Source: Giardia intestinalis (lineage: Eukaryota). From it: a DNA stretch of 64,000 bases. The position numbers and the translations under genes were made by a program. This document shows, in pieces, positions 1 to 64,000 of the stretch. Numbering within the stretch: position 1 is the first letter of the stretch; each line of letters starts with the position of its first letter. The stretch lies in the NCBI GenBank assembly GCA_000002435.2, contig CM018793.1. One strand, 5' to 3'. Below the pieces are notes generated by a model that did not search any database, was not told the origin of the DNA, and saw only the letters and a list, made by a program, of their open reading frames with translations.

Positions 1-160
1 TACTAGCAATCCAGCTGAGATTTCTGCATACTATCTGCAACAGTACCCGTCAACGGCTCGCAAAACATACATATTACGGCCAGCCAATGGCCCAGAAACA
101 GTTTTTGTTCCTCACTTTGATCTACATCTCTTTAGCAAGGAGTGCGCTGTCAACGTAACT

Positions 161-1696
161 TTGGATGGAAGCGTGTACAATGGGGCAAAGGAGATCAAAA
201 TTGGCCTTGCTTTCTTTACAGGGCTTCTCATTCTTCTATGCATGTCACTACTGGCCGGGTCTTATCAACAGTTTGTTCTCACCTCTAATGCACAGCTGAC
301 GCGTGTTTCGTCCTTGGCCATCTACACCTTAACTATATCCTCCTTCACCCATTCAATTGCGCTCATAGCCCTGTCGGCGCTGTTTCCTTCACTTCAGTAC
401 TTCTTTTTAATGACGGGATCCATCGCCTTTCTAGAGTCCACTATCACAAACGTTCCCATTTGTGCCTACAAATTCGTCTCATGGTATGAGCGCCGCCGCG
501 GCTACCAAAACAATTTTCTTTTAATTATCTTTCTTATCTTTCTGATTATACTGAGCGCGTTACCAATCATTTGGGGGATGTTTATGCCCTTTTGGACTAA
601 TATCTTCCCCGTTCTTTTGCTCTTCTCACACTGGATCATCCAGTTTGTGTTTAGACTCGTGAAAAGGTTTGCTACTGGACCTCTTCTTAGCACATATATC
701 ATCTTCAATACTCTTCCAAAAGCGTATACCGCTGCATATATCCTTGGATTCCCGATTAACTTCATGGATTTGGAGTCACAGGAGATGTTTATGTGGATTA
801 TAGTTTTCTATGTTACAATATTCTGTGTTCTTCTCTGCCTTCAGAACGTATTTGGCTATGACCTTGGTCTAAGAAAGTTGTGCTGCAAGAAAGGACTCAT
901 GGACAGCTATGGGTCCACAACAACCATATACAAATATCACACACGCATTATAACAATGCCAATGCTTAAAGAGAGCAGCCCAAGTACAGTCTTGGACCTA
1001 CGGAACTCGGCGGAGTGTAAGAAAGACATCCTAGCCTATGTACATGCACTGGAGCGCCCATTTCTGTTTTCGTTCGAAGAAAGCTCAAAGATATCTACGC
1101 ACGACGCTGACCAGTCGCCAAGCCCTGTTAATCTCAGCGCCTCTAATGATATCATAAGCTGCGCGTCTAGCATTGTCACTGAGCCTTCAAAGTGGTGCAT
1201 GAATCCCTATCACCCCCACAGTGCATTTTACGACCCGTCGGTGGTCTTTTCGCAGCTGTTTGGTGCCAAGCTTTGCCCTTGGTTTGCAACTATGGATGTA
1301 GATCCAGCCTCAATCAATCTAGAGCAAGATACAAACTGCTTCTATATTAACGAGCTACAAGTCATAAGCAAGTTGTTCTTATGCTCCATCTGCCTAGAAC
1401 ACATATCCCTGCAGCTTCTAACCAATATTAACACCGTTTTGATATTCAAAGAAGGCACACTCACGTTTCGAGCAGAATATGCCGCTGCATTAATATTTAC
1501 ATCTACACAACGACGTGAGGAAGATCCTGCATTGGTTGCTGAGACTGCCACCAACTCCAGCGAAACAAAGGACTATGAACTCTGGATAACACCATGCGAT
1601 CACGGATTTCATAAGAAATGTTTGCTGAAGTGGATAGAACAGAACTTAACATGCCCAATAGACAGAAAAGCAATTCCTGAGTATATAATCGTATGA
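161..1696 (+). CDS. Multi-pass membrane protein with a C-terminal RING-H2-type zinc finger (CSIC...PCDHGFHKKCLLKW...CPID). The 5' end is uncertain: the frame is open back to the window start and the track's start is a TTG. The first in-frame ATG is at 242.
   Basis: A 511-codon ORF. Several hydrophobic helices in the N-terminal half. A C-x2-C ... C-x-H-x2-H-x2-C ... C-P-x-D ring-finger spacing in the last 60 aa. Confidence 0.6.
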   Translation: MDGSVYNGAKEIKIGLAFFTGLLILLCMSLLAGSYQQFVLTSNAQLTRVSSLAIYTLTISSFTHSIALIALSALFPSLQYFFLMTGSIAFLESTITNVPICAYKFVSWYERRRGYQNNFLLIIFLIFLIILSALPIIWGMFMPFWTNIFPVLLLFSHWIIQFVFRLVKRFATGPLLSTYIIFNTLPKAYTAAYILGFPINFMDLESQEMFMWIIVFYVTIFCVLLCLQNVFGYDLGLRKLCCKKGLMDSYGSTTTIYKYHTRIITMPMLKESSPSTVLDLRNSAECKKDILAYVHALERPFLFSFEESSKISTHDADQSPSPVNLSASNDIISCASSIVTEPSKWCMNPYHPHSAFYDPSVVFSQLFGAKLCPWFATMDVDPASINLEQDTNCFYINELQVISKLFLCSICLEHISLQLLTNINTVLIFKEGTLTFRAEYAAALIFTSTQRREEDPALVAETATNSSETKDYELWITPCDHGFHKKCLLKWIEQNLTCPIDRKAIPEYIIV

Positions 1697-1741
1697 GGCA
1701 CGCATGAAAGAGCTATGATGCACATGCATAAGTTACAGCTG

Positions 1742-4700
1742 TTACTTTCTGATAGTCTTCTTAAGCTTATGAAGCCACTCGCGAGTCAGTGGCTCTGAGT
1801 AACGTCTGAAGTTCAAAACTCTTACAACATACTCGCTGTGGGTAATCACATCGGTCATAAGATTTTTAGGAGTGTCCAGTTGCTCAAGGAGCATGTAATT
1901 ATCTTCAATATTCCCCATAGACATTAGCTTCTCTGACTCGAGCGTGTGGAGACACACAAGATCCTCCGCCTGCACGGCTTTTGCTGAGACAAATGAAGGC
2001 TTCAGGATGCAGTCTATGTAGTCTGCCCCTGCATCGTCAACCGACAGGTATAGACCAGGAAGTCTGGATGCAATGACTCCGTGAGCATGTGCAGCCTTAA
2101 ATAGCCTCTTGTATTCCGTTATATATTCCTCTCCGCAGAGGGCACTTCCCACTATCACCTCTTTAAGGAAAAGGAGGTCATCGTTGAGTATCTTTGAATC
2201 AGAAGGGGTTATTGTGCGCGCCCTTGGTCCGCTATCCAGTAAAATGAACGAGTGTGCATTTAATGCAGCAACTGCGATGTGTTCTGCAATGCACCTAATG
2301 TAAGATGGTATGACATTTCTATAGATGTCCTTGAGGGCGATTTCCAGGCCAGACCAGGCTGTACGCAACTGCGTTTGTATCACAACGGGGCAGTATGCTC
2401 GCTGGAGAAGAGGACACAGGCCCGTGTTTATGATGTACTCACACAGCAATTTTATATTCATCAGTATTGTGGACCGGATCTCTTTGACAATGTTGGTAAA
2501 GTATTCTAGGAGCATTGTATCTTCATCCTTAGCTGGCTTAGTGGCAGTGGCCTGCGCCTTCTTGGTATTTATAATCCAGTACGACTCTAGGTCTAGTGAG
2601 CCATCGCTGCTCAGCGCTTCCATGGTGTCTCCAATATCATATGATACTGAATTAGAGCTTAGATACTCATAGACAGAGGCTATGCGTGCAAGCAGCACTT
2701 CTAGAGAATTGATTCGATAGACAAAGACGCGAGACAATTGTATTATGTCTGAAAAACTCCTTGGCAGGTCTGTGAGATTGCACGATGAAAAGAGCAGTGC
2801 ACCGGACGGGACACCGCTTCCCATCGGAAGAATAGAGGATATGACGGATTCATCTGGACTCAGGTGATTTGCGTATGACCGTGCCTTTAGCGTTATAGAG
2901 TTCATTCTCTTCCTGATTGTGAGCTTTCCAACTGATAGCTCAGTCTTTGACAGGTTGATGCTTTGACCGGTATTATCGACATCCCACGAAAATATGTGCT
3001 TAATCGATCCGTGGCTGAGCTTTTGATATGCGATACTCGAGGCAACGTCCAAACTGCTTTTGTATCCCTTCTGGCTAATGATTTGAGCACTTAGGCAGGA
3101 AGAAGTGAATGACTTTTCCGATAAAATGCTTCCAGGACTACTCTCTGTAGACAACGAAGCTGATTTCTTAGTGGTGTTTTGCTTCATCATATTCTTACCT
3201 TGAAGAGCTTGGTCGATGGAAAACAGCTGCATAAGTGTGGGCAGTTTGTGACGTTCAACTATACTATTGTTATAATATATTGGCTGAAGAATAACCCTGA
3301 TTAAATCCAAGATTTGCGAACATAGGCATCGTAGGCAGGCAGCCGACAGATGAAAGTTGCTGAAAATAGACTCTAAGAAAAGTAGGACCGGTTCAATGCC
3401 ATCTATGGGGGCCGAGCTAGCATTGTAATGCAAAGCGTTGCATCGCCTGGAGGTGTCCGTTATTTCCTGTGCTTCCTGTAATGTCTTGTTTGTGATTAGC
3501 CAGTTGAAAGGCATCACATTCAGATTAGTCTCCTGGTCGTATATTCTCTTAACAGAAGCCGAGATGTGATCTGCCTCTCTTGTTATATAGAGTGAAAGCA
3601 ATGGTGTGGCCAGAATAATGGAAATATCAGGGGGAAAGGTAATGCTAAGAGATCGCTTGATAACAGAGGGTTTAGCATGGGTGATGGATGCAGCGCGTAG
3701 GTGCCCCTCCAGCCAAGTGTGGTATGTATTGTTCTCAAGATAAAACCTATAAAATGCTAACCCTAGAGTTATCATGGCTGCGTCGATGTGCTTGAGCATA
3801 TCTTTAACCTCTTGAAACCTTATCTTTGACAAGCTTGCAACTAGCTCAGGAGAGCTTAGAATATTATGTGCTTCGTGCGATGGACTCGTGGCGTCGACAT
3901 TAGATAAGTGATGACCGTGGCTCATTTGGGAGAAGGTCACCAATGCAGCACTTACTTTATCATTAATAAACTTTATTATCAAGCCAGCATAGATTGAAAG
4001 GGGCGAGACGCGAAGTTTGCCGCCGTTTTCCTCCATGACAACTGTTTCAGTGGCTAGCTCGCAATACGACTCAGAAAGGAGCCCCGGTATCTGCTTTAGT
4101 AGTGGAGATCCCAGGGGGGATTTTGCAGGCTGCGGAGATGGCATTCCAACAAAGCGGGAGACCGAGCAGAAACTAGTAGATATGTAAATATTATACAATA
4201 AGCTGCTAAGGCCAAATCCGTGTTCCAGAGACATTATTGAATTATCAAAGAATGCATCAGCAAAAATGGGGAGATGAATCGAGGTGTCCACTGTTATCTG
4301 ATCAGCCAAGATGAGGAATAGCTTCGATAGAATAATAAAAGGATTGGGCTTGCAATTCAGTTGAATTGCCGACTTCAGTGCTTCCTTATCAGCCTGCTTT
4401 TGGGCACGTGCTTCATCATGCTCTTCACTGACTTGTTGAAAGGTATACTCAGTCAAATCGTTGAGATCCAACTCTATCACATCTATTTCGTCAGCAAATG
4501 ACTCTGTCAAATAGTTTTGTATGCTTGTGCAGGCCATTAACTCATCAATTGCCTCAGCTTCTGACTGCGAATAAAGCCTATTTAATTGTCTGGTAACAGC
4601 AGTACAGAGGTATTTTTGCAAGCGCACCTGATAAATGTACATTGCTTCTGGTGTGGAGAGGATGGCCTTAGAACACTGTGGACCCAATTGAAGAGACGAG

Positions 4701-6742
4701 AAGTCGCTGGACTCGTAGTATTTTGAAAAGATAATGTGCATGACGGTTAGGGTATATCGTAGCCCGTAGCCATTACTGTGAAAGTTGCCCGTATAGTCGG
4801 ATAGATAGGGCTCTATAATGGAACAAACTTCATCGACCTCACTTCTATCCGCTATTTTAACATAATCTCTGAGAAAAGTTAGTACTGAATTGTACGATAC
4901 CTGATTTTGTACTAGCCTAAAGTTGCACAGCTTTAGTATAACAAGGAAAAAACTGTAAGAGTCATAAGTTGTCAGCACATGGTCCTTGCGAAGGCTTCTC
5001 TTTCGCTTTGTGGTAGACGCTGTTATGTCCTGAGTCGATTGCTTGGCTGAGCCAATGCACAGGGGACTGTCGGTGTTAGGAATCGGGCCGAAGACCAAAC
5101 CAGTATAGTCGTCCCCAGAGCTTATAAAGCCGTAGGTCTGTTTGCACTTAAGTAGCATACTTTGAATGTATGTTTTGTAGAGGAGGTCAACCACTGACCA
5201 ACACGTGTAGAGTGTCTGTGGGTCACATTCCTCATAAAAGCTCTGAGTATCCATATTTTGCACTAAAAGCCTTATGAGCTCTTCTATAAAATCCAGGCAG
5301 GTTGCAGGAGAAAATAGTGCTAGACGATCGATCATCAATAGATGAGACTTATCACCAGCCAAATCAGACATATAGTGGAGTATCTTAAACATGGCATCCA
5401 TAGCTAGACAAAACCGCTCTGAAAGCGATGTTTGAGAGAAGTCCTTCTGTGGCTGAGTGTCTCCTGGATTAACTGCCTTGTAATCTGTCATGTCGCTAAT
5501 TCCACTGAGAGCATCCAAGTGAAGTCCTGGTTCTGCTTCCAGAGATGATACATTAAGAGATGTACTAAGAAAGCTGGTTGTTACGCTGAAACTTTTACAT
5601 ATTATGTATAGCTTCTCAACCTCAGTACTCAGTTTTTCCCATCTGGCATGGCTCAGCTCAAAAAACGAAGAAAATCGCTTGTTGAGTTGCTCCAAAAGAG
5701 AAGAAGCAAGTAGCATTATGTGTCTGGAGGCTAGATTGGCCAGAAGGGCGGTGGAAATAACCGCAGATTTATCTTCCAATATAGTTGGTGGAAGTTCTTC
5801 GTCAAGCTGTGAGCTACAAAGAGCCTCAACCCAAGCAGCCAAGTGTGCTTCCTTTAGCCGTCGAAAAAGTTGAGACAGAGTGATCAAAAGAAAAAGCAAC
5901 CCGTTTCCAAAGCATGGAAGCGTGACTATGTCATCACCTGTCATCGTTGCTGTCCCTGCACGCTTCAAGTGTATATGATCATAGATCAGGCCTATCCAAT
6001 CTGCAATTGCAATAAGATCTGCCGCCGGTAGATTCAAGTTGGCCCTCATGGCAGTAAGAATTTCCTTAAAGGAGTCCTCATCAAAGAGCTCAACATACGG
6101 AGCAGCACGAGGCTTCTCATTTGTCGTCACTCTTTTGAGACGCGTGGGAGACGTGTAAAGCCCAGAGAATAGGGCCCAATAATCAAATACACAGTAACTA
6201 AGGTAAAACGTTCCGCTAATGGGGATCACACGCTTTATGAACTCATTAGGATATAACCGTTGATTCTTAACAGTACCAATGTTGGCGCTAGACATGGGAG
6301 CTGGCTTGTCTGGAAGAGCACATGTTATTGGCACAGTAGAGGCGTCACTGACTTCTTGTAGGGCATACACGGATGTCGAATCACTGGCAAGAATATCAGT
6401 AACCGGCTTGAGGGTACTACTCAGCGGATTCAATCTTTGTAGACGTGTTGGACTTACAGCTTGTAGATTAGGCTCTCCTAGTGCTTGTCCTAGCACTTTA
6501 GGCGTGCTAGTCTGAGAAGCAATCGCCTGAATCTTAGTACTGGTCACATCGTCGGGGACACTAAGGCACATGTCTAAAGGCTCCTGCACCAACGGGAGTG
6601 TGTTGATCGTCGTAACCGAAGGATCTTTCAACATATTCATGAGCTCAGGGATATTTAGACTGAGCGGATCTTCTGGGAGCTGCACATTCTTCAACTTCGG
6701 ATCTGTTTTAAAGAGATAGCCTAGAAGATTAATAAGGTCCAT
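1742..6742 (-). CDS. Large hypothetical protein of about 1,667 aa with no motif I recognise.
   Basis: An uninterrupted 5.1-kb ORF. The track start at 6856 is TTG. The first ATG (6740-6742 on the minus strand) is preceded by aaaaattaATGg, a Giardia-type AT-rich initiator. Confidence 0.8.
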   Translation of the reverse strand: MDLINLLGYLFKTDPKLKNVQLPEDPLSLNIPELMNMLKDPSVTTINTLPLVQEPLDMCLSVPDDVTSTKIQAIASQTSTPKVLGQALGEPNLQAVSPTRLQRLNPLSSTLKPVTDILASDSTSVYALQEVSDASTVPITCALPDKPAPMSSANIGTVKNQRLYPNEFIKRVIPISGTFYLSYCVFDYWALFSGLYTSPTRLKRVTTNEKPRAAPYVELFDEDSFKEILTAMRANLNLPAADLIAIADWIGLIYDHIHLKRAGTATMTGDDIVTLPCFGNGLLFLLITLSQLFRRLKEAHLAAWVEALCSSQLDEELPPTILEDKSAVISTALLANLASRHIMLLASSLLEQLNKRFSSFFELSHARWEKLSTEVEKLYIICKSFSVTTSFLSTSLNVSSLEAEPGLHLDALSGISDMTDYKAVNPGDTQPQKDFSQTSLSERFCLAMDAMFKILHYMSDLAGDKSHLLMIDRLALFSPATCLDFIEELIRLLVQNMDTQSFYEECDPQTLYTCWSVVDLLYKTYIQSMLLKCKQTYGFISSGDDYTGLVFGPIPNTDSPLCIGSAKQSTQDITASTTKRKRSLRKDHVLTTYDSYSFFLVILKLCNFRLVQNQVSYNSVLTFLRDYVKIADRSEVDEVCSIIEPYLSDYTGNFHSNGYGLRYTLTVMHIIFSKYYESSDFSSLQLGPQCSKAILSTPEAMYIYQVRLQKYLCTAVTRQLNRLYSQSEAEAIDELMACTSIQNYLTESFADEIDVIELDLNDLTEYTFQQVSEEHDEARAQKQADKEALKSAIQLNCKPNPFIILSKLFLILADQITVDTSIHLPIFADAFFDNSIMSLEHGFGLSSLLYNIYISTSFCSVSRFVGMPSPQPAKSPLGSPLLKQIPGLLSESYCELATETVVMEENGGKLRVSPLSIYAGLIIKFINDKVSAALVTFSQMSHGHHLSNVDATSPSHEAHNILSSPELVASLSKIRFQEVKDMLKHIDAAMITLGLAFYRFYLENNTYHTWLEGHLRAASITHAKPSVIKRSLSITFPPDISIILATPLLSLYITREADHISASVKRIYDQETNLNVMPFNWLITNKTLQEAQEITDTSRRCNALHYNASSAPIDGIEPVLLFLESIFSNFHLSAACLRCLCSQILDLIRVILQPIYYNNSIVERHKLPTLMQLFSIDQALQGKNMMKQNTTKKSASLSTESSPGSILSEKSFTSSCLSAQIISQKGYKSSLDVASSIAYQKLSHGSIKHIFSWDVDNTGQSINLSKTELSVGKLTIRKRMNSITLKARSYANHLSPDESVISSILPMGSGVPSGALLFSSCNLTDLPRSFSDIIQLSRVFVYRINSLEVLLARIASVYEYLSSNSVSYDIGDTMEALSSDGSLDLESYWIINTKKAQATATKPAKDEDTMLLEYFTNIVKEIRSTILMNIKLLCEYIINTGLCPLLQRAYCPVVIQTQLRTAWSGLEIALKDIYRNVIPSYIRCIAEHIAVAALNAHSFILLDSGPRARTITPSDSKILNDDLLFLKEVIVGSALCGEEYITEYKRLFKAAHAHGVIASRLPGLYLSVDDAGADYIDCILKPSFVSAKAVQAEDLVCLHTLESEKLMSMGNIEDNYMLLEQLDTPKNLMTDVITHSEYVVRVLNFRRYSEPLTREWLHKLKKTIRK

Positions 6743-6846
6743 TAATTTTTCCGAGTGTTTTGTAAAACAGTACTGCGATGCGTCAGTAAAAGCACGTATA
6801 GAGAAGCGGATAAGGCCTGATAGTTTTGCTGCCTCGCTTTTAAAAA
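6743..6846. promoter_or_regulatory. Short divergent promoter region of about 100 bp between the 1,667-aa gene (minus strand) and the Ser/Pro-rich gene (plus strand). An AT-rich initiator sits at each ATG.
   Basis: aaaaattaATG on the minus strand at 6742 and ttttaaaaaATGcc on the plus strand at 6847. Giardia promoters are known to be very short AT-rich elements at the start codon. Confidence 0.5.
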
Positions 6847-8103
6847 ATGCCTCCAAAGAACAGCCTGAAGTTAGAGCAAGAACGTACCAGAAAGCTAAAG
6901 GAAGAGGTGGAACAAATGGAGAAGGTTGCTCTTCAATTTACGTCTGGAGCGTCTTCTGCTGCGTCCATCCAGTCCGTCACTTTTGCCGGCCTCGGTACTG
7001 CGATAACATCTGGCCCAGCACCCCAGAAATCAGGACAGACCAAAGCCAGGACTACTAGTGGAAAGCCTGCACAACCCGGCTCTGCGCCTCGACAGCCTCA
7101 GGTACGTGTCCCAATGCCACCTCATGCTTCTCATGGCCCAATGGCCTCCACGAAATTGACCTCTTCAAGTACTTCTTCAACCTTGGTGAAGCCCAACGCC
7201 ATCAAATCTCCACTTCCAGCAATATCATCCAGGCCATCCTCTGGGACTATATCTGTATCGAGACACCAGGTAGTACAATCATCGAAGAACTTGCCTACCA
7301 AGCCCCAGGGGCCTGCCACAGGAGTTGGAGGCACTCGCTCTAGAAAGAGTAGCGCAAGTAGTTCCCAGGCAAACAGCAGAAAAAGCAGTATCAGTGGTCC
7401 AGAAGAAACTAGGCACCTAATTTCCGAAGCAGTAGTTAAGCAGAGCGCTATGCAGGCCTCAGAAAGTAAGCCCTCTGGGCGTATATTACGGAAGACTTCT
7501 TCGTCTGCAAATCCGCAGTCCGTCTCTAAGTTTCTTATGCGTGAAGGAGAAAACTTTACGCTTGGAAAAGACATTTTCCTCAAAGGAGATCTTCCCATAT
7601 CCACATCATGCGATATGGCCATAGGAGATGACTCACAATTAGAGTTGGACCCCTGTGATCCTCCTCCAGTCTCGAGCAAGGAAGGGCTTCATACCAATAG
7701 TACTGCACTGCAATACCAAACCCAGCCATTACAGATAACCGATACCCTAGCCATCCCCTTAGAAGAACAGTCTCCTAAGCAGCACCACATTCGGTTTGAA
7801 GTGGTCGAGGATGCTGCTGAAGAAGAGGTCCAGAACAGTAACTTAGCGGAGGCTTGCGGGATAGCGAACGAAGCAGAGGCCCCTGTGCCATATTTTGCTC
7901 AAATAGAAAAGGCTATAGTTCTCAAGACATTGACTGAGCTATCGCGTACACAGGAAAGCCCCGAGGAGCGGCATGCTCGTCTCTTGAAGGTTGCACTACA
8001 TGAGACACCCGCGCCCATTGAGGGCGTTGACGATGACTTGAACGCTGAATTAGTTGTTAGTCCCGAAGACATTATGGCAGAACTAGCAACGCTAGTAAAT
8101 TAG
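6847..8103 (+). CDS. Ser/Pro/Thr-rich low-complexity hypothetical protein of 418 aa.
   Basis: ATG at 6847 with an AT-rich initiator. Long ORF. The N-terminus looks coiled-coil (KLEQERTRKLKEEVEQMEK), followed by S/T/P-rich sequence. Confidence 0.65.
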   Translation: MPPKNSLKLEQERTRKLKEEVEQMEKVALQFTSGASSAASIQSVTFAGLGTAITSGPAPQKSGQTKARTTSGKPAQPGSAPRQPQVRVPMPPHASHGPMASTKLTSSSTSSTLVKPNAIKSPLPAISSRPSSGTISVSRHQVVQSSKNLPTKPQGPATGVGGTRSRKSSASSSQANSRKSSISGPEETRHLISEAVVKQSAMQASESKPSGRILRKTSSSANPQSVSKFLMREGENFTLGKDIFLKGDLPISTSCDMAIGDDSQLELDPCDPPPVSSKEGLHTNSTALQYQTQPLQITDTLAIPLEEQSPKQHHIRFEVVEDAAEEEVQNSNLAEACGIANEAEAPVPYFAQIEKAIVLKTLTELSRTQESPEERHARLLKVALHETPAPIEGVDDDLNAELVVSPEDIMAELATLVN

Positions 8104-8121
8104 ATAGATAGAGTCTGGAAG

Positions 8122-10380
8122 ATGTTTATGCATGGCTCAGGGTCGCAAGATTACGAAAAAATAATGAAGCCTACTGGCCTCTTTGACGTTGGAGAGCAAC
8201 CGACTCTCCAGGGGAATCAGGGCCGGCGAGCGGCTACTGTGCTTTCCTACAGTCTTTATGGTGATAGTAGTGGACTTGTAGCGTCGTTTTTTCGTATAAT
8301 TCATCAAGCACTCGCATTGCAACAAATTGAAATAGAATCCCTTCCAGTTTCCCAAGCAGAACGAGAAAGCACGTCCTTCAAACAGTGGGTTCCCCTGTTA
8401 ACTCGTGCGCTACAGCAGGAAATAACTGACATTGGAATTAGCAGCCTTGTTGATAACTTTTTCTCAGCCGAAAATGAACGAGATTCAATCTCTGCTCTTC
8501 TCAAAAGCTTACCCCCAACGATCTATAATTTCCTTTTTGCACGTCCCACAACGTGCTCTACATGTGGCAACACCACTAATATAGAGCCCCTTCTCTTTTT
8601 GGCTGAAGGAGAAAGCATTGAATCCCGGCTACAACGGGCTACCAATTGCAGTGTCTGTGGAGCTAACAGTCCTGAGTCAGCTTTGCAGGGGTTGATGCAG
8701 TGTGTCTGCCTACCACGTGGTTACGCTCACTCGATCCCTATGAGGCCTCCGTCTTCTCCTAGCGTTCTATTGGGGGCCGTTATAACAGTTAGTAATGGGT
8801 ATTATCTATGTACCTTTATAAACCCTCACATTATTACAGGGCAGACGGCAAACATCGTCAAGGATCGCTACTTTCTCCTGTATGCTCCTCATGATTCTCC
8901 TCTTAGGAGCATGCCTGGGAGCAGAGCTGCAGAACTAACTTATCTTAAGTACAGAAAAGTTAAACGGTATATAGATTCTCCAGCATCGTCTTCAGAAGCG
9001 GCCTTGTTGGGCTTGCCTGTGTATGCCATTTACTTTGATATAAGTGTCCTTACAAGTACAGTACGAGATCACCTTTATGCTATATTCACAGAAGAATCAC
9101 AACCCATACAAGCAGAGCATACGGTTTCCTCCAATACAGAGCCAGTTCCAAAGATGCTAGCTCCAGACTTGCCATCTATCTTTGAAATACCAGTTATCAA
9201 CCTGCAGGATCGGTATTCTTTTTCTAGATATGAAGAAGAAAGCTCAGAGAAGCACACAGCTGTCGAAAAAGCTGTTGTGGCATCTCCCTCCGTTAGCGTC
9301 CCACCGTTTCAGCAACCAGAAGTAACATATGTGTCCACACAGCGATACTGCCAGGATTGCCGCGATCACTGGATTATCTACCTCTTACTTGCTGGTCTTT
9401 TATTGGTCATCATAATCCTATTTGCTTTAGTGATTCGGTTTTACCTAAAGTTTGATAATCTGGTAGTTACTAATCTTCTTGTTACGCGGCGTGCATTTCT
9501 GGGATTTTCTGACTGGAACTCTCCAGACATACCTAGAGATCAGTTGGTCACCAACGATACAAGCTCAAGCAGTGCTACGCAAAACTACACTCTTGTTACA
9601 ACACGAGGCCTTTCCTCGTGGACCATTACAGATAACCTGATAGGGAATGGTGCGTTCCAAGCAAAAGATAATAAGGGTATCACAATCCAAGAGCTTCATG
9701 CAAATGAGGCTAACTTTAGCTCACTAAAGGTACAGAATCTTTTATTTAATCGTAGTCTTAGTCCAGATGCTACTGCAACGTCTACTCGCCTCTGGATCCA
9801 CGATCTATGGACAGATTTGGCCACGGTTAGTGACATACTGACAACAACCAACCTGACCGTCACAAATGACGTAACTACTGAGGCTTCTACACTTCCCGTT
9901 GAGGTGTCCAAAACTGTTACTGCAAATATCATTTCACAGCTCAGCGCCTTAACCATAAGCTCTCCAACGGGCTATCACAAGATTATCTCTGGGCCTGCAG
10001 CCCTTACTATCCCCAATGGACAGTTTACCTTTTCAGCCACCTCTTCTATTAAAGATCTTGATCTTATAACGGGATATTTCCAATTCACTGGCAAAACGAC
10101 CATCACCACGATGATTAGCAAGAACCTAATTGTTAACCTACTTGATCTAGGGAAAATGGACAGCAGAAGCAATATTACTGTAACCTCACTCAATGTAGGA
10201 GACGTCAAAATGGATAGTAGCGGGGTAACTTCAGGATCTGGTTCTTTCAGTATCAAATCAACTGCTACTGGAGTCCCACCAAGTACGCTAACACTTACAG
10301 GGGACCTGGGCCAAGGAGCTTTGACTGTCCAGCAAAGCACTACTGCGGCAGGGTGCACATGTGGCGTAGCACCTAATTAG
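8122..10380 (+). CDS. Hypothetical single-pass membrane protein of 752 aa. It has paired CxxC motifs (CSTCGN...CSVCGAN), a transmembrane helix (IIYLLLAGLLLVIIILFALVI) and a Thr/Ser-rich C-terminal region.
   Basis: Long ORF starting ATG at 8122, 18 bp after the upstream stop. A hydrophobic segment of about 25 aa at the middle. Confidence 0.7.
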   Translation: MFMHGSGSQDYEKIMKPTGLFDVGEQPTLQGNQGRRAATVLSYSLYGDSSGLVASFFRIIHQALALQQIEIESLPVSQAERESTSFKQWVPLLTRALQQEITDIGISSLVDNFFSAENERDSISALLKSLPPTIYNFLFARPTTCSTCGNTTNIEPLLFLAEGESIESRLQRATNCSVCGANSPESALQGLMQCVCLPRGYAHSIPMRPPSSPSVLLGAVITVSNGYYLCTFINPHIITGQTANIVKDRYFLLYAPHDSPLRSMPGSRAAELTYLKYRKVKRYIDSPASSSEAALLGLPVYAIYFDISVLTSTVRDHLYAIFTEESQPIQAEHTVSSNTEPVPKMLAPDLPSIFEIPVINLQDRYSFSRYEEESSEKHTAVEKAVVASPSVSVPPFQQPEVTYVSTQRYCQDCRDHWIIYLLLAGLLLVIIILFALVIRFYLKFDNLVVTNLLVTRRAFLGFSDWNSPDIPRDQLVTNDTSSSSATQNYTLVTTRGLSSWTITDNLIGNGAFQAKDNKGITIQELHANEANFSSLKVQNLLFNRSLSPDATATSTRLWIHDLWTDLATVSDILTTTNLTVTNDVTTEASTLPVEVSKTVTANIISQLSALTISSPTGYHKIISGPAALTIPNGQFTFSATSSIKDLDLITGYFQFTGKTTITTMISKNLIVNLLDLGKMDSRSNITVTSLNVGDVKMDSSGVTSGSGSFSIKSTATGVPPSTLTLTGDLGQGALTVQQSTTAAGCTCGVAPN

Positions 10381-10406
10381 GAGGACGTCAGTACAAAGCA
10401 GTTAGA

Positions 10407-10413
10407 GTAAATA
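10407..10413 (+). promoter_or_regulatory. Putative polyadenylation signal AGTAAAT (AGTRAAY), 27 nt after the stop of the 752-aa gene.
   Basis: Matches the Giardia poly(A) consensus AGTRAAY, and its position relative to the stop is typical. Confidence 0.4.
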
Positions 10414-10535
10414 ATTAAGGCATTATACTGTGATCTGCAAATGATGTAGGATAGAGGTATAAGTTAGTCACGTCTCTAGCGGTTGACTTACTCCTAAGAG
10501 CCAATCAGCCATATTCTGTTAAGATTTAATTAAAA

Positions 10536-12203
10536 ATGGAGGATGGAGTAGCGAAAATTAAACCGGAGTTTCTGGTTTCTCATGGAACAAGCAATATCGG
10601 TGCGCATTCGTTGACCAAGGAAGGAGGGAGGAACGTCAATTTCGGCACCTCTAGTAACAGCTTGAGACAGCTTTGTAATAGCATCATCCTCAATAAGCAG
10701 TGTAAAAACCCAAAATGTAATGCATACCATGACTTGGATGAATTCTCTGTCTACTATACTCCTCCTCAGACATCCATTTCGTGCCACTTTTTGAAAACGT
10801 ATGGAAAGTGCCCCTTCTCCGTTAATTGCATGTACGCATCTTCTCACTTTCAGGAGTCGCTAGACGATCTATTTGCTAAAAAGTCTGTACCCACAAAGGA
10901 AGAGGTTGTCCCACTTTTAAACGCGTTCCCAGGGGCAACATTGGCAGACCTTCGACGAGGTGAATATAGAAAGTTGGGAGAAAAGCGTTCTTCTGTCATG
11001 CCATCGACTTCATTTACAAGTGCGTTCACCCGCTCAAAGTCGTCATCAGAGCAAAAGCCGCTCATGCTAGCTCCTATGTGCACCGTTGGCACCATTCCGT
11101 TTAGAAGACTTTGCATCCACTACGGCTGCGAAATTACTCTCTGCGAGATGGTATTCGCCAGAGACATTCTTCATGGAGATGCACAGGAGCTTAGAAAAAT
11201 AAAGCGCCATCCAGATGAAAAATGCTTCGGGATTCAGCTAGCAGGGCGAGGGCAGGAACTTATGGAGATAGTCAACTTCATTTCACAGTGCTGTTCGTGC
11301 GACTTCATTGACCTCAACGCTGCTTGCCCACAGGATATCGCGACAAAGAAGTGCTGTGGTGCTGCACTTGCTGCCAATCTAAAGAAGCTAGTCAGTTCTG
11401 TTGATTGCATGGTAAGAGGAGGGGAGCACTATGGTGTCCCTGTATTTCTTAAGATTCGGGCAGGGGATCTGCGCGGCGACTGGACAGGAGACTCTGTGGC
11501 ACAGGCCTTAAGGCTATCTGGTTTATATGGTTTAAGTGTCCATCTGCGTACGGCAAAGCAGCGCTACTCTAAATTAGCAAACTGGGACTACCTGGTATCT
11601 ATGCGGCATGCTTTGGATAATTGTGAAGAAAGTACAGCGCCTGATCTAGAACCACAACTTAAGCACGATATCAGTAGTAGTACCACCAACAGGCCCATTA
11701 TACGTACCCCTCCTTTGCTGGGAGGAAATGGAGACATATTCGATTATACAGATTTGCACCGTGACGACCATTCAACAGTTGACTATTATCTTATTGCACG
11801 AGGAGCACTTGTGAAACCGTGGATTTTTCAAGAGATCAAAGAAGGCCGTCGAATAGACATGTCGTCACAATCGCGACTCGAAATGCTGAAGCTTTTTGCA
11901 TCCTTCTGTTTAGAGTATTACGGATCTGACGCCCCTGGAGTTGAGAAGGCCAGAGCTCAATTCTTAGAGAACTGGAGTTTTATGTGCAGGTATATTCCCG
12001 TCGGTATACTCGATGAGCCACAGAAACTCAACCAACGGCCCCCGATGTTCCGCGGCCGTGATGAGCTAGAGACGCTAATGGCTTCTCAATCAGCCTCTGA
12101 TTGGGTCACCATCTCCGAGATGCTCTTTGGGCCTGTACCAGCGGGATTTTCCTTTGTACCGAAACACAAAAGTCATGGATATGTTTCCGAGTCTGTAAAT
12201 TAA
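10536..12203 (+). CDS. DUS3: tRNA-dihydrouridine synthase of the Dus3 type: an N-terminal CCCH zinc finger (C-x8-C-x5-C-x3-H, CHFLKTYGKCPFSVNCMYASSH) followed by a DUS catalytic domain (LAPMCTVGTIPFRRLCIHYGCEITLCEMV...).
   Basis: The LAPM...T..PFR...GA..L..TEMV signature and the downstream GIQLAG / DLNAACP..I...CCGAAL / VFLKIR blocks are collinear with the Dus family. A CCCH finger ahead of the DUS domain is the Dus3 architecture. An AT-rich initiator taattaaaaATGg sits at the start. Confidence 0.8.
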   Translation: MEDGVAKIKPEFLVSHGTSNIGAHSLTKEGGRNVNFGTSSNSLRQLCNSIILNKQCKNPKCNAYHDLDEFSVYYTPPQTSISCHFLKTYGKCPFSVNCMYASSHFQESLDDLFAKKSVPTKEEVVPLLNAFPGATLADLRRGEYRKLGEKRSSVMPSTSFTSAFTRSKSSSEQKPLMLAPMCTVGTIPFRRLCIHYGCEITLCEMVFARDILHGDAQELRKIKRHPDEKCFGIQLAGRGQELMEIVNFISQCCSCDFIDLNAACPQDIATKKCCGAALAANLKKLVSSVDCMVRGGEHYGVPVFLKIRAGDLRGDWTGDSVAQALRLSGLYGLSVHLRTAKQRYSKLANWDYLVSMRHALDNCEESTAPDLEPQLKHDISSSTTNRPIIRTPPLLGGNGDIFDYTDLHRDDHSTVDYYLIARGALVKPWIFQEIKEGRRIDMSSQSRLEMLKLFASFCLEYYGSDAPGVEKARAQFLENWSFMCRYIPVGILDEPQKLNQRPPMFRGRDELETLMASQSASDWVTISEMLFGPVPAGFSFVPKHKSHGYVSESVN

Positions 12204-12518
12204 ATTACCAAAGCACATTTATGTATCACTAGTTGGCGCTTTTGTATCTTGCTACGACTCAATGGTCTGCACATAGACTTAGGCTAACATAGCGGATTCA
12301 TCCTCGACGCCAGATAGTCTCATTGTGCACGTTCTCCTTTGCTCATAGTATGTACTGCACAAGGCTTTGCGTCAGCTGTGGGTGTCACTCTTCGCTTCTG
12401 AAGCTCGCCCAGCACATAGCGCAGGGTTCAGTGCCGAAGACAGGAGACCGTGGGCCTGAGCAGAGGAGCAAGCGCAGGATGAGACTATCTTTCGGACACT
12501 CCTTACTGCTATTAGCTA

Positions 12519-14684
12519 ATGTTCGAAAAAATTCTCTTCACAAACTGCATATTGCAATTGGCCTGGATAATACAAACAGTAGCTGGGGCATGCACACCGG
12601 GAGAAACTGGTCCAACTAAGTGTAAAACCTGTGACGCTATCATAGGCACAGACAGCTATTGCAGCGAGTGTGACCAGGCGGGCGAAGGACCCATCAATGG
12701 AGTATGTACAAGCGAGCTAAGCGGCAATACTTGCGCTAATAAGATATGCACCCAGTGCGTAAAGAATTACTTCTTATATAAAGGAGGATGCTATAAATTT
12801 GCCGAATCACCGGGAAACATCATATGTGAAGACGCGATAGATGCAGCTGGCGGAACGGACGGAGTGTGTACCACGTGCAAGGCTGCTAACGGCTTCTTCA
12901 AGCATCCCGCCCCTGCAGAAACAAAACAGTCCTGCATTGCTTGTAATGAAACGGCCGGAGTCGTGGACAGTGACACCACGTACAAGGGTACATCCAACTG
13001 CCTGAAGTGTGACCCGCCCGCTGCTGCAATTGGAGCTAGAGCAGATAAAATGGCAGTGTGCACTCTTTGCGATCAGACTAAGTATCTCAAGGAAAGCGCA
13101 TGTGTCGAGAAAGCAGGGTGCGGCGCCAACATGTTTGGTAAGCCAAGTGTACAGGACGGGAATAAATGCATTGCGTGCGGGGATTCAAATGCTGGTATAG
13201 AGGGTTGCGCTGAGTGCACTGCGCCTGATGAACCAACTATTAAACCCACCTGTACAAAATGCACCGGTAACAACTACCTGAAAACCACAAGCGAAGGCAC
13301 GTCGTGCGTACAAAAGGAACAATGTAATGGGGCCTACTTTCCTAATGATAGTGTAGACGGTAAGAAACAGTGCGTTTCGTGTGGCGATGCAACTAATAAA
13401 GGCATAACCGACTGCACTGCATGCAATCTACTCAGCAGTCCGCTAGAAACAGTTCTTATTAAATGCTCTGCCTGCAGAAGTGGGAAGAAGCCTAATGAAG
13501 ATGGATCTGCGTGCGTCGATGCCCCAGGGCCCTCTCCAGAAGAATGCTCGATCGAAGGATGTCAGATATGTTCGGATGACAAAAAGACGTGTGATAAGTG
13601 CCAATCAAACAACTATCTCACTCCAACAAAACTCTGCATATCTGATTGCAAGAAGCTCGGAAACTATTATTTAGCTACCGAGCAAACAACTGGGAGCTGC
13701 AGGGAGTGCGCTATGGTTAATTGCAAAGAGTGTACTGAGAACGGTAAGTGTGGAATATGCAACGATGGCTTTTACCTCCTGAATGAGGAATGTAAGCCAT
13801 GTAATGATAGTTGCAAGACGTGCGAGGGTGGAGTGGAATCTGATAAGTGCACTAGCTGTAAGTCTGGAAGTGCTCTTATTTATGCAGGCAACGGAAATAC
13901 AGGCACATGTAGTCTTGGTTGCATACCCAAATCAAGTGCAGATCCTGGGTCTTGCAAGACATGTGATTTAGCTATTGATGGGACAAAGTATTGCTCAGTG
14001 TGTAATGTGGATAAAGAATACCCTCAAAACGGAGCTTGTGCTGGCATCAAGGCGCGTGCATCCTCATGCCAAGATGGAAATGTTAATAATGGTGTATGTA
14101 GTAAGTGCGAGACAGGGTTCTTCCTTATGAATGGGGGATGTTATGAAATAACCAAGTATCCCGGGAAAACAGTTTGCAGTAAGACAGCGGCTGATGGTAC
14201 ATGTGAGACACCCGCGACCGGCTTTAGTCTAAGTAGCAATACACTCAAAGCTTGCTTTGAAGGTTGTGCTAAGTGTGCTACTGGTGACGATTGTTCTGAA
14301 TGCATCAGCGGCTATGTATCAGGTAGTACCCCTAATAGTTGCGAAAAGTGTAGTACTGGTTGTGCTACATGCTACCCTACTGCCACGACTTGCACATCTT
14401 GTCTTGCTGGATACTATCAATCTGGACCTAAGTGCATTGCCTGTGATAAAGATGATTCTACTATCAAAGGTATTAGTAATTGCTTGAACTGCGCCCCTCC
14501 ATCGTCTGGTAGTGGCTCTGTCCTCTGTTATCTCATGAAAGGTGCCGACAACAACGGCGGGAGCACGAACAAGAGCGGCCTCAGCACAGGCGCCATAGCG
14601 GGGATCTCTGTCGCTGTCATCGTTGTTGTGGGGGGCCTCGTCGGCTTCCTCTGCTGGTGGTTCGTGTGCCGGGGCAAGGCGTGA
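12519..14684 (+). CDS. vsp: Variant-specific surface protein VSP-A (721 aa). It has the signal peptide MFEKILF..., many CXXC motifs, a C-terminal transmembrane helix and the CRGKA tail.
   Basis: An in-frame TAG lies immediately upstream of the ATG. The tail is NKSGLSTGAIAGISVAVIVVVGGLVGFLCWWFVCRGKA*. AGTAAAC sits 8 nt after the stop. Confidence 0.93.
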   Translation: MFEKILFTNCILQLAWIIQTVAGACTPGETGPTKCKTCDAIIGTDSYCSECDQAGEGPINGVCTSELSGNTCANKICTQCVKNYFLYKGGCYKFAESPGNIICEDAIDAAGGTDGVCTTCKAANGFFKHPAPAETKQSCIACNETAGVVDSDTTYKGTSNCLKCDPPAAAIGARADKMAVCTLCDQTKYLKESACVEKAGCGANMFGKPSVQDGNKCIACGDSNAGIEGCAECTAPDEPTIKPTCTKCTGNNYLKTTSEGTSCVQKEQCNGAYFPNDSVDGKKQCVSCGDATNKGITDCTACNLLSSPLETVLIKCSACRSGKKPNEDGSACVDAPGPSPEECSIEGCQICSDDKKTCDKCQSNNYLTPTKLCISDCKKLGNYYLATEQTTGSCRECAMVNCKECTENGKCGICNDGFYLLNEECKPCNDSCKTCEGGVESDKCTSCKSGSALIYAGNGNTGTCSLGCIPKSSADPGSCKTCDLAIDGTKYCSVCNVDKEYPQNGACAGIKARASSCQDGNVNNGVCSKCETGFFLMNGGCYEITKYPGKTVCSKTAADGTCETPATGFSLSSNTLKACFEGCAKCATGDDCSECISGYVSGSTPNSCEKCSTGCATCYPTATTCTSCLAGYYQSGPKCIACDKDDSTIKGISNCLNCAPPSSGSGSVLCYLMKGADNNGGSTNKSGLSTGAIAGISVAVIVVVGGLVGFLCWWFVCRGKA

Positions 14685-14691
14685 CTTAGGT

Positions 14692-14698
14692 AGTAAAC
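14692..14698 (+). promoter_or_regulatory. VSP poly(A) signal AGTAAAC.
   Basis: The conserved VSP 3' flank cttaggtAGTAAACgcatctcctattacatctgct. The same element occurs at 29954-29960 (plus strand), 23448-23454 (minus strand) and 38710-38716 (minus strand). Confidence 0.7.
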
Positions 14699-14913
14699 GC
14701 ATCTCCTATTACATCTGCTCAGCAGCCTTGCGCAGAAGTCCAGGAATGAGTGGCCACGAAGCAGGGTCTCCTGACGTCTCGAGTAAACATACATAGTGCT
14801 CGCTCTGCGTGGAGCATCGAAAGCCCGGCGCGGTGTAGCCACGGCTGCTGGTTGGAGCGGAACGCGTTGGAGCTTTTTGAAAATGGCCCTACCCCGTGCC
14901 GGCCACGCGGCCT

Positions 14914-15534
14914 CTAGACCAGCGAGGCGAGGAGCTTCGTGATCCCCGGGCGCGCGCGGTAGCCATCAAATAGCTCGCGCAGCGGCGGAAACTGGTCCAC
15001 GAGCTCCGGACACTCTGCGTCCGCATAATACAGGACCTCCAGGACCGCGTAGTCCGAGTCGAGCGGCTCGAACGCCAGGCTCCGAAGGTTCAGCACGTCC
15101 CGGGTCAGGACGGTCAGCCCCGGAAGGATCCTGTTCTGTCGGTAGGCCGCGATGCACTCCGAGCGCGTCATCTCTGCCCCAGCGGCAAGGGCCTCTGCCA
15201 CGGCTTTGGGCTCCTTCCAGGCGGCGGCAAGGAGATCCTCACAGAAGAGCACCAGGGCCCGCGCAGCAGCCTGCACCTGCAATGACGTGCTGTACCGCCC
15301 CAGGCTCGCCCCCAGGTACTCCAGGATGACCATGCCCCCGGCCACCCGCGCCGCGCTGTCTTCCCACACGGGGAGCGTGCACGATGGTGCACCCACCTTC
15401 GCCGCGGCCACCTGCTCGGCGCTCGCCAAGGGCGCCCACTCGTACCGTATCTCCAGGTCTGCGAGCAGGAGCCGGCACTTCAACGCGGTGCCCCGGGCGT
15501 CGTAGTACGTGAGTCTCGGCGGAACTACGTCCAT
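14914..15534 (-). CDS. Glutathione-S-transferase-fold protein (about 206 aa). The N-terminal thioredoxin-like domain resembles sigma/pi-class GSTs (RLTYYDARGTALKCRLLLADLEIRYE ... CTLPVWEDSAARVAGGMVILEYLGASLG). A GST-like C-terminus is also present (FPPLRELFDGYRARPGITKLL).
   Basis: Motif-level match to the GST N-domain (YFxxRGRAExIRLLL ... QLPVLExDG...QSxAIxRYLA) and to the C-terminal F-P-x-L-x-x-W/F-x-x-R-x-x-x-R-P-A/G signature. I trimmed the track's TTG start to the ATG at 15534, which has the initiator gaagtaaaATGgac. The gene lies in the GC-rich part of the left arm. Confidence 0.5.
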   Translation of the reverse strand: MDVVPPRLTYYDARGTALKCRLLLADLEIRYEWAPLASAEQVAAAKVGAPSCTLPVWEDSAARVAGGMVILEYLGASLGRYSTSLQVQAAARALVLFCEDLLAAAWKEPKAVAEALAAGAEMTRSECIAAYRQNRILPGLTVLTRDVLNLRSLAFEPLDSDYAVLEVLYYADAECPELVDQFPPLRELFDGYRARPGITKLLASLV

Positions 15535-18500
15535 TTTACTTCTCTGGTGGGCTCGTATCAACTGTGCCAAGGTGCGAGGCAACCCCTGGCACGCGGGCCA
15601 CCTCTCCCGGGGGGAGATCCTTGGGTTTCAGTTTACTATCTGAGCGCCAGCTTCATGTAGCTGCTATACGTTGCTAACTGCTAGTACCTGCATAGATAGT
15701 GGTGGGGTTGGGGTGGACACTAGGCTGGCGCGATTTATGGAGGTCGTTTGCCTCCTGGGTCGTTTGAACCTCGAGGGTCCGGAATCTTCCAGTTGGACCC
15801 TCTAAATCATATCACGAACCATCAGACGGAGAGACCGACCCACAGCTGGTCAAAAGGGTCGGCAGTGATCGCAGCCACTGTGTCACTCGAGGACCTGTTG
15901 GGGCCCGGGACTCTGCAGAAGCTCCTCACTAGTTCGGTCTTGAAGTCCACGCTCTTGTGTGCCAAGATCCACGTCTTGTTATGCGTGCCGTGCTTTCCAG
16001 TATAATCGTGCTTATACTTGTCGCCCTCTCTAATGCAGTTTCTAATGCTACCATGACGGGACTTCTCGCTATTTTGTGCTTCATGTTTGTCAACACGGCC
16101 TAGGTGCCCTGCTGTCTGTTCTGCAGCCGCTTCATCTCCTGCTAGAAGGAAGCGAGAGCCCTTGGGTATCCGGTAAGACTTCTGAGTAAACGAGGTAATG
16201 CTTCGATGAGTGTACGTTAGTCGCATCGGCACAGAGCGCGTACTAACCAGACGAAGTCACATGTCTGCTAACTTCTATATAATATTCTAAAGCTATCCGG
16301 TCTCTGGGTGGCACCGCCAGGTGTGTAGTGGGGCCCGTGGCCATTAAGACCCAGAAGGGCCTCTTCTCCTACTTGGCTCCGGAGTCAGTCCCAGTAGAGC
16401 ATTGTTATGAGGCTGGTGTGCAGAGAGACACCGGATAGTTTGTACCGGTACACACCCCTTGTCCCCAGACGGCACTCACCAGGAGTAGGCATTCGTAGAA
16501 CCGCAGCATCGTGGGCTTGTGCACCGCTCGCTGCCCATGCACGTGTAGCTGCAGGCACACAAGCCAGTCGAGAGGCGCTCACTTGCCGGAGCTCCCTAAT
16601 CACTGTTCAGAACACCGAACCGACGCCCCTGCCAGCGCGCCGCTCTTTGTAAGATACCCCAGAGGAACTCCAGTCGTCGCTCAACAGCGTGCATACCCGA
16701 GGCCTCTGTCTAGGGAACACTGCGCCCGCCTCTGCATGTCTTGAAGTGCAGAAAAGAAGGTCTACCGATAGAGCCCTACACCATGTCCAGACATCCTATG
16801 TTTTCAGAATCTTCGCGCAAGGATAAGAGGTAGGATGGGCAGAACTTGGCTGGCCTCGCGTCATGCAGATAGCGATGCTATGCGTACCACGTGATTGCAT
16901 GTCACCGCACAAAGACAAGAGCCTGTATCAGCAGCCGACGGCATTTTACCAGTAGACCGAGGGACATTCCCGCACTGTACTCATTCTCCTGTGTAACTTT
17001 CAAGCATGTTCGGTCGTGCTGGACGCTGCCTTTAGTCATATCTTGCTGAATAGCCAACGCAGTTGGCAGTGACCCCAAATATAGTGCGCCTTGCCTAATT
17101 CAGACTCCGGGATAGGCGTGTGGAAGACAAGCAGACGCATAGTATGGAGCACAGAGAGCCGTAGAGACAGTTCTAAGCGCATCATAGAGAAGCAGAGTGG
17201 GCTGTGGCCTCATGTGGTTAGAGGTATATGATCGTATAGTCTTCTGTTCAGGACACATATCTTGGGAGCCACTGCGTTGAGTCCTCTAGACCATCACTTG
17301 GAGGGCGAACCGTCGTGCAATGCAGGGCTGCATGCCAAAAGACACATGTCTGTCAGGAGAAGGTCGAAGGACGGATCCACAGGCATTGCATGACTTGCTG
17401 GCATTCTTCTGTACAGAGCGTAATGCCTCGTGACAGGGAAGTCGTAGTTTTGTCACCAACCCCAATAGGGCTAAGGCATGATCAACGCAGAACTATGCAT
17501 TCCTGCTGTGGTGTCCACAGAAGTGCTTGTCGAAGAGGATGTTCGCGCTCTCTGAGGGTACACACGAGGAGGGGCTGTGTAATGCGAAGAGCCGGGCACA
17601 GACCTTAAAGGGCTCAGGCTCGTGGTCATAAAAAGTCGCTCCTGCCCGTCTCCGCGGGTACTGCAGTCCTCGATGGTGGATCATCGCATCTTCTCCTTAA
17701 CCGGCACATTGGCAGCCTGGTCTCTGGCGCAGGCACGCAGAGCATCGGGCCAGAAGCGCCGACTCGTTACCTCCTTTGCTCAGCCAAGTCCCGTGTTGGC
17801 CACAGAACACGCGTGTCTGCCCCCAGTGCGTAGCCGCTGAATCCTCAACAGAGGGACGTGTTCAGAAGTCTACGCTAACGCAGCCCACTGCAAGCAAAGT
17901 TCATCTGTCTCTCAGAGAAGAGGCGGCTGGGCCGTGTGTTGCGCATCAAGAGGCCTTTGTGAAGGGCGCCCGCACGTCTCGTCACACATGTGCGTCCGAG
18001 TGACAAGTAGCAGCCGGCGATACGGCCGCCCTCGGCTTCGCAGACACAGCGGGTGTGCTTACTGGTGTTCAAAGCAGTATGCCGTTGATCGTGGCATGCC
18101 TTTTCTCCAGGAGGGCTGGACGCCACTCGAATTGTGACTGTGTGCCATAGACGGGTGCTCTCCTTGTTACTCTGTAACACTCGTGCGCATCGGGACCGGC
18201 GATTCGCATCTGTGATCCAGACAGGAGCAGCGTCTTGTACTTCCGAGTAAGATGCAGCCGGCCCGCGAGCCTACGTGCCGATCTATAGTCTATAACAAGC
18301 AAGCGGCAACCACTTGGCGTGCTACTCACGTGGACATTGCAGACTCTGCATCTGAATCGAGAGGCTTGACAGCGTACCGATTCCACGCTTGGCCGTCATA
18401 GGAGCCGCTTCCTTCTGCTCAGTAGTAAGCAGTCCGGCTTTACCGGTAGGAATGATCGATATAGCTGAGTGGCCCGAATAGACCCTAGTGACACCACGGC

Positions 18501-19526
18501 TTTCTGTTTATATTAAACGCCTTCGCTGTACTGGGGTCTCAGTGAGAAGACGAGCACAGATCCAGGCATGCAAGCCTTTAGAGATGCGTACTCCACGCAA
18601 TTCCGGTGTGCTCGCCTGACGAGTCCTACTGCTCTAGCCGGCATACCGTTAGATCCTTCTGTACAGATTGAGCGAGCAGATATTAGCATACGGGTCACGT
18701 TAAGTACCTATGTTCAAGGCAGCTGCTGTTGAACGGGCACACCCAGAGCCACTGTCACGTAAGATGCCAGCAAGATTCGCGGCCGCAGATCACACTGTAA
18801 TCTGGCGACTGATTTGGTCATGTCGCTTCTTTATCGGCTGGAAACTCGACTGGAAGCGACAGAGAGCACGTCGGGAGAACTCGATGGGAGAGGACTGGCA
18901 GGGCTTCCTGCGCCACGGGGGGAGCCACCGCAGGAGGACGCGCAGGCACGCACGCCAGGCCACAGTAGACACGCGGACGCCCCTGTAGACTGGGCCGGCA
19001 GCAGGCGTCCGCAGAATCCGCGCCAGAGCCAGCTGCTCAAAAAACTGGGCAGCCTCTGGTCGTGTGCAGGCCTTGCAGAGCGCTGCGGCTCCCGACACTC
19101 GGCGACCCCTCTCAGAGCGGAAGACCCCGCGGGCCGCAGGCAGCAGCTCGTCGTCGGCGATGTCCCGAACGAGGGGGACGGCCCCAGCCTGCCTGCCTCC
19201 GCAGAGCTCTGGGTGTCTGCAGACAAACCGGGGCTGCGCAGGGCGCGGCTCTCCCTGGCGGCCGAGGGCGGGGATCCCCGGCAATACCAAAAAACTCCGA
19301 TCAATACATCAACCCCGGCGCCGCCGTGTGCAAAGCAGTCTGTTCTGTGTGGCGACCTAAGCCAACTCGTACTGCGGCGATGGCCCGGATGAGGGCGCCC
19401 TGCTCGCCCGACGGACCGGGGCAGGCAGGCAACAAACACCCGCTAAAACTTTTGCGCAAGGCCTGTACATATTTAATTTCACATTATTCGTTGGTCTGTT
19501 TTTAGTTTTATCGCCGCTTCTATTGG

Positions 19527-20117
19527 ATGGGCTCTGGGGCAATGACGGCGGAGACGCGCGCCTCCGTTCTGCTCGAGCTCGCGAAGCAGGTCGTCGCTGC
19601 CCGGCGGCTGGGGGAGACGGCCGAGAGCCTCGCGCGGCGGCCGCTGCTCCTCCACCGGCACGTGCTCCGGACGGCCATCGACTGGAAGAAGATCGCCCGC
19701 GCCCTGTCCGAGGACCGGAGCAGGATCTACCACTGGTACCGCGAGACGCACTCGCGGAGCATCCTCAACGTGAAGATGACCGGCGAGGACCGCAGGGCCA
19801 TCAAGGCGATGATCATCGCCGGGGTCAGGGACCGGAGCATCCTGGGCCCGGACTTCTACCGCAGGGTCCACGAGCGCTTCGGGGCGAAGTATCCGCGCCA
19901 GGAGCTGCGGATGACGTACAACAACGCGCTCCGCACCCAGGACGTCCGCGCCGCCCTGGAGGAGCATGGGGTTCTTCCTGGGCCCGGCACCCTCTCGCTC
20001 CAGACGGGCCAGGATCTTCTCGGGCCGCCCACTTCCTTCGCATGCGTGCCATGCTTCCCCCCTGCGGGCTACGGGGGCGTGCCTGGGTGCGCTGATACAT
20101 ACCCCAGTAAGGGCTGA
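19527..20117 (+). CDS. Low-confidence hypothetical ORF (196 aa) with a possible Myb/SANT-like or HTH segment (TAIDWKKIARALSEDRSRIYHWYRETH). An identical mirror copy lies at 33291..33881 on the minus strand.
   Basis: Starts with ATG. Its amino-acid composition is balanced compared with the Arg/Pro/Gly-rich ORFs around it in the GC-rich block. It shows the W..IA..L....R....W.R.. spacing of helix-turn-helix domains. There is no strong initiator and the region is GC-rich, so chance ORFs are expected. Confidence 0.25.
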   Translation: MGSGAMTAETRASVLLELAKQVVAARRLGETAESLARRPLLLHRHVLRTAIDWKKIARALSEDRSRIYHWYRETHSRSILNVKMTGEDRRAIKAMIIAGVRDRSILGPDFYRRVHERFGAKYPRQELRMTYNNALRTQDVRAALEEHGVLPGPGTLSLQTGQDLLGPPTSFACVPCFPPAGYGGVPGCADTYPSKG

Positions 20118-23100
20118 AGACTGGAGAGCCCGGCTTGCCTGGTGGTCGTCGAGGGGCATCGACGAGTGGTCGGTAGAAACGGCTAATAGTTGAAGTCCTG
20201 GTCAGTGGCGAGACAGTCATTCCTAGAGCGTGTAGCATGCTCGGCCACTTCATAACGCAGGGCCCACCAGACGCAAGCTGTGACGGCCTGGATGTCGCGC
20301 AATCCGTGGCCTGTGCATCGTTGCAGGGGCCATACACAGCAGGTGGAGGCAGGGTTTCCTGTGTGCTCAGACGACTCGACCATCGCAGTTCTGGGTCGAC
20401 GATCCACTAGATATTCCTGTCTAACAACGGGCGGCCGAACGCCCTCTGGGCTGTGAGCTAACACTAACGTGCAGTTGGTCGGCCACCAGATCCATCTTGG
20501 TTAGCCCTCTGCCTACATGCGCCAACACGCCGAGGAGCTACAGGGCAGTCGTTTGCTGTCTTGACAGGTATACTATTGCCTCTATATCTGCACCCTGGAT
20601 GCGGCCACCATAGCACAGTTGCATCTCTGATCATCCTGTGCACACCTTCTGGCACGAGCAGGTGCGCCGGAAGGGATGCACTGCCCACCGCCGAGAAATG
20701 GATGAACTCCCTTACCCAGGAGCCGGCTGACCACTAGCCGTGCCCAGCAAACCCCAATAAGCAGGCCTGCTGAGCCAACCCATCCAAGAAGCTGTGTATC
20801 CGGAAGAGCTTCGCGTCGAATGGCTCCTTGATTAAAGAAGCTGGCATCCAGCGCGACATGACGACTGCTCGCCTGGTGCTGTGCTACCTGCTGGGCGGAA
20901 ACACAGACGCCCTAAGCTCCGTGTGAGCTTGTGCTCAAAGCGTCCTTCACCGGCACGGGATTCCAGGAACTAGGCGTAGATAGGAAGAGCATTCCCCGCT
21001 AGTGCCACGAAGTACCGGTACGCTACCTGGATACACCGATGGCAGCGAAGAGTACGAGAAGGTCCCAGGGCCTCATCGAGCGGGTCTGCTCCTAGCAGGC
21101 CCAAGTGGACGCTCTCTCCAGCAGTGTACAAGAAGCCTGGGAGGGAGTGCTCAGGCTGGAGCTGAGGCGTTGCTGGTACAGGCTGTCCTTACTGAGTGCA
21201 TCCCTCAGCGTCCAATAAGTGGAAAAGTGACCGGAGCTAGGTGTGCCTGCTTCTTCTCTGCCGCCTGCATGTTGTTGCATCTCTAGCTCTTCCTCATTTG
21301 TCGAGCGACTGCTCCTTCTGGCCTCTTGCTGGTCCTCGTTCGTCGTGTAGTCTCTTTTGGAGCTGCTCCCTGGAGGTCGGGCTGACCAGCAACATGGAGG
21401 AGCCTCATTCTTAGCTTCACACTCCACAACTGGCCCAGCGACATGTTGACCATTTTACAAGCAGTTCTGGGTCGCCCAGTCTGGGGCCGGCTGCTGTGCA
21501 TTCTCTGCTTGACTGCCAGGGTCCGCGTCTGGCCCAGACACTAGATGGACAGGAGGCACGGACAAACGCCATTTGCTTGTTGCTTTCATGATCCACGAAG
21601 CTGCTGTCTTTATGTGAGTCTCGACCCAGGTCGGTCTCCGTTGTAGGTGCAACAGTCTTGCGCATGCAATCTGGAGGATCTACGTTAGCGGGTCGAGCCG
21701 AGCAATCCTTGTTAGCGCCTGCCATCCGACGTCTCTGTTGTTGAACTGGCCTGTAGAAGTCCGCTATAGGCCCTCAGGCTCTTTGTCTGTGAGGTTCTGT
21801 GAGGTCCTCTATACCGGTCAGGCCTGTCCGCGTACTCTGTTGATGGGCGAGCTGGTGCATGCAGTCACAGCCCCTGCGCCACCTTCCATTCGGCACTCGG
21901 CGTGTCCACCTGCTTCCGGCCTGCCCTCGCAGAGCACGCTAAGCGCCCACCTATAGCGCATGTCGGTGGAGACTCCTCGGGAGCAATTTGCGGGGGTCTC
22001 GATGAGGTGGCCGACGCCCAGTGAACGACCCCAAGCCACCCTTTAGTGTCTGCGCTGTCGCTCCACGAGAGTGCGTAGTGGGATGCGGCCCGGAGTCCTC
22101 ATGTGCGGGGGCTGACAAGGACTGACAGCCACAGTCAACGGCAGAAAGTTCGGCACCCCGTGTTCCCACGACGTCTCCGATCGCAGTACTGGCGGGGCCT
22201 GACGGCGCTTCTCTTCTTAATTCGGAACGAGTTAAGGAGTTTCCGCCGTAGGATGGCCGAACTGGCGGCCGGCAGGGCTGTGCGATGTGTTAGAGATTGT
22301 TAGAGATTCATACTGTATATTGTGCAGTGGCTAACGTGTATGGGTGTCCCACCGAAGACCCGGCGAAGGATGGCACCGGAGGTGAGACAGGATGACTCCT
22401 GGTGGAGGGGACCACGGTGCTGGCTTGCCTGCAGATGCCGTGGCCAAAATCTCAGCCCGTCCAGGAGTTTAACGGAGGTCATGCGGCCGGACACCGAGGC
22501 CTACCGGAGAGCCGCATCGCCCCTGCACGAGCCAGCAAGCACTGCCTTCGACCCGACCACAGTTGAGAGCGCCCATGTCCGTGGATGCCGTCGGTCAGGT
22601 CCCTGAAGACCACCCTGCTCACAGCCCCAGGGATCCCTCTGCAGACTCTGATTTCTATATCCCTGGGGTAGATGTTTGCGGATAGCGGCACAGGGCTCAG
22701 CAAAACCGCCAGAAGATCCACAGCACACTGTCATTAACTATAAACGTCTTGCGGTATTCATTCCACAATTGAGCCGGTCGTACTGACACAGGAACTGGAG
22801 TCAGGCACTTCTAGGGTGCAACTACAGGACTGTGGAGGAGCTTGCCTTCACACAAAGAAGATCACGTGGACCAGATGTGCCCGGACTGAGAAGCGCCCGC
22901 TTTACCGAGTAATGGTCGCTAATCTATGCACACAGATCATGTTTGGCGGCAAGCTCCCCTGTAGCTCATGCATCACTGTGAATCACTGCCTAGAGGCTTG
23001 TGTTGGAGATGCCGCAAGACACTAATGGCTGACAGGTGTGACTAGCCGTTCTTCCAGTGGTCGTCTCTGGATGCACCGAGTACCTAAGGCGATAGATCAG

Positions 23101-23461
23101 CGCTGCAGGCCTTGACTGTCACGGGCCTTGTGCATAGCTGATCAAATGCCCAACACACTCTGCCCGAGGGTGCCCAAACCCCACGGTGCTGTAGTCGGGC
23201 TGCTAAGGTGCGAGAGGTGGGGCACAGAGGCGCCTATCAGAGCCAAGGATCTATGTGTCACCTGCCTCTGGGTGGAGCAACTACGCCATAGTAGGGGGTG
23301 TTTGTTGCCATACAGAAGTGGGTACGATGAGATACGAAGGCACAGTCCTGCCGCAGAATCCGACGGGTGCTCGGAAACGGGTAACCCGGTAACCTCGTAG
23401 AATAGCAACGTCGAAGCTATAGAGTAAGCAGATGTAATAGGAGATGCGTTTACTACCTAAG

Positions 23462-25426
23462 TCACGCCTTGCCCCGGCACACGAACCACCAGCAGAGGAA
23501 GCCGACGAGGCCCCCCACAACAACGATGACAGCGACAGAGATCCCCGCTATGGCGCCTGTGCTGAGGCCGCTCTTGTTCGTGCTCCCGCCGTTGTTGTCA
23601 CCAGTACTATCACCCATCTCGAGGCACATGAACGCACTGGTGGATGACACCGTGCACTGTCTGCACCCAGCGAGCCCCTCAGAGCACTTCTTGCACGGTC
23701 CACTATCGCTACTCTCCTTATAATATCCACGAGCACATACTTTGCATGTGGCAGCCGCGGTTTCGCAGGTGTAGCAGCTTTCATGACATTTCGTGCAAGC
23801 TTTGACGTTACTGAATGCTATGTATCCATCCATACATTCTGTACATTCATTTGCAGTATTACACGTCTTACAGCCTTCAGGGCATATTACAAGGTTGTTT
23901 TCATTATTTAAGTTAAACCCTGGCATAGGTCTATCACAAGTCCCACCAGTTGTCGCCACTGTTGCACATACACTGTGCGCAGGGTACTTCTCATCTTCGT
24001 AGCACCCTCCGTTCATCCGAAGGAGCCCATTAGCACACGAATTGCAGACACCGGTTCCTTGAGAGGTGCATGTCGCAGCCCGCCCACTTGGTTTCGGTGC
24101 ACAGACACCGTTCTGGGGATACTCATTGTCCTGGCTACATGCAGAGCAGTACCTTGTGCCTTTAACAATTAGATCACATGCTTTACAGTTCCCAGTGGCT
24201 TTATCTGTATTGACAACACATTCAGGAGCGCATTTACCCTTCTGCCCATTTGCATAGTCAAGGATGGTTCCAGGTTTGCACTCAGTACAATCATTAGCAG
24301 TGTTTCCCTTACAATTCTTGCAACTACCGTCACACTTCTGGCATATCCCAGCATCGTCAGCATAGAATCCATCTTCGCAGAAACCGCATTTGCCGTTCGG
24401 ATCACACACAACGCAATTCTTGACCTCGCACTTCTTACAGATCCCTTTGCCGCCCTCTGTGCTGCTGTAGTAGCCTAGAATATATTCGCAATATTTTATG
24501 CACATCCCTGTCGGAGTGAGATAGTTCTTGTCCTTGCACTCCTCACATGTCTTCTTGTCTGCAGAACATTTCTGGCAGTTCTCGACGGGGCAGTCAGAGG
24601 GCGGAGGTTCTGGGGCATCGACACATGTAGATCCCTCGTCATTGGGTGTCTTTCCGCCGTTACACGTAGTGCACTTGATAGCAGACTCTCCAGCTAATCC
24701 GCGAGCTTCCTTGAGAGTACATGTCTTACAGTCAATTATGCCACCGGCGTCGGTGTCTCCACACGGGACGCATTTTTTGATACCCTTAGCTGTGACAGGG
24801 AAGTGGTCTGTCTTACACTGCGTCTTTTCAACGCAACTAGAAGGCGTTACAGCTAATAAATAGTATTCGCCCTCACACGTAGTGCATGTGGCAGAGCCGG
24901 GGCCTTCAGGAGGAGTACACACTTTGCAGTTCGGAACACCTCTGAAACCATCAATCGTATCTGCCTCATTGCAGGCAATGCAAGATTGGTGGGTGTTATC
25001 GCTAGCACCCATATTTTTGAAGAACCCGTTAGCGTCATTGCATGTTTCACAGAGTCCTGCACTACTACTCGCACTTTTGCAAACGGTTTGTCCAGGAGGT
25101 GCTGCTTGTACATAGCATCCACCTTTGTGGAGGAAGTATCCAGCCTTAGTACACTTTCCACATGTGGTTGAATGCTCATCGAGAGCTCCATCAACTTTTT
25201 CACATCCGGCAGTTGTGATAAGCCCATCACTTTTATCCTTACATTCCCCATTAATGGGCACCTCTCCAGGTTTAGCACAGTCAGTGCAAACTCTATCTCC
25301 ACCTATGCTAATGCATTTACCCTGTTTACACTGTCCTGTTTGCGGGTCACTGCTAGCCTCTGTGCATGTTTTTGCTGCCCGTGCTACTTGCAGAATCAAA
25401 ATTCCAAAGAGGATTTTCTCGAACAT
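23462..25426 (-). CDS. vsp: VSP-B copy 1 (655 aa from MFEKILFGILILQVARAAKTC...). It has a CRGKA tail and is transcribed away from the palindrome centre.
   Basis: 100% identical at the protein level to 27982..29946. I chose the MFEKILF start by homology with VSP-A; the track ORF extends upstream to a GTG at 25642. The poly(A) signal is at 23448-23454 on the minus strand. Confidence 0.9.
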   Translation of the reverse strand: MFEKILFGILILQVARAAKTCTEASSDPQTGQCKQGKCISIGGDRVCTDCAKPGEVPINGECKDKSDGLITTAGCEKVDGALDEHSTTCGKCTKAGYFLHKGGCYVQAAPPGQTVCKSASSSAGLCETCNDANGFFKNMGASDNTHQSCIACNEADTIDGFRGVPNCKVCTPPEGPGSATCTTCEGEYYLLAVTPSSCVEKTQCKTDHFPVTAKGIKKCVPCGDTDAGGIIDCKTCTLKEARGLAGESAIKCTTCNGGKTPNDEGSTCVDAPEPPPSDCPVENCQKCSADKKTCEECKDKNYLTPTGMCIKYCEYILGYYSSTEGGKGICKKCEVKNCVVCDPNGKCGFCEDGFYADDAGICQKCDGSCKNCKGNTANDCTECKPGTILDYANGQKGKCAPECVVNTDKATGNCKACDLIVKGTRYCSACSQDNEYPQNGVCAPKPSGRAATCTSQGTGVCNSCANGLLRMNGGCYEDEKYPAHSVCATVATTGGTCDRPMPGFNLNNENNLVICPEGCKTCNTANECTECMDGYIAFSNVKACTKCHESCYTCETAAATCKVCARGYYKESSDSGPCKKCSEGLAGCRQCTVSSTSAFMCLEMGDSTGDNNGGSTNKSGLSTGAIAGISVAVIVVVGGLVGFLCWWFVCRGKA

Positions 25427-27981
25427 TGCCAGCAGTCCGTAGAGCATCCAGTAGAGAGAGCCTGCACACCTAATATCAGTGTGCTGTGTCGCTAGACATC
25501 GCTTATGGGGGCGGTCCAGAGGTCTTACATGAGCTGCCCCAACTTTCTGATCAGTTTGGAGACGATGGCTGGTTCTAGACAGCAAACAGGGACTCCTCTT
25601 TATTAGCATATCTAAAACCTGGCACCTTCCCCGGCCGCTCACCCTGGGATTTAGCTCACTTGCCCACTTGCGTCGTCCACCAATGGCGCCTCTCCTTGGT
25701 CTTCCTTCGTGGTGGGTGAAGCTCCGGTCGCTGTCTTTTTTAGATGCTCCCGTCTGTCAGGGGCTGCCATCGGGCTCTCCACTGGCCGCCCCTCGGTGTC
25801 CGTCTGGCTGTGGCCCGGGCAGCGCTCTACAGTCGCGGTCACTTGGGTCTCAGCGGGCCAGCTGGTGGGGAGGCTGGGGCATGGGGCGGTGAGGCTGGAG
25901 GGTGGCGGTGTCGTCTGTGCCCCTGGTCCGGTGGGCCATTGGGGTGGTAGGTGATCCCCTCTCTGTTTGCCAAGGTGGTTGTGTCTGATCTCCAACCGTC
26001 GTTGTACTCCCGAGACAAAGGCACCGACGATCGTGTCGTGTCCCCCTGACTGAGCGCCTCCTCTCAGCCCCTGCATGTCTCGGGCAGTACTGCTTCTCTG
26101 TTTGACTAGTACGTGAGGGTCAAAGCAGGCCATCCCAGGCCCTCCTGATGCTCTGTGCGGGTCTGCTGAGCCCCCTGGCATGCCCTGTCTGGTGCCTCGA
26201 CGGTAGTTCACCTCGGGCCAGCAGGGGCATGGATGACCCTGTGGATGGGATGGGTTCTCTCAGGCCTCTAGTGTGATGACCCAGAAGACTGACACGGTGG
26301 GGCACCAGTGACTGCACTGTCCCCGTGGTCAGCTGTGCTGCCCCTGGTGGGTCCTCGTTGTAGAGCGCTGTGTGTTGTTCATAGGCAGAGGTGAGCCTCC
26401 TTGGTCTCAAGATGCTCTACCATGCAGAGAGGAGCACGCTGAGGGTCACCCATACCTCACACCTGCTGTGTCCTCGGGGAGTTCCCGGTGTGATCCACTA
26501 GGACCTTGACCCCTCTCGTGGCTCTGATGACTCGCCTCAGGGAGAGTCGGGGCACCCTATACTGAGGGGTGTGCACCCTCCTGCATGAGCTGGGACCCAC
26601 TGCACTGCCCCCAAGGAGGTCTGCTATGAGAGGCAGTGAATGATTGACAGCCCCTCAGAGTGCGGTGGAGGGTGCTCGTGGTCGTCTCTTGTGATCGGGC
26701 ATCACTCTGATGGTCGGCTCCTGTGCCTGCGTGGTGCTCAGAGGTCACCTGTCTGCCTCGTAGCCTGCTGGACAGCCGGGCCTCTTGTGGCGTCCGAAGG
26801 TCTCCTCACTCCTCTGGTCGCTGTCCCCTCGGGTCATAGGTGGAGGCCAGCGAGTCTTCGGAGTCTGGTGCCTGCCTGGGTGTCATGGAGAGGCTGGCAG
26901 CTATCAAGGCTCTGCCACTGCTCGCCTGCCTGGAGTGTGCCTCCCTTGGGCCTGCTCTGCTGTGCTGCGTGAGTCCTCTGGCTCCTATCAGACCTCTGAT
27001 TGTGAGAGTGACTCCACCTGGCCTTCTGATGCCCCTGTGGATGAGCATAGCAATGTGTCTGGTTGAGGATCTCTGGTGCCCGTGGCTGTCACTGCCTCTC
27101 GGGTGCTTGGGTAGTTGCCTGGGGCTCTCGTATGGGGGCACAGTCTGTTCGTGTGTGGATGGTCCTCCTGGACTCATGTCCATCTGTGCACACTGTCACT
27201 CAGCCTCGAGAGCAGACCAGTGCAGTCACCAGGGTTGCTGTCAGAGGGAGTCGTCTGCCACTACCATCGTTCGAGCAGACTCTACAGCTCAGGCTGGCTG
27301 CTGTGCACCCTCATGGCAGGGCTGCTTGACTCCCCTTGGTCATCCTCTCTGTCCCGGTGCACACGGCTCCTGAGGGTTGTCTGGGTGGAGGCACTCACAG
27401 ACCACGAGCACACAGAGGGATGAGTCACAGATGGACAGCCCCCAGTCACCACAACTGCAATCACCCCAGTCCACCGAGAGGTCAGGGGCACAGACGACAC
27501 CGCCACCCTCCAGCCTCACCGCCCCATGCCCCAGCCTCCCCACCAGCTGGCCCGCTGAGACCCAAGTGACCGCGACTGTAGAGCGCTGCCCGGGCCACAG
27601 CCAGACGGACACCGAGGGGCGGCCAGCGGAGAGCCCGATGGCAGCCCCTGACAGACGGGAGCATCTAAAAAAGACAGCGACCCGAGCTTCACCCACCACG
27701 AAGGAAGACCAAGGAGAGGCGCCATTGGTGGACGACGCAAGTGGGCAAGTGAGCTAAATCCCAGGGTGAGCGGCCGGGGAAGGTGCCAGGTTTTAGATAT
27801 GCTAATAAAGAGGAGTCCCTGTTTGCTGTCTAGAACCAGCCATCGTCTCCAAACTGATCAGAAAGTTGGGGCAGCTCATGTAAGACCTCTGGACCGCCCC
27901 CATAAGCGATGTCTAGCGACACAGCACACTGATATTAGGTGTGCAGGCTCTCTCTACTGGATGCTCTACGGACTGCTGGCA

Positions 27982-29946
27982 ATGTTCGAGAAAATCCTCT
28001 TTGGAATTTTGATTCTGCAAGTAGCACGGGCAGCAAAAACATGCACAGAGGCTAGCAGTGACCCGCAAACAGGACAGTGTAAACAGGGTAAATGCATTAG
28101 CATAGGTGGAGATAGAGTTTGCACTGACTGTGCTAAACCTGGAGAGGTGCCCATTAATGGGGAATGTAAGGATAAAAGTGATGGGCTTATCACAACTGCC
28201 GGATGTGAAAAAGTTGATGGAGCTCTCGATGAGCATTCAACCACATGTGGAAAGTGTACTAAGGCTGGATACTTCCTCCACAAAGGTGGATGCTATGTAC
28301 AAGCAGCACCTCCTGGACAAACCGTTTGCAAAAGTGCGAGTAGTAGTGCAGGACTCTGTGAAACATGCAATGACGCTAACGGGTTCTTCAAAAATATGGG
28401 TGCTAGCGATAACACCCACCAATCTTGCATTGCCTGCAATGAGGCAGATACGATTGATGGTTTCAGAGGTGTTCCGAACTGCAAAGTGTGTACTCCTCCT
28501 GAAGGCCCCGGCTCTGCCACATGCACTACGTGTGAGGGCGAATACTATTTATTAGCTGTAACGCCTTCTAGTTGCGTTGAAAAGACGCAGTGTAAGACAG
28601 ACCACTTCCCTGTCACAGCTAAGGGTATCAAAAAATGCGTCCCGTGTGGAGACACCGACGCCGGTGGCATAATTGACTGTAAGACATGTACTCTCAAGGA
28701 AGCTCGCGGATTAGCTGGAGAGTCTGCTATCAAGTGCACTACGTGTAACGGCGGAAAGACACCCAATGACGAGGGATCTACATGTGTCGATGCCCCAGAA
28801 CCTCCGCCCTCTGACTGCCCCGTCGAGAACTGCCAGAAATGTTCTGCAGACAAGAAGACATGTGAGGAGTGCAAGGACAAGAACTATCTCACTCCGACAG
28901 GGATGTGCATAAAATATTGCGAATATATTCTAGGCTACTACAGCAGCACAGAGGGCGGCAAAGGGATCTGTAAGAAGTGCGAGGTCAAGAATTGCGTTGT
29001 GTGTGATCCGAACGGCAAATGCGGTTTCTGCGAAGATGGATTCTATGCTGACGATGCTGGGATATGCCAGAAGTGTGACGGTAGTTGCAAGAATTGTAAG
29101 GGAAACACTGCTAATGATTGTACTGAGTGCAAACCTGGAACCATCCTTGACTATGCAAATGGGCAGAAGGGTAAATGCGCTCCTGAATGTGTTGTCAATA
29201 CAGATAAAGCCACTGGGAACTGTAAAGCATGTGATCTAATTGTTAAAGGCACAAGGTACTGCTCTGCATGTAGCCAGGACAATGAGTATCCCCAGAACGG
29301 TGTCTGTGCACCGAAACCAAGTGGGCGGGCTGCGACATGCACCTCTCAAGGAACCGGTGTCTGCAATTCGTGTGCTAATGGGCTCCTTCGGATGAACGGA
29401 GGGTGCTACGAAGATGAGAAGTACCCTGCGCACAGTGTATGTGCAACAGTGGCGACAACTGGTGGGACTTGTGATAGACCTATGCCAGGGTTTAACTTAA
29501 ATAATGAAAACAACCTTGTAATATGCCCTGAAGGCTGTAAGACGTGTAATACTGCAAATGAATGTACAGAATGTATGGATGGATACATAGCATTCAGTAA
29601 CGTCAAAGCTTGCACGAAATGTCATGAAAGCTGCTACACCTGCGAAACCGCGGCTGCCACATGCAAAGTATGTGCTCGTGGATATTATAAGGAGAGTAGC
29701 GATAGTGGACCGTGCAAGAAGTGCTCTGAGGGGCTCGCTGGGTGCAGACAGTGCACGGTGTCATCCACCAGTGCGTTCATGTGCCTCGAGATGGGTGATA
29801 GTACTGGTGACAACAACGGCGGGAGCACGAACAAGAGCGGCCTCAGCACAGGCGCCATAGCGGGGATCTCTGTCGCTGTCATCGTTGTTGTGGGGGGCCT
29901 CGTCGGCTTCCTCTGCTGGTGGTTCGTGTGCCGGGGCAAGGCGTGA
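27982..29946 (+). CDS. vsp: VSP-B copy 2 (655 aa). It is identical to copy 1 and sits head-to-head with it across the spacer.
   Basis: Mirror of 23462..25426. ATG at 27982 (gcaATGttcgagaaaatc). AGTAAAC at 29954-29960. Confidence 0.9.
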   Translation: MFEKILFGILILQVARAAKTCTEASSDPQTGQCKQGKCISIGGDRVCTDCAKPGEVPINGECKDKSDGLITTAGCEKVDGALDEHSTTCGKCTKAGYFLHKGGCYVQAAPPGQTVCKSASSSAGLCETCNDANGFFKNMGASDNTHQSCIACNEADTIDGFRGVPNCKVCTPPEGPGSATCTTCEGEYYLLAVTPSSCVEKTQCKTDHFPVTAKGIKKCVPCGDTDAGGIIDCKTCTLKEARGLAGESAIKCTTCNGGKTPNDEGSTCVDAPEPPPSDCPVENCQKCSADKKTCEECKDKNYLTPTGMCIKYCEYILGYYSSTEGGKGICKKCEVKNCVVCDPNGKCGFCEDGFYADDAGICQKCDGSCKNCKGNTANDCTECKPGTILDYANGQKGKCAPECVVNTDKATGNCKACDLIVKGTRYCSACSQDNEYPQNGVCAPKPSGRAATCTSQGTGVCNSCANGLLRMNGGCYEDEKYPAHSVCATVATTGGTCDRPMPGFNLNNENNLVICPEGCKTCNTANECTECMDGYIAFSNVKACTKCHESCYTCETAAATCKVCARGYYKESSDSGPCKKCSEGLAGCRQCTVSSTSAFMCLEMGDSTGDNNGGSTNKSGLSTGAIAGISVAVIVVVGGLVGFLCWWFVCRGKA

Positions 29947-32900
29947 CTTAGGTAGTAAACGCATCTCCTATTACATCTGCTTACTCTATAGCTTCGACGT
30001 TGCTATTCTACGAGGTTACCGGGTTACCCGTTTCCGAGCACCCGTCGGATTCTGCGGCAGGACTGTGCCTTCGTATCTCATCGTACCCACTTCTGTATGG
30101 CAACAAACACCCCCTACTATGGCGTAGTTGCTCCACCCAGAGGCAGGTGACACATAGATCCTTGGCTCTGATAGGCGCCTCTGTGCCCCACCTCTCGCAC
30201 CTTAGCAGCCCGACTACAGCACCGTGGGGTTTGGGCACCCTCGGGCAGAGTGTGTTGGGCATTTGATCAGCTATGCACAAGGCCCGTGACAGTCAAGGCC
30301 TGCAGCGCTGATCTATCGCCTTAGGTACTCGGTGCATCCAGAGACGACCACTGGAAGAACGGCTAGTCACACCTGTCAGCCATTAGTGTCTTGCGGCATC
30401 TCCAACACAAGCCTCTAGGCAGTGATTCACAGTGATGCATGAGCTACAGGGGAGCTTGCCGCCAAACATGATCTGTGTGCATAGATTAGCGACCATTACT
30501 CGGTAAAGCGGGCGCTTCTCAGTCCGGGCACATCTGGTCCACGTGATCTTCTTTGTGTGAAGGCAAGCTCCTCCACAGTCCTGTAGTTGCACCCTAGAAG
30601 TGCCTGACTCCAGTTCCTGTGTCAGTACGACCGGCTCAATTGTGGAATGAATACCGCAAGACGTTTATAGTTAATGACAGTGTGCTGTGGATCTTCTGGC
30701 GGTTTTGCTGAGCCCTGTGCCGCTATCCGCAAACATCTACCCCAGGGATATAGAAATCAGAGTCTGCAGAGGGATCCCTGGGGCTGTGAGCAGGGTGGTC
30801 TTCAGGGACCTGACCGACGGCATCCACGGACATGGGCGCTCTCAACTGTGGTCGGGTCGAAGGCAGTGCTTGCTGGCTCGTGCAGGGGCGATGCGGCTCT
30901 CCGGTAGGCCTCGGTGTCCGGCCGCATGACCTCCGTTAAACTCCTGGACGGGCTGAGATTTTGGCCACGGCATCTGCAGGCAAGCCAGCACCGTGGTCCC
31001 CTCCACCAGGAGTCATCCTGTCTCACCTCCGGTGCCATCCTTCGCCGGGTCTTCGGTGGGACACCCATACACGTTAGCCACTGCACAATATACAGTATGA
31101 ATCTCTAACAATCTCTAACACATCGCACAGCCCTGCCGGCCGCCAGTTCGGCCATCCTACGGCGGAAACTCCTTAACTCGTTCCGAATTAAGAAGAGAAG
31201 CGCCGTCAGGCCCCGCCAGTACTGCGATCGGAGACGTCGTGGGAACACGGGGTGCCGAACTTTCTGCCGTTGACTGTGGCTGTCAGTCCTTGTCAGCCCC
31301 CGCACATGAGGACTCCGGGCCGCATCCCACTACGCACTCTCGTGGAGCGACAGCGCAGACACTAAAGGGTGGCTTGGGGTCGTTCACTGGGCGTCGGCCA
31401 CCTCATCGAGACCCCCGCAAATTGCTCCCGAGGAGTCTCCACCGACATGCGCTATAGGTGGGCGCTTAGCGTGCTCTGCGAGGGCAGGCCGGAAGCAGGT
31501 GGACACGCCGAGTGCCGAATGGAAGGTGGCGCAGGGGCTGTGACTGCATGCACCAGCTCGCCCATCAACAGAGTACGCGGACAGGCCTGACCGGTATAGA
31601 GGACCTCACAGAACCTCACAGACAAAGAGCCTGAGGGCCTATAGCGGACTTCTACAGGCCAGTTCAACAACAGAGACGTCGGATGGCAGGCGCTAACAAG
31701 GATTGCTCGGCTCGACCCGCTAACGTAGATCCTCCAGATTGCATGCGCAAGACTGTTGCACCTACAACGGAGACCGACCTGGGTCGAGACTCACATAAAG
31801 ACAGCAGCTTCGTGGATCATGAAAGCAACAAGCAAATGGCGTTTGTCCGTGCCTCCTGTCCATCTAGTGTCTGGGCCAGACGCGGACCCTGGCAGTCAAG
31901 CAGAGAATGCACAGCAGCCGGCCCCAGACTGGGCGACCCAGAACTGCTTGTAAAATGGTCAACATGTCGCTGGGCCAGTTGTGGAGTGTGAAGCTAAGAA
32001 TGAGGCTCCTCCATGTTGCTGGTCAGCCCGACCTCCAGGGAGCAGCTCCAAAAGAGACTACACGACGAACGAGGACCAGCAAGAGGCCAGAAGGAGCAGT
32101 CGCTCGACAAATGAGGAAGAGCTAGAGATGCAACAACATGCAGGCGGCAGAGAAGAAGCAGGCACACCTAGCTCCGGTCACTTTTCCACTTATTGGACGC
32201 TGAGGGATGCACTCAGTAAGGACAGCCTGTACCAGCAACGCCTCAGCTCCAGCCTGAGCACTCCCTCCCAGGCTTCTTGTACACTGCTGGAGAGAGCGTC
32301 CACTTGGGCCTGCTAGGAGCAGACCCGCTCGATGAGGCCCTGGGACCTTCTCGTACTCTTCGCTGCCATCGGTGTATCCAGGTAGCGTACCGGTACTTCG
32401 TGGCACTAGCGGGGAATGCTCTTCCTATCTACGCCTAGTTCCTGGAATCCCGTGCCGGTGAAGGACGCTTTGAGCACAAGCTCACACGGAGCTTAGGGCG
32501 TCTGTGTTTCCGCCCAGCAGGTAGCACAGCACCAGGCGAGCAGTCGTCATGTCGCGCTGGATGCCAGCTTCTTTAATCAAGGAGCCATTCGACGCGAAGC
32601 TCTTCCGGATACACAGCTTCTTGGATGGGTTGGCTCAGCAGGCCTGCTTATTGGGGTTTGCTGGGCACGGCTAGTGGTCAGCCGGCTCCTGGGTAAGGGA
32701 GTTCATCCATTTCTCGGCGGTGGGCAGTGCATCCCTTCCGGCGCACCTGCTCGTGCCAGAAGGTGTGCACAGGATGATCAGAGATGCAACTGTGCTATGG
32801 TGGCCGCATCCAGGGTGCAGATATAGAGGCAATAGTATACCTGTCAAGACAGCAAACGACTGCCCTGTAGCTCCTCGGCGTGTTGGCGCATGTAGGCAGA

Positions 32901-35900
32901 GGGCTAACCAAGATGGATCTGGTGGCCGACCAACTGCACGTTAGTGTTAGCTCACAGCCCAGAGGGCGTTCGGCCGCCCGTTGTTAGACAGGAATATCTA
33001 GTGGATCGTCGACCCAGAACTGCGATGGTCGAGTCGTCTGAGCACACAGGAAACCCTGCCTCCACCTGCTGTGTATGGCCCCTGCAACGATGCACAGGCC
33101 ACGGATTGCGCGACATCCAGGCCGTCACAGCTTGCGTCTGGTGGGCCCTGCGTTATGAAGTGGCCGAGCATGCTACACGCTCTAGGAATGACTGTCTCGC
33201 CACTGACCAGGACTTCAACTATTAGCCGTTTCTACCGACCACTCGTCGATGCCCCTCGACGACCACCAGGCAAGCCGGGCTCTCCAGTCTTCAGCCCTTA
33301 CTGGGGTATGTATCAGCGCACCCAGGCACGCCCCCGTAGCCCGCAGGGGGGAAGCATGGCACGCATGCGAAGGAAGTGGGCGGCCCGAGAAGATCCTGGC
33401 CCGTCTGGAGCGAGAGGGTGCCGGGCCCAGGAAGAACCCCATGCTCCTCCAGGGCGGCGCGGACGTCCTGGGTGCGGAGCGCGTTGTTGTACGTCATCCG
33501 CAGCTCCTGGCGCGGATACTTCGCCCCGAAGCGCTCGTGGACCCTGCGGTAGAAGTCCGGGCCCAGGATGCTCCGGTCCCTGACCCCGGCGATGATCATC
33601 GCCTTGATGGCCCTGCGGTCCTCGCCGGTCATCTTCACGTTGAGGATGCTCCGCGAGTGCGTCTCGCGGTACCAGTGGTAGATCCTGCTCCGGTCCTCGG
33701 ACAGGGCGCGGGCGATCTTCTTCCAGTCGATGGCCGTCCGGAGCACGTGCCGGTGGAGGAGCAGCGGCCGCCGCGCGAGGCTCTCGGCCGTCTCCCCCAG
33801 CCGCCGGGCAGCGACGACCTGCTTCGCGAGCTCGAGCAGAACGGAGGCGCGCGTCTCCGCCGTCATTGCCCCAGAGCCCATCCAATAGAAGCGGCGATAA
33901 AACTAAAAACAGACCAACGAATAATGTGAAATTAAATATGTACAGGCCTTGCGCAAAAGTTTTAGCGGGTGTTTGTTGCCTGCCTGCCCCGGTCCGTCGG
34001 GCGAGCAGGGCGCCCTCATCCGGGCCATCGCCGCAGTACGAGTTGGCTTAGGTCGCCACACAGAACAGACTGCTTTGCACACGGCGGCGCCGGGGTTGAT
34101 GTATTGATCGGAGTTTTTTGGTATTGCCGGGGATCCCCGCCCTCGGCCGCCAGGGAGAGCCGCGCCCTGCGCAGCCCCGGTTTGTCTGCAGACACCCAGA
34201 GCTCTGCGGAGGCAGGCAGGCTGGGGCCGTCCCCCTCGTTCGGGACATCGCCGACGACGAGCTGCTGCCTGCGGCCCGCGGGGTCTTCCGCTCTGAGAGG
34301 GGTCGCCGAGTGTCGGGAGCCGCAGCGCTCTGCAAGGCCTGCACACGACCAGAGGCTGCCCAGTTTTTTGAGCAGCTGGCTCTGGCGCGGATTCTGCGGA
34401 CGCCTGCTGCCGGCCCAGTCTACAGGGGCGTCCGCGTGTCTACTGTGGCCTGGCGTGCGTGCCTGCGCGTCCTCCTGCGGTGGCTCCCCCCGTGGCGCAG
34501 GAAGCCCTGCCAGTCCTCTCCCATCGAGTTCTCCCGACGTGCTCTCTGTCGCTTCCAGTCGAGTTTCCAGCCGATAAAGAAGCGACATGACCAAATCAGT
34601 CGCCAGATTACAGTGTGATCTGCGGCCGCGAATCTTGCTGGCATCTTACGTGACAGTGGCTCTGGGTGTGCCCGTTCAACAGCAGCTGCCTTGAACATAG
34701 GTACTTAACGTGACCCGTATGCTAATATCTGCTCGCTCAATCTGTACAGAAGGATCTAACGGTATGCCGGCTAGAGCAGTAGGACTCGTCAGGCGAGCAC
34801 ACCGGAATTGCGTGGAGTACGCATCTCTAAAGGCTTGCATGCCTGGATCTGTGCTCGTCTTCTCACTGAGACCCCAGTACAGCGAAGGCGTTTAATATAA
34901 ACAGAAAGCCGTGGTGTCACTAGGGTCTATTCGGGCCACTCAGCTATATCGATCATTCCTACCGGTAAAGCCGGACTGCTTACTACTGAGCAGAAGGAAG
35001 CGGCTCCTATGACGGCCAAGCGTGGAATCGGTACGCTGTCAAGCCTCTCGATTCAGATGCAGAGTCTGCAATGTCCACGTGAGTAGCACGCCAAGTGGTT
35101 GCCGCTTGCTTGTTATAGACTATAGATCGGCACGTAGGCTCGCGGGCCGGCTGCATCTTACTCGGAAGTACAAGACGCTGCTCCTGTCTGGATCACAGAT
35201 GCGAATCGCCGGTCCCGATGCGCACGAGTGTTACAGAGTAACAAGGAGAGCACCCGTCTATGGCACACAGTCACAATTCGAGTGGCGTCCAGCCCTCCTG
35301 GAGAAAAGGCATGCCACGATCAACGGCATACTGCTTTGAACACCAGTAAGCACACCCGCTGTGTCTGCGAAGCCGAGGGCGGCCGTATCGCCGGCTGCTA
35401 CTTGTCACTCGGACGCACATGTGTGACGAGACGTGCGGGCGCCCTTCACAAAGGCCTCTTGATGCGCAACACACGGCCCAGCCGCCTCTTCTCTGAGAGA
35501 CAGATGAACTTTGCTTGCAGTGGGCTGCGTTAGCGTAGACTTCTGAACACGTCCCTCTGTTGAGGATTCAGCGGCTACGCACTGGGGGCAGACACGCGTG
35601 TTCTGTGGCCAACACGGGACTTGGCTGAGCAAAGGAGGTAACGAGTCGGCGCTTCTGGCCCGATGCTCTGCGTGCCTGCGCCAGAGACCAGGCTGCCAAT
35701 GTGCCGGTTAAGGAGAAGATGCGATGATCCACCATCGAGGACTGCAGTACCCGCGGAGACGGGCAGGAGCGACTTTTTATGACCACGAGCCTGAGCCCTT
35801 TAAGGTCTGTGCCCGGCTCTTCGCATTACACAGCCCCTCCTCGTGTGTACCCTCAGAGAGCGCGAACATCCTCTTCGACAAGCACTTCTGTGGACACCAC

Positions 35901-37873
35901 AGCAGGAATGCATAGTTCTGCGTTGATCATGCCTTAGCCCTATTGGGGTTGGTGACAAAACTACGACTTCCCTGTCACGAGGCATTACGCTCTGTACAGA
36001 AGAATGCCAGCAAGTCATGCAATGCCTGTGGATCCGTCCTTCGACCTTCTCCTGACAGACATGTGTCTTTTGGCATGCAGCCCTGCATTGCACGACGGTT
36101 CGCCCTCCAAGTGATGGTCTAGAGGACTCAACGCAGTGGCTCCCAAGATATGTGTCCTGAACAGAAGACTATACGATCATATACCTCTAACCACATGAGG
36201 CCACAGCCCACTCTGCTTCTCTATGATGCGCTTAGAACTGTCTCTACGGCTCTCTGTGCTCCATACTATGCGTCTGCTTGTCTTCCACACGCCTATCCCG
36301 GAGTCTGAATTAGGCAAGGCGCACTATATTTGGGGTCACTGCCAACTGCGTTGGCTATTCAGCAAGATATGACTAAAGGCAGCGTCCAGCACGACCGAAC
36401 ATGCTTGAAAGTTACACAGGAGAATGAGTACAGTGCGGGAATGTCCCTCGGTCTACTGGTAAAATGCCGTCGGCTGCTGATACAGGCTCTTGTCTTTGTG
36501 CGGTGACATGCAATCACGTGGTACGCATAGCATCGCTATCTGCATGACGCGAGGCCAGCCAAGTTCTGCCCATCCTACCTCTTATCCTTGCGCGAAGATT
36601 CTGAAAACATAGGATGTCTGGACATGGTGTAGGGCTCTATCGGTAGACCTTCTTTTCTGCACTTCAAGACATGCAGAGGCGGGCGCAGTGTTCCCTAGAC
36701 AGAGGCCTCGGGTATGCACGCTGTTGAGCGACGACTGGAGTTCCTCTGGGGTATCTTACAAAGAGCGGCGCGCTGGCAGGGGCGTCGGTTCGGTGTTCTG
36801 AACAGTGATTAGGGAGCTCCGGCAAGTGAGCGCCTCTCGACTGGCTTGTGTGCCTGCAGCTACACGTGCATGGGCAGCGAGCGGTGCACAAGCCCACGAT
36901 GCTGCGGTTCTACGAATGCCTACTCCTGGTGAGTGCCGTCTGGGGACAAGGGGTGTGTACCGGTACAAACTATCCGGTGTCTCTCTGCACACCAGCCTCA
37001 TAACAATGCTCTACTGGGACTGACTCCGGAGCCAAGTAGGAGAAGAGGCCCTTCTGGGTCTTAATGGCCACGGGCCCCACTACACACCTGGCGGTGCCAC
37101 CCAGAGACCGGATAGCTTTAGAATATTATATAGAAGTTAGCAGACATGTGACTTCGTCTGGTTAGTACGCGCTCTGTGCCGATGCGACTAACGTACACTC
37201 ATCGAAGCATTACCTCGTTTACTCAGAAGTCTTACCGGATACCCAAGGGCTCTCGCTTCCTTCTAGCAGGAGATGAAGCGGCTGCAGAACAGACAGCAGG
37301 GCACCTAGGCCGTGTTGACAAACATGAAGCACAAAATAGCGAGAAGTCCCGTCATGGTAGCATTAGAAACTGCATTAGAGAGGGCGACAAGTATAAGCAC
37401 GATTATACTGGAAAGCACGGCACGCATAACAAGACGTGGATCTTGGCACACAAGAGCGTGGACTTCAAGACCGAACTAGTGAGGAGCTTCTGCAGAGTCC
37501 CGGGCCCCAACAGGTCCTCGAGTGACACAGTGGCTGCGATCACTGCCGACCCTTTTGACCAGCTGTGGGTCGGTCTCTCCGTCTGATGGTTCGTGATATG
37601 ATTTAGAGGGTCCAACTGGAAGATTCCGGACCCTCGAGGTTCAAACGACCCAGGAGGCAAACGACCTCCATAAATCGCGCCAGCCTAGTGTCCACCCCAA
37701 CCCCACCACTATCTATGCAGGTACTAGCAGTTAGCAACGTATAGCAGCTACATGAAGCTGGCGCTCAGATAGTAAACTGAAACCCAAGGATCTCCCCCCG
37801 GGAGAGGTGGCCCGCGTGCCAGGGGTTGCCTCGCACCTTGGCACAGTTGATACGAGCCCACCAGAGAAGTAAA

Positions 37874-38494
37874 ATGGACGTAGTTCCGCCGAGACTCACG
37901 TACTACGACGCCCGGGGCACCGCGTTGAAGTGCCGGCTCCTGCTCGCAGACCTGGAGATACGGTACGAGTGGGCGCCCTTGGCGAGCGCCGAGCAGGTGG
38001 CCGCGGCGAAGGTGGGTGCACCATCGTGCACGCTCCCCGTGTGGGAAGACAGCGCGGCGCGGGTGGCCGGGGGCATGGTCATCCTGGAGTACCTGGGGGC
38101 GAGCCTGGGGCGGTACAGCACGTCATTGCAGGTGCAGGCTGCTGCGCGGGCCCTGGTGCTCTTCTGTGAGGATCTCCTTGCCGCCGCCTGGAAGGAGCCC
38201 GAAGCCGTGGCAGAGGCCCTTGCCGCTGGGGCAGAGATGACGCGCTCGGAGTGCATCGCGGCCTACCGACAGAACAGGATCCTTCCGGGGCTGACCGTCC
38301 TGACCCGGGACGTGCTGAACCTTCGGAGCCTGGCGTTCGAGCCGCTCGACTCGGACTACGCGGTCCTGGAGGTCCTGTATTATGCGGACGCAGAGTGTCC
38401 GGAGCTCGTGGACCAGTTTCCGCCGCTGCGCGAGCTATTTGATGGCTACCGCGCGCGCCCGGGGATCACGAAGCTCCTCGCCTCGCTGGTCTAG
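37874..38494 (+). CDS. Second, mirror copy of the GST-fold ORF in the right arm. It carries one amino-acid difference (K to E), caused by the 15207 mismatch.
   Basis: Reverse-complement duplicate of 14914..15534, differing only at the single mismatch. Confidence 0.5.
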   Translation: MDVVPPRLTYYDARGTALKCRLLLADLEIRYEWAPLASAEQVAAAKVGAPSCTLPVWEDSAARVAGGMVILEYLGASLGRYSTSLQVQAAARALVLFCEDLLAAAWKEPEAVAEALAAGAEMTRSECIAAYRQNRILPGLTVLTRDVLNLRSLAFEPLDSDYAVLEVLYYADAECPELVDQFPPLRELFDGYRARPGITKLLASLV

Positions 38495-38723
38495 AGGCCG
38501 CGTGGCCGGCACGGGGTAGGGCCATTTTCAAAAAGCTCCAACGCGTTCCGCTCCAACCAGCAGCCGTGGCTACACCGCGCCGGGCTTTCGATGCTCCACG
38601 CAGAGCGAGCACTATGTATGTTTACTCGAGACGTCAGGAGACCCTGCTTCGTGGCCACTCATTCCTGGACTTCTGCGCAAGGCTGCTGAGCAGATGTAAT
38701 AGGAGATGCGTTTACTACCTAAG

Positions 38724-40994
38724 TCACGCCTTGCCCCGGCACACGAACCACCAGCAGAGGAAGCCGACGAGGCCTCCGACGACGACGATGACTGCGACGG
38801 AGATGCCCGCGATGGCGCCTGTGCTGAGGCCGCTCTTGTTGACGCTTCCGCCGGTGTTATCGCCGTCTGTTTTGATATAGCAGGTGACAGGGCCACCAGC
38901 GTTACCAGCTGGAGGAGCGCAGCTTACGCAATTAGCGACACCAGTGATTTGGTTGTTATTTCCACTACTAGCTGTACATTTGAAGCATTTATCACCGGCA
39001 CCTTTGTAGTATCCAGGAAGGCATTCAGTGCAGGCATTAGAATCATTGCATTTTGCACAGCCTTCAGAGCACTCCGGACACTTCTCTTGTACAGGTGCCC
39101 GGTTATTTGCAGCACACATAGTACACTTTCCATTATTAGCTGTCGTGCAGACAGCCTTCCCGGGCAGCTTCGCCACACCATAGCACCCGCCCGACATGAG
39201 AGTATACTCTCCTGCACATTTGGTGCACTTCCCGCCTGCCGCCGTACATACGCTCGCGTCTCTCCCAGTTTTCACTGCTGTACAGATCCCGTCGATCGGG
39301 GCGTACCCGTCCTTGCACTGAGCACAGTACTTCGCGCCCCCCACGTTAGCCGTGCACTGCCCGTCTGCACAGTTGGTAATGAACGCACCAGTGCACTCCT
39401 TGACGCATGTTCCGGCTGTGCCAGATCCATACAGGAGAGAGTACCCGGGATAGCAGGCCGTGCAGGAAGCAGCGTCCGCATTGCCGTTGCATTCTGCACA
39501 CGTAGCATGGCAGGAAGCACAGACACTGACTCCGTTAATATTATCGGCATATGTCCCTGCAGGACACTGTTCTAAACATGCATTGCCCGAAGGAGTAAGC
39601 CGCTTGTCTGTACACTCAGAGCACACAACTGTCGATTCTGTTTCTCCAGAGAGCGTTTTGAGGGCACACTTTTTGCAGCCTGTGATGCCGTGTGTCGCGT
39701 CGCTGCATGAGAGGCACATCTTCTTTGAGCCAGTAGAGTCCGCGACCTCCTTGGTGAAGTGCGTCGTATCAGATGTACAGGCAGAGGCCGATACGCACAC
39801 CCCTGAGTGGGCATCAGTATCCGTCACCTTCAGATAGTTGTCTCCGCTGCAGCTAAGGCACTTATCGTCTTCACTCGTATTAGCACCGCTGACGCAATCC
39901 TTGCAACTGGAGTGGCACCCCGGCGTGGCGGCGGGGCATTTCCCGTTCTCTGGTGGTGCGCCGGTACTGCATCTAGCGCAGACATCACTCTGATCACATC
40001 GTTCACAGTTAGAGTCGGGGCAAGCGAAGCACTGCGTACCTGCAGTATTAGGCTTTTGTCCTGCATCGCACTTCTTGCACTCCTTGGCGTTCGGATCGGT
40101 GGTGTCGTCGGCGTAGTAGCCTCCGTCCCTCGTGCAGTCCTCCTTGCTGACGCACGTCCCTGTTTGGTCGCCCGGATTCGTCTTCTTCAGGTAGGGCGTG
40201 GCGCCGCCTGCCTCGCACTTCGTACAAGCCGTCGCTAAACCGCTAGAACACGCCGCGCACGTAGCATCGCACTTCTTGCACTCCTTGGCGTTCGGATCGG
40301 TGGTGTCGTCGGCGTAGTAGCCTCCGTCCCTCGTGCAGTCCTCCTTGCTGACGCACGTCCCTGTTTGGTCGCCCGGATTCGTCTTCTTCAGGTAGGGCGT
40401 GGCGCCGCCTGCCTCGCACTTCGTACAAGCCGTCGCTAAACCGCTAGAACACGCCGCGCACGTAGCATCGCACTTCTTGCACTCCTTGGCGTTCGGATCG
40501 GTGGTGTCGTCGGCGTAGTAGCCTCCGTCCCTCGTGCAGTCCTCCTTGCTGACGCACGTCCCTGTTTGGTCGCCCGGATTCGTCTTCTTCAGGTAGGGCG
40601 TGGCGCCGCCTGCCTCGCACTTCGTACAAGCCGTCGCTAAACCGCTAGAACACGCCGCGCACGTAGCATCGCACTTCTTGCACTCCTTGGCGTTCGGATC
40701 GGTGGTGTCGTCGGCGTAGTAGCCTCCGTCCCTCGTGCAGTCCTCCTTGCTGACGCACGTCCCTGTTTGGTCGCCCGGATTCGTCTTCTTCAGGTAGGGC
40801 GTGTTGCCGTTTGCGTCGCATTTGGTGCATCCTTGTCCAGTTGAGTCACATTCAGCACAACCATCGATCGATGGACTGCATGCATCAGCCAATGCAACTG
40901 CAAAAATCAAACCAATTCCTACCAACATTGAGGCCAGAAGCTGACACAGCACCGCTCTGGTTTGCATTAAGAGGCGCACGGAACCCTGCTTCAT
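38724..40994 (-). CDS. vsp: VSP-C (about 757 aa). Its ectodomain carries 3.7 tandem copies of a 67-aa repeat, and it ends in a transmembrane helix plus the CRGKA tail. The start is uncertain: candidate ATGs are at 40994 (MKQGS...) and 40967 (MQTRAVLCQLLASMLVGIGLIFAVALA, a good signal peptide).
   Basis: Tail ...NKSGLSTGAIAGISVAVIVVVGGLVGFLCWWFVCRGKA*, followed by AGTAAAC on the minus strand. The track start at 41090 is TTG. Confidence 0.88.
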   Translation of the reverse strand: MKQGSVRLLMQTRAVLCQLLASMLVGIGLIFAVALADACSPSIDGCAECDSTGQGCTKCDANGNTPYLKKTNPGDQTGTCVSKEDCTRDGGYYADDTTDPNAKECKKCDATCAACSSGLATACTKCEAGGATPYLKKTNPGDQTGTCVSKEDCTRDGGYYADDTTDPNAKECKKCDATCAACSSGLATACTKCEAGGATPYLKKTNPGDQTGTCVSKEDCTRDGGYYADDTTDPNAKECKKCDATCAACSSGLATACTKCEAGGATPYLKKTNPGDQTGTCVSKEDCTRDGGYYADDTTDPNAKECKKCDAGQKPNTAGTQCFACPDSNCERCDQSDVCARCSTGAPPENGKCPAATPGCHSSCKDCVSGANTSEDDKCLSCSGDNYLKVTDTDAHSGVCVSASACTSDTTHFTKEVADSTGSKKMCLSCSDATHGITGCKKCALKTLSGETESTVVCSECTDKRLTPSGNACLEQCPAGTYADNINGVSVCASCHATCAECNGNADAASCTACYPGYSLLYGSGTAGTCVKECTGAFITNCADGQCTANVGGAKYCAQCKDGYAPIDGICTAVKTGRDASVCTAAGGKCTKCAGEYTLMSGGCYGVAKLPGKAVCTTANNGKCTMCAANNRAPVQEKCPECSEGCAKCNDSNACTECLPGYYKGAGDKCFKCTASSGNNNQITGVANCVSCAPPAGNAGGPVTCYIKTDGDNTGGSVNKSGLSTGAIAGISVAVIVVVGGLVGFLCWWFVCRGKA
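40058..40800 (-). repeat. Perfect in-frame tandem repeat with a 201-bp unit, about 3.7 copies, inside VSP-C. It encodes DGGYYADDTTDPNAKECKKCDATCAACSSGLATACTKCEAGGATPYLKKTNPGDQTGTCVSKEDCTR.
   Basis: Identical 201-bp units start at 40064, 40265, 40466 and 40667. Three small off-frame ORFs (40243, 40444, 40645) repeat with the same period. Confidence 0.9.
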
Positions 40995-43759
40995 GTCACG
41001 GAATTCAGTGGAACACAGCGACCAACGGAAGCGAGATCGCATCCTCGAGCCGCACCGGAGACCCGTTGATGCAGCATCCGCCCCCAGCAAGCACGACTGA
41101 GGAAGCCCAGCGCTGGCTTTCCTTGCTGTGGGAAGGCATAAGTGTATACATAGATAATGAGTGCATCCATTGCTACATTAACCCAGCTGGCGCTTGTAGC
41201 CCTTGACACCCGTAGCCACCGTGTCCTGCACCTGACTACTGCCCGAGTGACCATCGTGGGGGACACAGCGATCGTAATGCTCGTGGAGCGGCACGGGGCC
41301 GGCTCTAGGATCACCCCGCCATCCAGGCAAATGCGTACCATGAAAGGCCTCTTGTTGCCACCGTCCGAGGCTCACAGGATTGCAGGGCTCAGGCAGCCTC
41401 TGTCCCATGAGTGAGACTGGCCTCGCCCGGCGCCTCCAGCACTCTGCCAATAGCTGGCAGACAAGCGTGCACAATGGACTTAGATGGAGTGGATAAGGGA
41501 CAGCAACGCAAGACGACCAAGTAGGCGTTGACAGTACAAACACTGCCAGCCCTCGGTCAGAGAGCAGGCGTCTGGGAAAGGTGAGGGTTGCTTGTTACTC
41601 TACACCTTAACGGCCAGGCTCAACAGTAGTCACTGTTTGAGAGCTCTATTTGAAGGCACTGTAAGTGGGGTTCTTTGCCCTCCTGGATGTTGATCCCAGG
41701 AACGTGTTGCCTGATTGTTTGTCTCTGCATCGGAGTCGTTGCTAACGGCCGTCCTGGTGCAGCAAGGGGCCCATACAAGAACCATGTGCCGGGCACTACT
41801 CAAGAACAGAACAGATATCGTTGCTACTCATAGGCTTAGACCGATTTTCCGAAGCGGCAGATGTTAAGGGCAAGGACGGGGCCTGTTTCCGAGTCCCTAA
41901 TTCGAGAGTTTGTGTGAGGACCACAGCACTCTGTTAGACCTTCCTGGAAGAGGACATCCACACATATCCTTGACTCCAATCCACGTCAAAGAACGCCCAG
42001 CGGCTGCCATAGCAGTTGGGCAATGCCATCACTCCTTGCTCAGAGCTACCCATCGTTGGTGATAAGCAGCTAGCGACAGGGAAAAGCTTCTTTAGACTTC
42101 TGATTGCGCCTCAACGTTTTCAAGCCCCCCTATCGTTTTGCTGAGCCCAGGCTTCGCTGGTCTGGTGTGCTTGTATCCGTTCCAAAGCATGCTTGAAGTG
42201 GCGGCCAAGTGCTAGGCTTCATGTAGCTACCTCAGGCCACAGTGCTCGTGCGCAATAAGCAGAGTCTCCGGTCCACTGGCCACTACTCTTGCTACTCGTA
42301 AGCCTGCTCAGTGAGTGGCTATGGCAGGATCCTCCGCAAATGCGTATCTTTTGATACTTATTTCCACATGCACAGAGAAAGGTGTAGTGTAACTAGTCAA
42401 GGCATCTGCTGCTCAGCGTCCTCGCCGTGAGGGTCTACTGCATACCCCTTCAGCAGATGCTGATTAATGTGCCAGATACAACTACATCCTCAGACTGTCA
42501 GCTGTGCACGTGGTAGCTTCAGGCCATCCTCTAGCACTGTTCCAATGCCGCAGAATCTGGATGGGACATCCCGACTACAAGCGCAGCGCAAGGCTAGCGC
42601 ATTATGTCCAGCACTCTCCTACACCGCAGTTGGCTCCAGCGGCTATTGCCCTGGACTTACGTTTGGAGATAGGATGATCTGTACCCATCAGTGTGGATGA
42701 GCCATTGTCAGCCATTGTAGAAACGCTCAGAGTCAACGTAGGCAACATATTGATAGGCCGTAATGGATTGCTGGGCAGTCGTGGTACCCGGCAGCGCACT
42801 TTATGGAGCTGTGGCAAGTGAATACGCTGACTTCCGATTCACCCATCTATTAGGGTCCAGACACTTCAAATGGATATGCGGTATATGCTAGCCACGGTTC
42901 AGACTGCCAGCTGCATGGATCCTGTGACTGGCCATTAGACATCTTTAATGTGGTTGTAACACAGTGAAGTGGTACTATATACGTTTGCTGGCGATCATCC
43001 GCTATGCACAAATGTACCCGTCGGAGGCCAGTGTATCGGTCACTTTCTGCTGCGAAGGGAATGCTTAGCCGCTAGCACAGCCGATTCTCTACACCCTACT
43101 GATGGCTGTTTTGCGTATATCAGGCTTGGTATCCGCAAGCAGAGTATCCAGTTAGCAACAGACCAGGGTTATGTTCATCGGAGCAGATGATCAAGCGCCA
43201 GAGCTGGATTGTCAAGTCCCAGAAGGTGCCACCTCTTCTGGAACGCCCCTACAAAAGCAAGAACCCGACAGCGGAGTTGTGAGGAACTCGAAGTAGAGCT
43301 AGGTGAGAGTCTTAAAAGTCCATAGTGGTGGGGCTGACCGAGGCTTATAGGAACTAGTGATGAGCAGGTTCACAAAGATAGCCACTTAAGTTCAAGGTCT
43401 TCTAACGTTTCAATCTTTTCTGCATCTGTTTATATATTAGTAAAGAGGGTAAGAAGGAGTGTGCTCACCACCTACAGTACTTGGCTAGCTATACCTCCTA
43501 GAATTAGTATTATAGTGAGGTCTAGTGGATCCTTTATCTGCACTATCACTGTAAAATGGAGTACATGTTTGAATTCATGAATCAAAATTTCTGATCCCTT
43601 GATCTAGTAGATGCACTTATTAGCTGCATATCAAGATAACCAAAGTCCGGTAGAGAGGACTATTATACTCACCGTTATAACCTTACTCAATTTCAAAATT
43701 TGGCAGGACTCCTTAATTTCCTTGTTGACACAAAGCCCATAAACTCAATTAAAGAGAAT

Positions 43760-46558
43760 ATGTCAACAGAAAGGCACACAGAGGCAGCTCTTGCAAAGTG
43801 GTTTCAGTCCATAGTTGTCCAAGATTATGAGTATATTCTTGCCAATCTTCGTATGGCCAAATCGTGCAATAGCGAAGGTCATACCGCGCTTCACCTTGCC
43901 GTTCGCGCAAATGATTTGCAAATGGTACATATATTAACCCCACACGAAGCTGGATGCTTGAACAATGAGGGCAGCACGGCCCTATTGATAGCTGCTTCCT
44001 TGAACTATTCAGGCATATGCAAAGCCCTAATTCCTTATGAGAAAGCCATATGCACGCCTGATGGTAGAAATGCCCTCATGGTTGCCGCAGAGTGTGGTTC
44101 TGTTGACGCATTAAGGGCATTACTTAGTGCATACCAAATCGCCAGGGACCCCTCTGGTACGTCTGAGCTAGATTATGCGGTCCTGTCCGGTAGTGTTGAT
44201 TGTGTTGGTTTACTTTTGCAAAGCTATGGATACTCTCCGGATGATCTCAAGATTGCACTCCACCTCGCGCGAAAGCGACAGTCCCGGGAAATAATAAGTG
44301 TGTTGGAGCATGCTTGTGTCAACCGTATGGCATGCTCTACTAAGACTTCCAGCCACATGCACGCCGCCCCTGCCCTTTCAAAGCGCCCGTCTAGCGCAAA
44401 GCTCATCAACACAGCCACCGCAGCAGCTGTTGCCACTGTTGCCACCTCAACTGCAAGTCGGAATCTCATTTCTTTTGCGTCTGAAATCAATAAAATAGCA
44501 ACGTCACCCAAGCCATCTCTATCGAGAGTGCCAAGTGCACGACTGAGGCGCAGCTCTGAAGTTTTCAATCTCCATGAGTACGACAATAACATAAACGATA
44601 ACATTACACAATTGAGACAAGACGTACTCACTGCAACTGTCAGAACAAATGAAATACTTGAACTAGCAGATTGTGCACTCGATAAACCGTGTGTGGATAT
44701 TCATTACAACGAGAAAGACACTAAACCGCTTGAGCAACAACAGTCTACACGTAAATCCCACTCTGGAGGCTATCTTCTGAGCCAGTCTTCTTCCCAGACC
44801 CTTGCTAGAATTCTTAATTTAGAAAGAAAGGGGCTAGCGTCATCATATTTGCAATCACAGGATTCAAGGCAGTCACTAAATGTGTCGCAAGAGGAGGCAA
44901 TCAAACAGGAGCTAGATAGATTAACTGCGCGGCGGACACGGCTTACACGATCCTTGAAGGAGACGTGCGAGTATAATAAGTATTTTGCAGGCTCGACTAG
45001 TACCTTAGAACAAAAGTCTGATCAGACAATAAGGTCTTTAGAACATGAGCTCTTTGTTATTGATGAACGAATCAAAGAATTAGTGCGAGATTTGGATAGG
45101 ATAAGCATACAAACAGTAGAAGGCGCTATTTCACCCATTCCACAACATACTGATAAACCTGCATGTTTACCCTTACCACAGGCAGACTCTCCATTTGGTT
45201 CCGCTGCACATCAAGAACAGAGGAATGAACAGGATCTATTGAAAGAGAGTTTAACCATTGATGATATTAGGACAACAGGGAGACCAAAGAGTGCACGACT
45301 ACAAAAGAACTTGAAAGAGCTTCGTGATAGCTGTGCTTCAGTGAAGGGAACAATACAGGCGAGTGAGATTCTTAGTACCATTGAGCGCGTCGCCAGTAAG
45401 ATCTATGGTATAGAAACTAATAGCAGCGTAGGCGTACACCTACAGGCATCCATCTCTCGCTCACAAGCAGCCTTAGCCCAAACTGCCGGGATAAGTGAGC
45501 AAATCCAGTGCTTGAAGCGTAAGGCAGAGGTTGAGGCATCTATGAAGAACTTGGAGACTAATTATGCAGGTATCCTCCAACAGTCACGCTACACACAAGA
45601 TGCAGAAGGGGCTGGGCGACTATTAAGCTCACAGTACACCAAACTATCAGCTGAAAAAGCAGAGCTGATAAGAAACACTCATACAGATGATCGACCTGTC
45701 AGTAAGATTTTCAAGGAAAAGGTTATTTCCCCTGAGAGGCGCCATGAGCTCCTTCATAGGACGCTTAGCGAGAGACGAGATCAATGTCTTCTTTCAGATC
45801 CTAGTAAGACGCCGCTGATGCAGTCTGTGCTTAGAAAGAGTATCACAGACTGCAAGAGTAACCTGCAAGATGCAGGAAAAGCCGACGGGGATCGTTGCAC
45901 TGCGTTGATGTTGGCTGCCACAAATGGCTTCTCTGCTGCAGTCCAACTTTTAGTACCCTTTGAGCAGCGCATGCAAGATAAGTATGGCCAAACGGCTCTT
46001 ATGAAGGCTGCAATTGCAAACAGTCCAGAGGTCGCCCTTATCTTAAGGGAGCACGAGGCAGGAATAAAAGATCATGAGGGTCATACAGCATTGTACTATG
46101 CTCTTCTAAGTCGTAATATGGTTGTCGCAGAAATTTTAAAGGAGTATGAAGGAACATACTCTGCATTTGGATCTCAGACCACTGCTAACAAAACAGAGCT
46201 AATGACTGCCGCGGAAAAGAACGATCTCGTGCGTGTTTATTCGTTGCTACCAGCTCAAGGAAGAATGCAGGACTCCAATGGGAAGACGGCTCTTATGTAT
46301 GCCGTTGAAGCAAATGCACTGCCATGCATTCGTCTGCTAGCAGCTAAAGAGTCTGGACTAAGAACAACCGCTTCTCACCCGGAAGGCCCAGATTTTACGG
46401 CCCTGATGTTGGCAGTTAAATCCGGAAATATTGAAGCAGCAGAGATCCTCTTTCCACACGAGAAGCAGATTCGCAGAGCACATGGTCCGAGCATAGAAGC
46501 TTATGCACAAACAGATGCGATGAAAGATCTTGTTGCACGCTATCAGAATGAGCCTTAA
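43760..46558 (+). CDS. Ankyrin-repeat protein of the Giardia 'protein 21.1' family. It has N-terminal and C-terminal ankyrin repeat blocks (GHTALHLAVRANDLQMVHIL...; GDRCTALMLAATNGFSAAVQLL...GQTALMKAAIANSPEVALIL...) with a long coiled-coil middle.
   Basis: Repeated G-x-TAL(M/H)xAA-x-x-G motifs with a periodicity of about 33 aa. I trimmed the track's TTG start at 43700 to the ATG at 43760 (aattaaagagaatATG). Confidence 0.85.
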   Translation: MSTERHTEAALAKWFQSIVVQDYEYILANLRMAKSCNSEGHTALHLAVRANDLQMVHILTPHEAGCLNNEGSTALLIAASLNYSGICKALIPYEKAICTPDGRNALMVAAECGSVDALRALLSAYQIARDPSGTSELDYAVLSGSVDCVGLLLQSYGYSPDDLKIALHLARKRQSREIISVLEHACVNRMACSTKTSSHMHAAPALSKRPSSAKLINTATAAAVATVATSTASRNLISFASEINKIATSPKPSLSRVPSARLRRSSEVFNLHEYDNNINDNITQLRQDVLTATVRTNEILELADCALDKPCVDIHYNEKDTKPLEQQQSTRKSHSGGYLLSQSSSQTLARILNLERKGLASSYLQSQDSRQSLNVSQEEAIKQELDRLTARRTRLTRSLKETCEYNKYFAGSTSTLEQKSDQTIRSLEHELFVIDERIKELVRDLDRISIQTVEGAISPIPQHTDKPACLPLPQADSPFGSAAHQEQRNEQDLLKESLTIDDIRTTGRPKSARLQKNLKELRDSCASVKGTIQASEILSTIERVASKIYGIETNSSVGVHLQASISRSQAALAQTAGISEQIQCLKRKAEVEASMKNLETNYAGILQQSRYTQDAEGAGRLLSSQYTKLSAEKAELIRNTHTDDRPVSKIFKEKVISPERRHELLHRTLSERRDQCLLSDPSKTPLMQSVLRKSITDCKSNLQDAGKADGDRCTALMLAATNGFSAAVQLLVPFEQRMQDKYGQTALMKAAIANSPEVALILREHEAGIKDHEGHTALYYALLSRNMVVAEILKEYEGTYSAFGSQTTANKTELMTAAEKNDLVRVYSLLPAQGRMQDSNGKTALMYAVEANALPCIRLLAAKESGLRTTASHPEGPDFTALMLAVKSGNIEAAEILFPHEKQIRRAHGPSIEAYAQTDAMKDLVARYQNEP

Positions 46559-46607
46559 CACGGACTGCTCTACTTCTTCTACAAACCAGTTAATCCTAAA
46601 GTAAAAT

Positions 46608-49600
46608 ATGGATGATCTGTTTGATTTTCAAAACGGCTTCTCCTTTGGGAGCCTCGATGGCTTGGGTGGTTCTGCAGGCAACGGTGGAGACGAGAAGAAT
46701 GGAGATAAAGCTCCAGATTCCATTGATGAGTATAATTTAGACAATTTTAACATCGACAACTTTTTGGAAGATACTCCAGGTTCAGTACCTGCTAAGGAAG
46801 AGGCTCAGAAGAAATCACAGCCGGTGATAAAAGCACAGGAAAAAGACCCATTTGCTGGGGCTAGCGATCTGTTTGATTTTGGGTCGGACGAAAAACCAGC
46901 CTCAACACAGAAGGACACCCAGCAGACAGCCTCTTTCGGGGCAGGAAAAGAAGATGATATCGTGTGGGGAGATTTTTATCAAGAAGATAGTCCTCGTAAA
47001 TCCCCCGGTATCACGCAAGTAGAGCCAAGAAAGGATTCTCCTGTCAAAAACGGGACAGGGAAGGTAACTGTTTCTAATTCTGCACACTTACCTTCCACTG
47101 CTGAGCAGCATAATGGTACATCTATTGATAAATTCGATGACGATTTTGGAGACGACTTTGGAAATGATTTTGAACCGAATGCTCTAACTGTGCCAGAAGC
47201 CAATCATTTATCGACTGACGTCTCTGAGCCGCGTGCTATAACTCCCAATCCAGAGCCAGAGCAGCTGAGTTCTTCTATGCATAGTCCCCCAAAGGAAACA
47301 TTAAAGCAACTTCCACAAGCACACACTGATGCAGTGACAGATGCGTGGCCTAAAACTGTAAGGAGTACTGGGAGCGTCATTGGAAAGGTCACAGGTTCTC
47401 AGTTCGTTAAGGCGCGGCAGCCCTCTCTTCCCTTCTATGAGGACACTTCTGATGAGGCTGTCCCGGTAAAGAACCCCGAAAATCCATTTACAGTTGCACA
47501 AAAGCCAATCTATTACTCTCCGCCTAAATCAGAGCTAACGACGACTACAGACGAGACCAGTGCATTGACAACAGATGCATCTAGCCATATACAAGCACCG
47601 GCAACAACTCACGTTACTGCCATTCCAGCGTCTAAGCAAGCCCCTTTACCTCCTCGATCCAGAAGTACGTCTCCAACTCACTCCGACACCTTAAAGCGAC
47701 TTCAAGACCAAATGAACGTTATCCTGCACGAGCTTAAGGGTCTCACTGTTGGCCCGGATATGACCCAGCTCACATCTGCTCTGACTTCTGAAATTATAAA
47801 GCATCTACCGAAGGAGACACAACAGGGACATTCCAACAGTTTGCAGGCATCGGATATTCAATCACTGATTCAAAATGCACTTGATCAGACCAAAGAATCT
47901 GCATCAAGCCTTGTAGACCCGACTCCAGCACTTCACGGAATAGAACATAACATGCGCCGTTTGGAGGAGTCCATCGCAACTAAGCTTCAAAGCAAGTTTG
48001 CAGATGATTCTTGTAAGGAGGGTAAGATACTTGATACAATTAAACGATTGGAGCTTCAAATGAGTGGGATACAATCAGAAGTTTCCTCATTGGCTGTTAA
48101 GGCACAGCATTATAAGCAGGTGCACGTGAATGATCCGAATGTCCTGGCCCTAAATGCAGCAATCAACCTCGCCGAGGAGCGTGCGAAGCGCGCAGAAGAT
48201 AGGTACAATGAGTCTATTCAAAAAGTCAGCGACCTTACAGCAGAAGCCAAAAGAGCTATGGAAGAAGCAGAAAGGGCAAAGATAGAAGCCAACACTGCGT
48301 TAACATCAGCTAACCTTAGGGAGGCGAAAGCGAGAGATCTTGAAGAGGAGCTGAATAGACTTATGGAATCACTACACACCAGGGAGCGCAATATTATTGC
48401 CAGAGAGAGTGAGCTCAGAAAGAAGGAGGCCAATCTTCGTGAGCGTAATATTCAGCTGGAGACAGAGATGCTCAAGTTAACTACTCAGAAAGCAGAGCTG
48501 GAGGAACTTAAGGCAAAAGCAGATGCGTCCCGTCAGCTATCTATTTTAGAAAGGAACCAGTTGATTAAAGAGCAGGAAGAGCTTATTAATAACAACATAC
48601 TTCCAAATCCGGCACCAGTCCCCTTATACACAGACCTTCCATATAGACAATACCCCTCTGTTACCACATCACCTCATAATGGTGGCAATGCCTTATCCAT
48701 GTCTGCAATCGCAGCAGAGCCTCAAAAGCGTAGTAAAAGTGCAGCAAGAGAGGACCTTGAACGTGCAGTCAGCAAAGCCGATAAGGCGCTTAAGACTTCT
48801 CGCATACTGAGCACCTCTCAGATGCTTGGAAATCAAAAAGCAGAACCTTTTCTTGTTGATACAACTGCACATTCCTCGTTAGCTGCCTTAGAATACGATC
48901 TTCGCTCCACAGACCCCAAGCGAGAGGCGTTGCGTGTGGCCCGGAAATTTTTACAGGAAAAGGCACTAGCCAAGAGCATGACAGATACCCGGCCACCGAA
49001 GCCTCAGCCTCTGGTTGATACAGCTTCTTTGGCACAGAGCCTGAGCCTTAACAGTAGCAACGGAGCTATGAACTTAACAGCAATGCCTACTCGACCACAC
49101 GCACCTCCCTATGTCATTTCTTCTGGCTCAGAGAAGAGCAACTCTATGGCCAGCTCGCTTCCAAGCAGCCGTACATCATATGTCGAACCCCCCATATTTT
49201 CTGCAGCCACTGCGACTGCATCAATGAGTCAATACCCCTCACAGTTCTCGACACAGCGACCTTCGCTTCCATATTCTAGCAGGCCAACATCCCGGACAAG
49301 CGATAACATAGTGGCGCAAATCGCTGCAATTAATCGACCGTTTACACCAATTACGTTCGATCAATCGCAGTACACACCGGCAGAGGTTATCCGAAAAGCA
49401 TCTTTGGCTACCGTTACCCCAATAGTAGAGGCTCAGAATAGCTTTGCCACACGAACCACAAGCAAGCCCAGTAGCTTTGATATTTCTTCAGGGAGTGCTC
49501 CACTTGGGCCCTTGACATCAGAAACGTCTAAGTCTACCGACATTCCCGTTATGACGGCAGTTTCACAACTTATTCATCGCCAACCCTCAGCTCAACCCCC

Positions 49601-50342
49601 TTCTAACTCTACGTCAACTGAGATTGCTGTTCTCTACGATCAGTCATCTGTTCCAATAGCCACAACTAAAGGAGAAAATCTGGATGTACGGGAGTCCGCA
49701 TCTATTGTCACAGCAGTTCAAAACTTGCCGTCTGCCTCCACCAGCGCAGTAGATCCAGAAGCGTCTAGCTCTCGTAGTGGTAATGAGACAAGCACTCATT
49801 TTGGAACACAGCAGCAAAAGCAGCCTGATCACGCAATGGGCTCAACTGCTGTTCAGCTCCAGCCGCCAACTCAAGACTTGGCCACAGAACCGTCTATGAG
49901 TGCGTCCGCTCCAATCCCCTACCCGACAAATCGAGAAAACCCAATGCTTGCCGTTCAGTCTTCGAAGAGCGACCCGTCAACCTCGGGAAGCATATCTGCA
50001 GTGACGACATACAAGAAACAATCAGCAGGAGAGCAGGAAGTTGGCCACCCAGAGCTGAATTTCAGTTATCCCTACCAAGCACAGGTGGAGCCATATGCAT
50101 TTCTGCCTCAGGTATCTGCATCTCAACCAGGGCTTCTAGATGCGCTGTCAGAATCAAATCAAAACCGCTATTCAACCTCCAGGTTTACTGCCCAGAACGA
50201 GTTCTATGAGTTCAGTCCCCAGATAAGTACCAGTGACTTGGGCTATCCAGCACATAATCCCTTTGCAGACATTAAATATGACCTCGGCCTGTCAAACTTC
50301 AACAGCAACGAGCATTCTACAAGCCCAATGTTTCCATTCTAG
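46608..50342 (+). CDS. Large hypothetical protein of 1,244 aa. It has an acidic N-terminus, a central coiled-coil of about 150 aa (ERAKRAEDRYNESIQKVSDLTAEAKRAMEEAERAKIEANTALTSANLREAKARDLEEELNRL...) and a Ser/Thr/Pro-rich C-terminal half.
   Basis: ATG at 46608 preceded by aaagtaaaatATGg. An uninterrupted 3.7-kb ORF. Confidence 0.8.
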   Translation: MDDLFDFQNGFSFGSLDGLGGSAGNGGDEKNGDKAPDSIDEYNLDNFNIDNFLEDTPGSVPAKEEAQKKSQPVIKAQEKDPFAGASDLFDFGSDEKPASTQKDTQQTASFGAGKEDDIVWGDFYQEDSPRKSPGITQVEPRKDSPVKNGTGKVTVSNSAHLPSTAEQHNGTSIDKFDDDFGDDFGNDFEPNALTVPEANHLSTDVSEPRAITPNPEPEQLSSSMHSPPKETLKQLPQAHTDAVTDAWPKTVRSTGSVIGKVTGSQFVKARQPSLPFYEDTSDEAVPVKNPENPFTVAQKPIYYSPPKSELTTTTDETSALTTDASSHIQAPATTHVTAIPASKQAPLPPRSRSTSPTHSDTLKRLQDQMNVILHELKGLTVGPDMTQLTSALTSEIIKHLPKETQQGHSNSLQASDIQSLIQNALDQTKESASSLVDPTPALHGIEHNMRRLEESIATKLQSKFADDSCKEGKILDTIKRLELQMSGIQSEVSSLAVKAQHYKQVHVNDPNVLALNAAINLAEERAKRAEDRYNESIQKVSDLTAEAKRAMEEAERAKIEANTALTSANLREAKARDLEEELNRLMESLHTRERNIIARESELRKKEANLRERNIQLETEMLKLTTQKAELEELKAKADASRQLSILERNQLIKEQEELINNNILPNPAPVPLYTDLPYRQYPSVTTSPHNGGNALSMSAIAAEPQKRSKSAAREDLERAVSKADKALKTSRILSTSQMLGNQKAEPFLVDTTAHSSLAALEYDLRSTDPKREALRVARKFLQEKALAKSMTDTRPPKPQPLVDTASLAQSLSLNSSNGAMNLTAMPTRPHAPPYVISSGSEKSNSMASSLPSSRTSYVEPPIFSAATATASMSQYPSQFSTQRPSLPYSSRPTSRTSDNIVAQIAAINRPFTPITFDQSQYTPAEVIRKASLATVTPIVEAQNSFATRTTSKPSSFDISSGSAPLGPLTSETSKSTDIPVMTAVSQLIHRQPSAQPPSNSTSTEIAVLYDQSSVPIATTKGENLDVRESASIVTAVQNLPSASTSAVDPEASSSRSGNETSTHFGTQQQKQPDHAMGSTAVQLQPPTQDLATEPSMSASAPIPYPTNRENPMLAVQSSKSDPSTSGSISAVTTYKKQSAGEQEVGHPELNFSYPYQAQVEPYAFLPQVSASQPGLLDALSESNQNRYSTSRFTAQNEFYEFSPQISTSDLGYPAHNPFADIKYDLGLSNFNSNEHSTSPMFPF

Positions 50343-50446
50343 CCAACCCAGTGATGATTGCTGCCGTATTCATCCAAGCCTATAGAATTAAGGTAGTGTG
50401 CCCGAAATGGCAACCAATTAACCTCCGCGCAGAGAAGACAAAACAG

Positions 50447-51877
50447 CTACAATTCCAGGCCTTCCACATCATCACGTCTTTCTGCCCTTCCATCTTCATT
50501 GCGCTTTTCCGTTTTTTTATTCTGCTCATCAATTTCCCTGCTGATCTCGTCGTCAACTTTTCTAACAATCGACTCCACTTTTTCTTTGATCTCGTCAACA
50601 GAGTCTAGCGACGTGATGACGTGCTCTGTCCTTTTCTGGGTAGCGTACTTTTCGTCTATATGCTCAATTATTTTGTTCATATACACTTCCTCTGTGTCTT
50701 TCTCATATAGTGTGATGGAAACAGTTGCCTTTCCAAACCTACCACCACGTCCAATGCGATGAGTGTAAAGGGTAGGGTCTGCCACTTCATCCCCGTTATT
50801 GACCCACTTGACAGGTGGGTTATAGTTGACCACCAGCCTTATAGTAGCGACATCTATTCCTCGAGCCAAGCCATCGGTAGTGATCAAGCAATTGGTTTCG
50901 CGCTTTCTGAACTTTTCAAATTCTGCCATCTTTGCTTCCTTGCTCATGTCTGAGTGGTATCTAGAGCAACTATAGCCAGCGTTTTTCATCACTCGGTAGC
51001 ACTCATCAACAAATTTGCGTGTTTTGCAAAAGATAATGGATTGCGCACCTTTTTTATAGATTTCCAAGTTAATTACTTTGTCCAGGGCAACAGTCTTATC
51101 TGCCTCGGTACAACAGAGAGAAAACTGGACAGAATTTCCTAGGTATATGTTCACGCGCTCCACAAAATACGGGTTGTCAACATCTAGCCACTCCTTAACC
51201 ATCGTATCAACGACCTCACTAGGCATAGTAGCTGAGTAGAGATATCGCCTGGTCTTCTTTGGAGCAATCTCAATAAACTTCGATATCTCATGCTTGTTTT
51301 CAATGAAGTAATCGGCCTCATCAATAATTATTGTATTAATTGCGGTACAGTCAAAGGTTGCCCGTTCTGCTATTCGTGTCTTCCCTTTCACTACTATCTT
51401 TCCGCTGAAATTATTTAAAAGAGAGTGAATTGTCCCGATAACGATATGTGCAGTGGGATTCAATTCGCCTTCATTCAGTTCGTCTTTAGCAAAACAAAGG
51501 CTGACACGGATATTCGACCCCTTGGCAAGATTCTCAGCGACTCCATATATTTGACGACACAAAATTTTCGTGGGAGCAATTATGACGGCCTGTGGAAGAC
51601 TTTTATCTGGTGTGATATGCGACATGGCAACGGTGAGAAACGATATCGTCTTCCCGGTGCCAGTGGGGGCCTCAAGGAGCCCGGAGCGCTTACGATCGCA
51701 CAGGATTGGCTTGATAGCGGCCACCTGTGTCTTAGTGGGCATATGAAAGCCAGATGCGTGCAGTAACTCCATAATAGACTCTGGCACAGACAGCTTCTCC
51801 CAACTCATAGTGTCATCGAACAAGTCAATCTTATCATCAACAGGCAGAAGTGCTGTGTCCTCCTGTTTGTCAGCCAT
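50447..51877 (-). CDS. DEAD-box ATP-dependent RNA helicase (476 aa). Its size and N-terminal extension suggest a Dbp5/DDX19 or eIF4A-related subfamily, but I cannot resolve which.
   Basis: Q-motif (HMPTKTQ), motif I LEAPTGTGKT, Ia PTKILCRQI, II IIIDEADYF, III LYSATMP and VI HRIGRGGRFG are all present and in the right order. Initiator acattaaaaaATGgctgac on the minus strand. Confidence 0.9.
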   Translation of the reverse strand: MADKQEDTALLPVDDKIDLFDDTMSWEKLSVPESIMELLHASGFHMPTKTQVAAIKPILCDRKRSGLLEAPTGTGKTISFLTVAMSHITPDKSLPQAVIIAPTKILCRQIYGVAENLAKGSNIRVSLCFAKDELNEGELNPTAHIVIGTIHSLLNNFSGKIVVKGKTRIAERATFDCTAINTIIIDEADYFIENKHEISKFIEIAPKKTRRYLYSATMPSEVVDTMVKEWLDVDNPYFVERVNIYLGNSVQFSLCCTEADKTVALDKVINLEIYKKGAQSIIFCKTRKFVDECYRVMKNAGYSCSRYHSDMSKEAKMAEFEKFRKRETNCLITTDGLARGIDVATIRLVVNYNPPVKWVNNGDEVADPTLYTHRIGRGGRFGKATVSITLYEKDTEEVYMNKIIEHIDEKYATQKRTEHVITSLDSVDEIKEKVESIVRKVDDEISREIDEQNKKTEKRNEDGRAERRDDVEGLEL

Positions 51878-52052
51878 TTTTTAATGTTCACGCGTGTTTC
51901 TATTTTTTATTAAATATTTATCTCTGCAGAAAATCTTGGCATTTAAGACTTCAGGGCTGTTGAATTTTAGGACCACGGGATAGGCATTGAGGTTTTGTGC
52001 TACTGAACCTCCAATCAAGATTCGCGCCCCTTTGATTTGAGTCGTATCTTCT
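51878..52052. promoter_or_regulatory. AT-rich 175-bp divergent intergenic region between the DEAD-box helicase (minus strand) and the ankyrin/RING gene (plus strand).
   Basis: tttttattaaatatttatctctgcagaaaatc...; both flanking genes are transcribed outward from it. Confidence 0.4.
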
Positions 52053-53447
52053 ATGCAAGGACGTTGCGCTGCATCTGCTCACAAATCTAGCTCTAGTAGG
52101 GCAAAAACCACGGAGCCTACTGCACTCATGTATGCTGTCAGAGAGGGCCGCATTGACACCGTTCGTTTTCTAGCAGAAAAGGAGAGCGGGTATCTTGATG
52201 AGAAAGGAGACACTGCACTCATTATAGCCGCTTGTTCAGGGAACTATGATGCTGTTTCCATCTTAGCACCATTGGAGGCAGGAATCCGTGGCTCGGGTAG
52301 ACAGACAGCCCTCATGCATCTGTCGTCTCTGGGGTGCCCTCCCCATTTGCTTAAGCTACTTATTCATGTAGAAGCAGGTCTTACAGATAACATGGGATGG
52401 ACAGCGCTTATGTTTGCTGCACTATGGGGCCACGTGGAAACGATTTCATGCCTAGCTGATCTTGAAGCCGGCATGCAGGACCAAGATGGGATGACGGCTC
52501 TTATGCACGCAACCTCGAAGAGGAGACATGCTGCTGTCGAATATCTGCTAACACACTGCAAGGAAAAGGAGGTGGGCCGACAGAATAGCTTGGGGAGAAC
52601 TGCACTCATGATTGCCGCTACACTGGAAGGTCCAGAAAGCTACACAATTGTACAAGCGTTAGCTCCACAGGAAGCAAGAATGAAAGATCAAAATGGGATG
52701 ACTGCATTGATGTTGGCAATAAGGTGCAACATCGAGAGTAACACTGAGATCTTAGTGTATCTTGCTCAGTTAGAGGCCGGAATCCAAGACAAGGACGGGA
52801 TGACTGCGCTTATGCACGCTTGCTTGCGTGGAAATGGCACAGCTCTTGAGGTGTTAGCAAGGAGTGAGATAGGAATCTTGGATAGGCGTGGGTACTGTGC
52901 TCTAAACTACTGCATAGAAAATTACAAGGTCACGTTCTACCCCTATCTCGTCTCAGAACTAGATGTAATCTCCAGGCTTAACCCCTACAAACAGCTATTC
53001 AGCAGAAGGACGCTGTTGATTGACCTTGTCTTTCTTAGCTCACACTACAAGATTGCAAACCTGATAAAACGTTGGCTACATGTCATTGTCGTAAAGCTTA
53101 GTGATGTGGTCCATTTCGATACGACCGTTGAGCCTGCTATACTGGACTTCTCCATCTATGCGTTGATCGAGCTCTTGCTCAACTATTACATAGATAGCGC
53201 ACCCATTACCATTAACGACCTTTTGCGTAGCTATGATGAGCTGTTAGATACCGTCCTAGAGGCACACTTACACACCGTATGTAGCGTTTGCCTAGATTGT
53301 TTTGCGTCAGTCATCCATCTTCCATGCCGGCACATGGCCATGTGCAGCAAGTGCCACGAGCAAAATGAACAGTTGAGAGGCAAATGTGTAATTTGCAAGT
53401 CGATTGTTAAAGATTCTATTGTTCTCTCTCTGCATAGATGTGAATAA
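52053..53447 (+). CDS. Ankyrin-repeat protein with a C-terminal C3HC4 RING finger (CSVCLDCFASVIHLPCRHMAMCSKCHEQNEQLRGKCVICK), a 21.1-family-like putative E3 ligase. The start may instead be the second Met (MYAVREG).
   Basis: At least six ankyrin repeats (TALM.AA..G....V..L...EAG..D..G.TALM) followed by a C-x2-C-x(11)-C-x-H-x2-C-x2-C-x(9)-C-x2-C spacing. Confidence 0.85.
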   Translation: MQGRCAASAHKSSSSRAKTTEPTALMYAVREGRIDTVRFLAEKESGYLDEKGDTALIIAACSGNYDAVSILAPLEAGIRGSGRQTALMHLSSLGCPPHLLKLLIHVEAGLTDNMGWTALMFAALWGHVETISCLADLEAGMQDQDGMTALMHATSKRRHAAVEYLLTHCKEKEVGRQNSLGRTALMIAATLEGPESYTIVQALAPQEARMKDQNGMTALMLAIRCNIESNTEILVYLAQLEAGIQDKDGMTALMHACLRGNGTALEVLARSEIGILDRRGYCALNYCIENYKVTFYPYLVSELDVISRLNPYKQLFSRRTLLIDLVFLSSHYKIANLIKRWLHVIVVKLSDVVHFDTTVEPAILDFSIYALIELLLNYYIDSAPITINDLLRSYDELLDTVLEAHLHTVCSVCLDCFASVIHLPCRHMAMCSKCHEQNEQLRGKCVICKSIVKDSIVLSLHRCE

Positions 53448-53514
53448 CCATTTTATGTATTGCAGGTCAAACGAGTAACGTGCGTGTTGGGGCTGTCTTG
53501 CTGCAAAATTAAAA

Positions 53515-55983
53515 ATGTTTCCTCTGTTGCCACGCTATGTGCGGGGATCACAGAACGTCACACAGGGTATATCCATGCTCTATGTGCTTAAAGACTCCAA
53601 GAAAAAGAGTGCCATGGGATCCGTGTCTACTGTGCAACTGACTCCATCCAAGCGCGGAAAGAATATGATTGCCGTCTCCACTGTCAATGACAAAGAGTGG
53701 CACGGTAGACTTAACGAGTTCAACTATTACACCTACAATACATACCTCAAGTCCGAGGTGGATGCTCAGATTGCAGGGGTTGTCACTGAGACTTGTAGGT
53801 ACGGCCTCCCTTTTACTTTCTTCACTCCCTTGATAGTCTGCAACAATGAGATCTCCAATCTGATTGTGCCATACGAACAATATTTCAAAGACCTTATATC
53901 AGAGGTAAAGTCTGTGACCTTCACAGCTCTTGGGCTTAAGAACGGAGGCATTGTAGATATAGGTAAGCACATTACCGACAAAAATCCATCAAAGCAACCA
54001 GTCCCCGTGTCCCTAACGTTCAATTTGGCCGGAGAGATCGATTTTTCTCCCAAGCTGTATCTAACGGAATTTAGGGAATTGCACAAGACTCGTAGCAAGT
54101 GCACCTCTTACACGGAGAGGATGTCTGCCCTCAAAAACTATATCATAAAGACTGACGATCTTACTTGTGTTATTCTGACTTACACGAGCTGGGTTGACAA
54201 CGCATCGCATATCTACCCAGAGGGGCGCTGCGAGATGGTTCATACCTTTGTTGTCCCCATATTTAGGGACGAAGATAAGTTTTGGAAAGAAAATTTCCGA
54301 ACGACTTATAATCCATACGATCTTGACTCTGTGCAAAAGAAGTTTGATTTGGAGTCTCCCGCTATAGCGGAGAAAGTTTTCATGGCGCAGTATGTCCACT
54401 CGGGGAAAGGATACTTCAATGACGACTCTCAAAGGTTTATGCCCAAAACGTCTGGCAAGGAGAAGCCAGCGAAGGTTCCCAAAGCCACTCCAAGAAGCTC
54501 AGCTCAACCTTCTGACGGTCATGGTGAGTATTCCAAGCTCACAGCCTTCCAAGCCGACTACAATTCTCTTCTTTACGCCCCTGAAAATGTTCTGACCAGC
54601 GACCACTTTAAGCCGAGCACTGCTGCAGAGTATGTGCTGTTCTCGACTCCATGCGCATCAGTGAAGGTCCTTTACAAGTATCTCTACCTTCGTGAAGCCC
54701 TCACAGCCGCTATTATGATACTTCCAGAACGCTTTCAATGCTCCCCAGGTACCGTTTTGGCAGCCATTTCCTTTGTGGGACATGTGCAGTACACCAAATG
54801 CCTCAATCATCGTGGGTACAACACTATGGACTTGGTCGGTGGGCAACGTGCTATGTTTATGGCCCACCATTTGAAGGTCGACCCTAACTTCTTGTTCACT
54901 GCTGACAACTCTTCGCGTGCAGAGACCTTTGAGCTTGTTACAGAAAGTGGTGGATCCCTCGTAGTCAAGTTGGAGCGTTTCGATAACTGTACTCTTGTCG
55001 ATGAAACAGAGGACATCCCTGTTTTTGAGGGAGATGGCACGTTCGTTGAAGATCAAGACGATGATGATAAGGATAGCGTGACTATTGAAGACTCGATAAA
55101 GTCTAAGCCACCTGCTAAACCGGTGGTGTATGCGACTGCGGCACCCACCAGTACTGGCTCGAATAATGACCTCATAGTAGCAGATCTGCAAGCACAACTT
55201 GATGCAAAAGACAAGCTTATAACTGTTAGCGCAGAGAACATGAAGGCGGTAGAGTTGGAGAACAAGCGTCTCTGTGAAGAAATAGCCGATTTGCAGAAGA
55301 AGCTTGGAATCCCTCAAACGTATGAAGGCCGCGACCACGCGGATAATACATTTAGCGAAATGAATCCTGCATCTTTGTCACAGATTACATCGGGTCTAGG
55401 AACACAACGTGACGAGCTGCTGAACGACATTGATAAGGAAATCCAGGATCTCATCACCATGTCCAGGCGTAGAGACAATGAGATCACGGCGCTATCTGCT
55501 CAGGTGGAGCACGGAGGAGACACAGACTCCTTGGTCAAAGAGTACTTGGATCGCAATAAGGCACTCGAAGAAAAGCTCATCTCTACTGAGCAGGAGCTCG
55601 GAAACCAGAAGAAGTCATTAGAGACGGAGCGCGAGGCTAACAAGAAGCTGCAGCGACTTCTTGATGACCTCAAGGCTGGAGACGATAAGGGTAAAGGAGG
55701 TGGGAAGTCTGTAGATGAAGCTGCACTTCAGAAGCTCCGCATTCAATACGAAAACCAGATGGTTAACCTTAAGAAGGAGAACCTTGAAAAGGTTCAAGCT
55801 CTCCACGTAGAGATACAAAGACTACGCAGCACCCACGAGGCTAAGATGCACGAAGCCAAGAAGCACTATGAGGAGGAGCGCAACAAGGAGCTGCGATCTC
55901 TTAAGCGTCGCGCCGAGGAGGACTTCATGGCCAAGCTTACTGAGATCAAACTAAAGATCAAGGAAGCTTTTGCTCGACATTAG
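53515..55983 (+). CDS. Hypothetical protein (822 aa) with a globular N-terminal domain of about 500 aa and a C-terminal coiled-coil. It is paralogous to the next gene.
   Basis: Initiator aaaattaaaaATGttt. Shares PIFR..D.FW.EN....(Y/F)......(D/E)......(F/Y)DL.S, a collinear coiled-coil, and the ending KL.EIKLK(I/V)KEA with 56086..58527. Confidence 0.8.
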   Translation: MFPLLPRYVRGSQNVTQGISMLYVLKDSKKKSAMGSVSTVQLTPSKRGKNMIAVSTVNDKEWHGRLNEFNYYTYNTYLKSEVDAQIAGVVTETCRYGLPFTFFTPLIVCNNEISNLIVPYEQYFKDLISEVKSVTFTALGLKNGGIVDIGKHITDKNPSKQPVPVSLTFNLAGEIDFSPKLYLTEFRELHKTRSKCTSYTERMSALKNYIIKTDDLTCVILTYTSWVDNASHIYPEGRCEMVHTFVVPIFRDEDKFWKENFRTTYNPYDLDSVQKKFDLESPAIAEKVFMAQYVHSGKGYFNDDSQRFMPKTSGKEKPAKVPKATPRSSAQPSDGHGEYSKLTAFQADYNSLLYAPENVLTSDHFKPSTAAEYVLFSTPCASVKVLYKYLYLREALTAAIMILPERFQCSPGTVLAAISFVGHVQYTKCLNHRGYNTMDLVGGQRAMFMAHHLKVDPNFLFTADNSSRAETFELVTESGGSLVVKLERFDNCTLVDETEDIPVFEGDGTFVEDQDDDDKDSVTIEDSIKSKPPAKPVVYATAAPTSTGSNNDLIVADLQAQLDAKDKLITVSAENMKAVELENKRLCEEIADLQKKLGIPQTYEGRDHADNTFSEMNPASLSQITSGLGTQRDELLNDIDKEIQDLITMSRRRDNEITALSAQVEHGGDTDSLVKEYLDRNKALEEKLISTEQELGNQKKSLETEREANKKLQRLLDDLKAGDDKGKGGGKSVDEAALQKLRIQYENQMVNLKKENLEKVQALHVEIQRLRSTHEAKMHEAKKHYEEERNKELRSLKRRAEEDFMAKLTEIKLKIKEAFARH

Positions 55984-56085
55984 TGCTAATAGTTTAGACG
56001 CGTACTTGTTAATTTCCTATTATCTAACGCGTACTTTTCGAAATCCTAGTAAATTAGTGAGTCCCCTTTCTGCCTCACAAAAAAG

Positions 56086-58527
56086 ATGAGCCAGCACACG
56101 GCACGGGCCTTTTCGGCCACCCTCGCCAGTGACCATGAAGGTATGCCTGGCGTGTCCCTCTTCATGACATATTCAGTTGATAAGTCCACTTTACCGCCAT
56201 CGATACTAGATAACATCACCGTCCACTCTGACGAAAACAAGGAAACGGAGCTTATTGCCAACTCCACCCGTCTCGCATTTACGCCCACGCTAGGACAATG
56301 GCACGGCTCGGAACGGGAACTGAGTACAGCTGCAGAGCTATATTTCACAGAGATAATCCGCACTGTTGTTGCCGGGGTTACGCCCTTAACTATTGTCGTC
56401 CCCCTTCTATTTGAAAAGGGTGTAATGGTTAGTTCTTACAATCCTATTTGCAGCCTGCCTCAAGTGTTAAAGGTGACAGAAGCCACCGAGTTCGCATTTT
56501 CAGCTGTTTGCTTTATGAGCGGTAAGGCATATGACATGCATGATACTATCTCTACTACCTCTATGGCAACACCTACAGAGTTAAGCGTTTCAGTTGGGCT
56601 CACAGGAGAGGTGGTTTACAATCCTGCTCCTAGAAAGATTAGTGCAGCTGTCAAAGATTGTGCATCTGGCACCAATGACTTTCTAACTGAATACTCAAAG
56701 ATGATGACCTATCTCTTAAGCTACGTGTCACATAACTCTAGCATTTCCGCGATTGCAATCCACGTTCATTTGGACGGACTACCACACATCCTGGTCAAAA
56801 GCGTACCATGTAGAATGAATATTTCGTTTATATCCCCTATTTTTAGGTCTGGAGACTCCTTCTGGGAAGAAAATCTATCTACAGACTTTCCTGCCGATGA
56901 TATTGAAAGAGCATCGAAGCGTTACGACCTCGGAAGCATGAGTGTACTAGACAACCTTGCGTTGGCATGCTATGTTAACTATGGACGCTTGTTTTTTAGC
57001 TCTAAATCAGCTCCTGACACTCTTCCAACCTGCGCATATCAGCAATACGCAGCGTGGACGCTTTCACGGATCCCATCTCTGGACTTCCATAGGGACCAAG
57101 GTTGTAGCACCTCTGAATCCACTAATACACAGCTCATTACTAGGACTGACCATTCTAATGCAGGTGGTCTTGTCGACCCATGCTCAGATGTGCTAAAAAT
57201 ATGGCAGAATGCAGGCAACAGTGCAGGAAAGTCGAGAGATTATAGCTACAATTCTACCAGATGGAGGCAGATAGATAAGGAGTTCGTCTTGAAGTCTTTT
57301 TCCCTACAGGATTACATTTCAACAAAAACACTATCTGCGCTTGCGAAAGTGCTACACGAGCATCTCTTTCTTCGAACCTCTCGTGTCCTTGCGTGGGTTG
57401 CTCTGCCATCCGAATTCCTCTTTACCAAGGCCTCTGCCATTGCTATGTTTAGTTTTGTTGCTGGAATCCAGCGAGGATACTGTGTCCAGAGGCCTACGTA
57501 TTTAACTCGTGAGGCAGAGCTAGCTGATAGAATTCGCTACGTCCTAAACGAACTGCACACCCTTGAAACCATGACAAGGAAGAGCAATCCACTAAATCAG
57601 AACTCCGAATCAGACTTTGAATCATGTCCGAGCCGCGCAGTTCTCTACTCAAATATTCCCAATCCAGAGGTCCGTAAATTGCTCGAGCAAAAAGATAACC
57701 TTATCGATAAACTAGAAGATTGTATCAAAGCGTTGGAAAGCGACAATGCTCAGCTTCGGCAGGATATTTTGGCGTCCAATAACAACAAGGATCAACCATC
57801 CTCGTTCTTTGACTCAATTTTTGTTGAAGATAGCTCCATGTTGGCTCACGAAAAGAACGATCTCGTGAATGATATAGACACAGAGCTAAAGAATCTCATG
57901 GAGCAGCATCTGCTCAACAAGCAGCAACTGAACGACCTCCAGAAGTTGGCAGCAGGAGAAGGATCAGCTCAGCTACTAGAGAAACTTCAAGGAGAGGTAA
58001 ACGCAGCAAACGCCAAGATAAAGCTTCTAGAGACAGAACTACGTAATTCTCAGACAGCACTATACGCCGAGCAGGACTCGTGCTCTCGCCTTAAAAGAGA
58101 GACGGAAGACTTGGTGGCCCAACTAGAGCGCGCCGGACGCCTAGCGCTTGTTACCTCGCCGACAAAAAGCACTAGAGTAGGGTCACAGTTACCACCAGTA
58201 CTTCCACAGATCATTGTACCCTCAGCCGCAAACTACACAGAGGATGACGTCCGGAGTATAAGACAAGAGTATGAAAACAAAATCTACGGTCTTAAAGAGC
58301 AACGCCTTATGGATATGGCTGCTCACAGAGCTGAGGTGGATGCTCTCAAGAAAGCGCATGCTGATCAGCTTGAGTCCTTCAGACAAGCCGTGAAGAACAG
58401 ATATGCAAAAGAAAGGGACAGAGAATATGCCAAGATGAAGAAGCAGCTAGAGAGCGACTATATGCTGAAGCTTAAAGAAATAAAGCTGAAGGTCAAAGAG
58501 GCGATGCTTGGAGGTGTGAACATGTGA
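56086..58527 (+). CDS. Paralogue of the preceding gene (813 aa) with the same N-terminal domain plus coiled-coil architecture.
   Basis: Initiator cacaaaaaagATGagc. Collinear similarity to 53515..55983 over the whole length. Confidence 0.8.
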   Translation: MSQHTARAFSATLASDHEGMPGVSLFMTYSVDKSTLPPSILDNITVHSDENKETELIANSTRLAFTPTLGQWHGSERELSTAAELYFTEIIRTVVAGVTPLTIVVPLLFEKGVMVSSYNPICSLPQVLKVTEATEFAFSAVCFMSGKAYDMHDTISTTSMATPTELSVSVGLTGEVVYNPAPRKISAAVKDCASGTNDFLTEYSKMMTYLLSYVSHNSSISAIAIHVHLDGLPHILVKSVPCRMNISFISPIFRSGDSFWEENLSTDFPADDIERASKRYDLGSMSVLDNLALACYVNYGRLFFSSKSAPDTLPTCAYQQYAAWTLSRIPSLDFHRDQGCSTSESTNTQLITRTDHSNAGGLVDPCSDVLKIWQNAGNSAGKSRDYSYNSTRWRQIDKEFVLKSFSLQDYISTKTLSALAKVLHEHLFLRTSRVLAWVALPSEFLFTKASAIAMFSFVAGIQRGYCVQRPTYLTREAELADRIRYVLNELHTLETMTRKSNPLNQNSESDFESCPSRAVLYSNIPNPEVRKLLEQKDNLIDKLEDCIKALESDNAQLRQDILASNNNKDQPSSFFDSIFVEDSSMLAHEKNDLVNDIDTELKNLMEQHLLNKQQLNDLQKLAAGEGSAQLLEKLQGEVNAANAKIKLLETELRNSQTALYAEQDSCSRLKRETEDLVAQLERAGRLALVTSPTKSTRVGSQLPPVLPQIIVPSAANYTEDDVRSIRQEYENKIYGLKEQRLMDMAAHRAEVDALKKAHADQLESFRQAVKNRYAKERDREYAKMKKQLESDYMLKLKEIKLKVKEAMLGGVNM

Positions 58528-58549
58528 TTTAGTGACTGCCTAGAGTCAC

Positions 58550-61474
58550 TCAATGCTTAGAGTATGCTCTACATAGAATGTCCCAATAGTGACGCGTTCT
58601 TCCAATTTCATACTCTTTAATGTGAGAAGCATGTAGTAGGCCTACCTCTTCTGCAGTCAAGTAAATGCTAAGGGCCATATCATATATGTTCGTCTGGTTC
58701 AGATGTCTGACGGTCATGCTTTGCATTAGCCATTCCGTTGGTGACTCTGGTAGCACGACAAATCTAGGCCTGAACGAGCCCACAATCTTTTCCGAAAGGC
58801 ACTGAAAAGTATATTCTATAGTGTTTGCAGAAAGTACAAGGTACGAGGCCTTAGAGTAGAAGTATTTTGAACCATACTTTTCGGTAAGAAAACGGATGGA
58901 TGGAGAGCTCATTACATGTTGTACCATGCTGGTGGGTATAGAGGGAGGTGTGGACGACTCACTATCAGAGAGGACCAAGGATGGCACAACGATAAGCTCG
59001 CTGAAGCAGTGTCGTAACTGAAAAGAGTAAGGCGACGTACTTGCGGCGGAGAGGTCGGACTTGTCGTACCTTCGTGCGTCATCCGTATGGTCAATACTGC
59101 ACATATATTTTTCTGTTAGAAGCAGAAAGTAGTCATCAATTTCATTTAGCGGAGAATAGGTGTCTTTGCTCTGTGATTTAGACTGTGTAATATGTGTATT
59201 AATCTTCGTCTTAGAAGCTAGCTTGTTCCTATTTGCGGATTGGGAGATGGCAAGATTTCGATCTGCAAAGGCCAGCCTCCCCATATTGCTAGACGTTACT
59301 TTGGGAATATCATAGGCAATTCGAGCCTTTGACGGGCTCACGATACTTCTGGTAAGGATATTGTGAACTAAGGAAGCAGAATCTGTTGTAAGATTTTCTT
59401 TGGAGCTCGTTCTTTTAGATAACCTTGAATCTTTTTCTGTGAACGAAGAACGCATGGCATTATTGGAAATACTAGCTAAATCTAAGTCATTATTTGTGTT
59501 GAATCGTGATTGCAAGTCAAGTACAGGCGACGTCCAACGAAATCTGCACTCGCTTATACGTCTAATTCTCGTACGCTGTTCTAACCGGTCGTGTGCATTA
59601 AAGAACTTGAAAGCAAGACTACGAGGCGATGCTGCACGAGAAATCATGTTTCCCCGACTATGTGTGCATACTAGTTTGCTTTGCAATGACGGAACGTTAT
59701 TTATATGCTCGTTAAGAATCATTGTGACCGTTGCAGGATCTGAGTAGTCAATTTTCCTGCTCTCTAGTTCTGAGATTGGTAGACGTAAGCTCAGCTTAAA
59801 CCGTTCAGTGTTCGATAGTCGTCTGCCGTTCGGATGCATTCCCTTGATGATGAGATCCAAGTCTTCCTGACAATATCGTGGTGCATATACATTAAATTTT
59901 ACATACTTATCAACGGAATCACTGGATTGATGGGTGCTCGGGACGATACCTAGGAGCTTTTCTGTAATGTCCTCGATCATCTGGTGTTTAGCTGCCATCT
60001 GCGAAAAGTCCTTTGTATCTAGAGCGGAAGACAGTTCGGGGCTATCTTTCAATCTCTTCTTGTTAACATAGTCTTTGTACAGAGTAGTCTTCAGCCCATA
60101 GTCGTTCGAACTCTTTAGGCGTGTTTTGGATCCATTCTGAGTAGAGGGTCTGGGCATTTGCGGTGGAACTTTTGAGGGGCCAGGCACGCGCATATCTAGA
60201 TCTCTGACAAGCTTAGTTCGTGCACTCTCATCTAGTACTCTGTTAATATTGTTGATAAGTTTATCTTCCAACACTGTCGCAGTATACTGGAAAATCCCGC
60301 CTCCGTATGCCAGAGCAGCAGCAAAGATAGCAAATGCTACTTGTTCTATTGAATCTCCCATGAATAGGGTTTGCCTATTGAGATTGATCTTTCTAGAAGA
60401 AAAAAGTTCATTCAGGAGCTCTCTATGCTCCTGTAGCTGCTTATCATCGTCTACATCTTCGAGTCTCTCGTGGCTCACCGACTCGTTACTATGGACGCTA
60501 CCAGGCGTAGTAGTGGCAGTAGCAGAGTCATCGGCAGAATACTCGCATTGAGAGGGCTCTGAAGATTTGCCAGGAAGCAAGCGTGGCATAAAGATGGGTA
60601 CACCACTGCGATCCAGAAAGCAAGTGTATGGCAGGATGTGGACGATGGCAGGCGGATCTTCGTCGCGCACAGTGGTGTCAAAGACTCTGCTAGCAGGAGG
60701 CGATGTAGAGCGGAGATATTGCAACTGTTGGAGTGTTCGTGGGGGGTCCAAGTTTTCTGTGTCAAAGATGCTATAGTATAACAGTCTATTCTTCTTCCTT
60801 TGCTCAATATATTTCTTATGCTTTAGGGCTTCTTGCTTCTCAAGCTTGTTGTCCATTAGTTGATCCTTGAAACGGTGTGTCGCATGATGGAAAAGCTTCC
60901 TTATTCCTGGTTCGTCACGCGTTCCAACGTAAACAAGTTGCGTAAACACAAAGGGTTTCTGCTTGTATGCCTTTGTGGCCTTAACGCCAGTGAAGAAGAG
61001 CTCCAAATCATGAGGGGAGTAGTACATATAATGATCCGCCCAGATGTTCGCTTCTCTAAAGGTCCCCTTCTTCGAAGGGGCTCCTTGCTCAGTAGGAAGG
61101 CCCTGCATAGACCAGTCCTTGCAGTTTCCGGCAAGGAGAGATACAGTACGTATCTGGTGATACTGCAACTGCCACCAAACTCTGTATATGTGCAAGCTCG
61201 ATGTGGTGTCTTGATAAAGTATTATCGACTGGGTTGAGAGAAGGCCCTGGGAGCCTGTCCACTTGCAAAATTCCGAGACAGGAGGAACGGGTGCTTGGGG
61301 GTAGAGATCTGCTGTGCACACAAGGGGACGCGCCGAGGGGATGTGTGCTTGCAGAAAGCTATCCAGGTTTTCGCCCAAACAGTTTGGTTGTGGTTCTGTA
61401 CAACAAAAAACAGTGACTCGTCTATTAATTACTGCTTCGTAAAGCCATTTAGGGGTAACAAGCAAGGGGTTCAT
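58550..61474 (-). CDS. Hypothetical protein of 974 aa with no motif I recognise.
   Basis: ATG at 61474 on the minus strand, preceded by cgaaaagtaaaatATGaac, a strong AT-rich initiator. A 2.9-kb ORF. Confidence 0.75.
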   Translation of the reverse strand: MNPLLVTPKWLYEAVINRRVTVFCCTEPQPNCLGENLDSFLQAHIPSARPLVCTADLYPQAPVPPVSEFCKWTGSQGLLSTQSIILYQDTTSSLHIYRVWWQLQYHQIRTVSLLAGNCKDWSMQGLPTEQGAPSKKGTFREANIWADHYMYYSPHDLELFFTGVKATKAYKQKPFVFTQLVYVGTRDEPGIRKLFHHATHRFKDQLMDNKLEKQEALKHKKYIEQRKKNRLLYYSIFDTENLDPPRTLQQLQYLRSTSPPASRVFDTTVRDEDPPAIVHILPYTCFLDRSGVPIFMPRLLPGKSSEPSQCEYSADDSATATTTPGSVHSNESVSHERLEDVDDDKQLQEHRELLNELFSSRKINLNRQTLFMGDSIEQVAFAIFAAALAYGGGIFQYTATVLEDKLINNINRVLDESARTKLVRDLDMRVPGPSKVPPQMPRPSTQNGSKTRLKSSNDYGLKTTLYKDYVNKKRLKDSPELSSALDTKDFSQMAAKHQMIEDITEKLLGIVPSTHQSSDSVDKYVKFNVYAPRYCQEDLDLIIKGMHPNGRRLSNTERFKLSLRLPISELESRKIDYSDPATVTMILNEHINNVPSLQSKLVCTHSRGNMISRAASPRSLAFKFFNAHDRLEQRTRIRRISECRFRWTSPVLDLQSRFNTNNDLDLASISNNAMRSSFTEKDSRLSKRTSSKENLTTDSASLVHNILTRSIVSPSKARIAYDIPKVTSSNMGRLAFADRNLAISQSANRNKLASKTKINTHITQSKSQSKDTYSPLNEIDDYFLLLTEKYMCSIDHTDDARRYDKSDLSAASTSPYSFQLRHCFSELIVVPSLVLSDSESSTPPSIPTSMVQHVMSSPSIRFLTEKYGSKYFYSKASYLVLSANTIEYTFQCLSEKIVGSFRPRFVVLPESPTEWLMQSMTVRHLNQTNIYDMALSIYLTAEEVGLLHASHIKEYEIGRTRHYWDILCRAYSKH

Positions 61475-61477
61475 ATT

Positions 61478-64000
61478 TTACTTTTCGTATAGAAGGAGGC
61501 TATAATAAGCATTCAACCGCTTGAACTTATCATGCGGTATCATGCGCAATATGCTAGCTATAAATTTAATGTCTCTAGTGATCCGCAGAAGCGGCAAATA
61601 GGCAAGGAAAAGCCCAACTACCATGATGCACAGAGAGCTAATCAAAATATCTATCCAAAAGGCGTTTGTTCGCAGCCTGTCCAACAGCACAGATTGCAGC
61701 TCTTGTTGGTACAGACCCAATAGTATTTCTAGCTCCCCAGTGTTAACTATGCACTGTAAGATAGAGTTATACAAGGCATCCTTCTTTTGCATATCATCCT
61801 TGACTTTTGAGGTGGATTTGTGTTGGTACAGAATCGATTCGCTGATGAAGTCGGTGTAGAGGGCGGTGTTGTCGTCGCGAAGGACGCTGTTGTACATGCT
61901 CATCATGTCTCTGTGGAATATCGAAAGAATTCGTATGATGCTCGGCAAACTGTAGTTGCCAAGCTCCTGTCTGTCTGCATCTAGAATTTCCTGAATCTTG
62001 CTGTCGTGAGAAAACACGCTTATGTTGTAGATGTATTGTGTCCAATTAACATTCCTGGCAGTTAAACTTTCAATATCAAAAATGGTAGAAAATTTGTTGA
62101 CTGTTTTTTGATAAATCTCTCTATAAATATCGTATCTGTCTTTATTTGTAATTGTAATATTTAGCGTTGAAGCTAACTGGAAAAAGTCTATCCGATTGTC
62201 ATCTAAATAACTTGCAATCGACCTGTAGAGCGGATTCGTCAAACCAGAGGTCACAAGTTCATTTAGATATACTTGTGAACTATTATAATCCACTGACCAC
62301 AAGGCATGTGCTTCTTTAAAGATGGAGCTTAGTAGTGCGGTGTAAATATCTCCCTGCTGGATGGCCCAGTACAGCATGGCCAGATCCCTGATAGCCTCAT
62401 ACTGGAAGGATATGCTCAGGATGTTGGTTGTATCATGGAAGGCTCTGTATACGTGAGTATCAAAAGTTAGTGACCCACCGACAATAGGATAGATTGACGC
62501 TGAGTCGAGGAACAACTTCTTCTGACGAAAGTTACGCTGACTGGCAAGGCTTTGATTCAGCCACGTTGCGCTGATATAGGGGATCTGCAATCCCTTGTTG
62601 AGCTCCAAGAAGCTCATGCTATAGAACAATTCATCGGCGCTGCTCCGCAACTCCTTCAATCTTAATGACAAGTCCACAAGTCTACACTCATCTGAGGAGC
62701 TCGTCATGCAAGCTAAAACCTTCAGTAACTTAGATCTGGTCATGGAGGTGTCATGTACCAATCTGGTTATAACGTAAAGGAGCTTTTCTATGTATAGCAA
62801 TAGGTTGGTGTAGTAGACCAAACACAGAGAAATAACGACAAATAGCACCGCCATGAGAATGAGAAGTATCCTTCTAATGGTGATCATAACGCTATAGCAT
62901 TTCCGCTGCTTGAAGAGAAGTTCTGGGCGTAGTTGGTCTATCATTGCATCGTTTTTCGCTAAGAACGGGAAGAGAACAGAGAAAGTAGTTGTCAGATACT
63001 CCATAATCACTATTACGCAGCATATGATACCGAGTCCGAAGATGTATGGACCTATTGTGAACAATCCAACGGTGAGGCCACTACGTTCAACCCAGGCATT
63101 GTGCTTTTGGGCTGCTTGCTCCAAGTTACTGAACATTATCGTGTTTAGAAGCTCTATCAGTTCTACATAGTTGTCCAGGTGATACTTTGAGATCTGCTGA
63201 TTATAGGAGATAAATGCTACAAGGTTATGGGGGATAAGGTCACTACTTGTGTAGGGATAACCAGACAGATGCGGCATCGGATCGACACTTAGAGGACTGA
63301 ACTGATAACGATAAGGATTATGCTCTATTTGATCGCTCTGTGGATTCGTTGGCTCGTTAAAGTCTATCATGTCCTTGACAAATTTTCGGGGAGCACGTAG
63401 CGCATACAACACGCCGCTAGGAGTTATCTCCTCTAGGTTTTCAAGTATTTCTACAAAGGGGTTAACGATAGGATCTTGAGATGTCGGCGATTTAGCTAGG
63501 GTTTTCTCACGCCACAAGCAGTAATACCCCAACGCTCGCCTAGTGGCCCCTAGATACCGAATCATTCCTTGGGACAGCGTATTAAGAGATAAGAGATGAG
63601 AGTGTTGAGCAAACCGCGTCACTGCTGGCCGCTTATAATAGTATAAAATATTAGTATGAGTGGAGCCAGGTTGGACCATGTCCTGAAGAAAATGCGTCTC
63701 AGAAAGGCTTTTCCCAGTCCTCTTCGGTATCTCTGCTCGTAACCATGTGAGAAAGCGCTGCGACTCAAGGCTATTAGCATACAAGATAGCATTATAATAA
63801 GGAATAGCTAGTTGCTCCGGAAGTAAAAGCATAAGCTCGTTCATAACTGCATATGCATTACCATTTGGTCCAGTTATGAAATCCATGTGGCGCTGTCTCC
63901 GTCTGGAGGCTGCCGAAATTTTCTTGACTCTGCTTTCAAGTATGCTTCTAGCTGCTCGAGAGTCCAGTGTTCCGTTATTCAATTCATAATTTAGAATGAG
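61478..64000 (-). CDS. Hypothetical multi-pass membrane protein. It is 5'-partial: the frame stays open to the window end, and the track start at 63982 is TTG.
   Basis: Several hydrophobic helices (LFTIGPYIFGLGIICCVIVIMEYL; ILLILMAVLFVVISLCLVYY; ILISSLCIMVVGLFLAYLPLL). Its stop at 61478-61480 is only 3 nt from the next gene's ATG. Confidence 0.7.
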   Translation of the reverse strand, partial: LILNYELNNGTLDSRAARSILESRVKKISAASRRRQRHMDFITGPNGNAYAVMNELMLLLPEQLAIPYYNAILYANSLESQRFLTWLRAEIPKRTGKSLSETHFLQDMVQPGSTHTNILYYYKRPAVTRFAQHSHLLSLNTLSQGMIRYLGATRRALGYYCLWREKTLAKSPTSQDPIVNPFVEILENLEEITPSGVLYALRAPRKFVKDMIDFNEPTNPQSDQIEHNPYRYQFSPLSVDPMPHLSGYPYTSSDLIPHNLVAFISYNQQISKYHLDNYVELIELLNTIMFSNLEQAAQKHNAWVERSGLTVGLFTIGPYIFGLGIICCVIVIMEYLTTTFSVLFPFLAKNDAMIDQLRPELLFKQRKCYSVMITIRRILLILMAVLFVVISLCLVYYTNLLLYIEKLLYVITRLVHDTSMTRSKLLKVLACMTSSSDECRLVDLSLRLKELRSSADELFYSMSFLELNKGLQIPYISATWLNQSLASQRNFRQKKLFLDSASIYPIVGGSLTFDTHVYRAFHDTTNILSISFQYEAIRDLAMLYWAIQQGDIYTALLSSIFKEAHALWSVDYNSSQVYLNELVTSGLTNPLYRSIASYLDDNRIDFFQLASTLNITITNKDRYDIYREIYQKTVNKFSTIFDIESLTARNVNWTQYIYNISVFSHDSKIQEILDADRQELGNYSLPSIIRILSIFHRDMMSMYNSVLRDDNTALYTDFISESILYQHKSTSKVKDDMQKKDALYNSILQCIVNTGELEILLGLYQQELQSVLLDRLRTNAFWIDILISSLCIMVVGLFLAYLPLLRITRDIKFIASILRMIPHDKFKRLNAYYSLLLYEK

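What the first reader, a model, noticed from the sequence alone, without database searches (positions are those of the whole stretch)
14636..38772. Near-perfect palindrome of about 24.1 kb: 11.29-kb arms around a 1.56-kb asymmetric spacer
Every ORF in 14.6-25.9 kb has an identical partner on the opposite strand at coordinate 53408-x, so the symmetry axis is 26704. By hand alignment, identity stops at 25925 on the left and 27483 on the right (left continues ...gtgcccctg|gtccgg, the right-arm reverse complement continues ...gtgcccctg|acctct). On the outside, identity starts at about 14636 on the left and 38772 on the right. In the stretches I aligned I found three mismatches: left 15207 T against a C-equivalent on the right, 25725 C against G, and 25781 A against G. 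Identity over the rest of the arms is inferred from the ORF track, so three is a minimum. The structure holds two identical divergent VSP genes, two GST-fold ORFs and two GC-rich blocks of about 8.7 kb. Identical head-to-head VSP pairs are known in Giardia, but a 24-kb palindrome that also duplicates 8.7 kb of non-VSP DNA and ends inside two other VSP genes is far larger than a gene pair. Palindromes of this size are classic intermediates or products of gene amplification and fragile-site rearrangement. They can extrude hairpins or cruciforms, and this one would put two copies of one surface antigen under symmetric control.
Basis: seen in the sequence. Interest (0 to 1): 0.88.

Follow-up and report, generated by a model that had tools for sequence, protein, structure and literature searches.

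The report
Giardia 24-kb palindrome around VSP pair
The 24-kb near-perfect palindrome is real: it is a much longer version of the identical back-to-back surface-antigen (VSP) gene pairs already catalogued in the Giardia WB reference genome, and each arm also carries a 5S rRNA gene and three other genes.

Summary
Window 14634-25925 is the reverse complement of 27483-38774. That is 11,292 bp with exactly 3 mismatches, no indels and 99.973% identity, around a unique 1,557-bp spacer.

The window is Giardia intestinalis WB chromosome 5. The central genes are the published head-to-head identical VSP pair GL50803_00137722/137723 (vsp26.1/26.2). For this pair the 3' extent of identity was left undetermined in 2010.

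Here the identity runs 8.8 kb past the VSP stop codons, against 139-729 bp of flank identity reported for the other pairs. Besides the VSP, each arm holds:
- two annotated hypothetical genes, one with a Myb/SANT-like fold
- a diverged GST-like paralogue

The outer edges lie inside the conserved 3' tails of two different inward-pointing VSPs. The inner edges are abrupt.

The gene and accession order of the 2007 Sanger assembly implies that it independently held the right arm, the spacer and the left VSP. An assembly artefact is therefore unlikely.

Best reading: a genuine inverted segmental duplication, probably seeded by VSP-tail homology and probably kept uniform by arm-to-arm gene conversion. 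All three mismatches lie within 573 bp of an arm edge (P~0.001). Nothing supports an amplification-intermediate or fragile-site origin. I rate it a new variant of a known kind, of modest interest.

The parts
12519..14684 (+). Left flanking VSP ('VSP-A', KAE8304970 / XP_001705450, 721 aa). It points into the palindrome, and its last 51 nt lie inside the left arm.
   Evidence: Pfam VSP match, E 5e-149. Exact-sequence look-up.
14634..25925 (.). Left arm of the palindrome (11,292 bp)
   Evidence: reverse complement of 27483-38774 with 3 mismatches and no indels.
14547..14719 (+). A 173-bp VSP 3' tail plus 3' UTR. It is 100% identical to the tails of both arm VSPs (23427-23599 and 29809-29981) and 91-92% identical to the VSP-B tail (38689-38864). 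Together these make a nested inverted repeat that brackets the 8.7-kb block in each arm.
   Evidence: Self-BLAST.
14914..15534 (-). GST-like paralogue, left copy (KAE8304971, 206 aa). It carries the one coding difference between the arms (K110, against E in the right copy).
   Evidence: Pfam GST_N_2. Cluster look-up. Alignment. Translation check.
18820..19392 (+). Hypothetical gene GL50803_0060223 (190 aa, KAE8304972 or KAE8304977). The mirror copy is at 34016-34588 (-).
   Evidence: Exact look-up. The two copies translate identically.
19527..20117 (+). Hypothetical gene GL50803_00113864 (196 aa, KAE8304973 or KAE8304976) with a Myb/SANT-like helical N-terminal domain. The mirror copy is at 33291-33881 (-).
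22145..22264 (-). 5S rRNA gene, left copy
   Evidence: Rfam RF00001, 88.3 bits, full length. Identical to the right copy.
23462..25426 (-). Arm VSP, left copy (probably GL50803_00137722, vsp26). It is 654 aa from the Inr-type ATG (CAATGTT) at 25426. The annotation gives 661 aa from 25447, and the 2007 annotation gave 715 aa from 25609.
   Evidence: Pfam VSP. P0001 is 100% identical. Candidate start sites. Start-codon correction in bioRxiv 10.1101/2022.03.07.483299.
25926..27482 (.). Unique asymmetric spacer (1,557 bp, 60.7% GC). No gene is annotated here in the current annotation.
   Evidence: The ORF at 26840-27373 has no Pfam hit and is not in the protein collection.
27483..38774 (.). Right arm of the palindrome (11,292 bp)
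27982..29946 (+). Arm VSP, right copy (probably GL50803_00137723)
   Evidence: Translates identically to the left copy. Xu 2020 Table 2 lists the pair as '<- ->', 661 aa, 2513 bp apart, which equals the distance between ATG 25447 and ATG 27961.
31144..31263 (+). 5S rRNA gene, right copy
   Evidence: Rfam RF00001, 88.3 bits.
37874..38494 (+). GST-like paralogue, right copy (KAE8304978). It keeps the ancestral E110.
38724..40928 (-). Right flanking VSP ('VSP-B' = vsp25 / A6-S2, GL50803_37093). It points into the palindrome, and its last 51 nt lie inside the right arm. It carries 3.7 copies of a 201-bp tandem repeat at 40063-40803.
   Evidence: Pfam VSP. Tandem Repeats Finder. Adam 2010 supplement. 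The ATG at 40928 is my choice, based on a signal-peptide-like start.

Best explanation
This is a genuine large inverted segmental duplication (palindrome) on chromosome 5 of Giardia intestinalis WB. It is the catalogued head-to-head identical VSP pair GL50803_00137722/137723. Its arm identity does not stop a few hundred bp past the ORF. It continues 8.8 kb beyond the VSP stop codon to the 3' tail of the next, inward-pointing VSP on each side. The gene order is VSP-A -> | <-GST, 60223->, 113864->, <-5S, <-VSP | spacer | mirror image | <- VSP-B.

Formation (inferred). A single inverted-duplication event produced the structure. One junction formed by homologous invasion between the conserved, oppositely oriented 3' tails of VSP-A and VSP-B. 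The other junction, at one inner arm/spacer boundary, formed without homology. This resembles break-induced replication or template switching. The sequence between the template segment and the break was left as the 1.56-kb spacer.

Maintenance (inferred, about 0.6). The arms are kept at 99.97% identity by arm-to-arm gene conversion, which is less effective near arm edges.

Consequences. Five genes are present at double dose: one VSP with identical promoter and 3' end, a GST-like paralogue, two hypothetical genes, and 2 of the roughly 10 genomic 5S rRNA genes. The long inverted homology should also be a substrate for spacer inversion.
For: Locus identity. The arm VSP is 100% identical to a WB VSP on the 4,018,654-bp contig. 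The pair distance of 2513 bp and the size of 661 aa match Xu 2020 Table 2. The distance of 2189 bp from the old start codon matches vsp26 in Adam 2010 (2190 bp), whose 3' divergence is given as '-'. The supplement names vsp26.1 as 137723 and vsp26.2 as 137722.

It is real rather than an artefact.
- Both flanks are unique.
- The left flank 546-12207 is collinear with P15 at 87.7% identity and is followed by a VSP there as well.
- In the 2007 Sanger assembly vsp25 (A6-S2 = VSP-B), vsp26.1 and vsp26.2 are consecutive.
- The old accessions XP_001709460-469 run block ORFs, VSP, one ORF, VSP. So an independent technology had VSP-B, the right arm, the spacer and the left VSP.

Junction anatomy.
- The outer edges lie 51 nt inside the conserved tails of two otherwise unrelated VSPs.
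- The inner edges are abrupt.
- The spacer is unique and has no residual symmetry.

Evidence for gene conversion.
- All three mismatches lie within 573 bp of an arm edge, and 10,517 bp in the interior are identical (P~0.001 under uniform placement).
- The two arm GST copies share 7 derived residues against the third WB paralogue and against orthologues from sub-assemblage AII (isolate DH), assemblage E (P15) and an assemblage-B-like isolate. They differ from each other at only one residue.
- The paralogous 1.79-kb GST segment on other contigs is only 94.5% identical to the arms.
- In the literature, inverted VSP pairs are either identical or unrelated, with no intermediates, and no identical VSPs exist outside inverted pairs (Adam 2010). 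G. muris also has 7 identical inverted pairs (PMC7641422).
- Arm divergence of 0.027% is about the genome-wide allelic heterozygosity of 0.03% (Xu 2020 Table 1).
Against: I had no reads, so the outer 9 kb of the left arm and its join to VSP-A rest on the PacBio assembly alone.

Consensus polishing with ambiguously mapped reads could erase true arm differences deep inside the arms and keep those near unique anchors. That would mimic the edge clustering I attribute to gene conversion.

A very recent duplication explains 3 differences equally well. The shared derived GST substitutions could have accumulated in a single copy before the palindrome formed.

GC enrichment is not specific to the arms. 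The spacer is also 60.7% GC, and the arm VSP is only 49% GC. So there is no clean signature of GC-biased conversion.

Which arm is the copy, and the break-induced replication model itself, cannot be established from one genome.

One published report says the gapped 5' part of WB chr5 was mis-assembled (PMC11169602). The window has no gaps, but I do not know its position on chr5.
Confidence: 0.72

Rival explanations
1. The duplication is very young and is not maintained. The inverted duplication happened so recently in the WB / sub-assemblage AI lineage that only three substitutions have accumulated. No gene conversion acts between the arms.
For: There are only 3 differences in 11.3 kb. Adam 2010 favoured 'relatively recent' duplications for the identical pairs. 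No VSP more than 59% identical to the arm VSP was found in any other isolate in the protein search. That is consistent with a lineage-restricted, young locus. The arm VSP is not GC-enriched.
Against: All 3 differences lie at arm edges (P~0.001). Inverted VSP pairs in WB are either identical or unrelated, with no intermediates, and the same pattern recurs in G. muris. That is hard to explain by many independent very recent events. The arm GST copies are clearly older than the arm-to-arm divergence suggests: 7 shared derived residues and 5.5% nucleotide divergence from the paralogous segment.
Confidence: 0.3
2. The structure is an assembly or polishing artefact. Either one arm is a mis-placed copy (a collapsed or expanded repeat, or a hairpin-read chimera), or the arms are truly more divergent and were made uniform by consensus polishing.
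For: The full structure is seen only in one long-read assembly. Xu 2020 notes that about 20 kb may be the largest duplication the reads could resolve. A different part of WB chr5 has been reported as mis-assembled. Edge-clustered mismatches are what polishing with multi-mapping reads would leave behind.
Against: There is a unique 1.56-kb asymmetric spacer, and the two outer flanks are unique and different. The Sanger-era assembly already contained VSP-B, the block ORFs, VSP, spacer and VSP in that order, with the same 2190-bp spacing. The two GST copies were annotated as distinct proteins that differ at one residue. A missing-adapter chimera would give a spacer-less perfect palindrome at a contig end, not this.
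Confidence: 0.05
3. It is a functional RNA-hairpin or co-regulation unit. The palindrome exists because transcription across the spacer yields long hairpin dsRNA that feeds the Dicer/RdRP pathway implicated in VSP silencing, or because the divergent identical promoters couple the expression of the two VSP copies.
For: Both VSP copies share 499 bp of identical upstream sequence and identical 3' ends. Giardia has bidirectional promoters and pervasive overlapping and antisense transcription (PMC3610916). Identical inverted VSP pairs recur in two Giardia species.
Against: No transcript or small-RNA data were examined. Most VSPs (about 100 of about 136) are not in pairs yet are regulated in the same way. 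The arms include 8.8 kb of non-VSP DNA that such a function does not need. Tail-to-tail pairs outnumber head-to-head pairs, which argues against a promoter-sharing rationale.
Confidence: 0.07

Closest known systems
Identical inverted VSP gene pairs of Giardia intestinalis WB (Adam et al. 2010, PMC2996952; Xu et al. 2020, PMC7000408) and of G. muris (PMC7641422)
   Same: It has two identical VSP ORFs in head-to-head orientation, a non-coding interval of 2-4 kb between the ORFs, and upstream identity that ends abruptly a few hundred bp from the ATG (499 bp here). This very pair is listed in both WB catalogues.
   Different: Across the described pairs, identity ends 139-729 bp from the coding region. 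Here the 3' side continues for 8,828 bp. It takes in a GST-like gene, two hypothetical genes and a 5S rRNA gene, and it ends only inside the tails of the next VSPs. The arms are 11.3 kb rather than roughly 2.5-3 kb.
Large gene-conversion-maintained palindromes of primate sex chromosomes (human Y P1-P8).
   Same: The arms are over 9 kb, arm-to-arm identity is about 99.97%, the spacer is unique and non-palindromic, and genes are present as mirror-image pairs. The proposed role is intrachromosomal gene conversion in a genome with little or no meiotic recombination.
   Different: The scale differs (11 kb against up to 1.45 Mb). Conversion has not been demonstrated here by cross-lineage comparison. 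The organism is tetraploid, so homologous templates also exist.
Inverted-repeat-mediated inverted duplications formed by break-induced replication or template switching, such as human DUP-TRP/INV-DUP rearrangements. This comparison rests on my own knowledge.
   Same: One junction lies in pre-existing inverted homologous repeats (here the conserved VSP 3' tails). The other junction has no homology. A unique segment is left between the inverted copies.
   Different: The mechanism is inferred from the end-product only. There is no triplicated segment. I could not determine which arm is the derived one.
Plastid-genome inverted repeats. This comparison rests on my own knowledge.
   Same: There are two long, near-identical inverted copies that carry an rRNA gene and are separated by a single-copy region. 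Copy correction keeps the arms identical, and flip-flop inversion of the single-copy region is expected.
   Different: This is a nuclear linear chromosome. The spacer is short. Isomers have not been shown.

Membership tests
Giardia identical inverted VSP pair | Two VSP ORFs with identical coding sequence in inverted orientation | tested here: met
   The 654-aa translations are identical and both end in CRGKA. Pfam VSP match.
Giardia identical inverted VSP pair | ORFs separated by about 2-4 kb of DNA without annotated genes | tested here: met
   The ATG-to-ATG distance is 2189, 2513 or 2555 bp, depending on which start codon is used. This matches the published 2190 bp and 2513 bp.
Giardia identical inverted VSP pair | Flank identity ends abruptly within about 139-729 bp of the coding region on both sides | tested here: not met
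   The 5' side is met (499 bp). On the 3' side identity runs 8,828 bp beyond the stop codon. Adam 2010 Table 5 gives '-' for the 3' divergence of vsp26.
Giardia identical inverted VSP pair | Listed as a pair in the WB catalogues | tested here: met
   vsp26.1/26.2 are flagged HHIPa/HHIPb. The pair 137722/137723 is in Xu Table 2.
Conversion-maintained large palindrome (sex-chromosome type) | Arms of many kb with at least 99.9% identity around a unique spacer | tested here: met
   Arms of 11,292 bp at 99.973% identity, with a unique 1,557-bp spacer.
Conversion-maintained large palindrome (sex-chromosome type) | Arm-to-arm divergence far below the divergence of the same arms between lineages (concerted evolution) | not testable with these tools
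   No other assemblage-A long-read genome could be fetched. There are only indirect hints: mismatch clustering at arm edges and shared derived GST residues.
Palindromic amplification intermediate (breakage-fusion-bridge or hairpin-capped break) | Little or no spacer, loss of distal sequence or a terminal position, and often more than 2 copies | tested here: not met
   The spacer is 1,557 bp and unique. There are unique gene-bearing flanks on both sides of the window. There are exactly two copies in the window. The left flank is syntenic with P15.
Long-read hairpin or chimera assembly artefact | A perfect spacer-less palindrome at a contig end with no independent support | tested here: not met
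   The structure is internal and has an asymmetric spacer and 3 mismatches. The gene order of the Sanger-era assembly covers the spacer and one full arm.

The most novel reading that the evidence does not exclude
Giardia's inverted VSP palindromes are actively self-correcting units. Arm-to-arm gene conversion operates over at least 11 kb. It keeps a VSP, a 5S rRNA gene and neighbouring genes error-free in an essentially asexual polyploid, much like the sex-chromosome palindromes of primates. Read-through transcription across the short unique spacer additionally yields long hairpin RNA that enters the Dicer pathway controlling VSP expression.
Probability: 0.12. Interest if true: 0.7.

Novelty: new variant of a known kind. 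Interest (0 to 1): 0.36.

Why it matters
The identical inverted VSP pairs of Giardia were called 'an interesting, but cryptic observation' by the authors who catalogued them. They were described as gene-sized duplications with short identical flanks.

This locus shows that the same architecture can span 24 kb. It can carry non-VSP genes and a Pol III gene, and it ends precisely in the conserved tails of neighbouring VSPs. That points to VSP 3' tails as the recombination substrates that build and bound these structures. It also gives a long enough arm to test for gene conversion, through edge-biased differences and comparison between isolates.

There are practical consequences too. Two of the roughly ten 5S rRNA genes and five protein genes here are invisible to unique-read mapping. 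The locus is also an obvious place for short-read assemblies to break: the P15 and metagenome contigs examined here end just upstream of the GST-like gene, and the P15 Dus contig ends 430 bp after its VSP.

Tried and rejected
1. Fetching the WB contig or other assemblage-A long-read assemblies by exact protein look-up. The arm VSP (three start codons), the arm GST, P0001, P0121 and P0126 were all 'not on record'. I could therefore not compare the palindrome between isolates.

2. The closest VSP in P15 (59% identity) sits in an unrelated context, between a helicase and VPS13. It is not a positional orthologue.

3. The GST-like orthologues in P15 and in an assemblage-B-like isolate lie next to a 1273/1400-aa gene, a CPSF-like gene and mTOR. 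None of these is in the window. The arm GSTs are therefore a transposed paralogue, not the ancestral locus.

4. The idea that the 8.7-kb block is rDNA, a tRNA cluster or a recognisable mobile element. Rfam finds only the 5S gene, there are no tRNAs, and no stop-to-stop ORF exceeds 244 aa. There are no Pfam hits for the annotated ORFs. I did not run Pfam on all 52 short frames.

5. The 134-aa ORF at 15822-16226 is labelled 'tRNA-dihydrouridine synthase 3, partial' in isolate DH. It has no similarity to the Dus gene on the left flank, so this is an annotation artefact and not a link between the arm and the flank.

6. Residual palindromic symmetry in the spacer: none.

7. GC-biased gene conversion as the cause of the GC-rich arms: not supported cleanly. 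The spacer is equally GC-rich, the arm VSP is not, and polarised GST substitutions are mostly S->W (strong G/C to weak A/T) on both lineages.

8. An exact-match scan of JGI metagenome contigs for the inner-junction sequence returned no hits.

Full report
OBSERVATION

A BLAST of the window against itself gives one dominant inverted match, 14477-25925 against 38934-27483 (99.65% identity). The repeat finder reports the same pair. A base-by-base global alignment separates this into two parts.
- The core, 14634-25925 against 38774-27483, is 11,292 bp with no indels and exactly three mismatches: 15207 T/C, 25725 C/G and 25781 A/G.
- An outer 157 bp has roughly 80% identity.

The spacer 25926-27482 (1,557 bp, 60.7% GC) matches nothing else in the window. 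It has no residual inverted symmetry, with a local score of 14.5 against 14.5 +/- 3.2 for shuffles. The whole structure spans 14634-38774, which is 24,141 bp.

WHAT THE LOCUS IS

Three ORFs are Giardia VSPs by Pfam and end in CRGKA. The arm VSP is 100% identical to a VSP of G. intestinalis WB on a 4,018,654-bp contig, which is chromosome 5 of the PacBio reference.

Xu et al. 2020 (PMC7000408, Table 2) list on chr5 the pair 137722/137723, oriented '<- ->', 661 aa, 2513 bp apart. The ATGs at 25447 and 27961 are 2513 bp apart and give 661 aa. Adam et al. 2010 (PMC2996952) list head-to-head pair vsp26 with 2190 bp between ORFs, and '-' (undetermined) for the 3' divergence point. The old start codons at 25609 and 27799 are 2189 bp apart. 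The supplement equates vsp26.1/26.2 with GL50803_137723/137722, flagged HHIPa/HHIPb. A later preprint argues that the true start is the next Met, which carries the VSP initiator motif. That is the CAATGTT at 25426, giving 654 aa.

So the central gene pair is already known. Neither catalogue describes how far the identity runs. For the other pairs, Adam et al. report identity ending 139-729 bp from the coding region. Here the 5' side ends 499 bp above the ATG. The 3' side continues 8,828 bp beyond the stop codon.

CONTENT OF EACH ARM

Exact-sequence look-ups and the consecutive GenBank protein accessions KAE8304970-978 give the annotated order:
- VSP-A (970)
- left arm: GST-like (971), GL50803_0060223 (972), GL50803_00113864 (973), VSP (974)
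- spacer
- right arm: VSP (975), d113864 (976), d60223 (977), GST-like (978)
- then VSP-B

The 'd' tags show that the annotators recognised these genes as duplicates.

Rfam adds a full-length 5S rRNA gene in each arm, at 22145-22264 (-) and 31144-31263 (+), scoring 88 bits. WB has only about 10 5S genes (Xu Table 1; see also PMC3369914). There are no tRNAs. The rest of the 8.7-kb block has no long ORFs.

All paired genes translate identically except the GST-like gene. The left copy has K110 and the right copy has the ancestral E110, which is the mismatch at 15207.

EDGES

The left outer edge (14634) lies 51 nt before the stop codon of VSP-A (12519-14684, + strand). The right outer edge (38774) lies 51 nt before the stop codon of VSP-B (38724-40928, - strand). 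VSP-B is vsp25/A6-S2 and carries a 201-bp tandem repeat. The two flanking VSPs are unrelated apart from the family-wide conserved tail. Both point inward.

The VSP-A tail plus 35 nt of 3' UTR (14547-14719) is also 100% identical to the tails of both arm VSPs. Each arm's 8.7-kb block is therefore bracketed by inverted VSP tails. The overall gene order is A-> <-X X'-> <-B.

IS IT REAL?

I could not examine reads. Four points argue against an artefact.
- The spacer is asymmetric and unique, and the two flanks differ.
- The left flank (546-12207) is collinear with a P15 (assemblage E) contig at 87.7% identity. It is followed there too by a VSP, 430 bp after which the contig ends.
- In the 2007 Sanger assembly, vsp genes were numbered by contig and position. 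vsp25 (VSP-B), vsp26.1 and vsp26.2 are consecutive.
- The old accessions XP_001709460-465 (ORFs in the block), 467 (VSP), 468 and 469 (VSP) run in the order of the window.

An independent technology therefore had VSP-B, one complete arm, the spacer and the second VSP before its contig stopped. That fits Adam et al.'s remark that such pairs 'prematurely terminated the contigs'. The join of the left arm's outer 9 kb to VSP-A rests on the PacBio assembly only.

A different, gapped part of WB chr5 has been reported as mis-assembled (PMC11169602). The window has no gaps.

HISTORY OF THE ARMS

WB has a third GST-like gene on the 1.54-Mb chromosome (KAE8302024). The two arm copies share seven derived residues against that paralogue and against orthologues from sub-assemblage AII (isolate DH), assemblage E (P15) and an assemblage-B-like isolate. 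These changes fall at otherwise invariant sites.

Assemblage-A-like metagenome contigs carrying the non-arm type share only a 1,788-bp segment with the arms (window 14837-16620) at 94.5% identity. They also keep a 79%-similar remnant of a VSP 3' UTR, but no VSP.

In P15 and in an assemblage-B-like isolate, the GST gene lies beside mTOR-region genes that are absent from the window. The arm GSTs are thus an older, transposed paralogue. Even so, they differ from each other at a single base.

MECHANISM

The following points are shown:
- The outer edges lie in conserved inverted VSP tails.
- The inner edges are abrupt and lack homology.
- The spacer is unique.
- All three mismatches lie within 573 bp of an arm edge, and 10,517 bp in the interior are identical. 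The probability under uniform placement is about 0.001.
- Arm divergence is 0.027%, similar to the genome's allelic heterozygosity of 0.03%.

Two things are inferred.

(a) Formation by one inverted-duplication event. A broken end carrying one VSP tail invaded the oppositely oriented tail of the other flanking VSP. It copied 11.3 kb and was sealed without homology at one arm/spacer boundary. The intervening unique DNA was left as the spacer. This mirrors inverted-repeat-mediated template-switch duplications known from other organisms (my own knowledge). I cannot tell which arm is the copy.

(b) Maintenance by arm-to-arm gene conversion, which I put at about 0.6. This is supported by three lines of evidence:
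- the edge-biased mismatches
- the concerted GST substitutions
- the published pattern that inverted VSP pairs are either identical or unrelated, that no identical VSPs occur outside inverted pairs, and that G. muris also has seven identical inverted pairs

Adam et al. themselves proposed only recent duplication and did not mention conversion.

There are caveats. Polishing with multi-mapping reads would also leave differences only near unique anchors. A very young duplication cannot be excluded. GC enrichment is regional rather than specific to the arms: the spacer is 60.7% GC and the arm VSP is 49% GC.

WHAT IT IS NOT

Nothing suggests an amplification intermediate or an unstable fragile site. 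There are two copies only, gene-bearing unique flanks on both sides, and the same spacing in assemblies made more than a decade apart. From my own knowledge, a 1.56-kb spacer should strongly disfavour cruciform or hairpin extrusion.

A role in producing hairpin RNA for VSP silencing is conceivable, given pervasive overlapping transcription in Giardia. It is untested, and the 8.8 kb of non-VSP DNA would not be needed for it.

VERDICT

The object is a real, unusually long member of the known class of identical inverted VSP pairs, and the pair itself is already catalogued. Its 11.3-kb arms, 5S rRNA content and VSP-tail boundaries are, as far as I could find in four searches of the paper library on VSP pairs, palindromes and gene conversion, not described. 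[quoted passage not shown] I rate it a new variant of a known kind, of modest interest. Its main value is as the best available substrate for testing whether gene conversion maintains these palindromes.

Noticed in passing
window 22145-22264 (-) and 31144-31263 (+): Each arm holds a full-length 5S rRNA gene (88 bits), and the two copies are identical. WB is reported to have only about 8-10 5S genes, so about a fifth of them sit in this palindrome and cannot be told apart by unique-read mapping.
   Followed up: partly
[not shown]
   Followed up: partly
window 14914-15534 and 37874-38494; L002 1439-2083; L003 174-818: The GST-like gene has GC3 (GC at third codon positions) of 85% in assemblage A and 94% in P15, but only 37% in the assemblage-B-like orthologue. 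In P15 the GC content falls from about 70% to about 40% at about the 3' end of the gene (300-bp windows). This is a very local, lineage-specific composition shift of unknown cause. GL50803_00113864 also has GC3 of 89%.
   Followed up: partly
L002 (P15 contig ACVC01000177.1) 1-133 against 1373-1505: The P15 contig begins with a 98.5% reverse-complement copy of the 5' end of its own GST-like gene, 1.24 kb upstream. This is the signature of a head-to-head inverted GST pair at the mTOR-linked locus in assemblage E. It suggests that this gene has been caught in inverted duplications more than once.
   Followed up: no
window 40063-40803 (within VSP-B, 38724-40928, - strand): There is a 201-bp tandem repeat of 3.7 perfect copies. 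The gene is vsp25/A6-S2 (GL50803_37093), which the 2010 table lists with 2 repeats. So either the Sanger assembly collapsed the array or the copy number changed.
   Followed up: no
window 12519-14684 (VSP-A): VSP-A falls in the same 90%-identity cluster as a 721-aa VSP of P15 (EFO62295). That is unusually high conservation for a VSP between assemblages A and E. That P15 gene is on a different contig from the P15 Dus-linked VSP.
   Followed up: no
L004 1-2236 and L005 1287-3522 against window 14686-16620: The non-arm GST paralogue on assemblage-A-like metagenome contigs shares 1,788 bp at 94.5% identity with the arms. It also keeps a 79%-similar VSP 3' UTR remnant that ends exactly where the VSP stop codon would be, but it has no VSP tail. 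The ancestral GST segment was probably already tail-to-tail with a VSP.
   Followed up: partly
protein P0138 (Logan contig, 1,657 bp): This GST-like protein is a mosaic of arm-type and non-arm-type diagnostic residues. It is either a short-read assembly chimera between paralogues or evidence of gene conversion between them in another sample.
   Followed up: no
window 15822-16226 (-) and mirror copy: This 134-aa ORF upstream of the GST gene is at least 90% identical to two DH proteins named 'tRNA-dihydrouridine synthase 3, partial'. It has no similarity to the real Dus gene at 10536-12203, so the name looks like an annotation error. One DH copy is on an 87.8-kb contig that I could not fetch.
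   Followed up: partly
window 21417-21725 (-): This old-annotation ORF (GL50803_97698), close to the 5S gene, clusters at 90% or more with GL50803_116394, which occurs twice elsewhere in the 2007 WB proteome. Part of the 5S-flanking DNA may therefore be a dispersed repeat.
   Followed up: no

What the first reader, a model, noticed from the sequence alone, without database searches (positions are those of the whole stretch)
14590..14730. The palindrome's outer breakpoints sit in the conserved 3' termini of two unrelated VSP genes, and each arm is itself bounded by inverted VSP 3' ends
Arm identity begins about 48 bp before the CRGKA stop codon of VSP-A (12519..14684, plus strand). It ends at the mirror position inside VSP-C (38724..40994, minus strand). 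These two genes have unrelated ectodomains. Just upstream of the breakpoint they share only family-level similarity with synonymous differences: left ...gccatAgcgggGatctcTgtcgcTgtcatcgtTgtTgtGggGggc against the right-arm reverse complement ...gccatCgcgggCatctcCgtcgcAgtcatcgtCgtCgtCggAggc. Every VSP 3' end carries the same cttaggtAGTAAACgcatctcctattacatctgct flank, so within one arm the ends at 14636-14720 and 23428-23510 are inverted copies of each other. The invariant VSP 3' terminus is therefore the likely homology substrate that created or resolves this rearrangement. This would be a concrete example of VSP repertoire evolution through recombination at the conserved tail.
Basis: partly seen in the sequence, partly recalled or inferred. 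Interest (0 to 1): 0.62.

Follow-up and report, generated by a model that had tools for sequence, protein, structure and literature searches.

The report
Giardia palindrome ends in VSP gene tails
A nearly perfect 11.3-kb inverted duplication on Giardia WB chromosome 5 stops exactly inside the conserved last ~50 bases of two different surface-antigen (VSP) genes; this is a real, base-pair-level example of VSP tails acting as recombination joints, an idea already proposed in general terms.

Summary
The window is Giardia intestinalis WB-C6 chromosome 5. Arms 14634-25925 and 27483-38774 (11,292 nt, 3 substitutions) flank a 1,557-nt spacer. Arm identity starts 48 nt before the stop of VSP-A (vsp127) and ends at the mirror position in VSP-C (vspA6-S2). 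The eight differences just outside are all synonymous.

The centre is the catalogued head-to-head identical pair GL50803_137722/137723. The reference annotation already marks the right-arm copy as a duplicate.

Comparison with assemblage AII (DH plus a second assembly) and assemblage E (P15) adds direction:
- "VSP next to Dus, then arm" is ancestral.
- "VSP-C, then arm" is derived in the WB lineage. Elsewhere the VSP-C slot is followed by gene X, which lies on chromosome 4 in WB.

So there is one derived junction, in the VSP-C tail, not two independent breakpoints. It can be placed only between -117 and +35. The tails show further exchanges, including a 173-nt block that is 100% identical between VSP-A and VSP-B.

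- The 35-nt flank is not family-wide; only about 17 nt are.
- The inner arm ends are not at VSP tails.
- The VSP-B boundary relative to AII lies 181 nt beyond its stop.

This is a new instance of a known kind and of moderate interest.

The parts
12519..14684 (+). VSP-A (vsp127, GL50803_13390; XP_001705450 / KAE8304970), 721 aa. The left outer VSP, occupying the ancestral VSP slot next to the Dus gene.
   Evidence: Pfam VSP E=5e-149. Exact protein match to the WB entry. Listed as 721 aa on chromosome 5 in Adam 2010 Additional file 1.
14547..14719 (+). VSP-A tail block, 100% identical in inverted orientation to the VSP-B tail at 23427-23599. It runs from 138 nt before the end of the stop codon to 35 nt after it.
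   Evidence: the repeat finder reports 173 nt, 100% complementary, 8,707 nt apart. Alignment.
14634..14719 (+). 86-nt block identical in all four tails (A, B, B', C). A homologous crossover anywhere inside it would be invisible. Position 14634 is the present outer limit of the left arm.
14684..14700 (+). Extended VSP poly(A) signal ACTTAGGTAGTAAACGC. Further copies lie at 23446-23462 (-), 29946-29962 (+) and 38708-38724 (-).
   Evidence: 4 matches against 0.02 expected. The motif is described in PMC3091692.
14634..25925 (.). Left arm, 11,292 nt. GC-rich (53-66%) and gene-poor, with hypothetical ORFs only (for example GL50803_113864 and 113865), plus VSP-B.
   Evidence: The first 2.9 kb are present downstream of the orthologous VSP in DH at 94-98% identity.
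23462..25447 (-). VSP-B, 661 aa. One member of the identical head-to-head pair GL50803_137722/137723 (vsp26.1/26.2).
   Evidence: Pfam VSP. Xu 2020 Table 2 lists chr5 '<- ->', 661 aa, 2513 bp. Adam 2010 labels it HHIP. KAE8304974 and KAE8304975.
25926..27482 (.). Unique 1,557-nt spacer, 61% GC, with no recognisable gene. Both boundaries with the arms are sharp.
27483..38774 (.). Right arm, the inverted copy of 14634-25925 with 3 substitutions. Its junction with VSP-C is derived in the WB lineage.
   Evidence: DH, AII and P15 comparisons. The order of genes in the Sanger-era annotation confirms it.
27961..29946 (+). VSP-B', the second member of the identical pair.
38724..40994 (-). VSP-C (vsp25 = vspA6-S2, GL50803_37093). 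The right outer VSP and positional orthologue of the DH VSP next to the ankyrin and glucoamylase genes. Its last 51 nt and everything downstream are arm sequence.
   Evidence: Pfam VSP. 201-nt repeat, matching the TR201 entry in Adam 2010. DH orthology profile.
38775..38840 (-). Part of the VSP-C tail (-52 to -117 from the stop end) in which similarity to the DH orthologue is lost. It differs from DH_right at 1 of 33 sites upstream of -105 and at 23 of 106 sites from -105 on. This is a candidate interval for the original junction.
   Evidence: Fisher p=0.015.
40063..40803 (-). Perfect tandem repeat in VSP-C, 201 nt x 3.7 copies.

Best explanation
This is a recent large inverted duplication on Giardia WB chromosome 5, or one kept uniform by copying between its arms. 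It is built around the known head-to-head identical VSP pair GL50803_137722/137723.

The left arm is the original DNA downstream of the VSP next to the Dus gene. The right arm is a copy of it that became attached to VSP-C (vspA6-S2) inside the conserved region encoding the transmembrane segment and CRGKA.

The most likely process is homology-directed repair. A broken or replicating end in the VSP-C tail paired with the inverted, near-identical tail of the left-hand VSP. This could be break-induced replication, or long-tract gene conversion with its other end anchored in the VSP-B/B' repeat or at the spacer. The end then copied outward-to-inward along the arm.

Because the exchange was in register within a stretch that encodes the same peptide in both genes, VSP-C stayed intact. 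It acquired a new 3' end, poly(A) signal and downstream region, and lost its former neighbour, gene X.

What is shown: the anatomy, the polarity (left ancestral, right junction derived), and the location of the junction within the tail (-117 to +35).

What is inferred: the repair pathway, the single-event history, and how the inner junction formed.
For: Anatomy:
- Arms of 11,292 nt with 3 substitutions; the outer limit is at -48 in both VSPs and in frame; the adjacent differences are all synonymous.

Left side ancestral:
- The DH contig L004 carries Dus, then a VSP, then 2.9 kb of arm at 94-98% identity. P15 L010 has an arm-like flank of about 95 nt after its Dus-side VSP.

Right junction derived:
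- In DH (L011), homology with the window ends 5 nt after the VSP-C stop. It is followed by 520 nt and then gene X (DHA2_151367).
- An independent AII assembly (L021) matches that arrangement at 99.5% over 3,249 nt.
- P15 (L025) is collinear with DH from the VSP-C upstream region through a VSP to X.
- The WB orthologue of X is on the 2.76-Mb contig, that is chromosome 4.

The tail as a recurrent exchange boundary at this locus:
- The VSP-A and VSP-B tails are identical over 173 nt, extending 18 nt past the family-wide signal. By contrast, 254 WB vsps have 190 distinct 117-nt ends.
- WB VSP-A and its DH orthologue share the 5' 870 nt (98%) and the downstream flank, but not positions -1295 to -144.
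- The P15 orthologue of VSP-A lies elsewhere in that genome, with homology exactly from ATG-1 to +19.

Not an assembly artefact:
- The 2007 Sanger annotation places helicase, glucoamylase, an ORF crossing the VSP-C/arm junction (exact match), 113865, 113864, 97698 and the two VSP copies in that order. An exact ORF also crosses the VSP-A tail.
- The 2020 annotation names the right copy GL50803_00d113864.
Against: - The exact crossover point cannot be fixed. The VSP-C tail from -105 to -49 is a third haplotype, with 6 differences from DH_left, 8 from WB_A/B and 11 from DH_right. The -48 limit may therefore be the edge of a later conversion, not the original junction.
- If the ancestral WB VSP-C tail resembled DH_right, its last 48 nt were only about 75% identical to the VSP-A tail. 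That is poor substrate for classical homologous recombination.
- An AII-like metagenome assembly shows the arm segment 18.7-22.2 kb at about 2.8x the coverage of single-copy contigs, and joined to a different gene on one side. Copies of arm DNA may therefore predate the WB event.
- WB-type short-read contigs for X begin at its ATG, not at a VSP tail. A simple reciprocal tail-for-tail exchange is not supported.
- Other boundaries here are not in tails: the inner junction at 25925, and the VSP-B module boundary at 23281, which is 181 nt past the stop.
- The other identical VSP pairs diverge 139-729 nt outside the coding sequence (Adam 2010).
- No experiment or read-level data were available.
Confidence: 0.6

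Rival explanations
1. The sharp limits at 14634 and 38774 are edges of later sequence homogenisation, not of the founding duplication. Arm-to-arm gene conversion keeps the palindrome identical. A separate short conversion then overwrote the VSP-A tail with a VSP-B-type tail (or the reverse), trimming the visible arm. The founding junction would lie further upstream in the tail, near -110, or the right arm would descend from an older dispersed copy of the arm segment.
For: - VSP-A equals VSP-B at 100% from -138 to +35, while VSP-C differs from them at 8 synonymous sites between -87 and -51.
- VSP-C matches its DH orthologue at 32 of 33 sites upstream of -105 but differs at 23 of 106 sites from -105 on (p=0.015).
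- Between -105 and -49, VSP-C is closest to DH_left, the orthologue of the left-hand slot (6 differences).
- An arm segment is about 2.8x in coverage and has a second context in an AII-like assembly.
- The arms are 99.97% identical, whereas WB and AII arms differ by 3.4-5.7%.
Against: - The counts are small (6, 8 and 11 differences in 57 nt), and DH_right's own tail may have been converted instead.
- Even under this reading the junction remains inside the conserved tail, so it refines the main explanation and does not replace it.
- WB annotates only two copies of the arm ORF 113864, both in this palindrome.
Confidence: 0.25
2. The junction was made by a non-homologous or microhomology-mediated process, such as fold-back or template switching during replication or end joining. 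It fell in VSP tails by coincidence, or because the flanking gene-poor GC-rich DNA is fragile, not because of tail homology.
For: - The inner junction at 25925/25926 has no evident homology.
- The VSP-B boundary relative to AII is 181 nt past the stop codon.
- Identical VSP pairs elsewhere diverge outside the coding sequence.
- VSP regions are known to be gene-poor, variable and rich in structural variants.
Against: - The boundary is in register, preserves the reading frame and lies at the same codon in both genes. There are no inserted or deleted bases, and it sits in the longest stretch the two genes share.
- Tail blocks make up only about 0.5% of the genome.
- Several independent exchange boundaries at this locus also map to the tail.
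Confidence: 0.08
3. The palindrome is an assembly artefact of the PacBio reference, for example a collapsed or mirrored repeat or a chimeric palindromic read.
For: - Long perfect palindromes are a known artefact class.
- The Be-2 paper mentions a misalignment in the 5' region of WB-C6 chromosome 5.
- Short-read contigs break at the edges of this region.
Against: - The 2007 Sanger assembly independently ordered the right flank, VSP-C, arm ORFs, VSP, spacer and VSP. It contains exact ORFs crossing both tail junctions.
- Adam 2010 measured the head-to-head pair at 2190 bp between the 715-aa ORFs. That equals 2513 bp between the 661-aa ORFs of Xu 2020 and 2555 bp between the ATGs used here.
- Three substitutions distinguish the arms, and DH shares the right-arm base at 15207.
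- DH independently shows the adjacency of the left VSP to the arm.
Confidence: 0.03

Closest known systems
Identical inverted VSP gene pairs of Giardia (Adam et al. 2010, PMC2996952; Xu et al. 2020 Table 2, PMC7000408; also found in G. muris, PMC7641422)
   Same: The centre of the palindrome is one of these pairs: vsp26.1/26.2 = GL50803_137723/137722, head to head, 661 aa, 2513 bp apart. Its ORFs are identical, its spacer is a unique 1.5-3 kb stretch, and divergence is abrupt about 0.5 kb upstream of the start codons.
   Different: In the described pairs, identity stops 139-729 nt outside the coding sequence. Here it continues 8.8 kb beyond the VSP-B stop codon and ends inside the next VSP genes. 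The 3' divergence of this pair was left undetermined in 2010.
Non-allelic homologous recombination or gene conversion between dispersed members of a gene family, including VSP segmental recombination (Adam 2010, GENECONV) and VSPs at synteny breaks (PMC3091692; PMC7048089)
   Same: The junction is in register inside a shared, highly similar block. Paralogue-specific variants switch across it, and the coding frame is preserved. The VSPs here are mosaic between isolates.
   Different: Earlier Giardia work showed statistical recombination signals and gene-level association of VSPs with rearrangements. I found no base-pair junction of a multi-kb duplication mapped to the tail in the papers searched. 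No reciprocal product was found here.
Duplicative VSG gene conversion in Trypanosoma brucei, whose 3' boundary lies in the conserved C-terminal or 3'-UTR region (from my own knowledge; not checked here)
   Same: The conserved 3' end of a variant-antigen gene serves as the downstream homology for copying DNA between loci.
   Different: In trypanosomes this drives antigen switching at an expression site. Giardia VSP switching is regarded as epigenetic or post-transcriptional (abstract of PMC2996952). The event here concerns repertoire and genome architecture, and the DNA copied lies downstream of the gene, not the gene body.
Large near-identical palindromes maintained by arm-to-arm gene conversion, such as the human Y-chromosome ampliconic palindromes (from my own knowledge)
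   Same: Arms of >10 kb at 99.97% identity, a unique spacer, and sharp outer boundaries.
   Different: The scale and organism differ, and the outer boundaries here lie within members of a dispersed gene family. Ongoing conversion is not demonstrated.

Membership tests
[quoted passage not shown] | Pfam PF03302 VSP domain or a cysteine-rich CXXC ectodomain | tested here: met
   VSP-A E=5e-149, VSP-B E=8e-120, VSP-C E=2e-65.
[quoted passage not shown] | Conserved C-terminal transmembrane segment ending in CRGKA, followed by the extended poly(A) signal ACTTAGGTAGTRAAYGC | tested here: met
   All four genes end ...GFLCWWFVCRGKA*. The motif is present four times against 0.02 expected.
Identical inverted VSP pair (Adam 2010 / Xu 2020) | Two identical ORFs in head-to-head or tail-to-tail orientation, 2-4 kb apart | tested here: met
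   VSP-B and VSP-B' are 100% identical, head to head, and 2513 bp apart with the 661-aa start. This matches Xu's Table 2 entry 137722/137723.
Identical inverted VSP pair (Adam 2010 / Xu 2020) | Flanking identity ends abruptly 139-729 nt outside the coding region on both sides | tested here: not met
   The 5' side fits, ending about 480-500 nt upstream of the ATG. The 3' side does not: identity continues 8.8 kb to the next VSP tail.
Homologous (non-allelic) recombination or gene-conversion junction | Junction lies within a block of shared sequence, in register, with no inserted or deleted bases | tested here: met
   The limit is at the same codon in both genes, the frame is kept, and an 86-nt fully identical block follows.
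Homologous (non-allelic) recombination or gene-conversion junction | One side of the junction is orthologous to locus 1 and the other side to locus 2 in an outgroup | tested here: met
   The VSP-C body and right flank are orthologous to DH L011. The DNA downstream is orthologous to the DNA downstream of the Dus-side VSP in DH L004.
Homologous (non-allelic) recombination or gene-conversion junction | A reciprocal product or an identifiable donor tract end | not testable with these tools
   The WB chromosome 4 locus of gene X could not be retrieved. WB-type contigs start at the ATG of X.
Fold-back or template-switch inverted duplication | Short inverted microhomology at the inner junction and loss of the DNA distal to the break | tested here: inconclusive
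   The inner junction is sharp with no evident repeat beyond the arms. The former neighbour X is absent from the window and lies on another chromosome in WB. The order of events is unknown.

The most novel reading that the evidence does not exclude
The conserved VSP 3' end (transmembrane and CRGKA coding region plus extended poly(A) signal) might act genome-wide as a dedicated recombination joint. It would let VSP bodies and whole downstream chromosome segments be swapped in frame, both within and between chromosomes. It would thereby drive VSP repertoire turnover and also karyotype differences between Giardia sub-assemblages. The four alternating identical tail blocks in this palindrome would be a live substrate for further inversions and deletions.
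Probability: 0.25. Interest if true: 0.6.

Novelty: new member of a known kind. Interest (0 to 1): 0.36.

Why it matters
Giardia VSPs are the parasite's variant surface coat. How the roughly 130-300-gene repertoire is reshuffled between isolates remains poorly understood. Earlier work gave statistical signs of recombination, a catalogue of unexplained identical inverted pairs, and a gene-level association of VSPs with synteny breaks.

This locus provides a concrete junction with polarity. An 11-kb segment was joined in frame to a different VSP inside the tail, and the gene's former neighbour now lies on another chromosome. Several more tail-bounded exchanges are visible at the same locus.

It also yields a hypothesis that existing long-read assemblies can test: enrichment of tail breakpoints genome-wide. 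The gain is incremental, however. The duplication is already annotated in the reference, the general idea has been voiced before, and VSP switching itself is not thought to depend on DNA rearrangement.

Tried and rejected
1. Assembly artefact: rejected. The Sanger-era gene order and exact ORFs across both tail junctions agree with the window, and the arms differ by 3 substitutions.
2. VSP-C imported next to a pre-existing mirror copy of VSP-A: rejected. The adjacency of the right flank to VSP-C is shared with DH and, in part, with P15.
3. Hidden VSP fragments in the arms or spacer that could explain the boundaries: none found. tblastn with VSP-A, -B and -C hits only the four genes.
4. Function for the arm and spacer ORFs: none found. 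Pfam gave only a weak GST_N hit for 14914-15582 and nothing else.
5. Search for an AII orthologue of VSP-B to read the ancestral inner junction: none above 59% identity. The best P15 hit sits in an unrelated context and is itself a B-5'/A-3' mosaic.
6. Retrieval of the WB chromosome 4 locus upstream of gene X, to look for a reciprocal product: failed. The WB chromosome assembly is not in the position index, and only 3-kb short-read contigs starting at the ATG were returned. The adjacent gene numbers 14297 (vsp66) and 14298 are only a weak hint.
7. Identification of the gene beside the alternative arm junction in AII-like contig L029: only a Logan fragment and a Hexamita kinase were returned.
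8. Test of a two-step origin by comparing arm mismatches near VSP-B with the rest of the arm: 2 in 2.5 kb against 1 in 8.8 kb, p=0.13, uninformative.
9. Literature search for a prior base-pair description of this junction: none found in the held library. This does not prove that none exists.
Full report
**Identity of the window.**
Exact protein look-ups place the window in Giardia intestinalis WB clone C6, on the 4.02-Mb contig of the 2020 chromosome-scale assembly, that is chromosome 5.
- VSP-A is XP_001705450 / KAE8304970.
- Its left neighbours are the dihydrouridine synthase gene (Dus, KAE8304969) and GL50803_3564.
- The glucoamylase gene (KAE8304981) and a helicase gene (KAE8304982) lie to the right.

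From published tables:
- VSP-A is vsp127 (GL50803_13390; 721 aa).
- The inner pair is vsp26.1/26.2 = GL50803_137723/137722.
- VSP-C is vsp25 = vspA6-S2 (GL50803_37093), recognisable by its 201-nt tandem repeat.

**Check of the observation.**
A base-by-base mirror comparison gives arms 14634-25925 and 27483-38774, each 11,292 nt. They differ by three substitutions, at 15207, 25725 and 25781. The spacer is 1,557 nt (contexts).

The repeat finder reported 14512-38896 only because it extends through family-level similarity. The last mismatch outside the left arm is at 14633, and the VSP-A stop codon is 14682-14684.

The eight mismatches between 14597 and 14633 are all third-position and synonymous. 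All four CRGKA-stop ends and all four extended poly(A) signals are present, with none expected by chance.

Positions 14547-14719 and 23427-23599 are 173 nt long and 100% complementary.

Four details need correcting:
- VSP-A and VSP-C are 32% identical paralogues, not unrelated proteins.
- The inner end of each arm lies about 0.5 kb upstream of VSP-B, not at a VSP tail.
- The 35-nt flank is not family-wide. Other tails keep only the ~17-nt signal described for VSPs.
- The A/C pair and the B/B' pair are each one observation, because each pair consists of copies of one another.

**What was already known.**
Adam et al. 2010 catalogued 14 identical inverted vsp pairs in WB, 4 of them head to head. 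Their flanking identity ends 139-729 nt outside the coding sequence. For pair 26 the 3' divergence was left undetermined.

Xu et al. 2020 list 137722/137723 as '<- ->', 661 aa, 2513 bp apart. They state that 6.9% of the genome is duplicated, with multi-gene duplications up to 20 kb. Their annotation names the right-arm copy of one ORF GL50803_00d113864, so the duplication is recognised in the reference.

VSPs are known to sit at synteny breaks and to show segmental recombination. They have also been suggested as possible hotspots for structural variants. I found no paper that maps the end of a multi-kb duplication to the VSP tail.

**The structure is not an artefact.**
The 2007 Sanger-era protein numbering runs in this order:
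- helicase (709450) and glucoamylase (709451);
- an antisense ORF (GL50803_19182, 709458) that crosses the VSP-C/arm junction and matches the window exactly;
- 113865 (709460), 113864 (709461) and 97698 (709465);
- the two VSP copies (709467 and 709469).

GL50803_19351 (705449) crosses the VSP-A tail and also matches exactly. The old spacing of 2190 bp between the 715-aa ORFs equals 2513 bp between the 661-aa ORFs. The arms differ by three substitutions, and at 15207 DH carries the right-arm base.

**Polarity from other isolates, left side.**
The DH (assemblage AII) contig L004 carries Dus, then a VSP, then 2.9 kb of arm sequence at 94-98% identity, up to the contig end. P15 (assemblage E) also has an arm-like flank of about 95 nt after its Dus-side VSP. 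The left-hand order, VSP followed by arm, is therefore ancestral.

**Polarity from other isolates, right side.**
DH contig L011 is collinear with the window from 60342 down to VSP-C. Its VSP is a mosaic orthologue of VSP-C, with 93-96% identity in patches. Similarity decays in the tail and ends 5 nt after the stop codon. Beyond that, DH has 520 nt and then gene X (DHA2_151367).

A second, independent AII assembly (L021) matches this VSP-3'-to-X arrangement at 99.5% over 3,249 nt. P15 (L025) is collinear with DH from the VSP-C upstream region, through a VSP fragment, to X. The WB orthologue of X, GL50803_14298, is on the 2.76-Mb contig, which is chromosome 4.

The VSP-C-to-arm junction is therefore derived in the WB lineage. 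The 'two outer breakpoints' are really one junction plus its mirror point in the source copy.

**Where the junction lies.**
Positions are counted from the last base of the stop codon.
- VSP-A, -B and -C are identical from -48 to +35.
- VSP-A equals VSP-B from -138 to +35.
- VSP-A equals VSP-C from -48 onward for 11.3 kb.

A homologous crossover anywhere within 14634-14719 would give the pattern seen.

However, VSP-C matches its DH orthologue at 32 of 33 sites between -138 and -106, and then differs at 23 of 106 sites from -105 on (Fisher p=0.015). Between -105 and -49 it is a third haplotype. It has 6 differences from the DH orthologue of the left-hand VSP, 8 from WB VSP-A/B and 11 from DH_right.

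One reading is that the original junction lay near -110 and that the VSP-A tail was later overwritten. VSP-A is now identical to VSP-B, including 18 nt beyond the family-wide signal. By comparison, 254 WB vsps have 190 distinct 117-nt ends. The site counts are too small to decide. The safe statement is that the junction lies in the conserved tail, between -117 and +35.

**Other exchanges at the locus.**
- WB VSP-A and its DH positional orthologue share the first 870 nt (98%) and the downstream flank. They are unrelated from -1295 to about -144.
- P15 has a full-length orthologue of VSP-A (83% amino-acid identity, no gaps) in a different genomic context. Nucleotide homology runs exactly from ATG-1 to +19.
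- A P15 VSP is B-like over its first 940 nt and A-like over its last 270 nt.

These results fit a picture in which VSP genes behave as cassettes whose 3' exchange boundary is the conserved tail.

**Evidence against generality.**
- An AII-like contig (L028) follows the arm from 18637 to 23281 at 96.6% identity and then diverges, 181 nt beyond the VSP-B stop codon. VSP-B's arrival beside the arm is therefore not a tail junction.
- The inner palindrome junction is in non-coding DNA and has no evident homology.
- WB-type short-read contigs for X start at its ATG, not at a VSP tail. A simple reciprocal tail-for-tail exchange is not supported.
- In one AII-like metagenome assembly, the arm segment 18.7-22.2 kb has about 2.8 times the coverage of two single-copy contigs, and it has a different left neighbour. 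Copies of arm DNA may predate the WB event. The 99.97% identity of the arms may partly reflect homogenisation.

**Mechanism.**
The best-supported account is homology-directed copying, by break-induced replication or long-tract conversion. It would have started from the VSP-C tail on the inverted tail of the Dus-side VSP and run inward along the arm.

The anatomy, the polarity and the tail location are shown. The pathway, the number of steps and the origin of the inner junction are inferred.

The consequences are architectural. The VSP-C protein is unchanged, because its last 38 residues are identical to those of VSP-A. It now has a new 3' end and new downstream DNA. VSP-B is present twice. Four identical 86-nt tail blocks now alternate in orientation within 24 kb, which could support further inversions or deletions.

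**Verdict.**
This is a new, well-documented instance of a known kind of event in a known gene family, and it is already implicit in the reference annotation. It is of moderate interest, mainly as a seed for a genome-wide breakpoint survey.

Noticed in passing
window 12518-14703; locus L027 751-2937: P15 (assemblage E) has a full-length, gap-free orthologue of WB VSP-A (83% amino-acid, 83% nucleotide identity) in a different genomic context. Homology starts 1 nt before the ATG and ends 19 nt after the stop, like a movable cassette. VSPs are usually described as poorly conserved between assemblages.
   Followed up: partly
window 12519-14684 versus L004 11984-13837: The DH gene in the same slot shares the first 870 nt with WB VSP-A (98%) and the downstream flank, but has an unrelated middle and 3' part that resembles the P15 slot gene. 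This is a clear within-gene replacement between AI and AII.
   Followed up: partly
window 14682-14690, 23456-23464, 38718-38726 versus DH and P15 tails: The three WB tails end GCG-TGA-CTTAGG, whereas the DH and P15 tails examined end GCG-TAG-ACTTAGG. One base fewer turns the stop from TAG into TGA and shifts the poly(A) signal to overlap the stop codon.
   Followed up: no
window 40063-40803: VSP-C carries 3.7 perfect copies of a 201-nt repeat. The 2007 assembly listed 2 copies (638 aa), and the DH orthologue is 65 aa shorter. Repeat number therefore varies or was collapsed earlier.
   Followed up: no
window 41776-43278; L017 5341-6865; L025 5912-7452: The 1.5-kb non-coding stretch upstream of VSP-C is present twice in P15. 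One copy is next to the ankyrin gene and the other is next to the VSP that precedes gene X.
   Followed up: no
window 14700-23400 and 30000-38700: The arms are 53-66% GC, compared with 43-47% in the flanking genes. They contain almost no long ORFs with recognisable domains. WB and AII differ here by 3.4-5.7%, against 1.4-1.8% in the flanks.
   Followed up: partly
window 12467; loci L001-L003, L006-L009, L018-L020: Short-read contigs from many isolates all stop 52 nt before the VSP-A start codon. WB-type contigs for GL50803_14298 all begin 0-2 nt before its ATG. This suggests repeated or heterozygous sequence immediately upstream at both places.
   Followed up: no
L029 1-1316 joined to window-like 18717-22185: In an AII-like metagenome assembly, the arm segment is joined on its left to the 3' end of an unrelated gene (best named hit a Hexamita CDC7-like kinase). 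Its coverage is about 2.8x that of single-copy contigs, so part of the arm may be a dispersed repeat in AII.
   Followed up: partly
window 14914-15582 (-) and mirror 37826-38494 (+): A 222-aa ORF just inside each arm gives a weak glutathione S-transferase N-terminal hit (E=6.5e-6, just above the Pfam cut-off).
   Followed up: no

Follow-up and report, generated by a model that had tools for sequence, protein, structure and literature searches.

VSP regions form high-GC islands in the genome of Giardia (Franzén 2009, PMC2723961), and their surroundings are gene-poor and contain duplications of up to 20 kb (Xu 2020, PMC7000408). Identical inverted VSP pairs of the vsp1267 type are known (Adam 2010, PMC2996952), and both retrotransposon relics between head-to-head VSP pairs and GC-rich VSP upstream regions have been described (10.1101/2022.03.07.483299). 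For the window analyzed here, a stretch of 64,000 nucleotides from Giardia intestinalis WB, exact protein matches pointed to chromosome 5 and to the VSP pair GL50803_00137722/137723. The locus shares with the published islands a raised G+C content at VSP genes, long intergenic stretches and doubtful hypothetical ORFs, with a putative retrotransposon relic near its head-to-head pair, and no essential difference between them was apparent. An earlier note on this DNA had singled out a GC-rich, gene-poor block at 14720..23430 and had proposed a degenerate mobile element, a laterally acquired segment or a decayed gene array as its origin. Our analysis indicates instead that the block quite probably makes up what lies outside the VSP genes in one arm of a nearly perfect inverted duplication, and that it represents a typical VSP-associated high-GC island. 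Because GC-rich, gene-poor VSP neighborhoods and duplicated VSP pairs have already been published, the locus is an ordinary feature of this genome; what is added here is its dissection at the level of single bases, including a 5S gene, a Myb-like unit, a GST unit and a probably spurious annotated ORF.

The block, which is mirrored at 29978-38688, has 58.6% G+C and is about 85% non-coding, compared with G+C fractions of 0.454 at 1-14511 and 0.456 at 43300-64000. Analysis in 1-kb windows gave a mean of 0.456 ± 0.021 for the flanks (n = 35, maximum 0.502) and of 0.586 for the block (minimum 0.537), with no overlap between these ranges, and the GC profile of the block stands clearly above that of its flanks. 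Visual estimates in the earlier note were borne out by measurement: flanking genes judged to be near 45-50% G+C correspond to 45.5% in the flanks, and the two-thirds G+C claimed for 18.9-19.4 kb reaches 0.697 at the sampled peak of 19.0-19.3 kb. The GC-rich zone continues beyond the block, through the spacer described below and to approximately 43.3 kb. This wider zone (~14.5-43.3 kb, 0.53-0.66 G+C per kb) includes 38.9-42.7 kb, which lies outside the duplicated arms and has 0.56 G+C. It holds three VSP genes, while a fourth (12519-14684, 0.478 G+C) borders its left edge. The credible genes (GST-like, Myb-like and 5S) take up approximately 1.3 kb of the 8.7 kb; most of the block is non-coding DNA with 55-60% G+C, and 15728-17242 (~1.5 kb) is without any homologue or annotation. 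Both hallmarks of VSP-associated high-GC islands are therefore present, namely G+C above that of the surroundings at VSP genes and gene-poor DNA with long intergenic stretches.

The mirror that had been placed at 29,980-38,690 is real, but it is only part of a larger inverted repeat with 11.3-kb arms that include VSP genes. A repeat search delimited these arms to 14512-25946 and 27462-38896, and direct comparison revealed 38 mismatches, 35 of which lie at the two ends. The left arm (14634..25925; 11,292 nt) and the right arm (27483..38774), its reverse complement, differ at positions 15207, 25725 and 25781. This corresponds to 99.97% identity (3 differences in 11,292 nt, or 0.027%) around a unique spacer of approximately 1.5 kb, and equals the allelic heterozygosity of the Giardia genome, 0.03% (PMC7000408). 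The spacer (25926..27482) has ~61-62% G+C, an excess of T over A on the + strand and a CpG observed/expected ratio of 0.37. At its outer boundary the palindrome decays inside VSP tails, and 25 mismatches fall within 14517-14633. The limits of the block, 14720 and 23430, correspond to the inner ends of a perfect inverted repeat of 173 nt made up of the 3' ends of convergent VSP genes: 14547..14719 (+), which comprises the 3' end of VSP 12519-14684 and its poly(A) signal, recurs inverted and with 100% identity at 23427..23599 (-), which forms the 3' end of VSP 23462-25447. Besides these VSP tails, the repeat search detected no terminal repeats of the block.

The duplication is centered on a head-to-head pair of VSP genes at 23462..25447 (-; KAE8304974) and 27961..29946 (+; KAE8304975), which constitute the identical pair GL50803_00137722/137723. 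These inner ORFs encode 661 aa, are inverted relative to each other, both end in CRGKA and are separated by 2,513 bp; their length, divergent (<- ->) orientation and spacing agree with the entry 137722/137723 in Table 2 of Xu 2020. The DNA between them contains no ORF with codon periodicity or a Pfam match and represents a non-coding stretch within the 2-4 kb expected for such pairs. The annotated gene order on one 4.02-Mb WB contig (KAE8304971-78) is GST-like, 0060223, 00113864, VSP, VSP, d113864, d60223 and GST-like, and the mirrored genes are already labeled as duplicates in the reference annotation. Further out, a 721-aa VSP gene (12519..14684, +) is convergent with 23462-25447 and provides the left outer junction with its tail, and the right outer junction is made by the tail of a 788-aa VSP gene (38724..41090, -; Pfam VSP E = 3.7e-67). 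The latter gene carries a perfect tandem repeat (201 bp x 3.7).

In published identical inverted VSP pairs, flank identity ends 139-729 bp from the ORFs (PMC2996952). On its 5' side, the pair 137722/137723 conforms to an end of identity at ~140-730 bp: the identical sequence breaks off abruptly 478 nt before the start codons, where published values span 158-729 nt. On its 3' side, the pair departs from this pattern. Whereas identity in published head-to-head pairs stops 141-203 bp past the stop codon, here it extends over 8.8 kb and takes in three more genes before it reaches the tail of the next VSP. The pair is thus atypically large in comparison with the 139-729 bp reported previously. A putative relic of a Giardia non-LTR retrotransposon, weak but collinear, lies on the - strand of the spacer, with its best HSP at 26929-27135 (tblastn E = 0.008). 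The similarity is weak, with a tblastx chain at 3.7e-10 compared to 4.7e-6 in the best of 15 shuffles, and is accompanied by a 45-nt match (82%, E = 1.2e-5) and a base composition in keeping with the element. The 3' end of this relic (25685-25729) falls within the left arm. The inner junction is abrupt and cuts the putative relic, unlike the two outer junctions, which are located within VSP tails, and this asymmetry suggests that the left arm and the spacer represent the older configuration.

Only two plausible small genes had been recognized in the block, a GST-fold ORF and a possible HTH ORF. Both are real, but a full-length 5S rRNA gene had been missed, and each arm contains three credible genes: GST-like, Myb-like (GL50803_00113864) and 5S rRNA. 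The GST-like gene (14914..15534, -; 206 aa; GC3 0.85; KAE8304971/KAE8304978) is mirrored at 37874-38494 (+), and a third WB copy is located on another chromosome. Its product has a thioredoxin-like N-terminal domain (GST_N_2, 27.1 bits versus a cut-off of 25), while GST_C_3 scores 14.4 bits, under the cut-off of 21.6. Full-length alignment of the protein to Pi-class GSTs gives E = 4e-5, and it aligns best with the eukaryotic Pi/Alpha classes. Its relatives are all from Giardia, with values of 87% for P15, where the gene adjoins housekeeping genes, and of 66-68% for two further sequences. The 5S rRNA gene (RF00001; 22145..22264, -; mirror 31144-31263, +) matches the Rfam model over its full length, positions 1-120, with 88.3 bits in both arms (threshold 38). 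A TATA-like box, AATATACAGTATGAAT, lies at 22306-22321 (-57 to -42) and agrees with the published consensus in all 16 nt; the published position of this Giardia-specific AT-rich element of 5S genes is -58 to -43. No other RNA family was detected, even at permissive thresholds.

The Giardia-specific gene GL50803_00113864 (19527..20117, +; GC3 0.95; mirror d113864 at 33291-33881) encodes a putative Myb/homeodomain-like helical fold and is preceded by a stretch with 32% GC. The family has approximately nine copies in WB and 62 representatives in 1.84 billion proteins, the closest of which are all from Giardia. No Myb/SANT profile matched the protein in Pfam at E <= 1, PDB sequence and profile searches returned nothing relevant, and Foldseek gave no significant match. 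In contrast to Myb/SANT/homeodomain-like proteins such as SNAPc subunit 4, Cef1/Cdc5, Reb1, c-Myb and TRF1, the family is without a profile match and is limited to Giardia and a few other relatives; DNA binding is putative. Comparison of WB with P15 (assemblages A and E) revealed 95.5% identity without indels for the gene and 89% identity for the 134-nt promoter region. A dispersed repeat unit surrounds the gene (17243..20874, +) and has paralogous copies in other contexts (P15 locus L003 from 17243, locus L001 over 18764-20874, and a relic in the DH locus L004). Divergent paralogues occur in ordinary compact single-copy contexts (L007-L010), and the long members of the family have no extra domains.

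Judged by sequence comparison, the block is largely built of segments that are also present elsewhere in Giardia genomes: the GST-like unit has three copies in WB, the Myb-like unit approximately nine and the 5S gene ten, two of them here. Homologous segments were found in comparison loci L001, L002, L003, L004, L011 and L012. The locus from another assembly (L011) is collinear over 18637-23281 at 96.6%, with the 5S gene included. A collapsed contig from a metagenome-derived short-read assembly (L012), 3.9% diverged from WB, has 62.7x coverage versus 22-25x on single-copy contigs of that assembly (~2.6-fold), although the extra coverage could reflect other copies.

The overlapping Arg/Pro/Gly/Ala-rich ORFs listed in the earlier note are all present, and their interpretation as a by-product of high GC holds, as they lack codon periodicity and a Pfam search of the 26 ORFs other than the credible genes returned nothing above threshold. 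The block contains 81 open stretches of at least 60 aa, compared with 72 ± 5 in dinucleotide shuffles, a density in keeping with its composition, and nine ORFs of at least 150 aa where three are expected. The excess of these longer ORFs is restricted to 18.7-20.4 kb, around the gene with GC3 0.95, and codon periodicity was observed in the block only at 14880-15600 and 19440-20040. The ORF forest thus reflects the rarity of stop codons in GC-rich DNA, together with shadow frames of the GC3-0.95 gene. GL50803_0060223 (18820..19392, +; mirror d60223 at 34016-34588) is annotated as a hypothetical protein, yet features neither periodicity nor an AT-rich promoter. Between WB and P15 it is 74.4% identical, with 12 indels that are mostly not multiples of three and with substitutions that are independent of codon position; the non-coding DNA upstream of it has a similar identity (72.5%). 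These alignments indicate that GL50803_0060223 and d60223 are probably not genes and evolve like non-coding DNA.

The 'd' duplicates of 113864 and 60223 exist in the long-read assembly only, palindromic artefacts are known from PacBio data, and the arm identity is extremely high, all of which would be expected if the mirror were a false palindrome assembled from chimeric long reads. This is scarcely credible, given that the arms differ at three internal positions, enclose 1.5 kb of unique asymmetric sequence and run into outer VSP genes that are complete and differ from each other. Both inner VSPs already had separate RefSeq entries (XP_001709467 and XP_001709469) based on the 2007 Sanger assembly, the ~2.6-fold coverage of the collapsed segment comes from an independent short-read assembly, and the WB assembly was checked against optical maps (PMC7000408). 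Lateral acquisition of a GC-rich segment, or decay of a VSP or other gene array, would account for the sharp compositional contrast with the flanks and for the VSP genes on either side of the block, and arrays of psi-VSPs are frequent in WB (Xu 2020). Such an origin is nevertheless highly improbable: the GST-like protein has relatives in Giardia only and is nearest to eukaryotic Pi/Alpha GSTs, the closest relatives of the Myb-like protein are likewise all from Giardia, and the element upstream of the 5S gene is that of Giardia itself. Furthermore, tblastn with three VSPs found nothing in 14720-23430 at E <= 0.01, and periodicity is confined to two genes.

We also consider it unlikely that the block is a degenerate mobile element of the GilM/GilT/GilD type, or a DNA transposon, in which the Myb-like gene would be a surviving or domesticated ORF. 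The spacer contains the weak putative relic described above, but tblastn with Giardia RT, endonuclease and zinc-finger ORFs gave no match in the block better than E = 1.5. The ORFs of the block have no RVT or transposase Pfam match, and its only terminal repeats are the VSP tails. The strong conservation of the Myb-like gene between assemblages, the compact single-copy contexts of its divergent paralogues and the domain content of its long members also argue against this origin. A further proposal is that selection maintains the island as a chromatin or regulatory domain for VSP control, perhaps linked to Pol III transcription of 5S, in which case it would not have arisen neutrally from recombination. 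High-GC islands do coincide with VSP loci genome-wide, where a regulatory role has been proposed (PMC2723961), and VSP upstream regions are longer and more GC-rich than those of other genes (10.1101/2022.03.07.483299). The collinearity of the Myb-like gene, the non-coding DNA and the 5S gene in another isolate and the residence of a gene with a putative DNA-binding fold in the island would also be consistent with such a role. However, the non-coding parts of assemblages A and E share ~72-74% identity, are separated by many indels and thus give no sign of constraint, in contrast to the Myb-like ORF and its promoter, and 5S is the only RNA family detected; we therefore regard this proposal as rather improbable. 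The outcome is a clean negative, in that the compositional anomaly is a documented property of antigen-gene neighborhoods, and neither foreign DNA nor a new element.

For the preferred reading, in which the block belongs to one arm of an inverted duplication within a VSP island, a mechanism is proposed in which conserved VSP 3' ends, to which the palindrome junctions point as recombination substrates, gave rise to the inverted copy through homology-driven recombination or template switching. Either the arms would be very recent, which would account for their identity without conversion, or arm-to-arm gene conversion would keep them identical. The human Y-chromosome palindromes P1-P8 (9 kb to 1.45 Mb), which contain multi-copy genes and for which GC-biased conversion has been reported in the arms, similarly combine arms that are >99.9% identical with a unique spacer. 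The Giardia arms measure 11 kb, GC enrichment extends beyond them, and ongoing conversion within them is putative. Arm-to-arm conversion alone cannot explain the composition, because the spacer and 38.9-43.3 kb are equally GC-rich. The enrichment, which affects silent sites and non-coding DNA, could instead reflect a regional recombination-linked bias. GC3 of the Myb-like paralogues tracks the GC of their flanks (0.95-0.97 at 0.55-0.59, 0.67 at 0.40/0.58 and 0.47 at 0.45-0.48) across five paralogues in approximately three independent contexts. We infer that recombination-linked, GC-biased gene conversion is probably the cause, rather than foreign origin or coding constraint. Selection on codon usage may also act on the GST-like and Myb-like genes, since a GC3 of 0.95 far exceeds the 0.58 of neighboring non-coding DNA.

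GC enrichment of rDNA and subtelomeres has been ascribed to GC-biased gene conversion (Escobar et al. 2011, as cited in PMC10123126), and the same explanation was given for GC-rich, recombination-prone subtelomeres of Cryptosporidium canis (PMC10438818). The locus shares with these regions raised GC in multi-copy, recombining contingency-gene DNA, in non-coding DNA and silent sites alike. It differs in being internal, and biased conversion is deduced here from five paralogues rather than from measured substitution bias. If true, the shaping of VSP islands by biased gene conversion would bear on the long-running debate on recombination in Giardia.

More doubtful, and on balance improbable, is a broader scheme in which VSP islands are internal recombination hot spots where GC-biased conversion homogenizes the 11-kb arms and raises GC, with the Myb-like family, found at island borders and beside 5S rRNA genes, as a putative island DNA-binding factor. 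Possible roles of such a factor would be the silencing or switching of VSPs, a boundary function, or a part in the transcription of 5S genes by Pol III. To our knowledge, Giardia lacks TFIIIA and TFIIIC, and we know of no meiosis in this organism. Modest by-products of use to Giardia annotators and to those working on antigenic variation are the location of two of WB's ten 5S rRNA genes within a VSP palindrome, and a strongly conserved, uncharacterized Myb-like family (GL50803_00113864 and ~8 paralogues) at the borders of GC-rich islands.

The interval 14720-23430 contains 58.6% G+C, compared with 45.4% in 1-14511 and 45.6% in 43300-64000, and the ranges of 1-kb windows are disjoint: 35 windows in the flanks have a mean of 0.456 ± 0.021 and a maximum of 0.502, whereas the minimum within the block is 0.537. 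The earlier note's description of a GC-rich block unlike its flanks is thus borne out, although its limits enclose only part of the enriched zone, which extends from approximately 14.5 to 43.3 kb, with 62% G+C in the centre between the inner VSPs and 56% at 38.9-42.7 kb. Maxima of up to 0.70 are found at 15.1-15.4, 19.0-19.3 and 19.6-19.9 kb. Positions 14720 and 23430 coincide with the inner ends of a perfect 173-nt inverted repeat formed by the tails of two convergent VSPs (14547-14719 and 23427-23599), which bracket the 8.7-kb block. The equivalent pair of VSP tails in the mirrored arm is only 91% identical. The full identity of the bracketing pair points to a local conversion tract, and inversion of the block between these two repeats would be possible in principle. 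The right-hand edge of the island is formed by the approximately 2.6 kb upstream of an outer VSP (41091-43699), a stretch of 50-62% G+C in which no ORF reaches 150 aa and which is followed by an ankyrin-repeat gene.

The mirror previously placed at 29,980-38,690 exists, but it forms part of a much larger inverted repeat. A repeat search of the window defined arms at 14512-25946 and 27462-38896, which flank about 1.5 kb of unique sequence (the spacer). Each arm comprises the block and a complete VSP gene. The centre is therefore occupied by two identical VSPs in head-to-head orientation, one at 23462-25447 on the minus strand and the other at 27961-29946 on the plus strand. Base-by-base comparison revealed 38 mismatches between the arms, 25 of them within 14517-14633 and 10 within 25926-25939; the core arms (14634-25925 and 27483-38774) differ at three positions in 11,292 nt, and this divergence of 0.027% equals the allelic heterozygosity published for the WB genome (0.03%; Xu et al. 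2020, PMC7000408). Arms this similar point either to a duplication of very recent date or to gene conversion between them; coverage in a sample diverged by 3.9% hints at the latter without proving it. The outer arm ends fade within the conserved 3' ends of two different VSPs (12519-14684 and 38724-41090), and the 3' ends of the four VSPs in the window are 91-100% identical. On the inner side, identity breaks off sharply 478 nt upstream of the VSP start codon.

Exact-sequence look-ups identified the encoded proteins as entries of G. intestinalis WB (ATCC 50803) on a single 4.02-Mb contig, with accessions running in gene order: KAE8304971 (GST-like protein), KAE8304972 (GL50803_0060223), KAE8304973 (GL50803_00113864), KAE8304974 and KAE8304975 (VSPs), KAE8304976 (d113864), KAE8304977 (d60223) and KAE8304978 (GST-like protein). 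In the reference annotation the mirrored genes already count as duplicates, as the 'd' locus tags show. With the ATG at 25447 as start codon, the VSP is 661 aa long and the inner ORFs lie 2,513 bp apart, so that the inner pair matches the chromosome-5 entry '137722 / 137723, <- ->, 661 aa, 2513 bp' in Table 2 of Xu et al. (2020, PMC7000408), one of 19 duplicated VSP pairs in that study. The GC-rich island is real, but it belongs to a class already described, and the reference genome carries its annotation. VSP regions of WB have been described as high-GC islands (Franzén et al. 2009, PMC2723961). The surroundings of VSPs were found to be gene-poor, and duplications that span several genes and reach 20 kb were reported (Xu et al. 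2020, PMC7000408). A preprint quantified VSP intergenic regions as long and GC-richer and noted doubtful hypothetical genes and transposon relics (10.1101/2022.03.07.483299). The locus fits these accounts and those of VSP pairs. In the identical inverted VSP pairs of Adam et al. (2010, PMC2996952), flank identity ends 139-729 bp from the ORFs, whereas here it runs 8.8 kb past the VSP 3' ends, which is the sole atypical trait.

Within the block, strong codon-position periodicity is confined to 14880-15600 and 19440-20040. The former region contains the GST-like gene (14914-15534, minus strand; mirrored at 37874-38494), which encodes 206 aa with a GC3 of 0.85 and matches Pfam GST_N_2 above threshold. 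Its product aligns end to end but weakly with eukaryotic Pi- and Alpha-class GSTs, and its close relatives are found only in Giardia (87% in P15, an assemblage E isolate, and 66-68% in two others). The latter contains the Myb-like gene GL50803_00113864 (19527-20117, plus strand), for which neither a Foldseek search against the PDB nor a literature search with the gene identifiers of its family returned a significant match or a mention, respectively. The earlier count of two plausible small genes was incomplete, as it missed a full-length 5S rRNA gene at 22145-22264 (minus strand; mirror at 31144-31263, plus strand; Rfam, 88 bits each). Upstream, at -57 to -42, the element AATATACAGTATGAAT agrees with the TATA-like consensus published for Giardia 5S genes at 16/16 positions, and both 5S copies match it perfectly. 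WB has ten 5S genes (Xu et al. 2020, PMC7000408), two of which therefore lie inside the palindrome. A permissive Rfam scan of arm and spacer detected no RNA genes other than 5S.

All of the overlapping ORFs named in the earlier note exist, and their reading as a signature of high G+C is upheld. In the block, 81 reading frames stay open for 60 codons or more, compared with 72 ± 5 after dinucleotide shuffling, and none of 26 individual ORFs from block and spacer has a Pfam match above threshold. ORFs of at least 150 codons are in excess (nine, with three expected), but eight of the nine fall within 18.7-20.4 kb, where the Myb-like gene, with a GC3 of 0.95, suppresses stops in the other frames. 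One of the ORFs, GL50803_0060223 (18820-19392, plus strand; d60223, 34016-34588, minus strand), is annotated as a hypothetical protein. It lacks codon periodicity and is 74.4% identical to its P15 homologue, with 12 indels, most of which have lengths that three does not divide, and substitutions spread evenly across codon positions (43/48/52); the non-coding DNA upstream of it is 72.5% identical. By this alignment, its divergence is indistinguishable from that of the upstream non-coding DNA. The Myb-like ORF, in contrast, is 95.5% identical to P15 with no indels, and its 134-nt upstream region is 89% identical. A stretch of only 32% GC, as is usual for promoters in Giardia, lies ahead of this gene but not ahead of 0060223. 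GL50803_0060223/d60223 is probably a spurious gene model; the old-annotation ORFs 113865, 116271 and 97698 are already gone from the new annotation. The forest of ORFs is therefore a by-product of composition. A further ORF of 134 aa (15822-16226, minus strand) has near-identical counterparts in isolate DH (ESU34729 and ESU36687) named 'tRNA-dihydrouridine synthase 3, partial'. It was rejected as a Dus3 fragment, as it shows no similarity to the real Dus3 gene 3.6 kb away (10536-12203), and the name looks like an annotation artefact.

Approximately 6.9 of the 8.7 kb are homologous to other Giardia contigs. The P15 counterpart of the GST unit (14859-15727) lies on a contig in which the gene adjoins housekeeping genes. 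The Myb-like unit has copies with other, unrelated neighbours both in P15 (from 17243) and in an assembly of assemblage A (18764-20874). The 1.5 kb between these units (15728-17242; 47-60% GC) lacks a homologue in all the Giardia loci compared, and has neither a supported ORF nor an RNA-family match. In P15, the 1.4 kb upstream of the GST-like gene at the contig end (ACVC01000177.1, 1-1438) has 72% G+C and no rRNA, and adjoins housekeeping genes of 40-47% G+C at a very sharp compositional border. Isolate DH (AHGT01000031.1; locus L004, 10001-20879) has a divergent Myb-like paralogue exactly where GC switches from 38-50% to 54-64%. Behind it come a truncated, GC-rich Myb-unit relic, an ankyrin gene and a retrotransposon ORF (RVT_1) that is intact. 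The 5S gene is absent from L001-L010, ten of the Giardia contigs compared, which rules out its linkage to all Myb-like copies and indicates that the linkage is specific to the palindrome locus. Metagenome scans found no Giardia 5S gene and no Myb-like relatives. A contig from another sample (L011) is collinear with 18637-23281 at 96.6% identity with the 5S gene in place, and the arrangement is therefore real and conserved. The counterpart contig in ERZ28528424 (L012) has 62.7x coverage, against 22-25x for single-copy contigs, and ends inside the 5S gene, as expected of collapsed repeats. The palindrome Myb-like copies lack an in-frame Pro-rich segment of approximately 73 aa that is present in 269-aa WB paralogues (P0002 and others), and the same deletion occurs in L011 and L012.

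None of the origins proposed earlier for the block is favoured by these data. With regard to a decayed gene array, tblastn with three VSP proteins found only the four VSP genes and nothing in the block. With regard to a mobile element, the reverse transcriptase and upstream (zf) ORFs of the L004 retrotransposon gave no tblastn match there. With regard to lateral acquisition, nothing points outside Giardia. The spacer does show a marginal tblastn match to these retrotransposon ORFs (E = 0.008), a collinear tblastx chain that beats 15/15 shuffles, although the shuffles show its E-values to be inflated, and a 45-nt, 82% match to the 3' end of the element, whose base composition is almost identical to that of the spacer. 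This fits the retrotransposon relics published between head-to-head VSP pairs (Xu et al. 2020, PMC7000408; 10.1101/2022.03.07.483299), but concerns the spacer and not the block. The spacer (25947-27461) is strand-asymmetric (T 24%, A 15%) and has a CpG observed/expected ratio of 0.37, versus 0.65-1.0 elsewhere in the island; a relic may account for the asymmetry but not for the CpG depletion. The putative relic starts in the left arm and runs on through the spacer, which suggests that left arm and spacer are the older configuration; the right arm would then have been copied in inverted orientation and joined at a point inside the relic. The simplest origin would be recombination, or a switch of template, driven by the homology of the VSP tails.

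The GC3 of Myb-like paralogues tracks the surrounding G+C: it is 0.95-0.97 for those in islands, 0.67 for one at a border and 0.47 where the DNA is of ordinary composition. This suggests that a process at the level of the region affects silent sites and non-coding DNA together. That process could be GC-biased gene conversion, which, as cited in PMC10123126, has been proposed for recombination-prone DNA in Giardia rDNA (Escobar et al. 2011). We infer this cause from a small sample of paralogues; the spacer is just as rich in G+C, and selection on codons is a possible alternative. That GC-biased gene conversion shapes VSP islands is offered as an idea. What is new lies in details: 5S genes sit within a VSP palindrome, one annotated gene is likely to be spurious, an uncharacterised family of predicted Myb-like fold occurs at island borders, and the spacer is depleted in CpG. 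The outer VSP at 38724-41090 (minus strand) has 57.5% G+C, compared with 48-50% in the other VSPs, and contains 3.7 copies of a 100% identical 201-bp tandem repeat (40063-40803); a 201-bp repeat is mentioned for vspA6-S2 (Adam et al. 2010, PMC2996952).

What the first reader, a model, noticed from the sequence alone, without database searches (positions are those of the whole stretch)
23462..29946. Two 100%-identical VSP genes placed head-to-head across a 2.5-kb divergent region
VSP-B copy 1 (23462..25426, minus strand) and copy 2 (27982..29946, plus strand) encode identical 655-aa proteins and are transcribed outward from the spacer. Their 5' flanks are identical for about 500 bp (25427-25925 and 27483-27981), and then comes a unique 1.56-kb core. 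Only one VSP is expressed per trophozoite, and silencing is thought to be post-transcriptional (RNAi or miRNA-like). Two identical divergent copies could give convergent or overlapping antisense transcription across the spacer, and would double the gene dosage and the small-RNA targets for this one antigen.
Basis: partly seen in the sequence, partly recalled or inferred. Interest (0 to 1): 0.5.

Follow-up and report, generated by a model that had tools for sequence, protein, structure and literature searches.

The report
Known Giardia VSP pair inside palindrome
The two identical surface-antigen genes are real, but they are the already published vsp26.1/26.2 pair of Giardia WB chromosome 5, and they are only the centre of a 24-kb mirror-image duplication that also copies a 5S rRNA gene and three other genes.

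Summary
The two 1965-nt VSP coding sequences are 100% identical and head-to-head. They share 499 nt of upstream flank (2 SNPs) and are separated by a unique 1557-nt core. The inverted repeat has arms of 11,292 nt (14634-25925 and 27483-38774) with 3 mismatches, and spans 24,141 nt in total. Each arm carries VSP-B, a complete 5S rRNA gene, two hypothetical genes (GL50803_00113864 and GL50803_0060223) and a GST-like gene. The outer junctions lie in an 86-nt block that is identical in VSP-A, VSP-B and VSP-C. That points to homology-driven recombination at conserved VSP 3' ends. The window is Giardia intestinalis WB chromosome 5. The pair is vsp26.1/26.2 (GL50803_137723/137722). It was published as a head-to-head identical pair by Adam 2010, by Xu 2020 (Table 2: 661 aa, 2513 bp) and by a 2022 preprint. 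The WB annotation already marks the flanking duplicates with 'd' tags. Published strand-specific RNA-seq shows the pair silent, with antisense reads, like most VSPs. Verdict: real, ordinary for this genome, already known. Low interest.

The parts
14634..25925 (.). Left arm of the inverted repeat (11,292 nt).
   Evidence: reverse-complementary to 27483-38774 with 3 mismatches (15207, 25725, 25781). The symmetry sum of paired coordinates is 53408.
27483..38774 (.). Right arm of the inverted repeat (11,292 nt).
   Evidence: 99.989% over the 8754-nt arm interior.
25926..27482 (.). Unique spacer of 1557 nt, 60.7% GC, with no recognisable gene or domain remnant.
   Evidence: random-level complementarity. 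(only a self-hit in the window). (no Pfam hit on 7 ORFs). (no VSP-like coding similarity). Xu 2020 Table 2 and preprint table S4 list no gene between the pair.
23462..25426 (-). VSP-B copy 1 (one member of vsp26.1/26.2, GL50803_00137722 or GL50803_00137723), 654 aa.
   Evidence: KAE8304974/975; XP_001709467/469. Adam 2010 supplement.
27982..29946 (+). VSP-B copy 2, identical CDS. The initiator CAATGTT is at 27980-27986 and the extended poly(A) signal ACTTAGGTAGTAAAC follows the stop.
   Evidence: The preprint states that the second ATG is the true start for this pair.
25427..25925 (-). Shared 5' flank of copy 1 (499 nt; SNPs at 25725 and 25781). It is the mirror of 27483-27981.
22145..22264 (-). 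5S rRNA gene, left arm.
   Evidence: Rfam RF00001, 88.3 bits (gathering score 38), full length 1-120.
31144..31263 (+). 5S rRNA gene, right arm. It lies 1197 nt downstream of the VSP-B stop, in the same orientation.
   Evidence: Xu 2020 Table 1 counts 10 5S genes in the WB genome.
19527..20117 (+). Hypothetical protein GL50803_00113864 (196 aa), left arm. Its mirror copy, GL50803_00d113864, is at 33291-33881 (-).
   Evidence: KAE8304973.1/KAE8304976.1. (48 relatives in the representative library, 21 at E<=1e-10). (no Pfam domain).
18820..19392 (+). Hypothetical protein GL50803_0060223 (190 aa), left arm. Its mirror copy, GL50803_00d60223, is at 34016-34588 (-).
   Evidence: KAE8304972.1/KAE8304977.1. 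Coordinates.
14914..15534 (-). GST-like protein (206 aa), left arm, with the derived residue K at the one coding difference between arms.
   Evidence: KAE8304971/978.
37874..38494 (+). GST-like protein (206 aa), right arm, with the ancestral residue E.
   Evidence: E is conserved in three orthologues.
14634..14719 (+). Outer junction block, left: 86 nt (last 51 nt of the VSP CDS plus 35 nt of 3' UTR with the poly(A) signal), identical in VSP-A, VSP-B and VSP-C. The mirror block is 38689-38774.
   Evidence: A=B from -137 to +35 relative to the stop. A=C from -50 onward. B=C only from -50 to +35.
12519..14684 (+). VSP-A (721 aa; KAE8304970/XP_001705450). It has a unique body and its 3' tail forms the left outer edge of the palindrome.
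38724..41090 (-). VSP-C, by inference vsp25 = vspA6-S2 (GL50803_37093). It has 3.7 perfect copies of a 201-nt repeat at 40063-40803, and its 3' tail forms the right outer edge of the palindrome. The upstream limit of the ORF is a TTG; the true ATG start was not fixed.
   Evidence: Adam 2010 supplement lists vsp25 (A6-S2, TR201) next to vsp26.1 on chromosome 5.

Best explanation
This is a real, evolutionarily young or continually homogenised inverted segmental duplication (a palindrome) in a GC-rich, gene-poor VSP island of Giardia intestinalis WB chromosome 5. A multi-gene unit of about 11.3 kb (GST-like gene, two hypothetical genes, a 5S rRNA gene, VSP-B and 499 nt of its upstream region) is present twice in mirror orientation around a unique 1.56-kb spacer. 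The most likely origin (inferred) is as follows. A broken or stalled DNA end lying in the conserved 3' end of one flanking VSP invaded the same conserved 86-nt block of the other flanking VSP, which lies in inverted orientation. It then copied inward through the whole unit, as in break-induced replication or template switching, and rejoined non-homologously about 0.5 kb upstream of VSP-B. The arms have stayed 99.97% identical either because the event is very recent or because arm-to-arm gene conversion keeps erasing differences. That would be the same homogenising process that keeps the four genome copies of Giardia at 0.03% heterozygosity. The consequences are modest. The copy number of one silent-by-default antigen gene, of one 5S rRNA gene and of three small genes is doubled. 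Both VSP-B copies have identical proximal cis-regulatory DNA, so they are expected to behave as one antigen in antigenic variation. Shown here: the structure, gene content, junction positions, identity and published status. Inferred: the formation mechanism, the homogenisation and the lack of a special regulatory role.
For: Structure: 11,292-nt arms with 3 mismatches around a 1557-nt non-palindromic spacer. Both outer junctions fall in an 86-nt block identical in VSP-A, VSP-B and VSP-C, while the VSP bodies outside are unrelated; this is the expected footprint of recombination started in pre-existing homology. The inner junction is abrupt and has no flanking homology. Arm divergence is 0.027% and WB allelic heterozygosity is 0.03%. 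The one coding difference is a derived K in the left arm against an ancestral E, which is a post-duplication mutation and not an assembly copy-paste. Reality of the structure: both VSP copies and the same spacer length appear in the 2007 Sanger assembly (ORF distance 2190 with the 715-aa ORFs, which equals 2555-366) and in the 2020 PacBio assembly with an optical map (2513 with the 661-aa ORFs, which equals 2555-42). The annotation carries mirror-ordered duplicates KAE8304971-978 with 'd' tags. Xu 2020 reports multi-gene duplications of up to 20 kb and 19 duplicated VSP pairs. Lineage specificity: in P15 and one other isolate, the VSP-A and VSP-B relatives and the GST-like gene sit in unrelated contexts, and similarity is confined to the gene cassettes. 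Expression: published data show the pair silent in the sense direction with antisense reads, like most VSPs.
Against: No read-level data were available here, so a partial assembly or polishing artefact cannot be formally excluded. For example, the arm length could be inflated, or the three arm differences could really be allelic SNPs. The arms (11.3 kb) are close to the PacBio read N50 (12.7 kb), although 10% of reads exceed 20 kb at 200x coverage. The break-induced replication or template-switch origin is inferred only from junction positions; a two-step history (duplication followed by tail gene conversion) would leave the same footprint. Recent origin cannot be separated from ongoing gene conversion without other sub-assemblage AI/AII genomes. 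The preprint's general statement that duplicated pairs are 'always surrounded by retrotransposon relics' could not be reproduced here at the Pfam domain level.
Confidence: 0.8

Rival explanations
1. Hairpin-RNA silencing locus. A transcript running through one VSP-B copy in antisense, across the spacer and into the other copy in sense would fold into a perfect hairpin with a stem of up to about 2.5 kb. Giardia Dicer would cut it into small RNAs that silence VSP-B and, through the conserved 3' tail, perhaps other VSPs.
For: The arms are perfectly complementary, so any RNA that spans them must fold. On the minus strand there is no AGTRAAY poly(A) motif between copy 2 and copy 1's own signal at 23454, so minus-strand antisense RNA from copy 2 is not obviously stopped before it reaches copy 1. 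Antisense reads over the pair are reported (10-54 antisense TPM). The shared 86-nt tail is identical in three VSPs.
Against: No spanning transcript and no small-RNA cluster has been shown. I found no paper in the searchable library linking inverted VSP pairs to hairpin RNA. Antisense RNA is equally common on unpaired VSPs. On the plus strand a poly(A) motif lies in the spacer at 26635. A 6-7-nt motif count in 2.5 kb is very weak evidence. Most VSPs are silenced without being in pairs, and a paired VSP (VSP1267) can be the expressed one, so pairing does not enforce silencing.
Confidence: 0.06
2. Assembly artefact. The second arm, or most of its length, was created by the assembler or by chimeric or palindromic long reads, and the genome really holds a single copy or only the short gene-sized pair.
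For: Arms of 11.3 kb approach the read N50 of 12.7 kb. [quoted passage not shown] Duplicated VSPs were earlier 'questioned as assembly artifacts'. In Adam 2010 the 3' divergence point for vsp26 is blank.
Against: Two assemblies made with different technology both contain the two copies with the same spacer. The arms join different unique sequences (the VSP-A body and the VSP-C body) and enclose a unique asymmetric spacer, unlike a missed-adapter palindrome. Three arm-specific differences include a derived non-synonymous change. The assembly was checked against an optical map, and no misassemblies were detected in read alignments.
Confidence: 0.05
3. Invertible-segment switch. Recombination between the long inverted arms flips the 1.56-kb spacer, as in flip-flop inversion in chloroplast genomes, the yeast 2-micron plasmid or bacterial invertible promoters, and this changes which VSP-B copy is driven by an asymmetric element in the spacer.
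For: Long perfect inverted repeats are good substrates for intramolecular recombination, and the spacer is asymmetric.
Against: Both sides of the spacer carry the same gene with the same 499-nt proximal upstream region, so flipping changes no product. No recombinase gene or promoter-like element was identified in the spacer. Flip-flop may well occur, but it would be phenotypically silent.
Confidence: 0.03

Closest known systems
Identical inverted VSP gene pairs of Giardia WB (Adam et al. 2010, BMC Genomics 11:424; Xu et al. 2020, Sci Data 7:38, Table 2; Rodriguez-Walker et al. 2022 preprint, table S4). This locus is vsp26.1/26.2 = GL50803_137723/137722.
   Same: It is the same object: chromosome 5, head-to-head, identical ORFs. 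The spacing is 2190, 2513 or 2555 bp depending on which ATG is used (715-aa, 661-aa or 654-aa ORF). No gene lies between the copies, and the corrected start is at the second ATG, which carries the initiator motif.
   Different: The papers describe pairs as gene-sized units whose flanks diverge 139-729 bp from the ORF. Adam 2010 left the 3' divergence point of vsp26 blank. Here the 3' identity runs 8.7 kb, to the tails of two other VSPs, and includes a 5S rRNA gene and three protein genes. Four of the seven head-to-head pairs enclose a reverse-transcriptase remnant; this one shows none.
Multi-gene segmental duplications of the WB genome (Xu et al. 2020: 6.9% of the genome duplicated, blocks of up to about 20 kb; 'd' locus tags).
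   Same: It is a multi-gene block with gene-family members at the edges, and the duplicates are tagged d113864 and d60223 in the annotation.
   Different: In the papers I read I found no description of this particular block as a palindrome bounded by VSP tails and containing 5S rRNA genes.
Large near-perfect palindromes maintained by arm-to-arm gene conversion, such as human Y-chromosome palindromes P1-P8 (from my own knowledge: Rozen et al. 2003, arms about 99.97% identical with unique spacers).
   Same: The architecture is the same (long arms, a unique spacer, multi-copy genes inside). The arm identity is the same (99.973%). The setting also lacks regular meiotic recombination.
   Different: The scale is much smaller (11 kb against tens of kb to Mb). 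Ongoing conversion is not demonstrated here. A very recent duplication explains the identity equally well.
Inverted-repeat hairpin-RNA / endo-siRNA loci (for example in Drosophila, plants and Trypanosoma brucei; from my own knowledge).
   Same: The DNA geometry would give a perfect long hairpin if it were transcribed through.
   Different: There is no evidence of a spanning transcript or of a small-RNA cluster, and unpaired VSPs are silenced just as well.

Membership tests
Giardia variant-specific surface protein (VSP, PF03302) | Match to the Pfam VSP domain above the gathering score | tested here: met
   400.7 bits against a cut-off of 31.4, E = 8.4e-120.
Giardia variant-specific surface protein (VSP, PF03302) | Conserved C-terminal transmembrane segment ending in CRGKA | tested here: met
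   ...AIAGISVAVIVVVGGLVGFLCWWFVCRGKA*.
Giardia variant-specific surface protein (VSP, PF03302) | Cysteine-rich ectodomain with many CXXC motifs | tested here: met
   27 CXXC motifs, 11.9% Cys. The same numbers appear in the preprint's table.
Giardia variant-specific surface protein (VSP, PF03302) | Initiator/Kozak-like motif YAATGTT at the start codon and the extended poly(A) signal ACTYAGRTAGTRAAY after the stop | tested here: met
   (CAATGTT at 27980-27986). (ACTTAGGTAGTAAAC directly after the stop).
Giardia variant-specific surface protein (VSP, PF03302) | N-terminal signal peptide | not tested
   The N-terminus is hydrophobic (MFEKILFGILILQVARA). The preprint reports a predicted signal peptide for the shorter form. 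No predictor was run here.
Identical inverted VSP pair (Adam 2010 / Xu 2020) | Two identical ORFs in inverted orientation | tested here: met
   1965 of 1965 nt identical, head-to-head.
Identical inverted VSP pair (Adam 2010 / Xu 2020) | 2-4 kb of intervening DNA | tested here: met
   2555 nt between the ATGs. This equals the published 2513 and 2190 once the different start codons are allowed for.
Identical inverted VSP pair (Adam 2010 / Xu 2020) | Flanks nearly identical up to an abrupt divergence 139-729 bp from the ORF | tested here: inconclusive
   The 5' side fits (499 nt). The 3' side does not: identity continues for 8,743 nt to the tails of other VSPs. Adam 2010 gives no 3' value for vsp26.
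Identical inverted VSP pair (Adam 2010 / Xu 2020) | Retrotransposon relic between head-to-head members (frequent, not universal) | tested here: not met
   no Pfam domain on 7 spacer ORFs. Xu Table 2 and preprint table S4 also list none for this pair. This is not a defining feature, so it does not exclude membership.
Gene-conversion-maintained palindrome (Y-chromosome type) | Long arms with more than 99.9% identity around a unique spacer | tested here: met
   11,292-nt arms, 99.973% identity, 1557-nt spacer.
Gene-conversion-maintained palindrome (Y-chromosome type) | Arms more alike within a lineage than orthologous arms are between lineages (evidence of ongoing conversion) | not testable with these tools
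   No other sub-assemblage A genome could be retrieved. The P15 loci share only the gene cassettes.
Hairpin-RNA / endo-siRNA locus | A transcript spanning both arms, and Dicer-sized small RNAs mapping to the arms | not testable with these tools
   Only a motif-level hint and published antisense TPM over the CDS are available.
Invertible promoter / phase-variation switch | Different outputs on the two sides of the invertible segment, and a site-specific recombinase | tested here: not met
   The same gene and the same 499-nt upstream region lie on both sides. No recombinase-like domain was found in the spacer or arms.

The most novel reading that the evidence does not exclude
The 24-kb palindrome may be more than a passive duplication. 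A minus-strand transcript starting in or beyond VSP-B copy 2, and not terminated until copy 1's own poly(A) signal, would form a perfect hairpin RNA of about 2.5 kb. That hairpin would feed Giardia Dicer. Because it includes the 86-nt tail shared by VSPs, it could seed or reinforce family-wide VSP silencing. Inverted VSP pairs (19-20 in WB) would then be built-in triggers for small-RNA production and not merely recent duplicates.
Probability: 0.05. Interest if true: 0.6.

Novelty: already known. Interest (0 to 1): 0.15.

Why it matters
Little is at stake for the finding as written. The pair has been in the literature since 2010, and published RNA-seq has already looked at it. Three points are useful. 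(1) Anyone mapping reads or designing copy-specific assays should know that the indistinguishable region is 11.3 kb per arm, not 2.5 kb, and that only three positions (15207/38201, 25725/27683, 25781/27627) plus the spacer junctions tell the arms apart. (2) Two of the ten 5S rRNA genes of WB lie inside this palindrome. (3) The palindrome ends inside the universally conserved VSP 3' block. That gives a concrete, testable model for how VSP-associated duplications arise, by homology-primed copying between inverted VSP tails. The model could be checked across all 19-20 pairs in the published genome.

Tried and rejected
(1) Exact-protein look-ups of VSP-B (654 aa and 661 aa) and VSP-A in the encoding-contig index, to obtain independent WB or AI assemblies: not on record. 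The palindrome could therefore not be checked against other assemblies directly.

(2) Synteny with P15 and one other isolate, through the VSP-A orthologue, the VSP-B relative and the GST-like orthologues. Only the gene cassettes match and the flanks are unrelated. I could not decide which arm is ancestral, or whether the palindrome predates WB.

(3) Search for decayed VSPs or retrotransposon remnants in the arms and spacer. tblastn with 122 VSP/HCMP proteins found only the four intact VSPs. Pfam on 20 stop-free arm segments and 7 spacer ORFs found only GST_N.

(4) The 134-aa ORF beside the GST-like gene clusters with DH proteins named 'tRNA-dihydrouridine synthase 3, partial', which suggested a partial copy of the Dus3 gene at 10536-12203. 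BLASTP gave E = 0.08, and no DNA or tblastx similarity exists between either unique flank and the arm. Rejected; the DH name is probably an annotation artefact.

(5) Literature search for endo-siRNA or hairpin RNA from inverted VSP pairs, and for 5S-VSP linkage: nothing relevant.

(6) The invertible-switch idea was rejected because both sides are identical.

(7) The bacterial promoter/terminator scanner was not used because it does not apply to Giardia.

(8) The preprint's label 'VSP like region' for this intergenic region could not be reproduced at the protein level. It could not be tested at the DNA level without the whole genome.

Full report
OBSERVATION. The ORF list and a direct comparison show that 23462-25426 (minus) and 27982-29946 (plus) are identical over all 1965 nt and encode a 654-aa protein plus a stop. 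The genes are head-to-head, with 2555 nt between the ATGs. The 1557-nt core (25926-27482) has only random-level self-complementarity and no other match in the window on either strand.

A repeat search over the whole window shows that the inverted repeat is far larger: arms 14512-25946 and 27462-38896. Base-by-base, the near-perfect part is 14634-25925 against 27483-38774. That is 11,292 nt per arm with only three mismatches (15207, 25725, 25781), or 99.973% identity. With the spacer it forms a 24,141-nt palindrome-like structure. The finding's interval is 27% of it.

CONTENT. Pfam identifies four VSP genes in the window. They are VSP-A (12519-14684, +), the two VSP-B copies, and VSP-C (38724-41090, -), which has 3.7 perfect copies of a 201-nt repeat. 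Each arm also holds the following.
- A complete 5S rRNA gene (22145-22264 minus and 31144-31263 plus; Rfam 88.3 bits against a gathering score of 38), 1197 nt downstream of VSP-B in the same orientation.
- Two hypothetical genes annotated in WB as GL50803_00113864/00d113864 and GL50803_0060223/00d60223.
- A conserved Giardia GST-like gene.

The rest of the arm interior is 58% GC, against 45% in the unique flanks. It has no VSP remnants and no Pfam-detectable transposon domains. The spacer likewise has no recognisable domain.

JUNCTIONS. The stop codons of VSP-A and VSP-C are mirror images (14684 + 38724 = 53408). A three-way comparison of the tails shows an 86-nt block, from -50 to +35 around the stop, that is identical in VSP-A, VSP-B and VSP-C. 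Upstream of the block, A equals B and differs from C. Downstream of it, A equals C (the arm) and differs from B. The outer edges of the palindrome therefore lie inside sequence that all VSPs already shared. The inner edges are abrupt and show no homology. I read this as the footprint of a homology-primed copying event between inverted VSP 3' ends (break-induced replication or template switching) that ended in a non-homologous join about 0.5 kb upstream of VSP-B. This is inference. A two-step history would look the same.

IDENTITY OF THE LOCUS AND PRIOR KNOWLEDGE. The protein search places VSP-B on the 4.02-Mb contig of Giardia intestinalis WB, with accessions KAE8304974.1/975.1 and XP_001709467/469.
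- Adam et al. 2010 list vsp26.1/26.2 (GL50803_137723/137722) as a head-to-head identical pair on chromosome 5, 715 aa, with an ORF distance of 2190. That distance equals 2555 minus 2 x 183 nt for their longer ORF. The neighbouring vsp25 is vspA6-S2, with a 201-nt repeat.
- Xu et al. 2020 Table 2 lists '5, 137722, 137723, <- ->, 661 aa, 2513 bp' with nothing between. That distance equals 2555 minus 2 x 21 nt. They also report 19 duplicated VSP pairs, 6.9% of the genome duplicated, and multi-gene duplications of up to about 20 kb.
- The 2022 preprint names this pair when correcting the start codon to the second ATG, which carries the initiator motif. I confirm CAATGTT at 27980-27986. The preprint lists the pair again in its table S4.
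- The mirror order of accessions KAE8304971-978 and the 'd' locus tags show that the annotators recognised the flanking duplicates.

The finding is therefore already known. In the papers I read I did not find an explicit statement of the full 11.3-kb arm length, the VSP-tail junctions or the enclosed 5S genes. Adam 2010 leaves the 3' divergence of vsp26 blank.

IS IT REAL? Two assemblies made with different technology contain both copies with the same spacer. The arms abut different unique VSP bodies. The spacer is asymmetric. The arms carry three differences, one of which is a non-synonymous change in the GST-like gene where the right arm keeps the residue (E) found in three orthologues and the left arm has a derived K. 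The PacBio assembly had 200x coverage, 10% of reads over 20 kb, and optical-map support. I put the chance of an artefact at about 5%.

AGE AND HOMOGENISATION. Arm divergence (0.027%) equals the genome-wide allelic heterozygosity reported for WB (0.03%). Either the duplication is very recent or the arms are homogenised by gene conversion, as in other large palindromes. I could not separate these two. The P15 and other-isolate loci retrieved share only the gene cassettes with WB. For VSP-A the similarity runs from 1 nt before the ATG to about 20 nt after the stop. The flanks are unrelated.

FUNCTIONAL READING. The genes diverge, and upstream read-through from one promoter region would enter the other copy in the sense direction. 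Both copies share identical proximal upstream DNA for 499 nt. Sequence-specific regulation therefore cannot distinguish them, and they should behave as one antigen with double the copy number. Published strand-specific RNA-seq of clones expressing other VSPs gives this pair 1.1-3.6 sense TPM and 10-54 antisense TPM when two-fold multimappers are counted. The same study finds that most VSPs have more antisense than sense signal. It also finds that a paired VSP (VSP1267) can be the expressed one. Pairing is therefore neither necessary for silencing nor an obstacle to expression.

THE ONE NON-TRIVIAL POSSIBILITY. An RNA that runs through one copy in antisense, across the spacer and into the other copy in sense would form a perfect long hairpin. 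On the minus strand no AGTRAAY motif lies between copy 2 and copy 1's own poly(A) signal. On the plus strand one lies in the spacer at 26635. This is weak, motif-level evidence. I found no supporting literature and give the idea about 5%.

VERDICT. This is a real structure, accurately but incompletely described, and already published three times as a VSP pair. It is best explained as a recent or homogenised inverted segmental duplication formed through the conserved VSP 3' ends. There is no evidence for a special regulatory mechanism. Interest is low.

Noticed in passing
window 22145-22264 (-) and 31144-31263 (+): Each arm has a full-length 5S rRNA gene (Rfam 88.3 bits). Xu 2020 counts only 10 5S genes in the WB genome, so two of them lie in this palindrome, 1.2 kb downstream of a VSP. 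I found no paper noting a 5S-VSP linkage.
   Followed up: partly
window 14547-14719 versus 23427-23599 / 29809-29981: The last 138 nt of the VSP-A coding sequence plus 35 nt of its 3' UTR are 100% identical to the VSP-B tail (173 nt), whereas the VSP-C tail is only 91% identical to VSP-B. This suggests local gene conversion between the tails of neighbouring VSPs, in addition to the palindrome itself.
   Followed up: partly
window 12519-14684; L001 751-2937: VSP-A has a P15 (assemblage E) counterpart with 83% nt and about 82% aa identity over the whole gene, but in a completely unrelated genomic context. Similarity starts 1 nt before the ATG and ends about 20 nt after the stop, as if the gene moved or was retained as a cassette.
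   Followed up: partly
L002 4703-6695: The closest P15 relative of VSP-B is a mosaic. Its first 940 nt are 79% identical to VSP-B, and its last 300 nt are closest to VSP-A (81%). This is consistent with recombination between VSP genes.
   Followed up: no
window 14914-15534 and 37874-38494; L003, L004: A GST-like gene is conserved in Giardia: 88% aa identity in P15 and 66-68% in other isolates, where it lies next to a run of core genes ending in TOR kinase. It is present twice in the palindrome. A third copy within the same 90%-identity cluster lies on another WB chromosome (KAE8302024.1 on the 1.54-Mb contig). The arm copies are therefore probably secondary copies of that locus.
   Followed up: partly
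window 40063-40803: VSP-C (inferred to be vspA6-S2) has 3.7 perfectly identical 201-nt repeats here, whereas Adam 2010 lists 2 repeats and 638 aa for the older assembly. This is either repeat collapse in the Sanger assembly or a real copy-number change.
   Followed up: no
window about 14500-43000: The VSP island is a sharply bounded GC-rich block (53-66% GC in 1-kb windows) between flanks of about 45% GC. Within it, 19-20 kb and its mirror at 33-34 kb reach 64-66% GC, with open reading frames in many frames at once. The annotated hypothetical genes 113864 and 60223 lie there.
   Followed up: partly
window 37182-37586 (+) and 15822-16226 (-): A 134-aa ORF next to the GST-like gene is predicted in many ENA/Logan Giardia contigs. 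In isolate DH it is named 'tRNA-dihydrouridine synthase 3, partial', yet it has no detectable similarity to the real Dus3 gene at 10536-12203. This is probably a propagated misannotation.
   Followed up: yes
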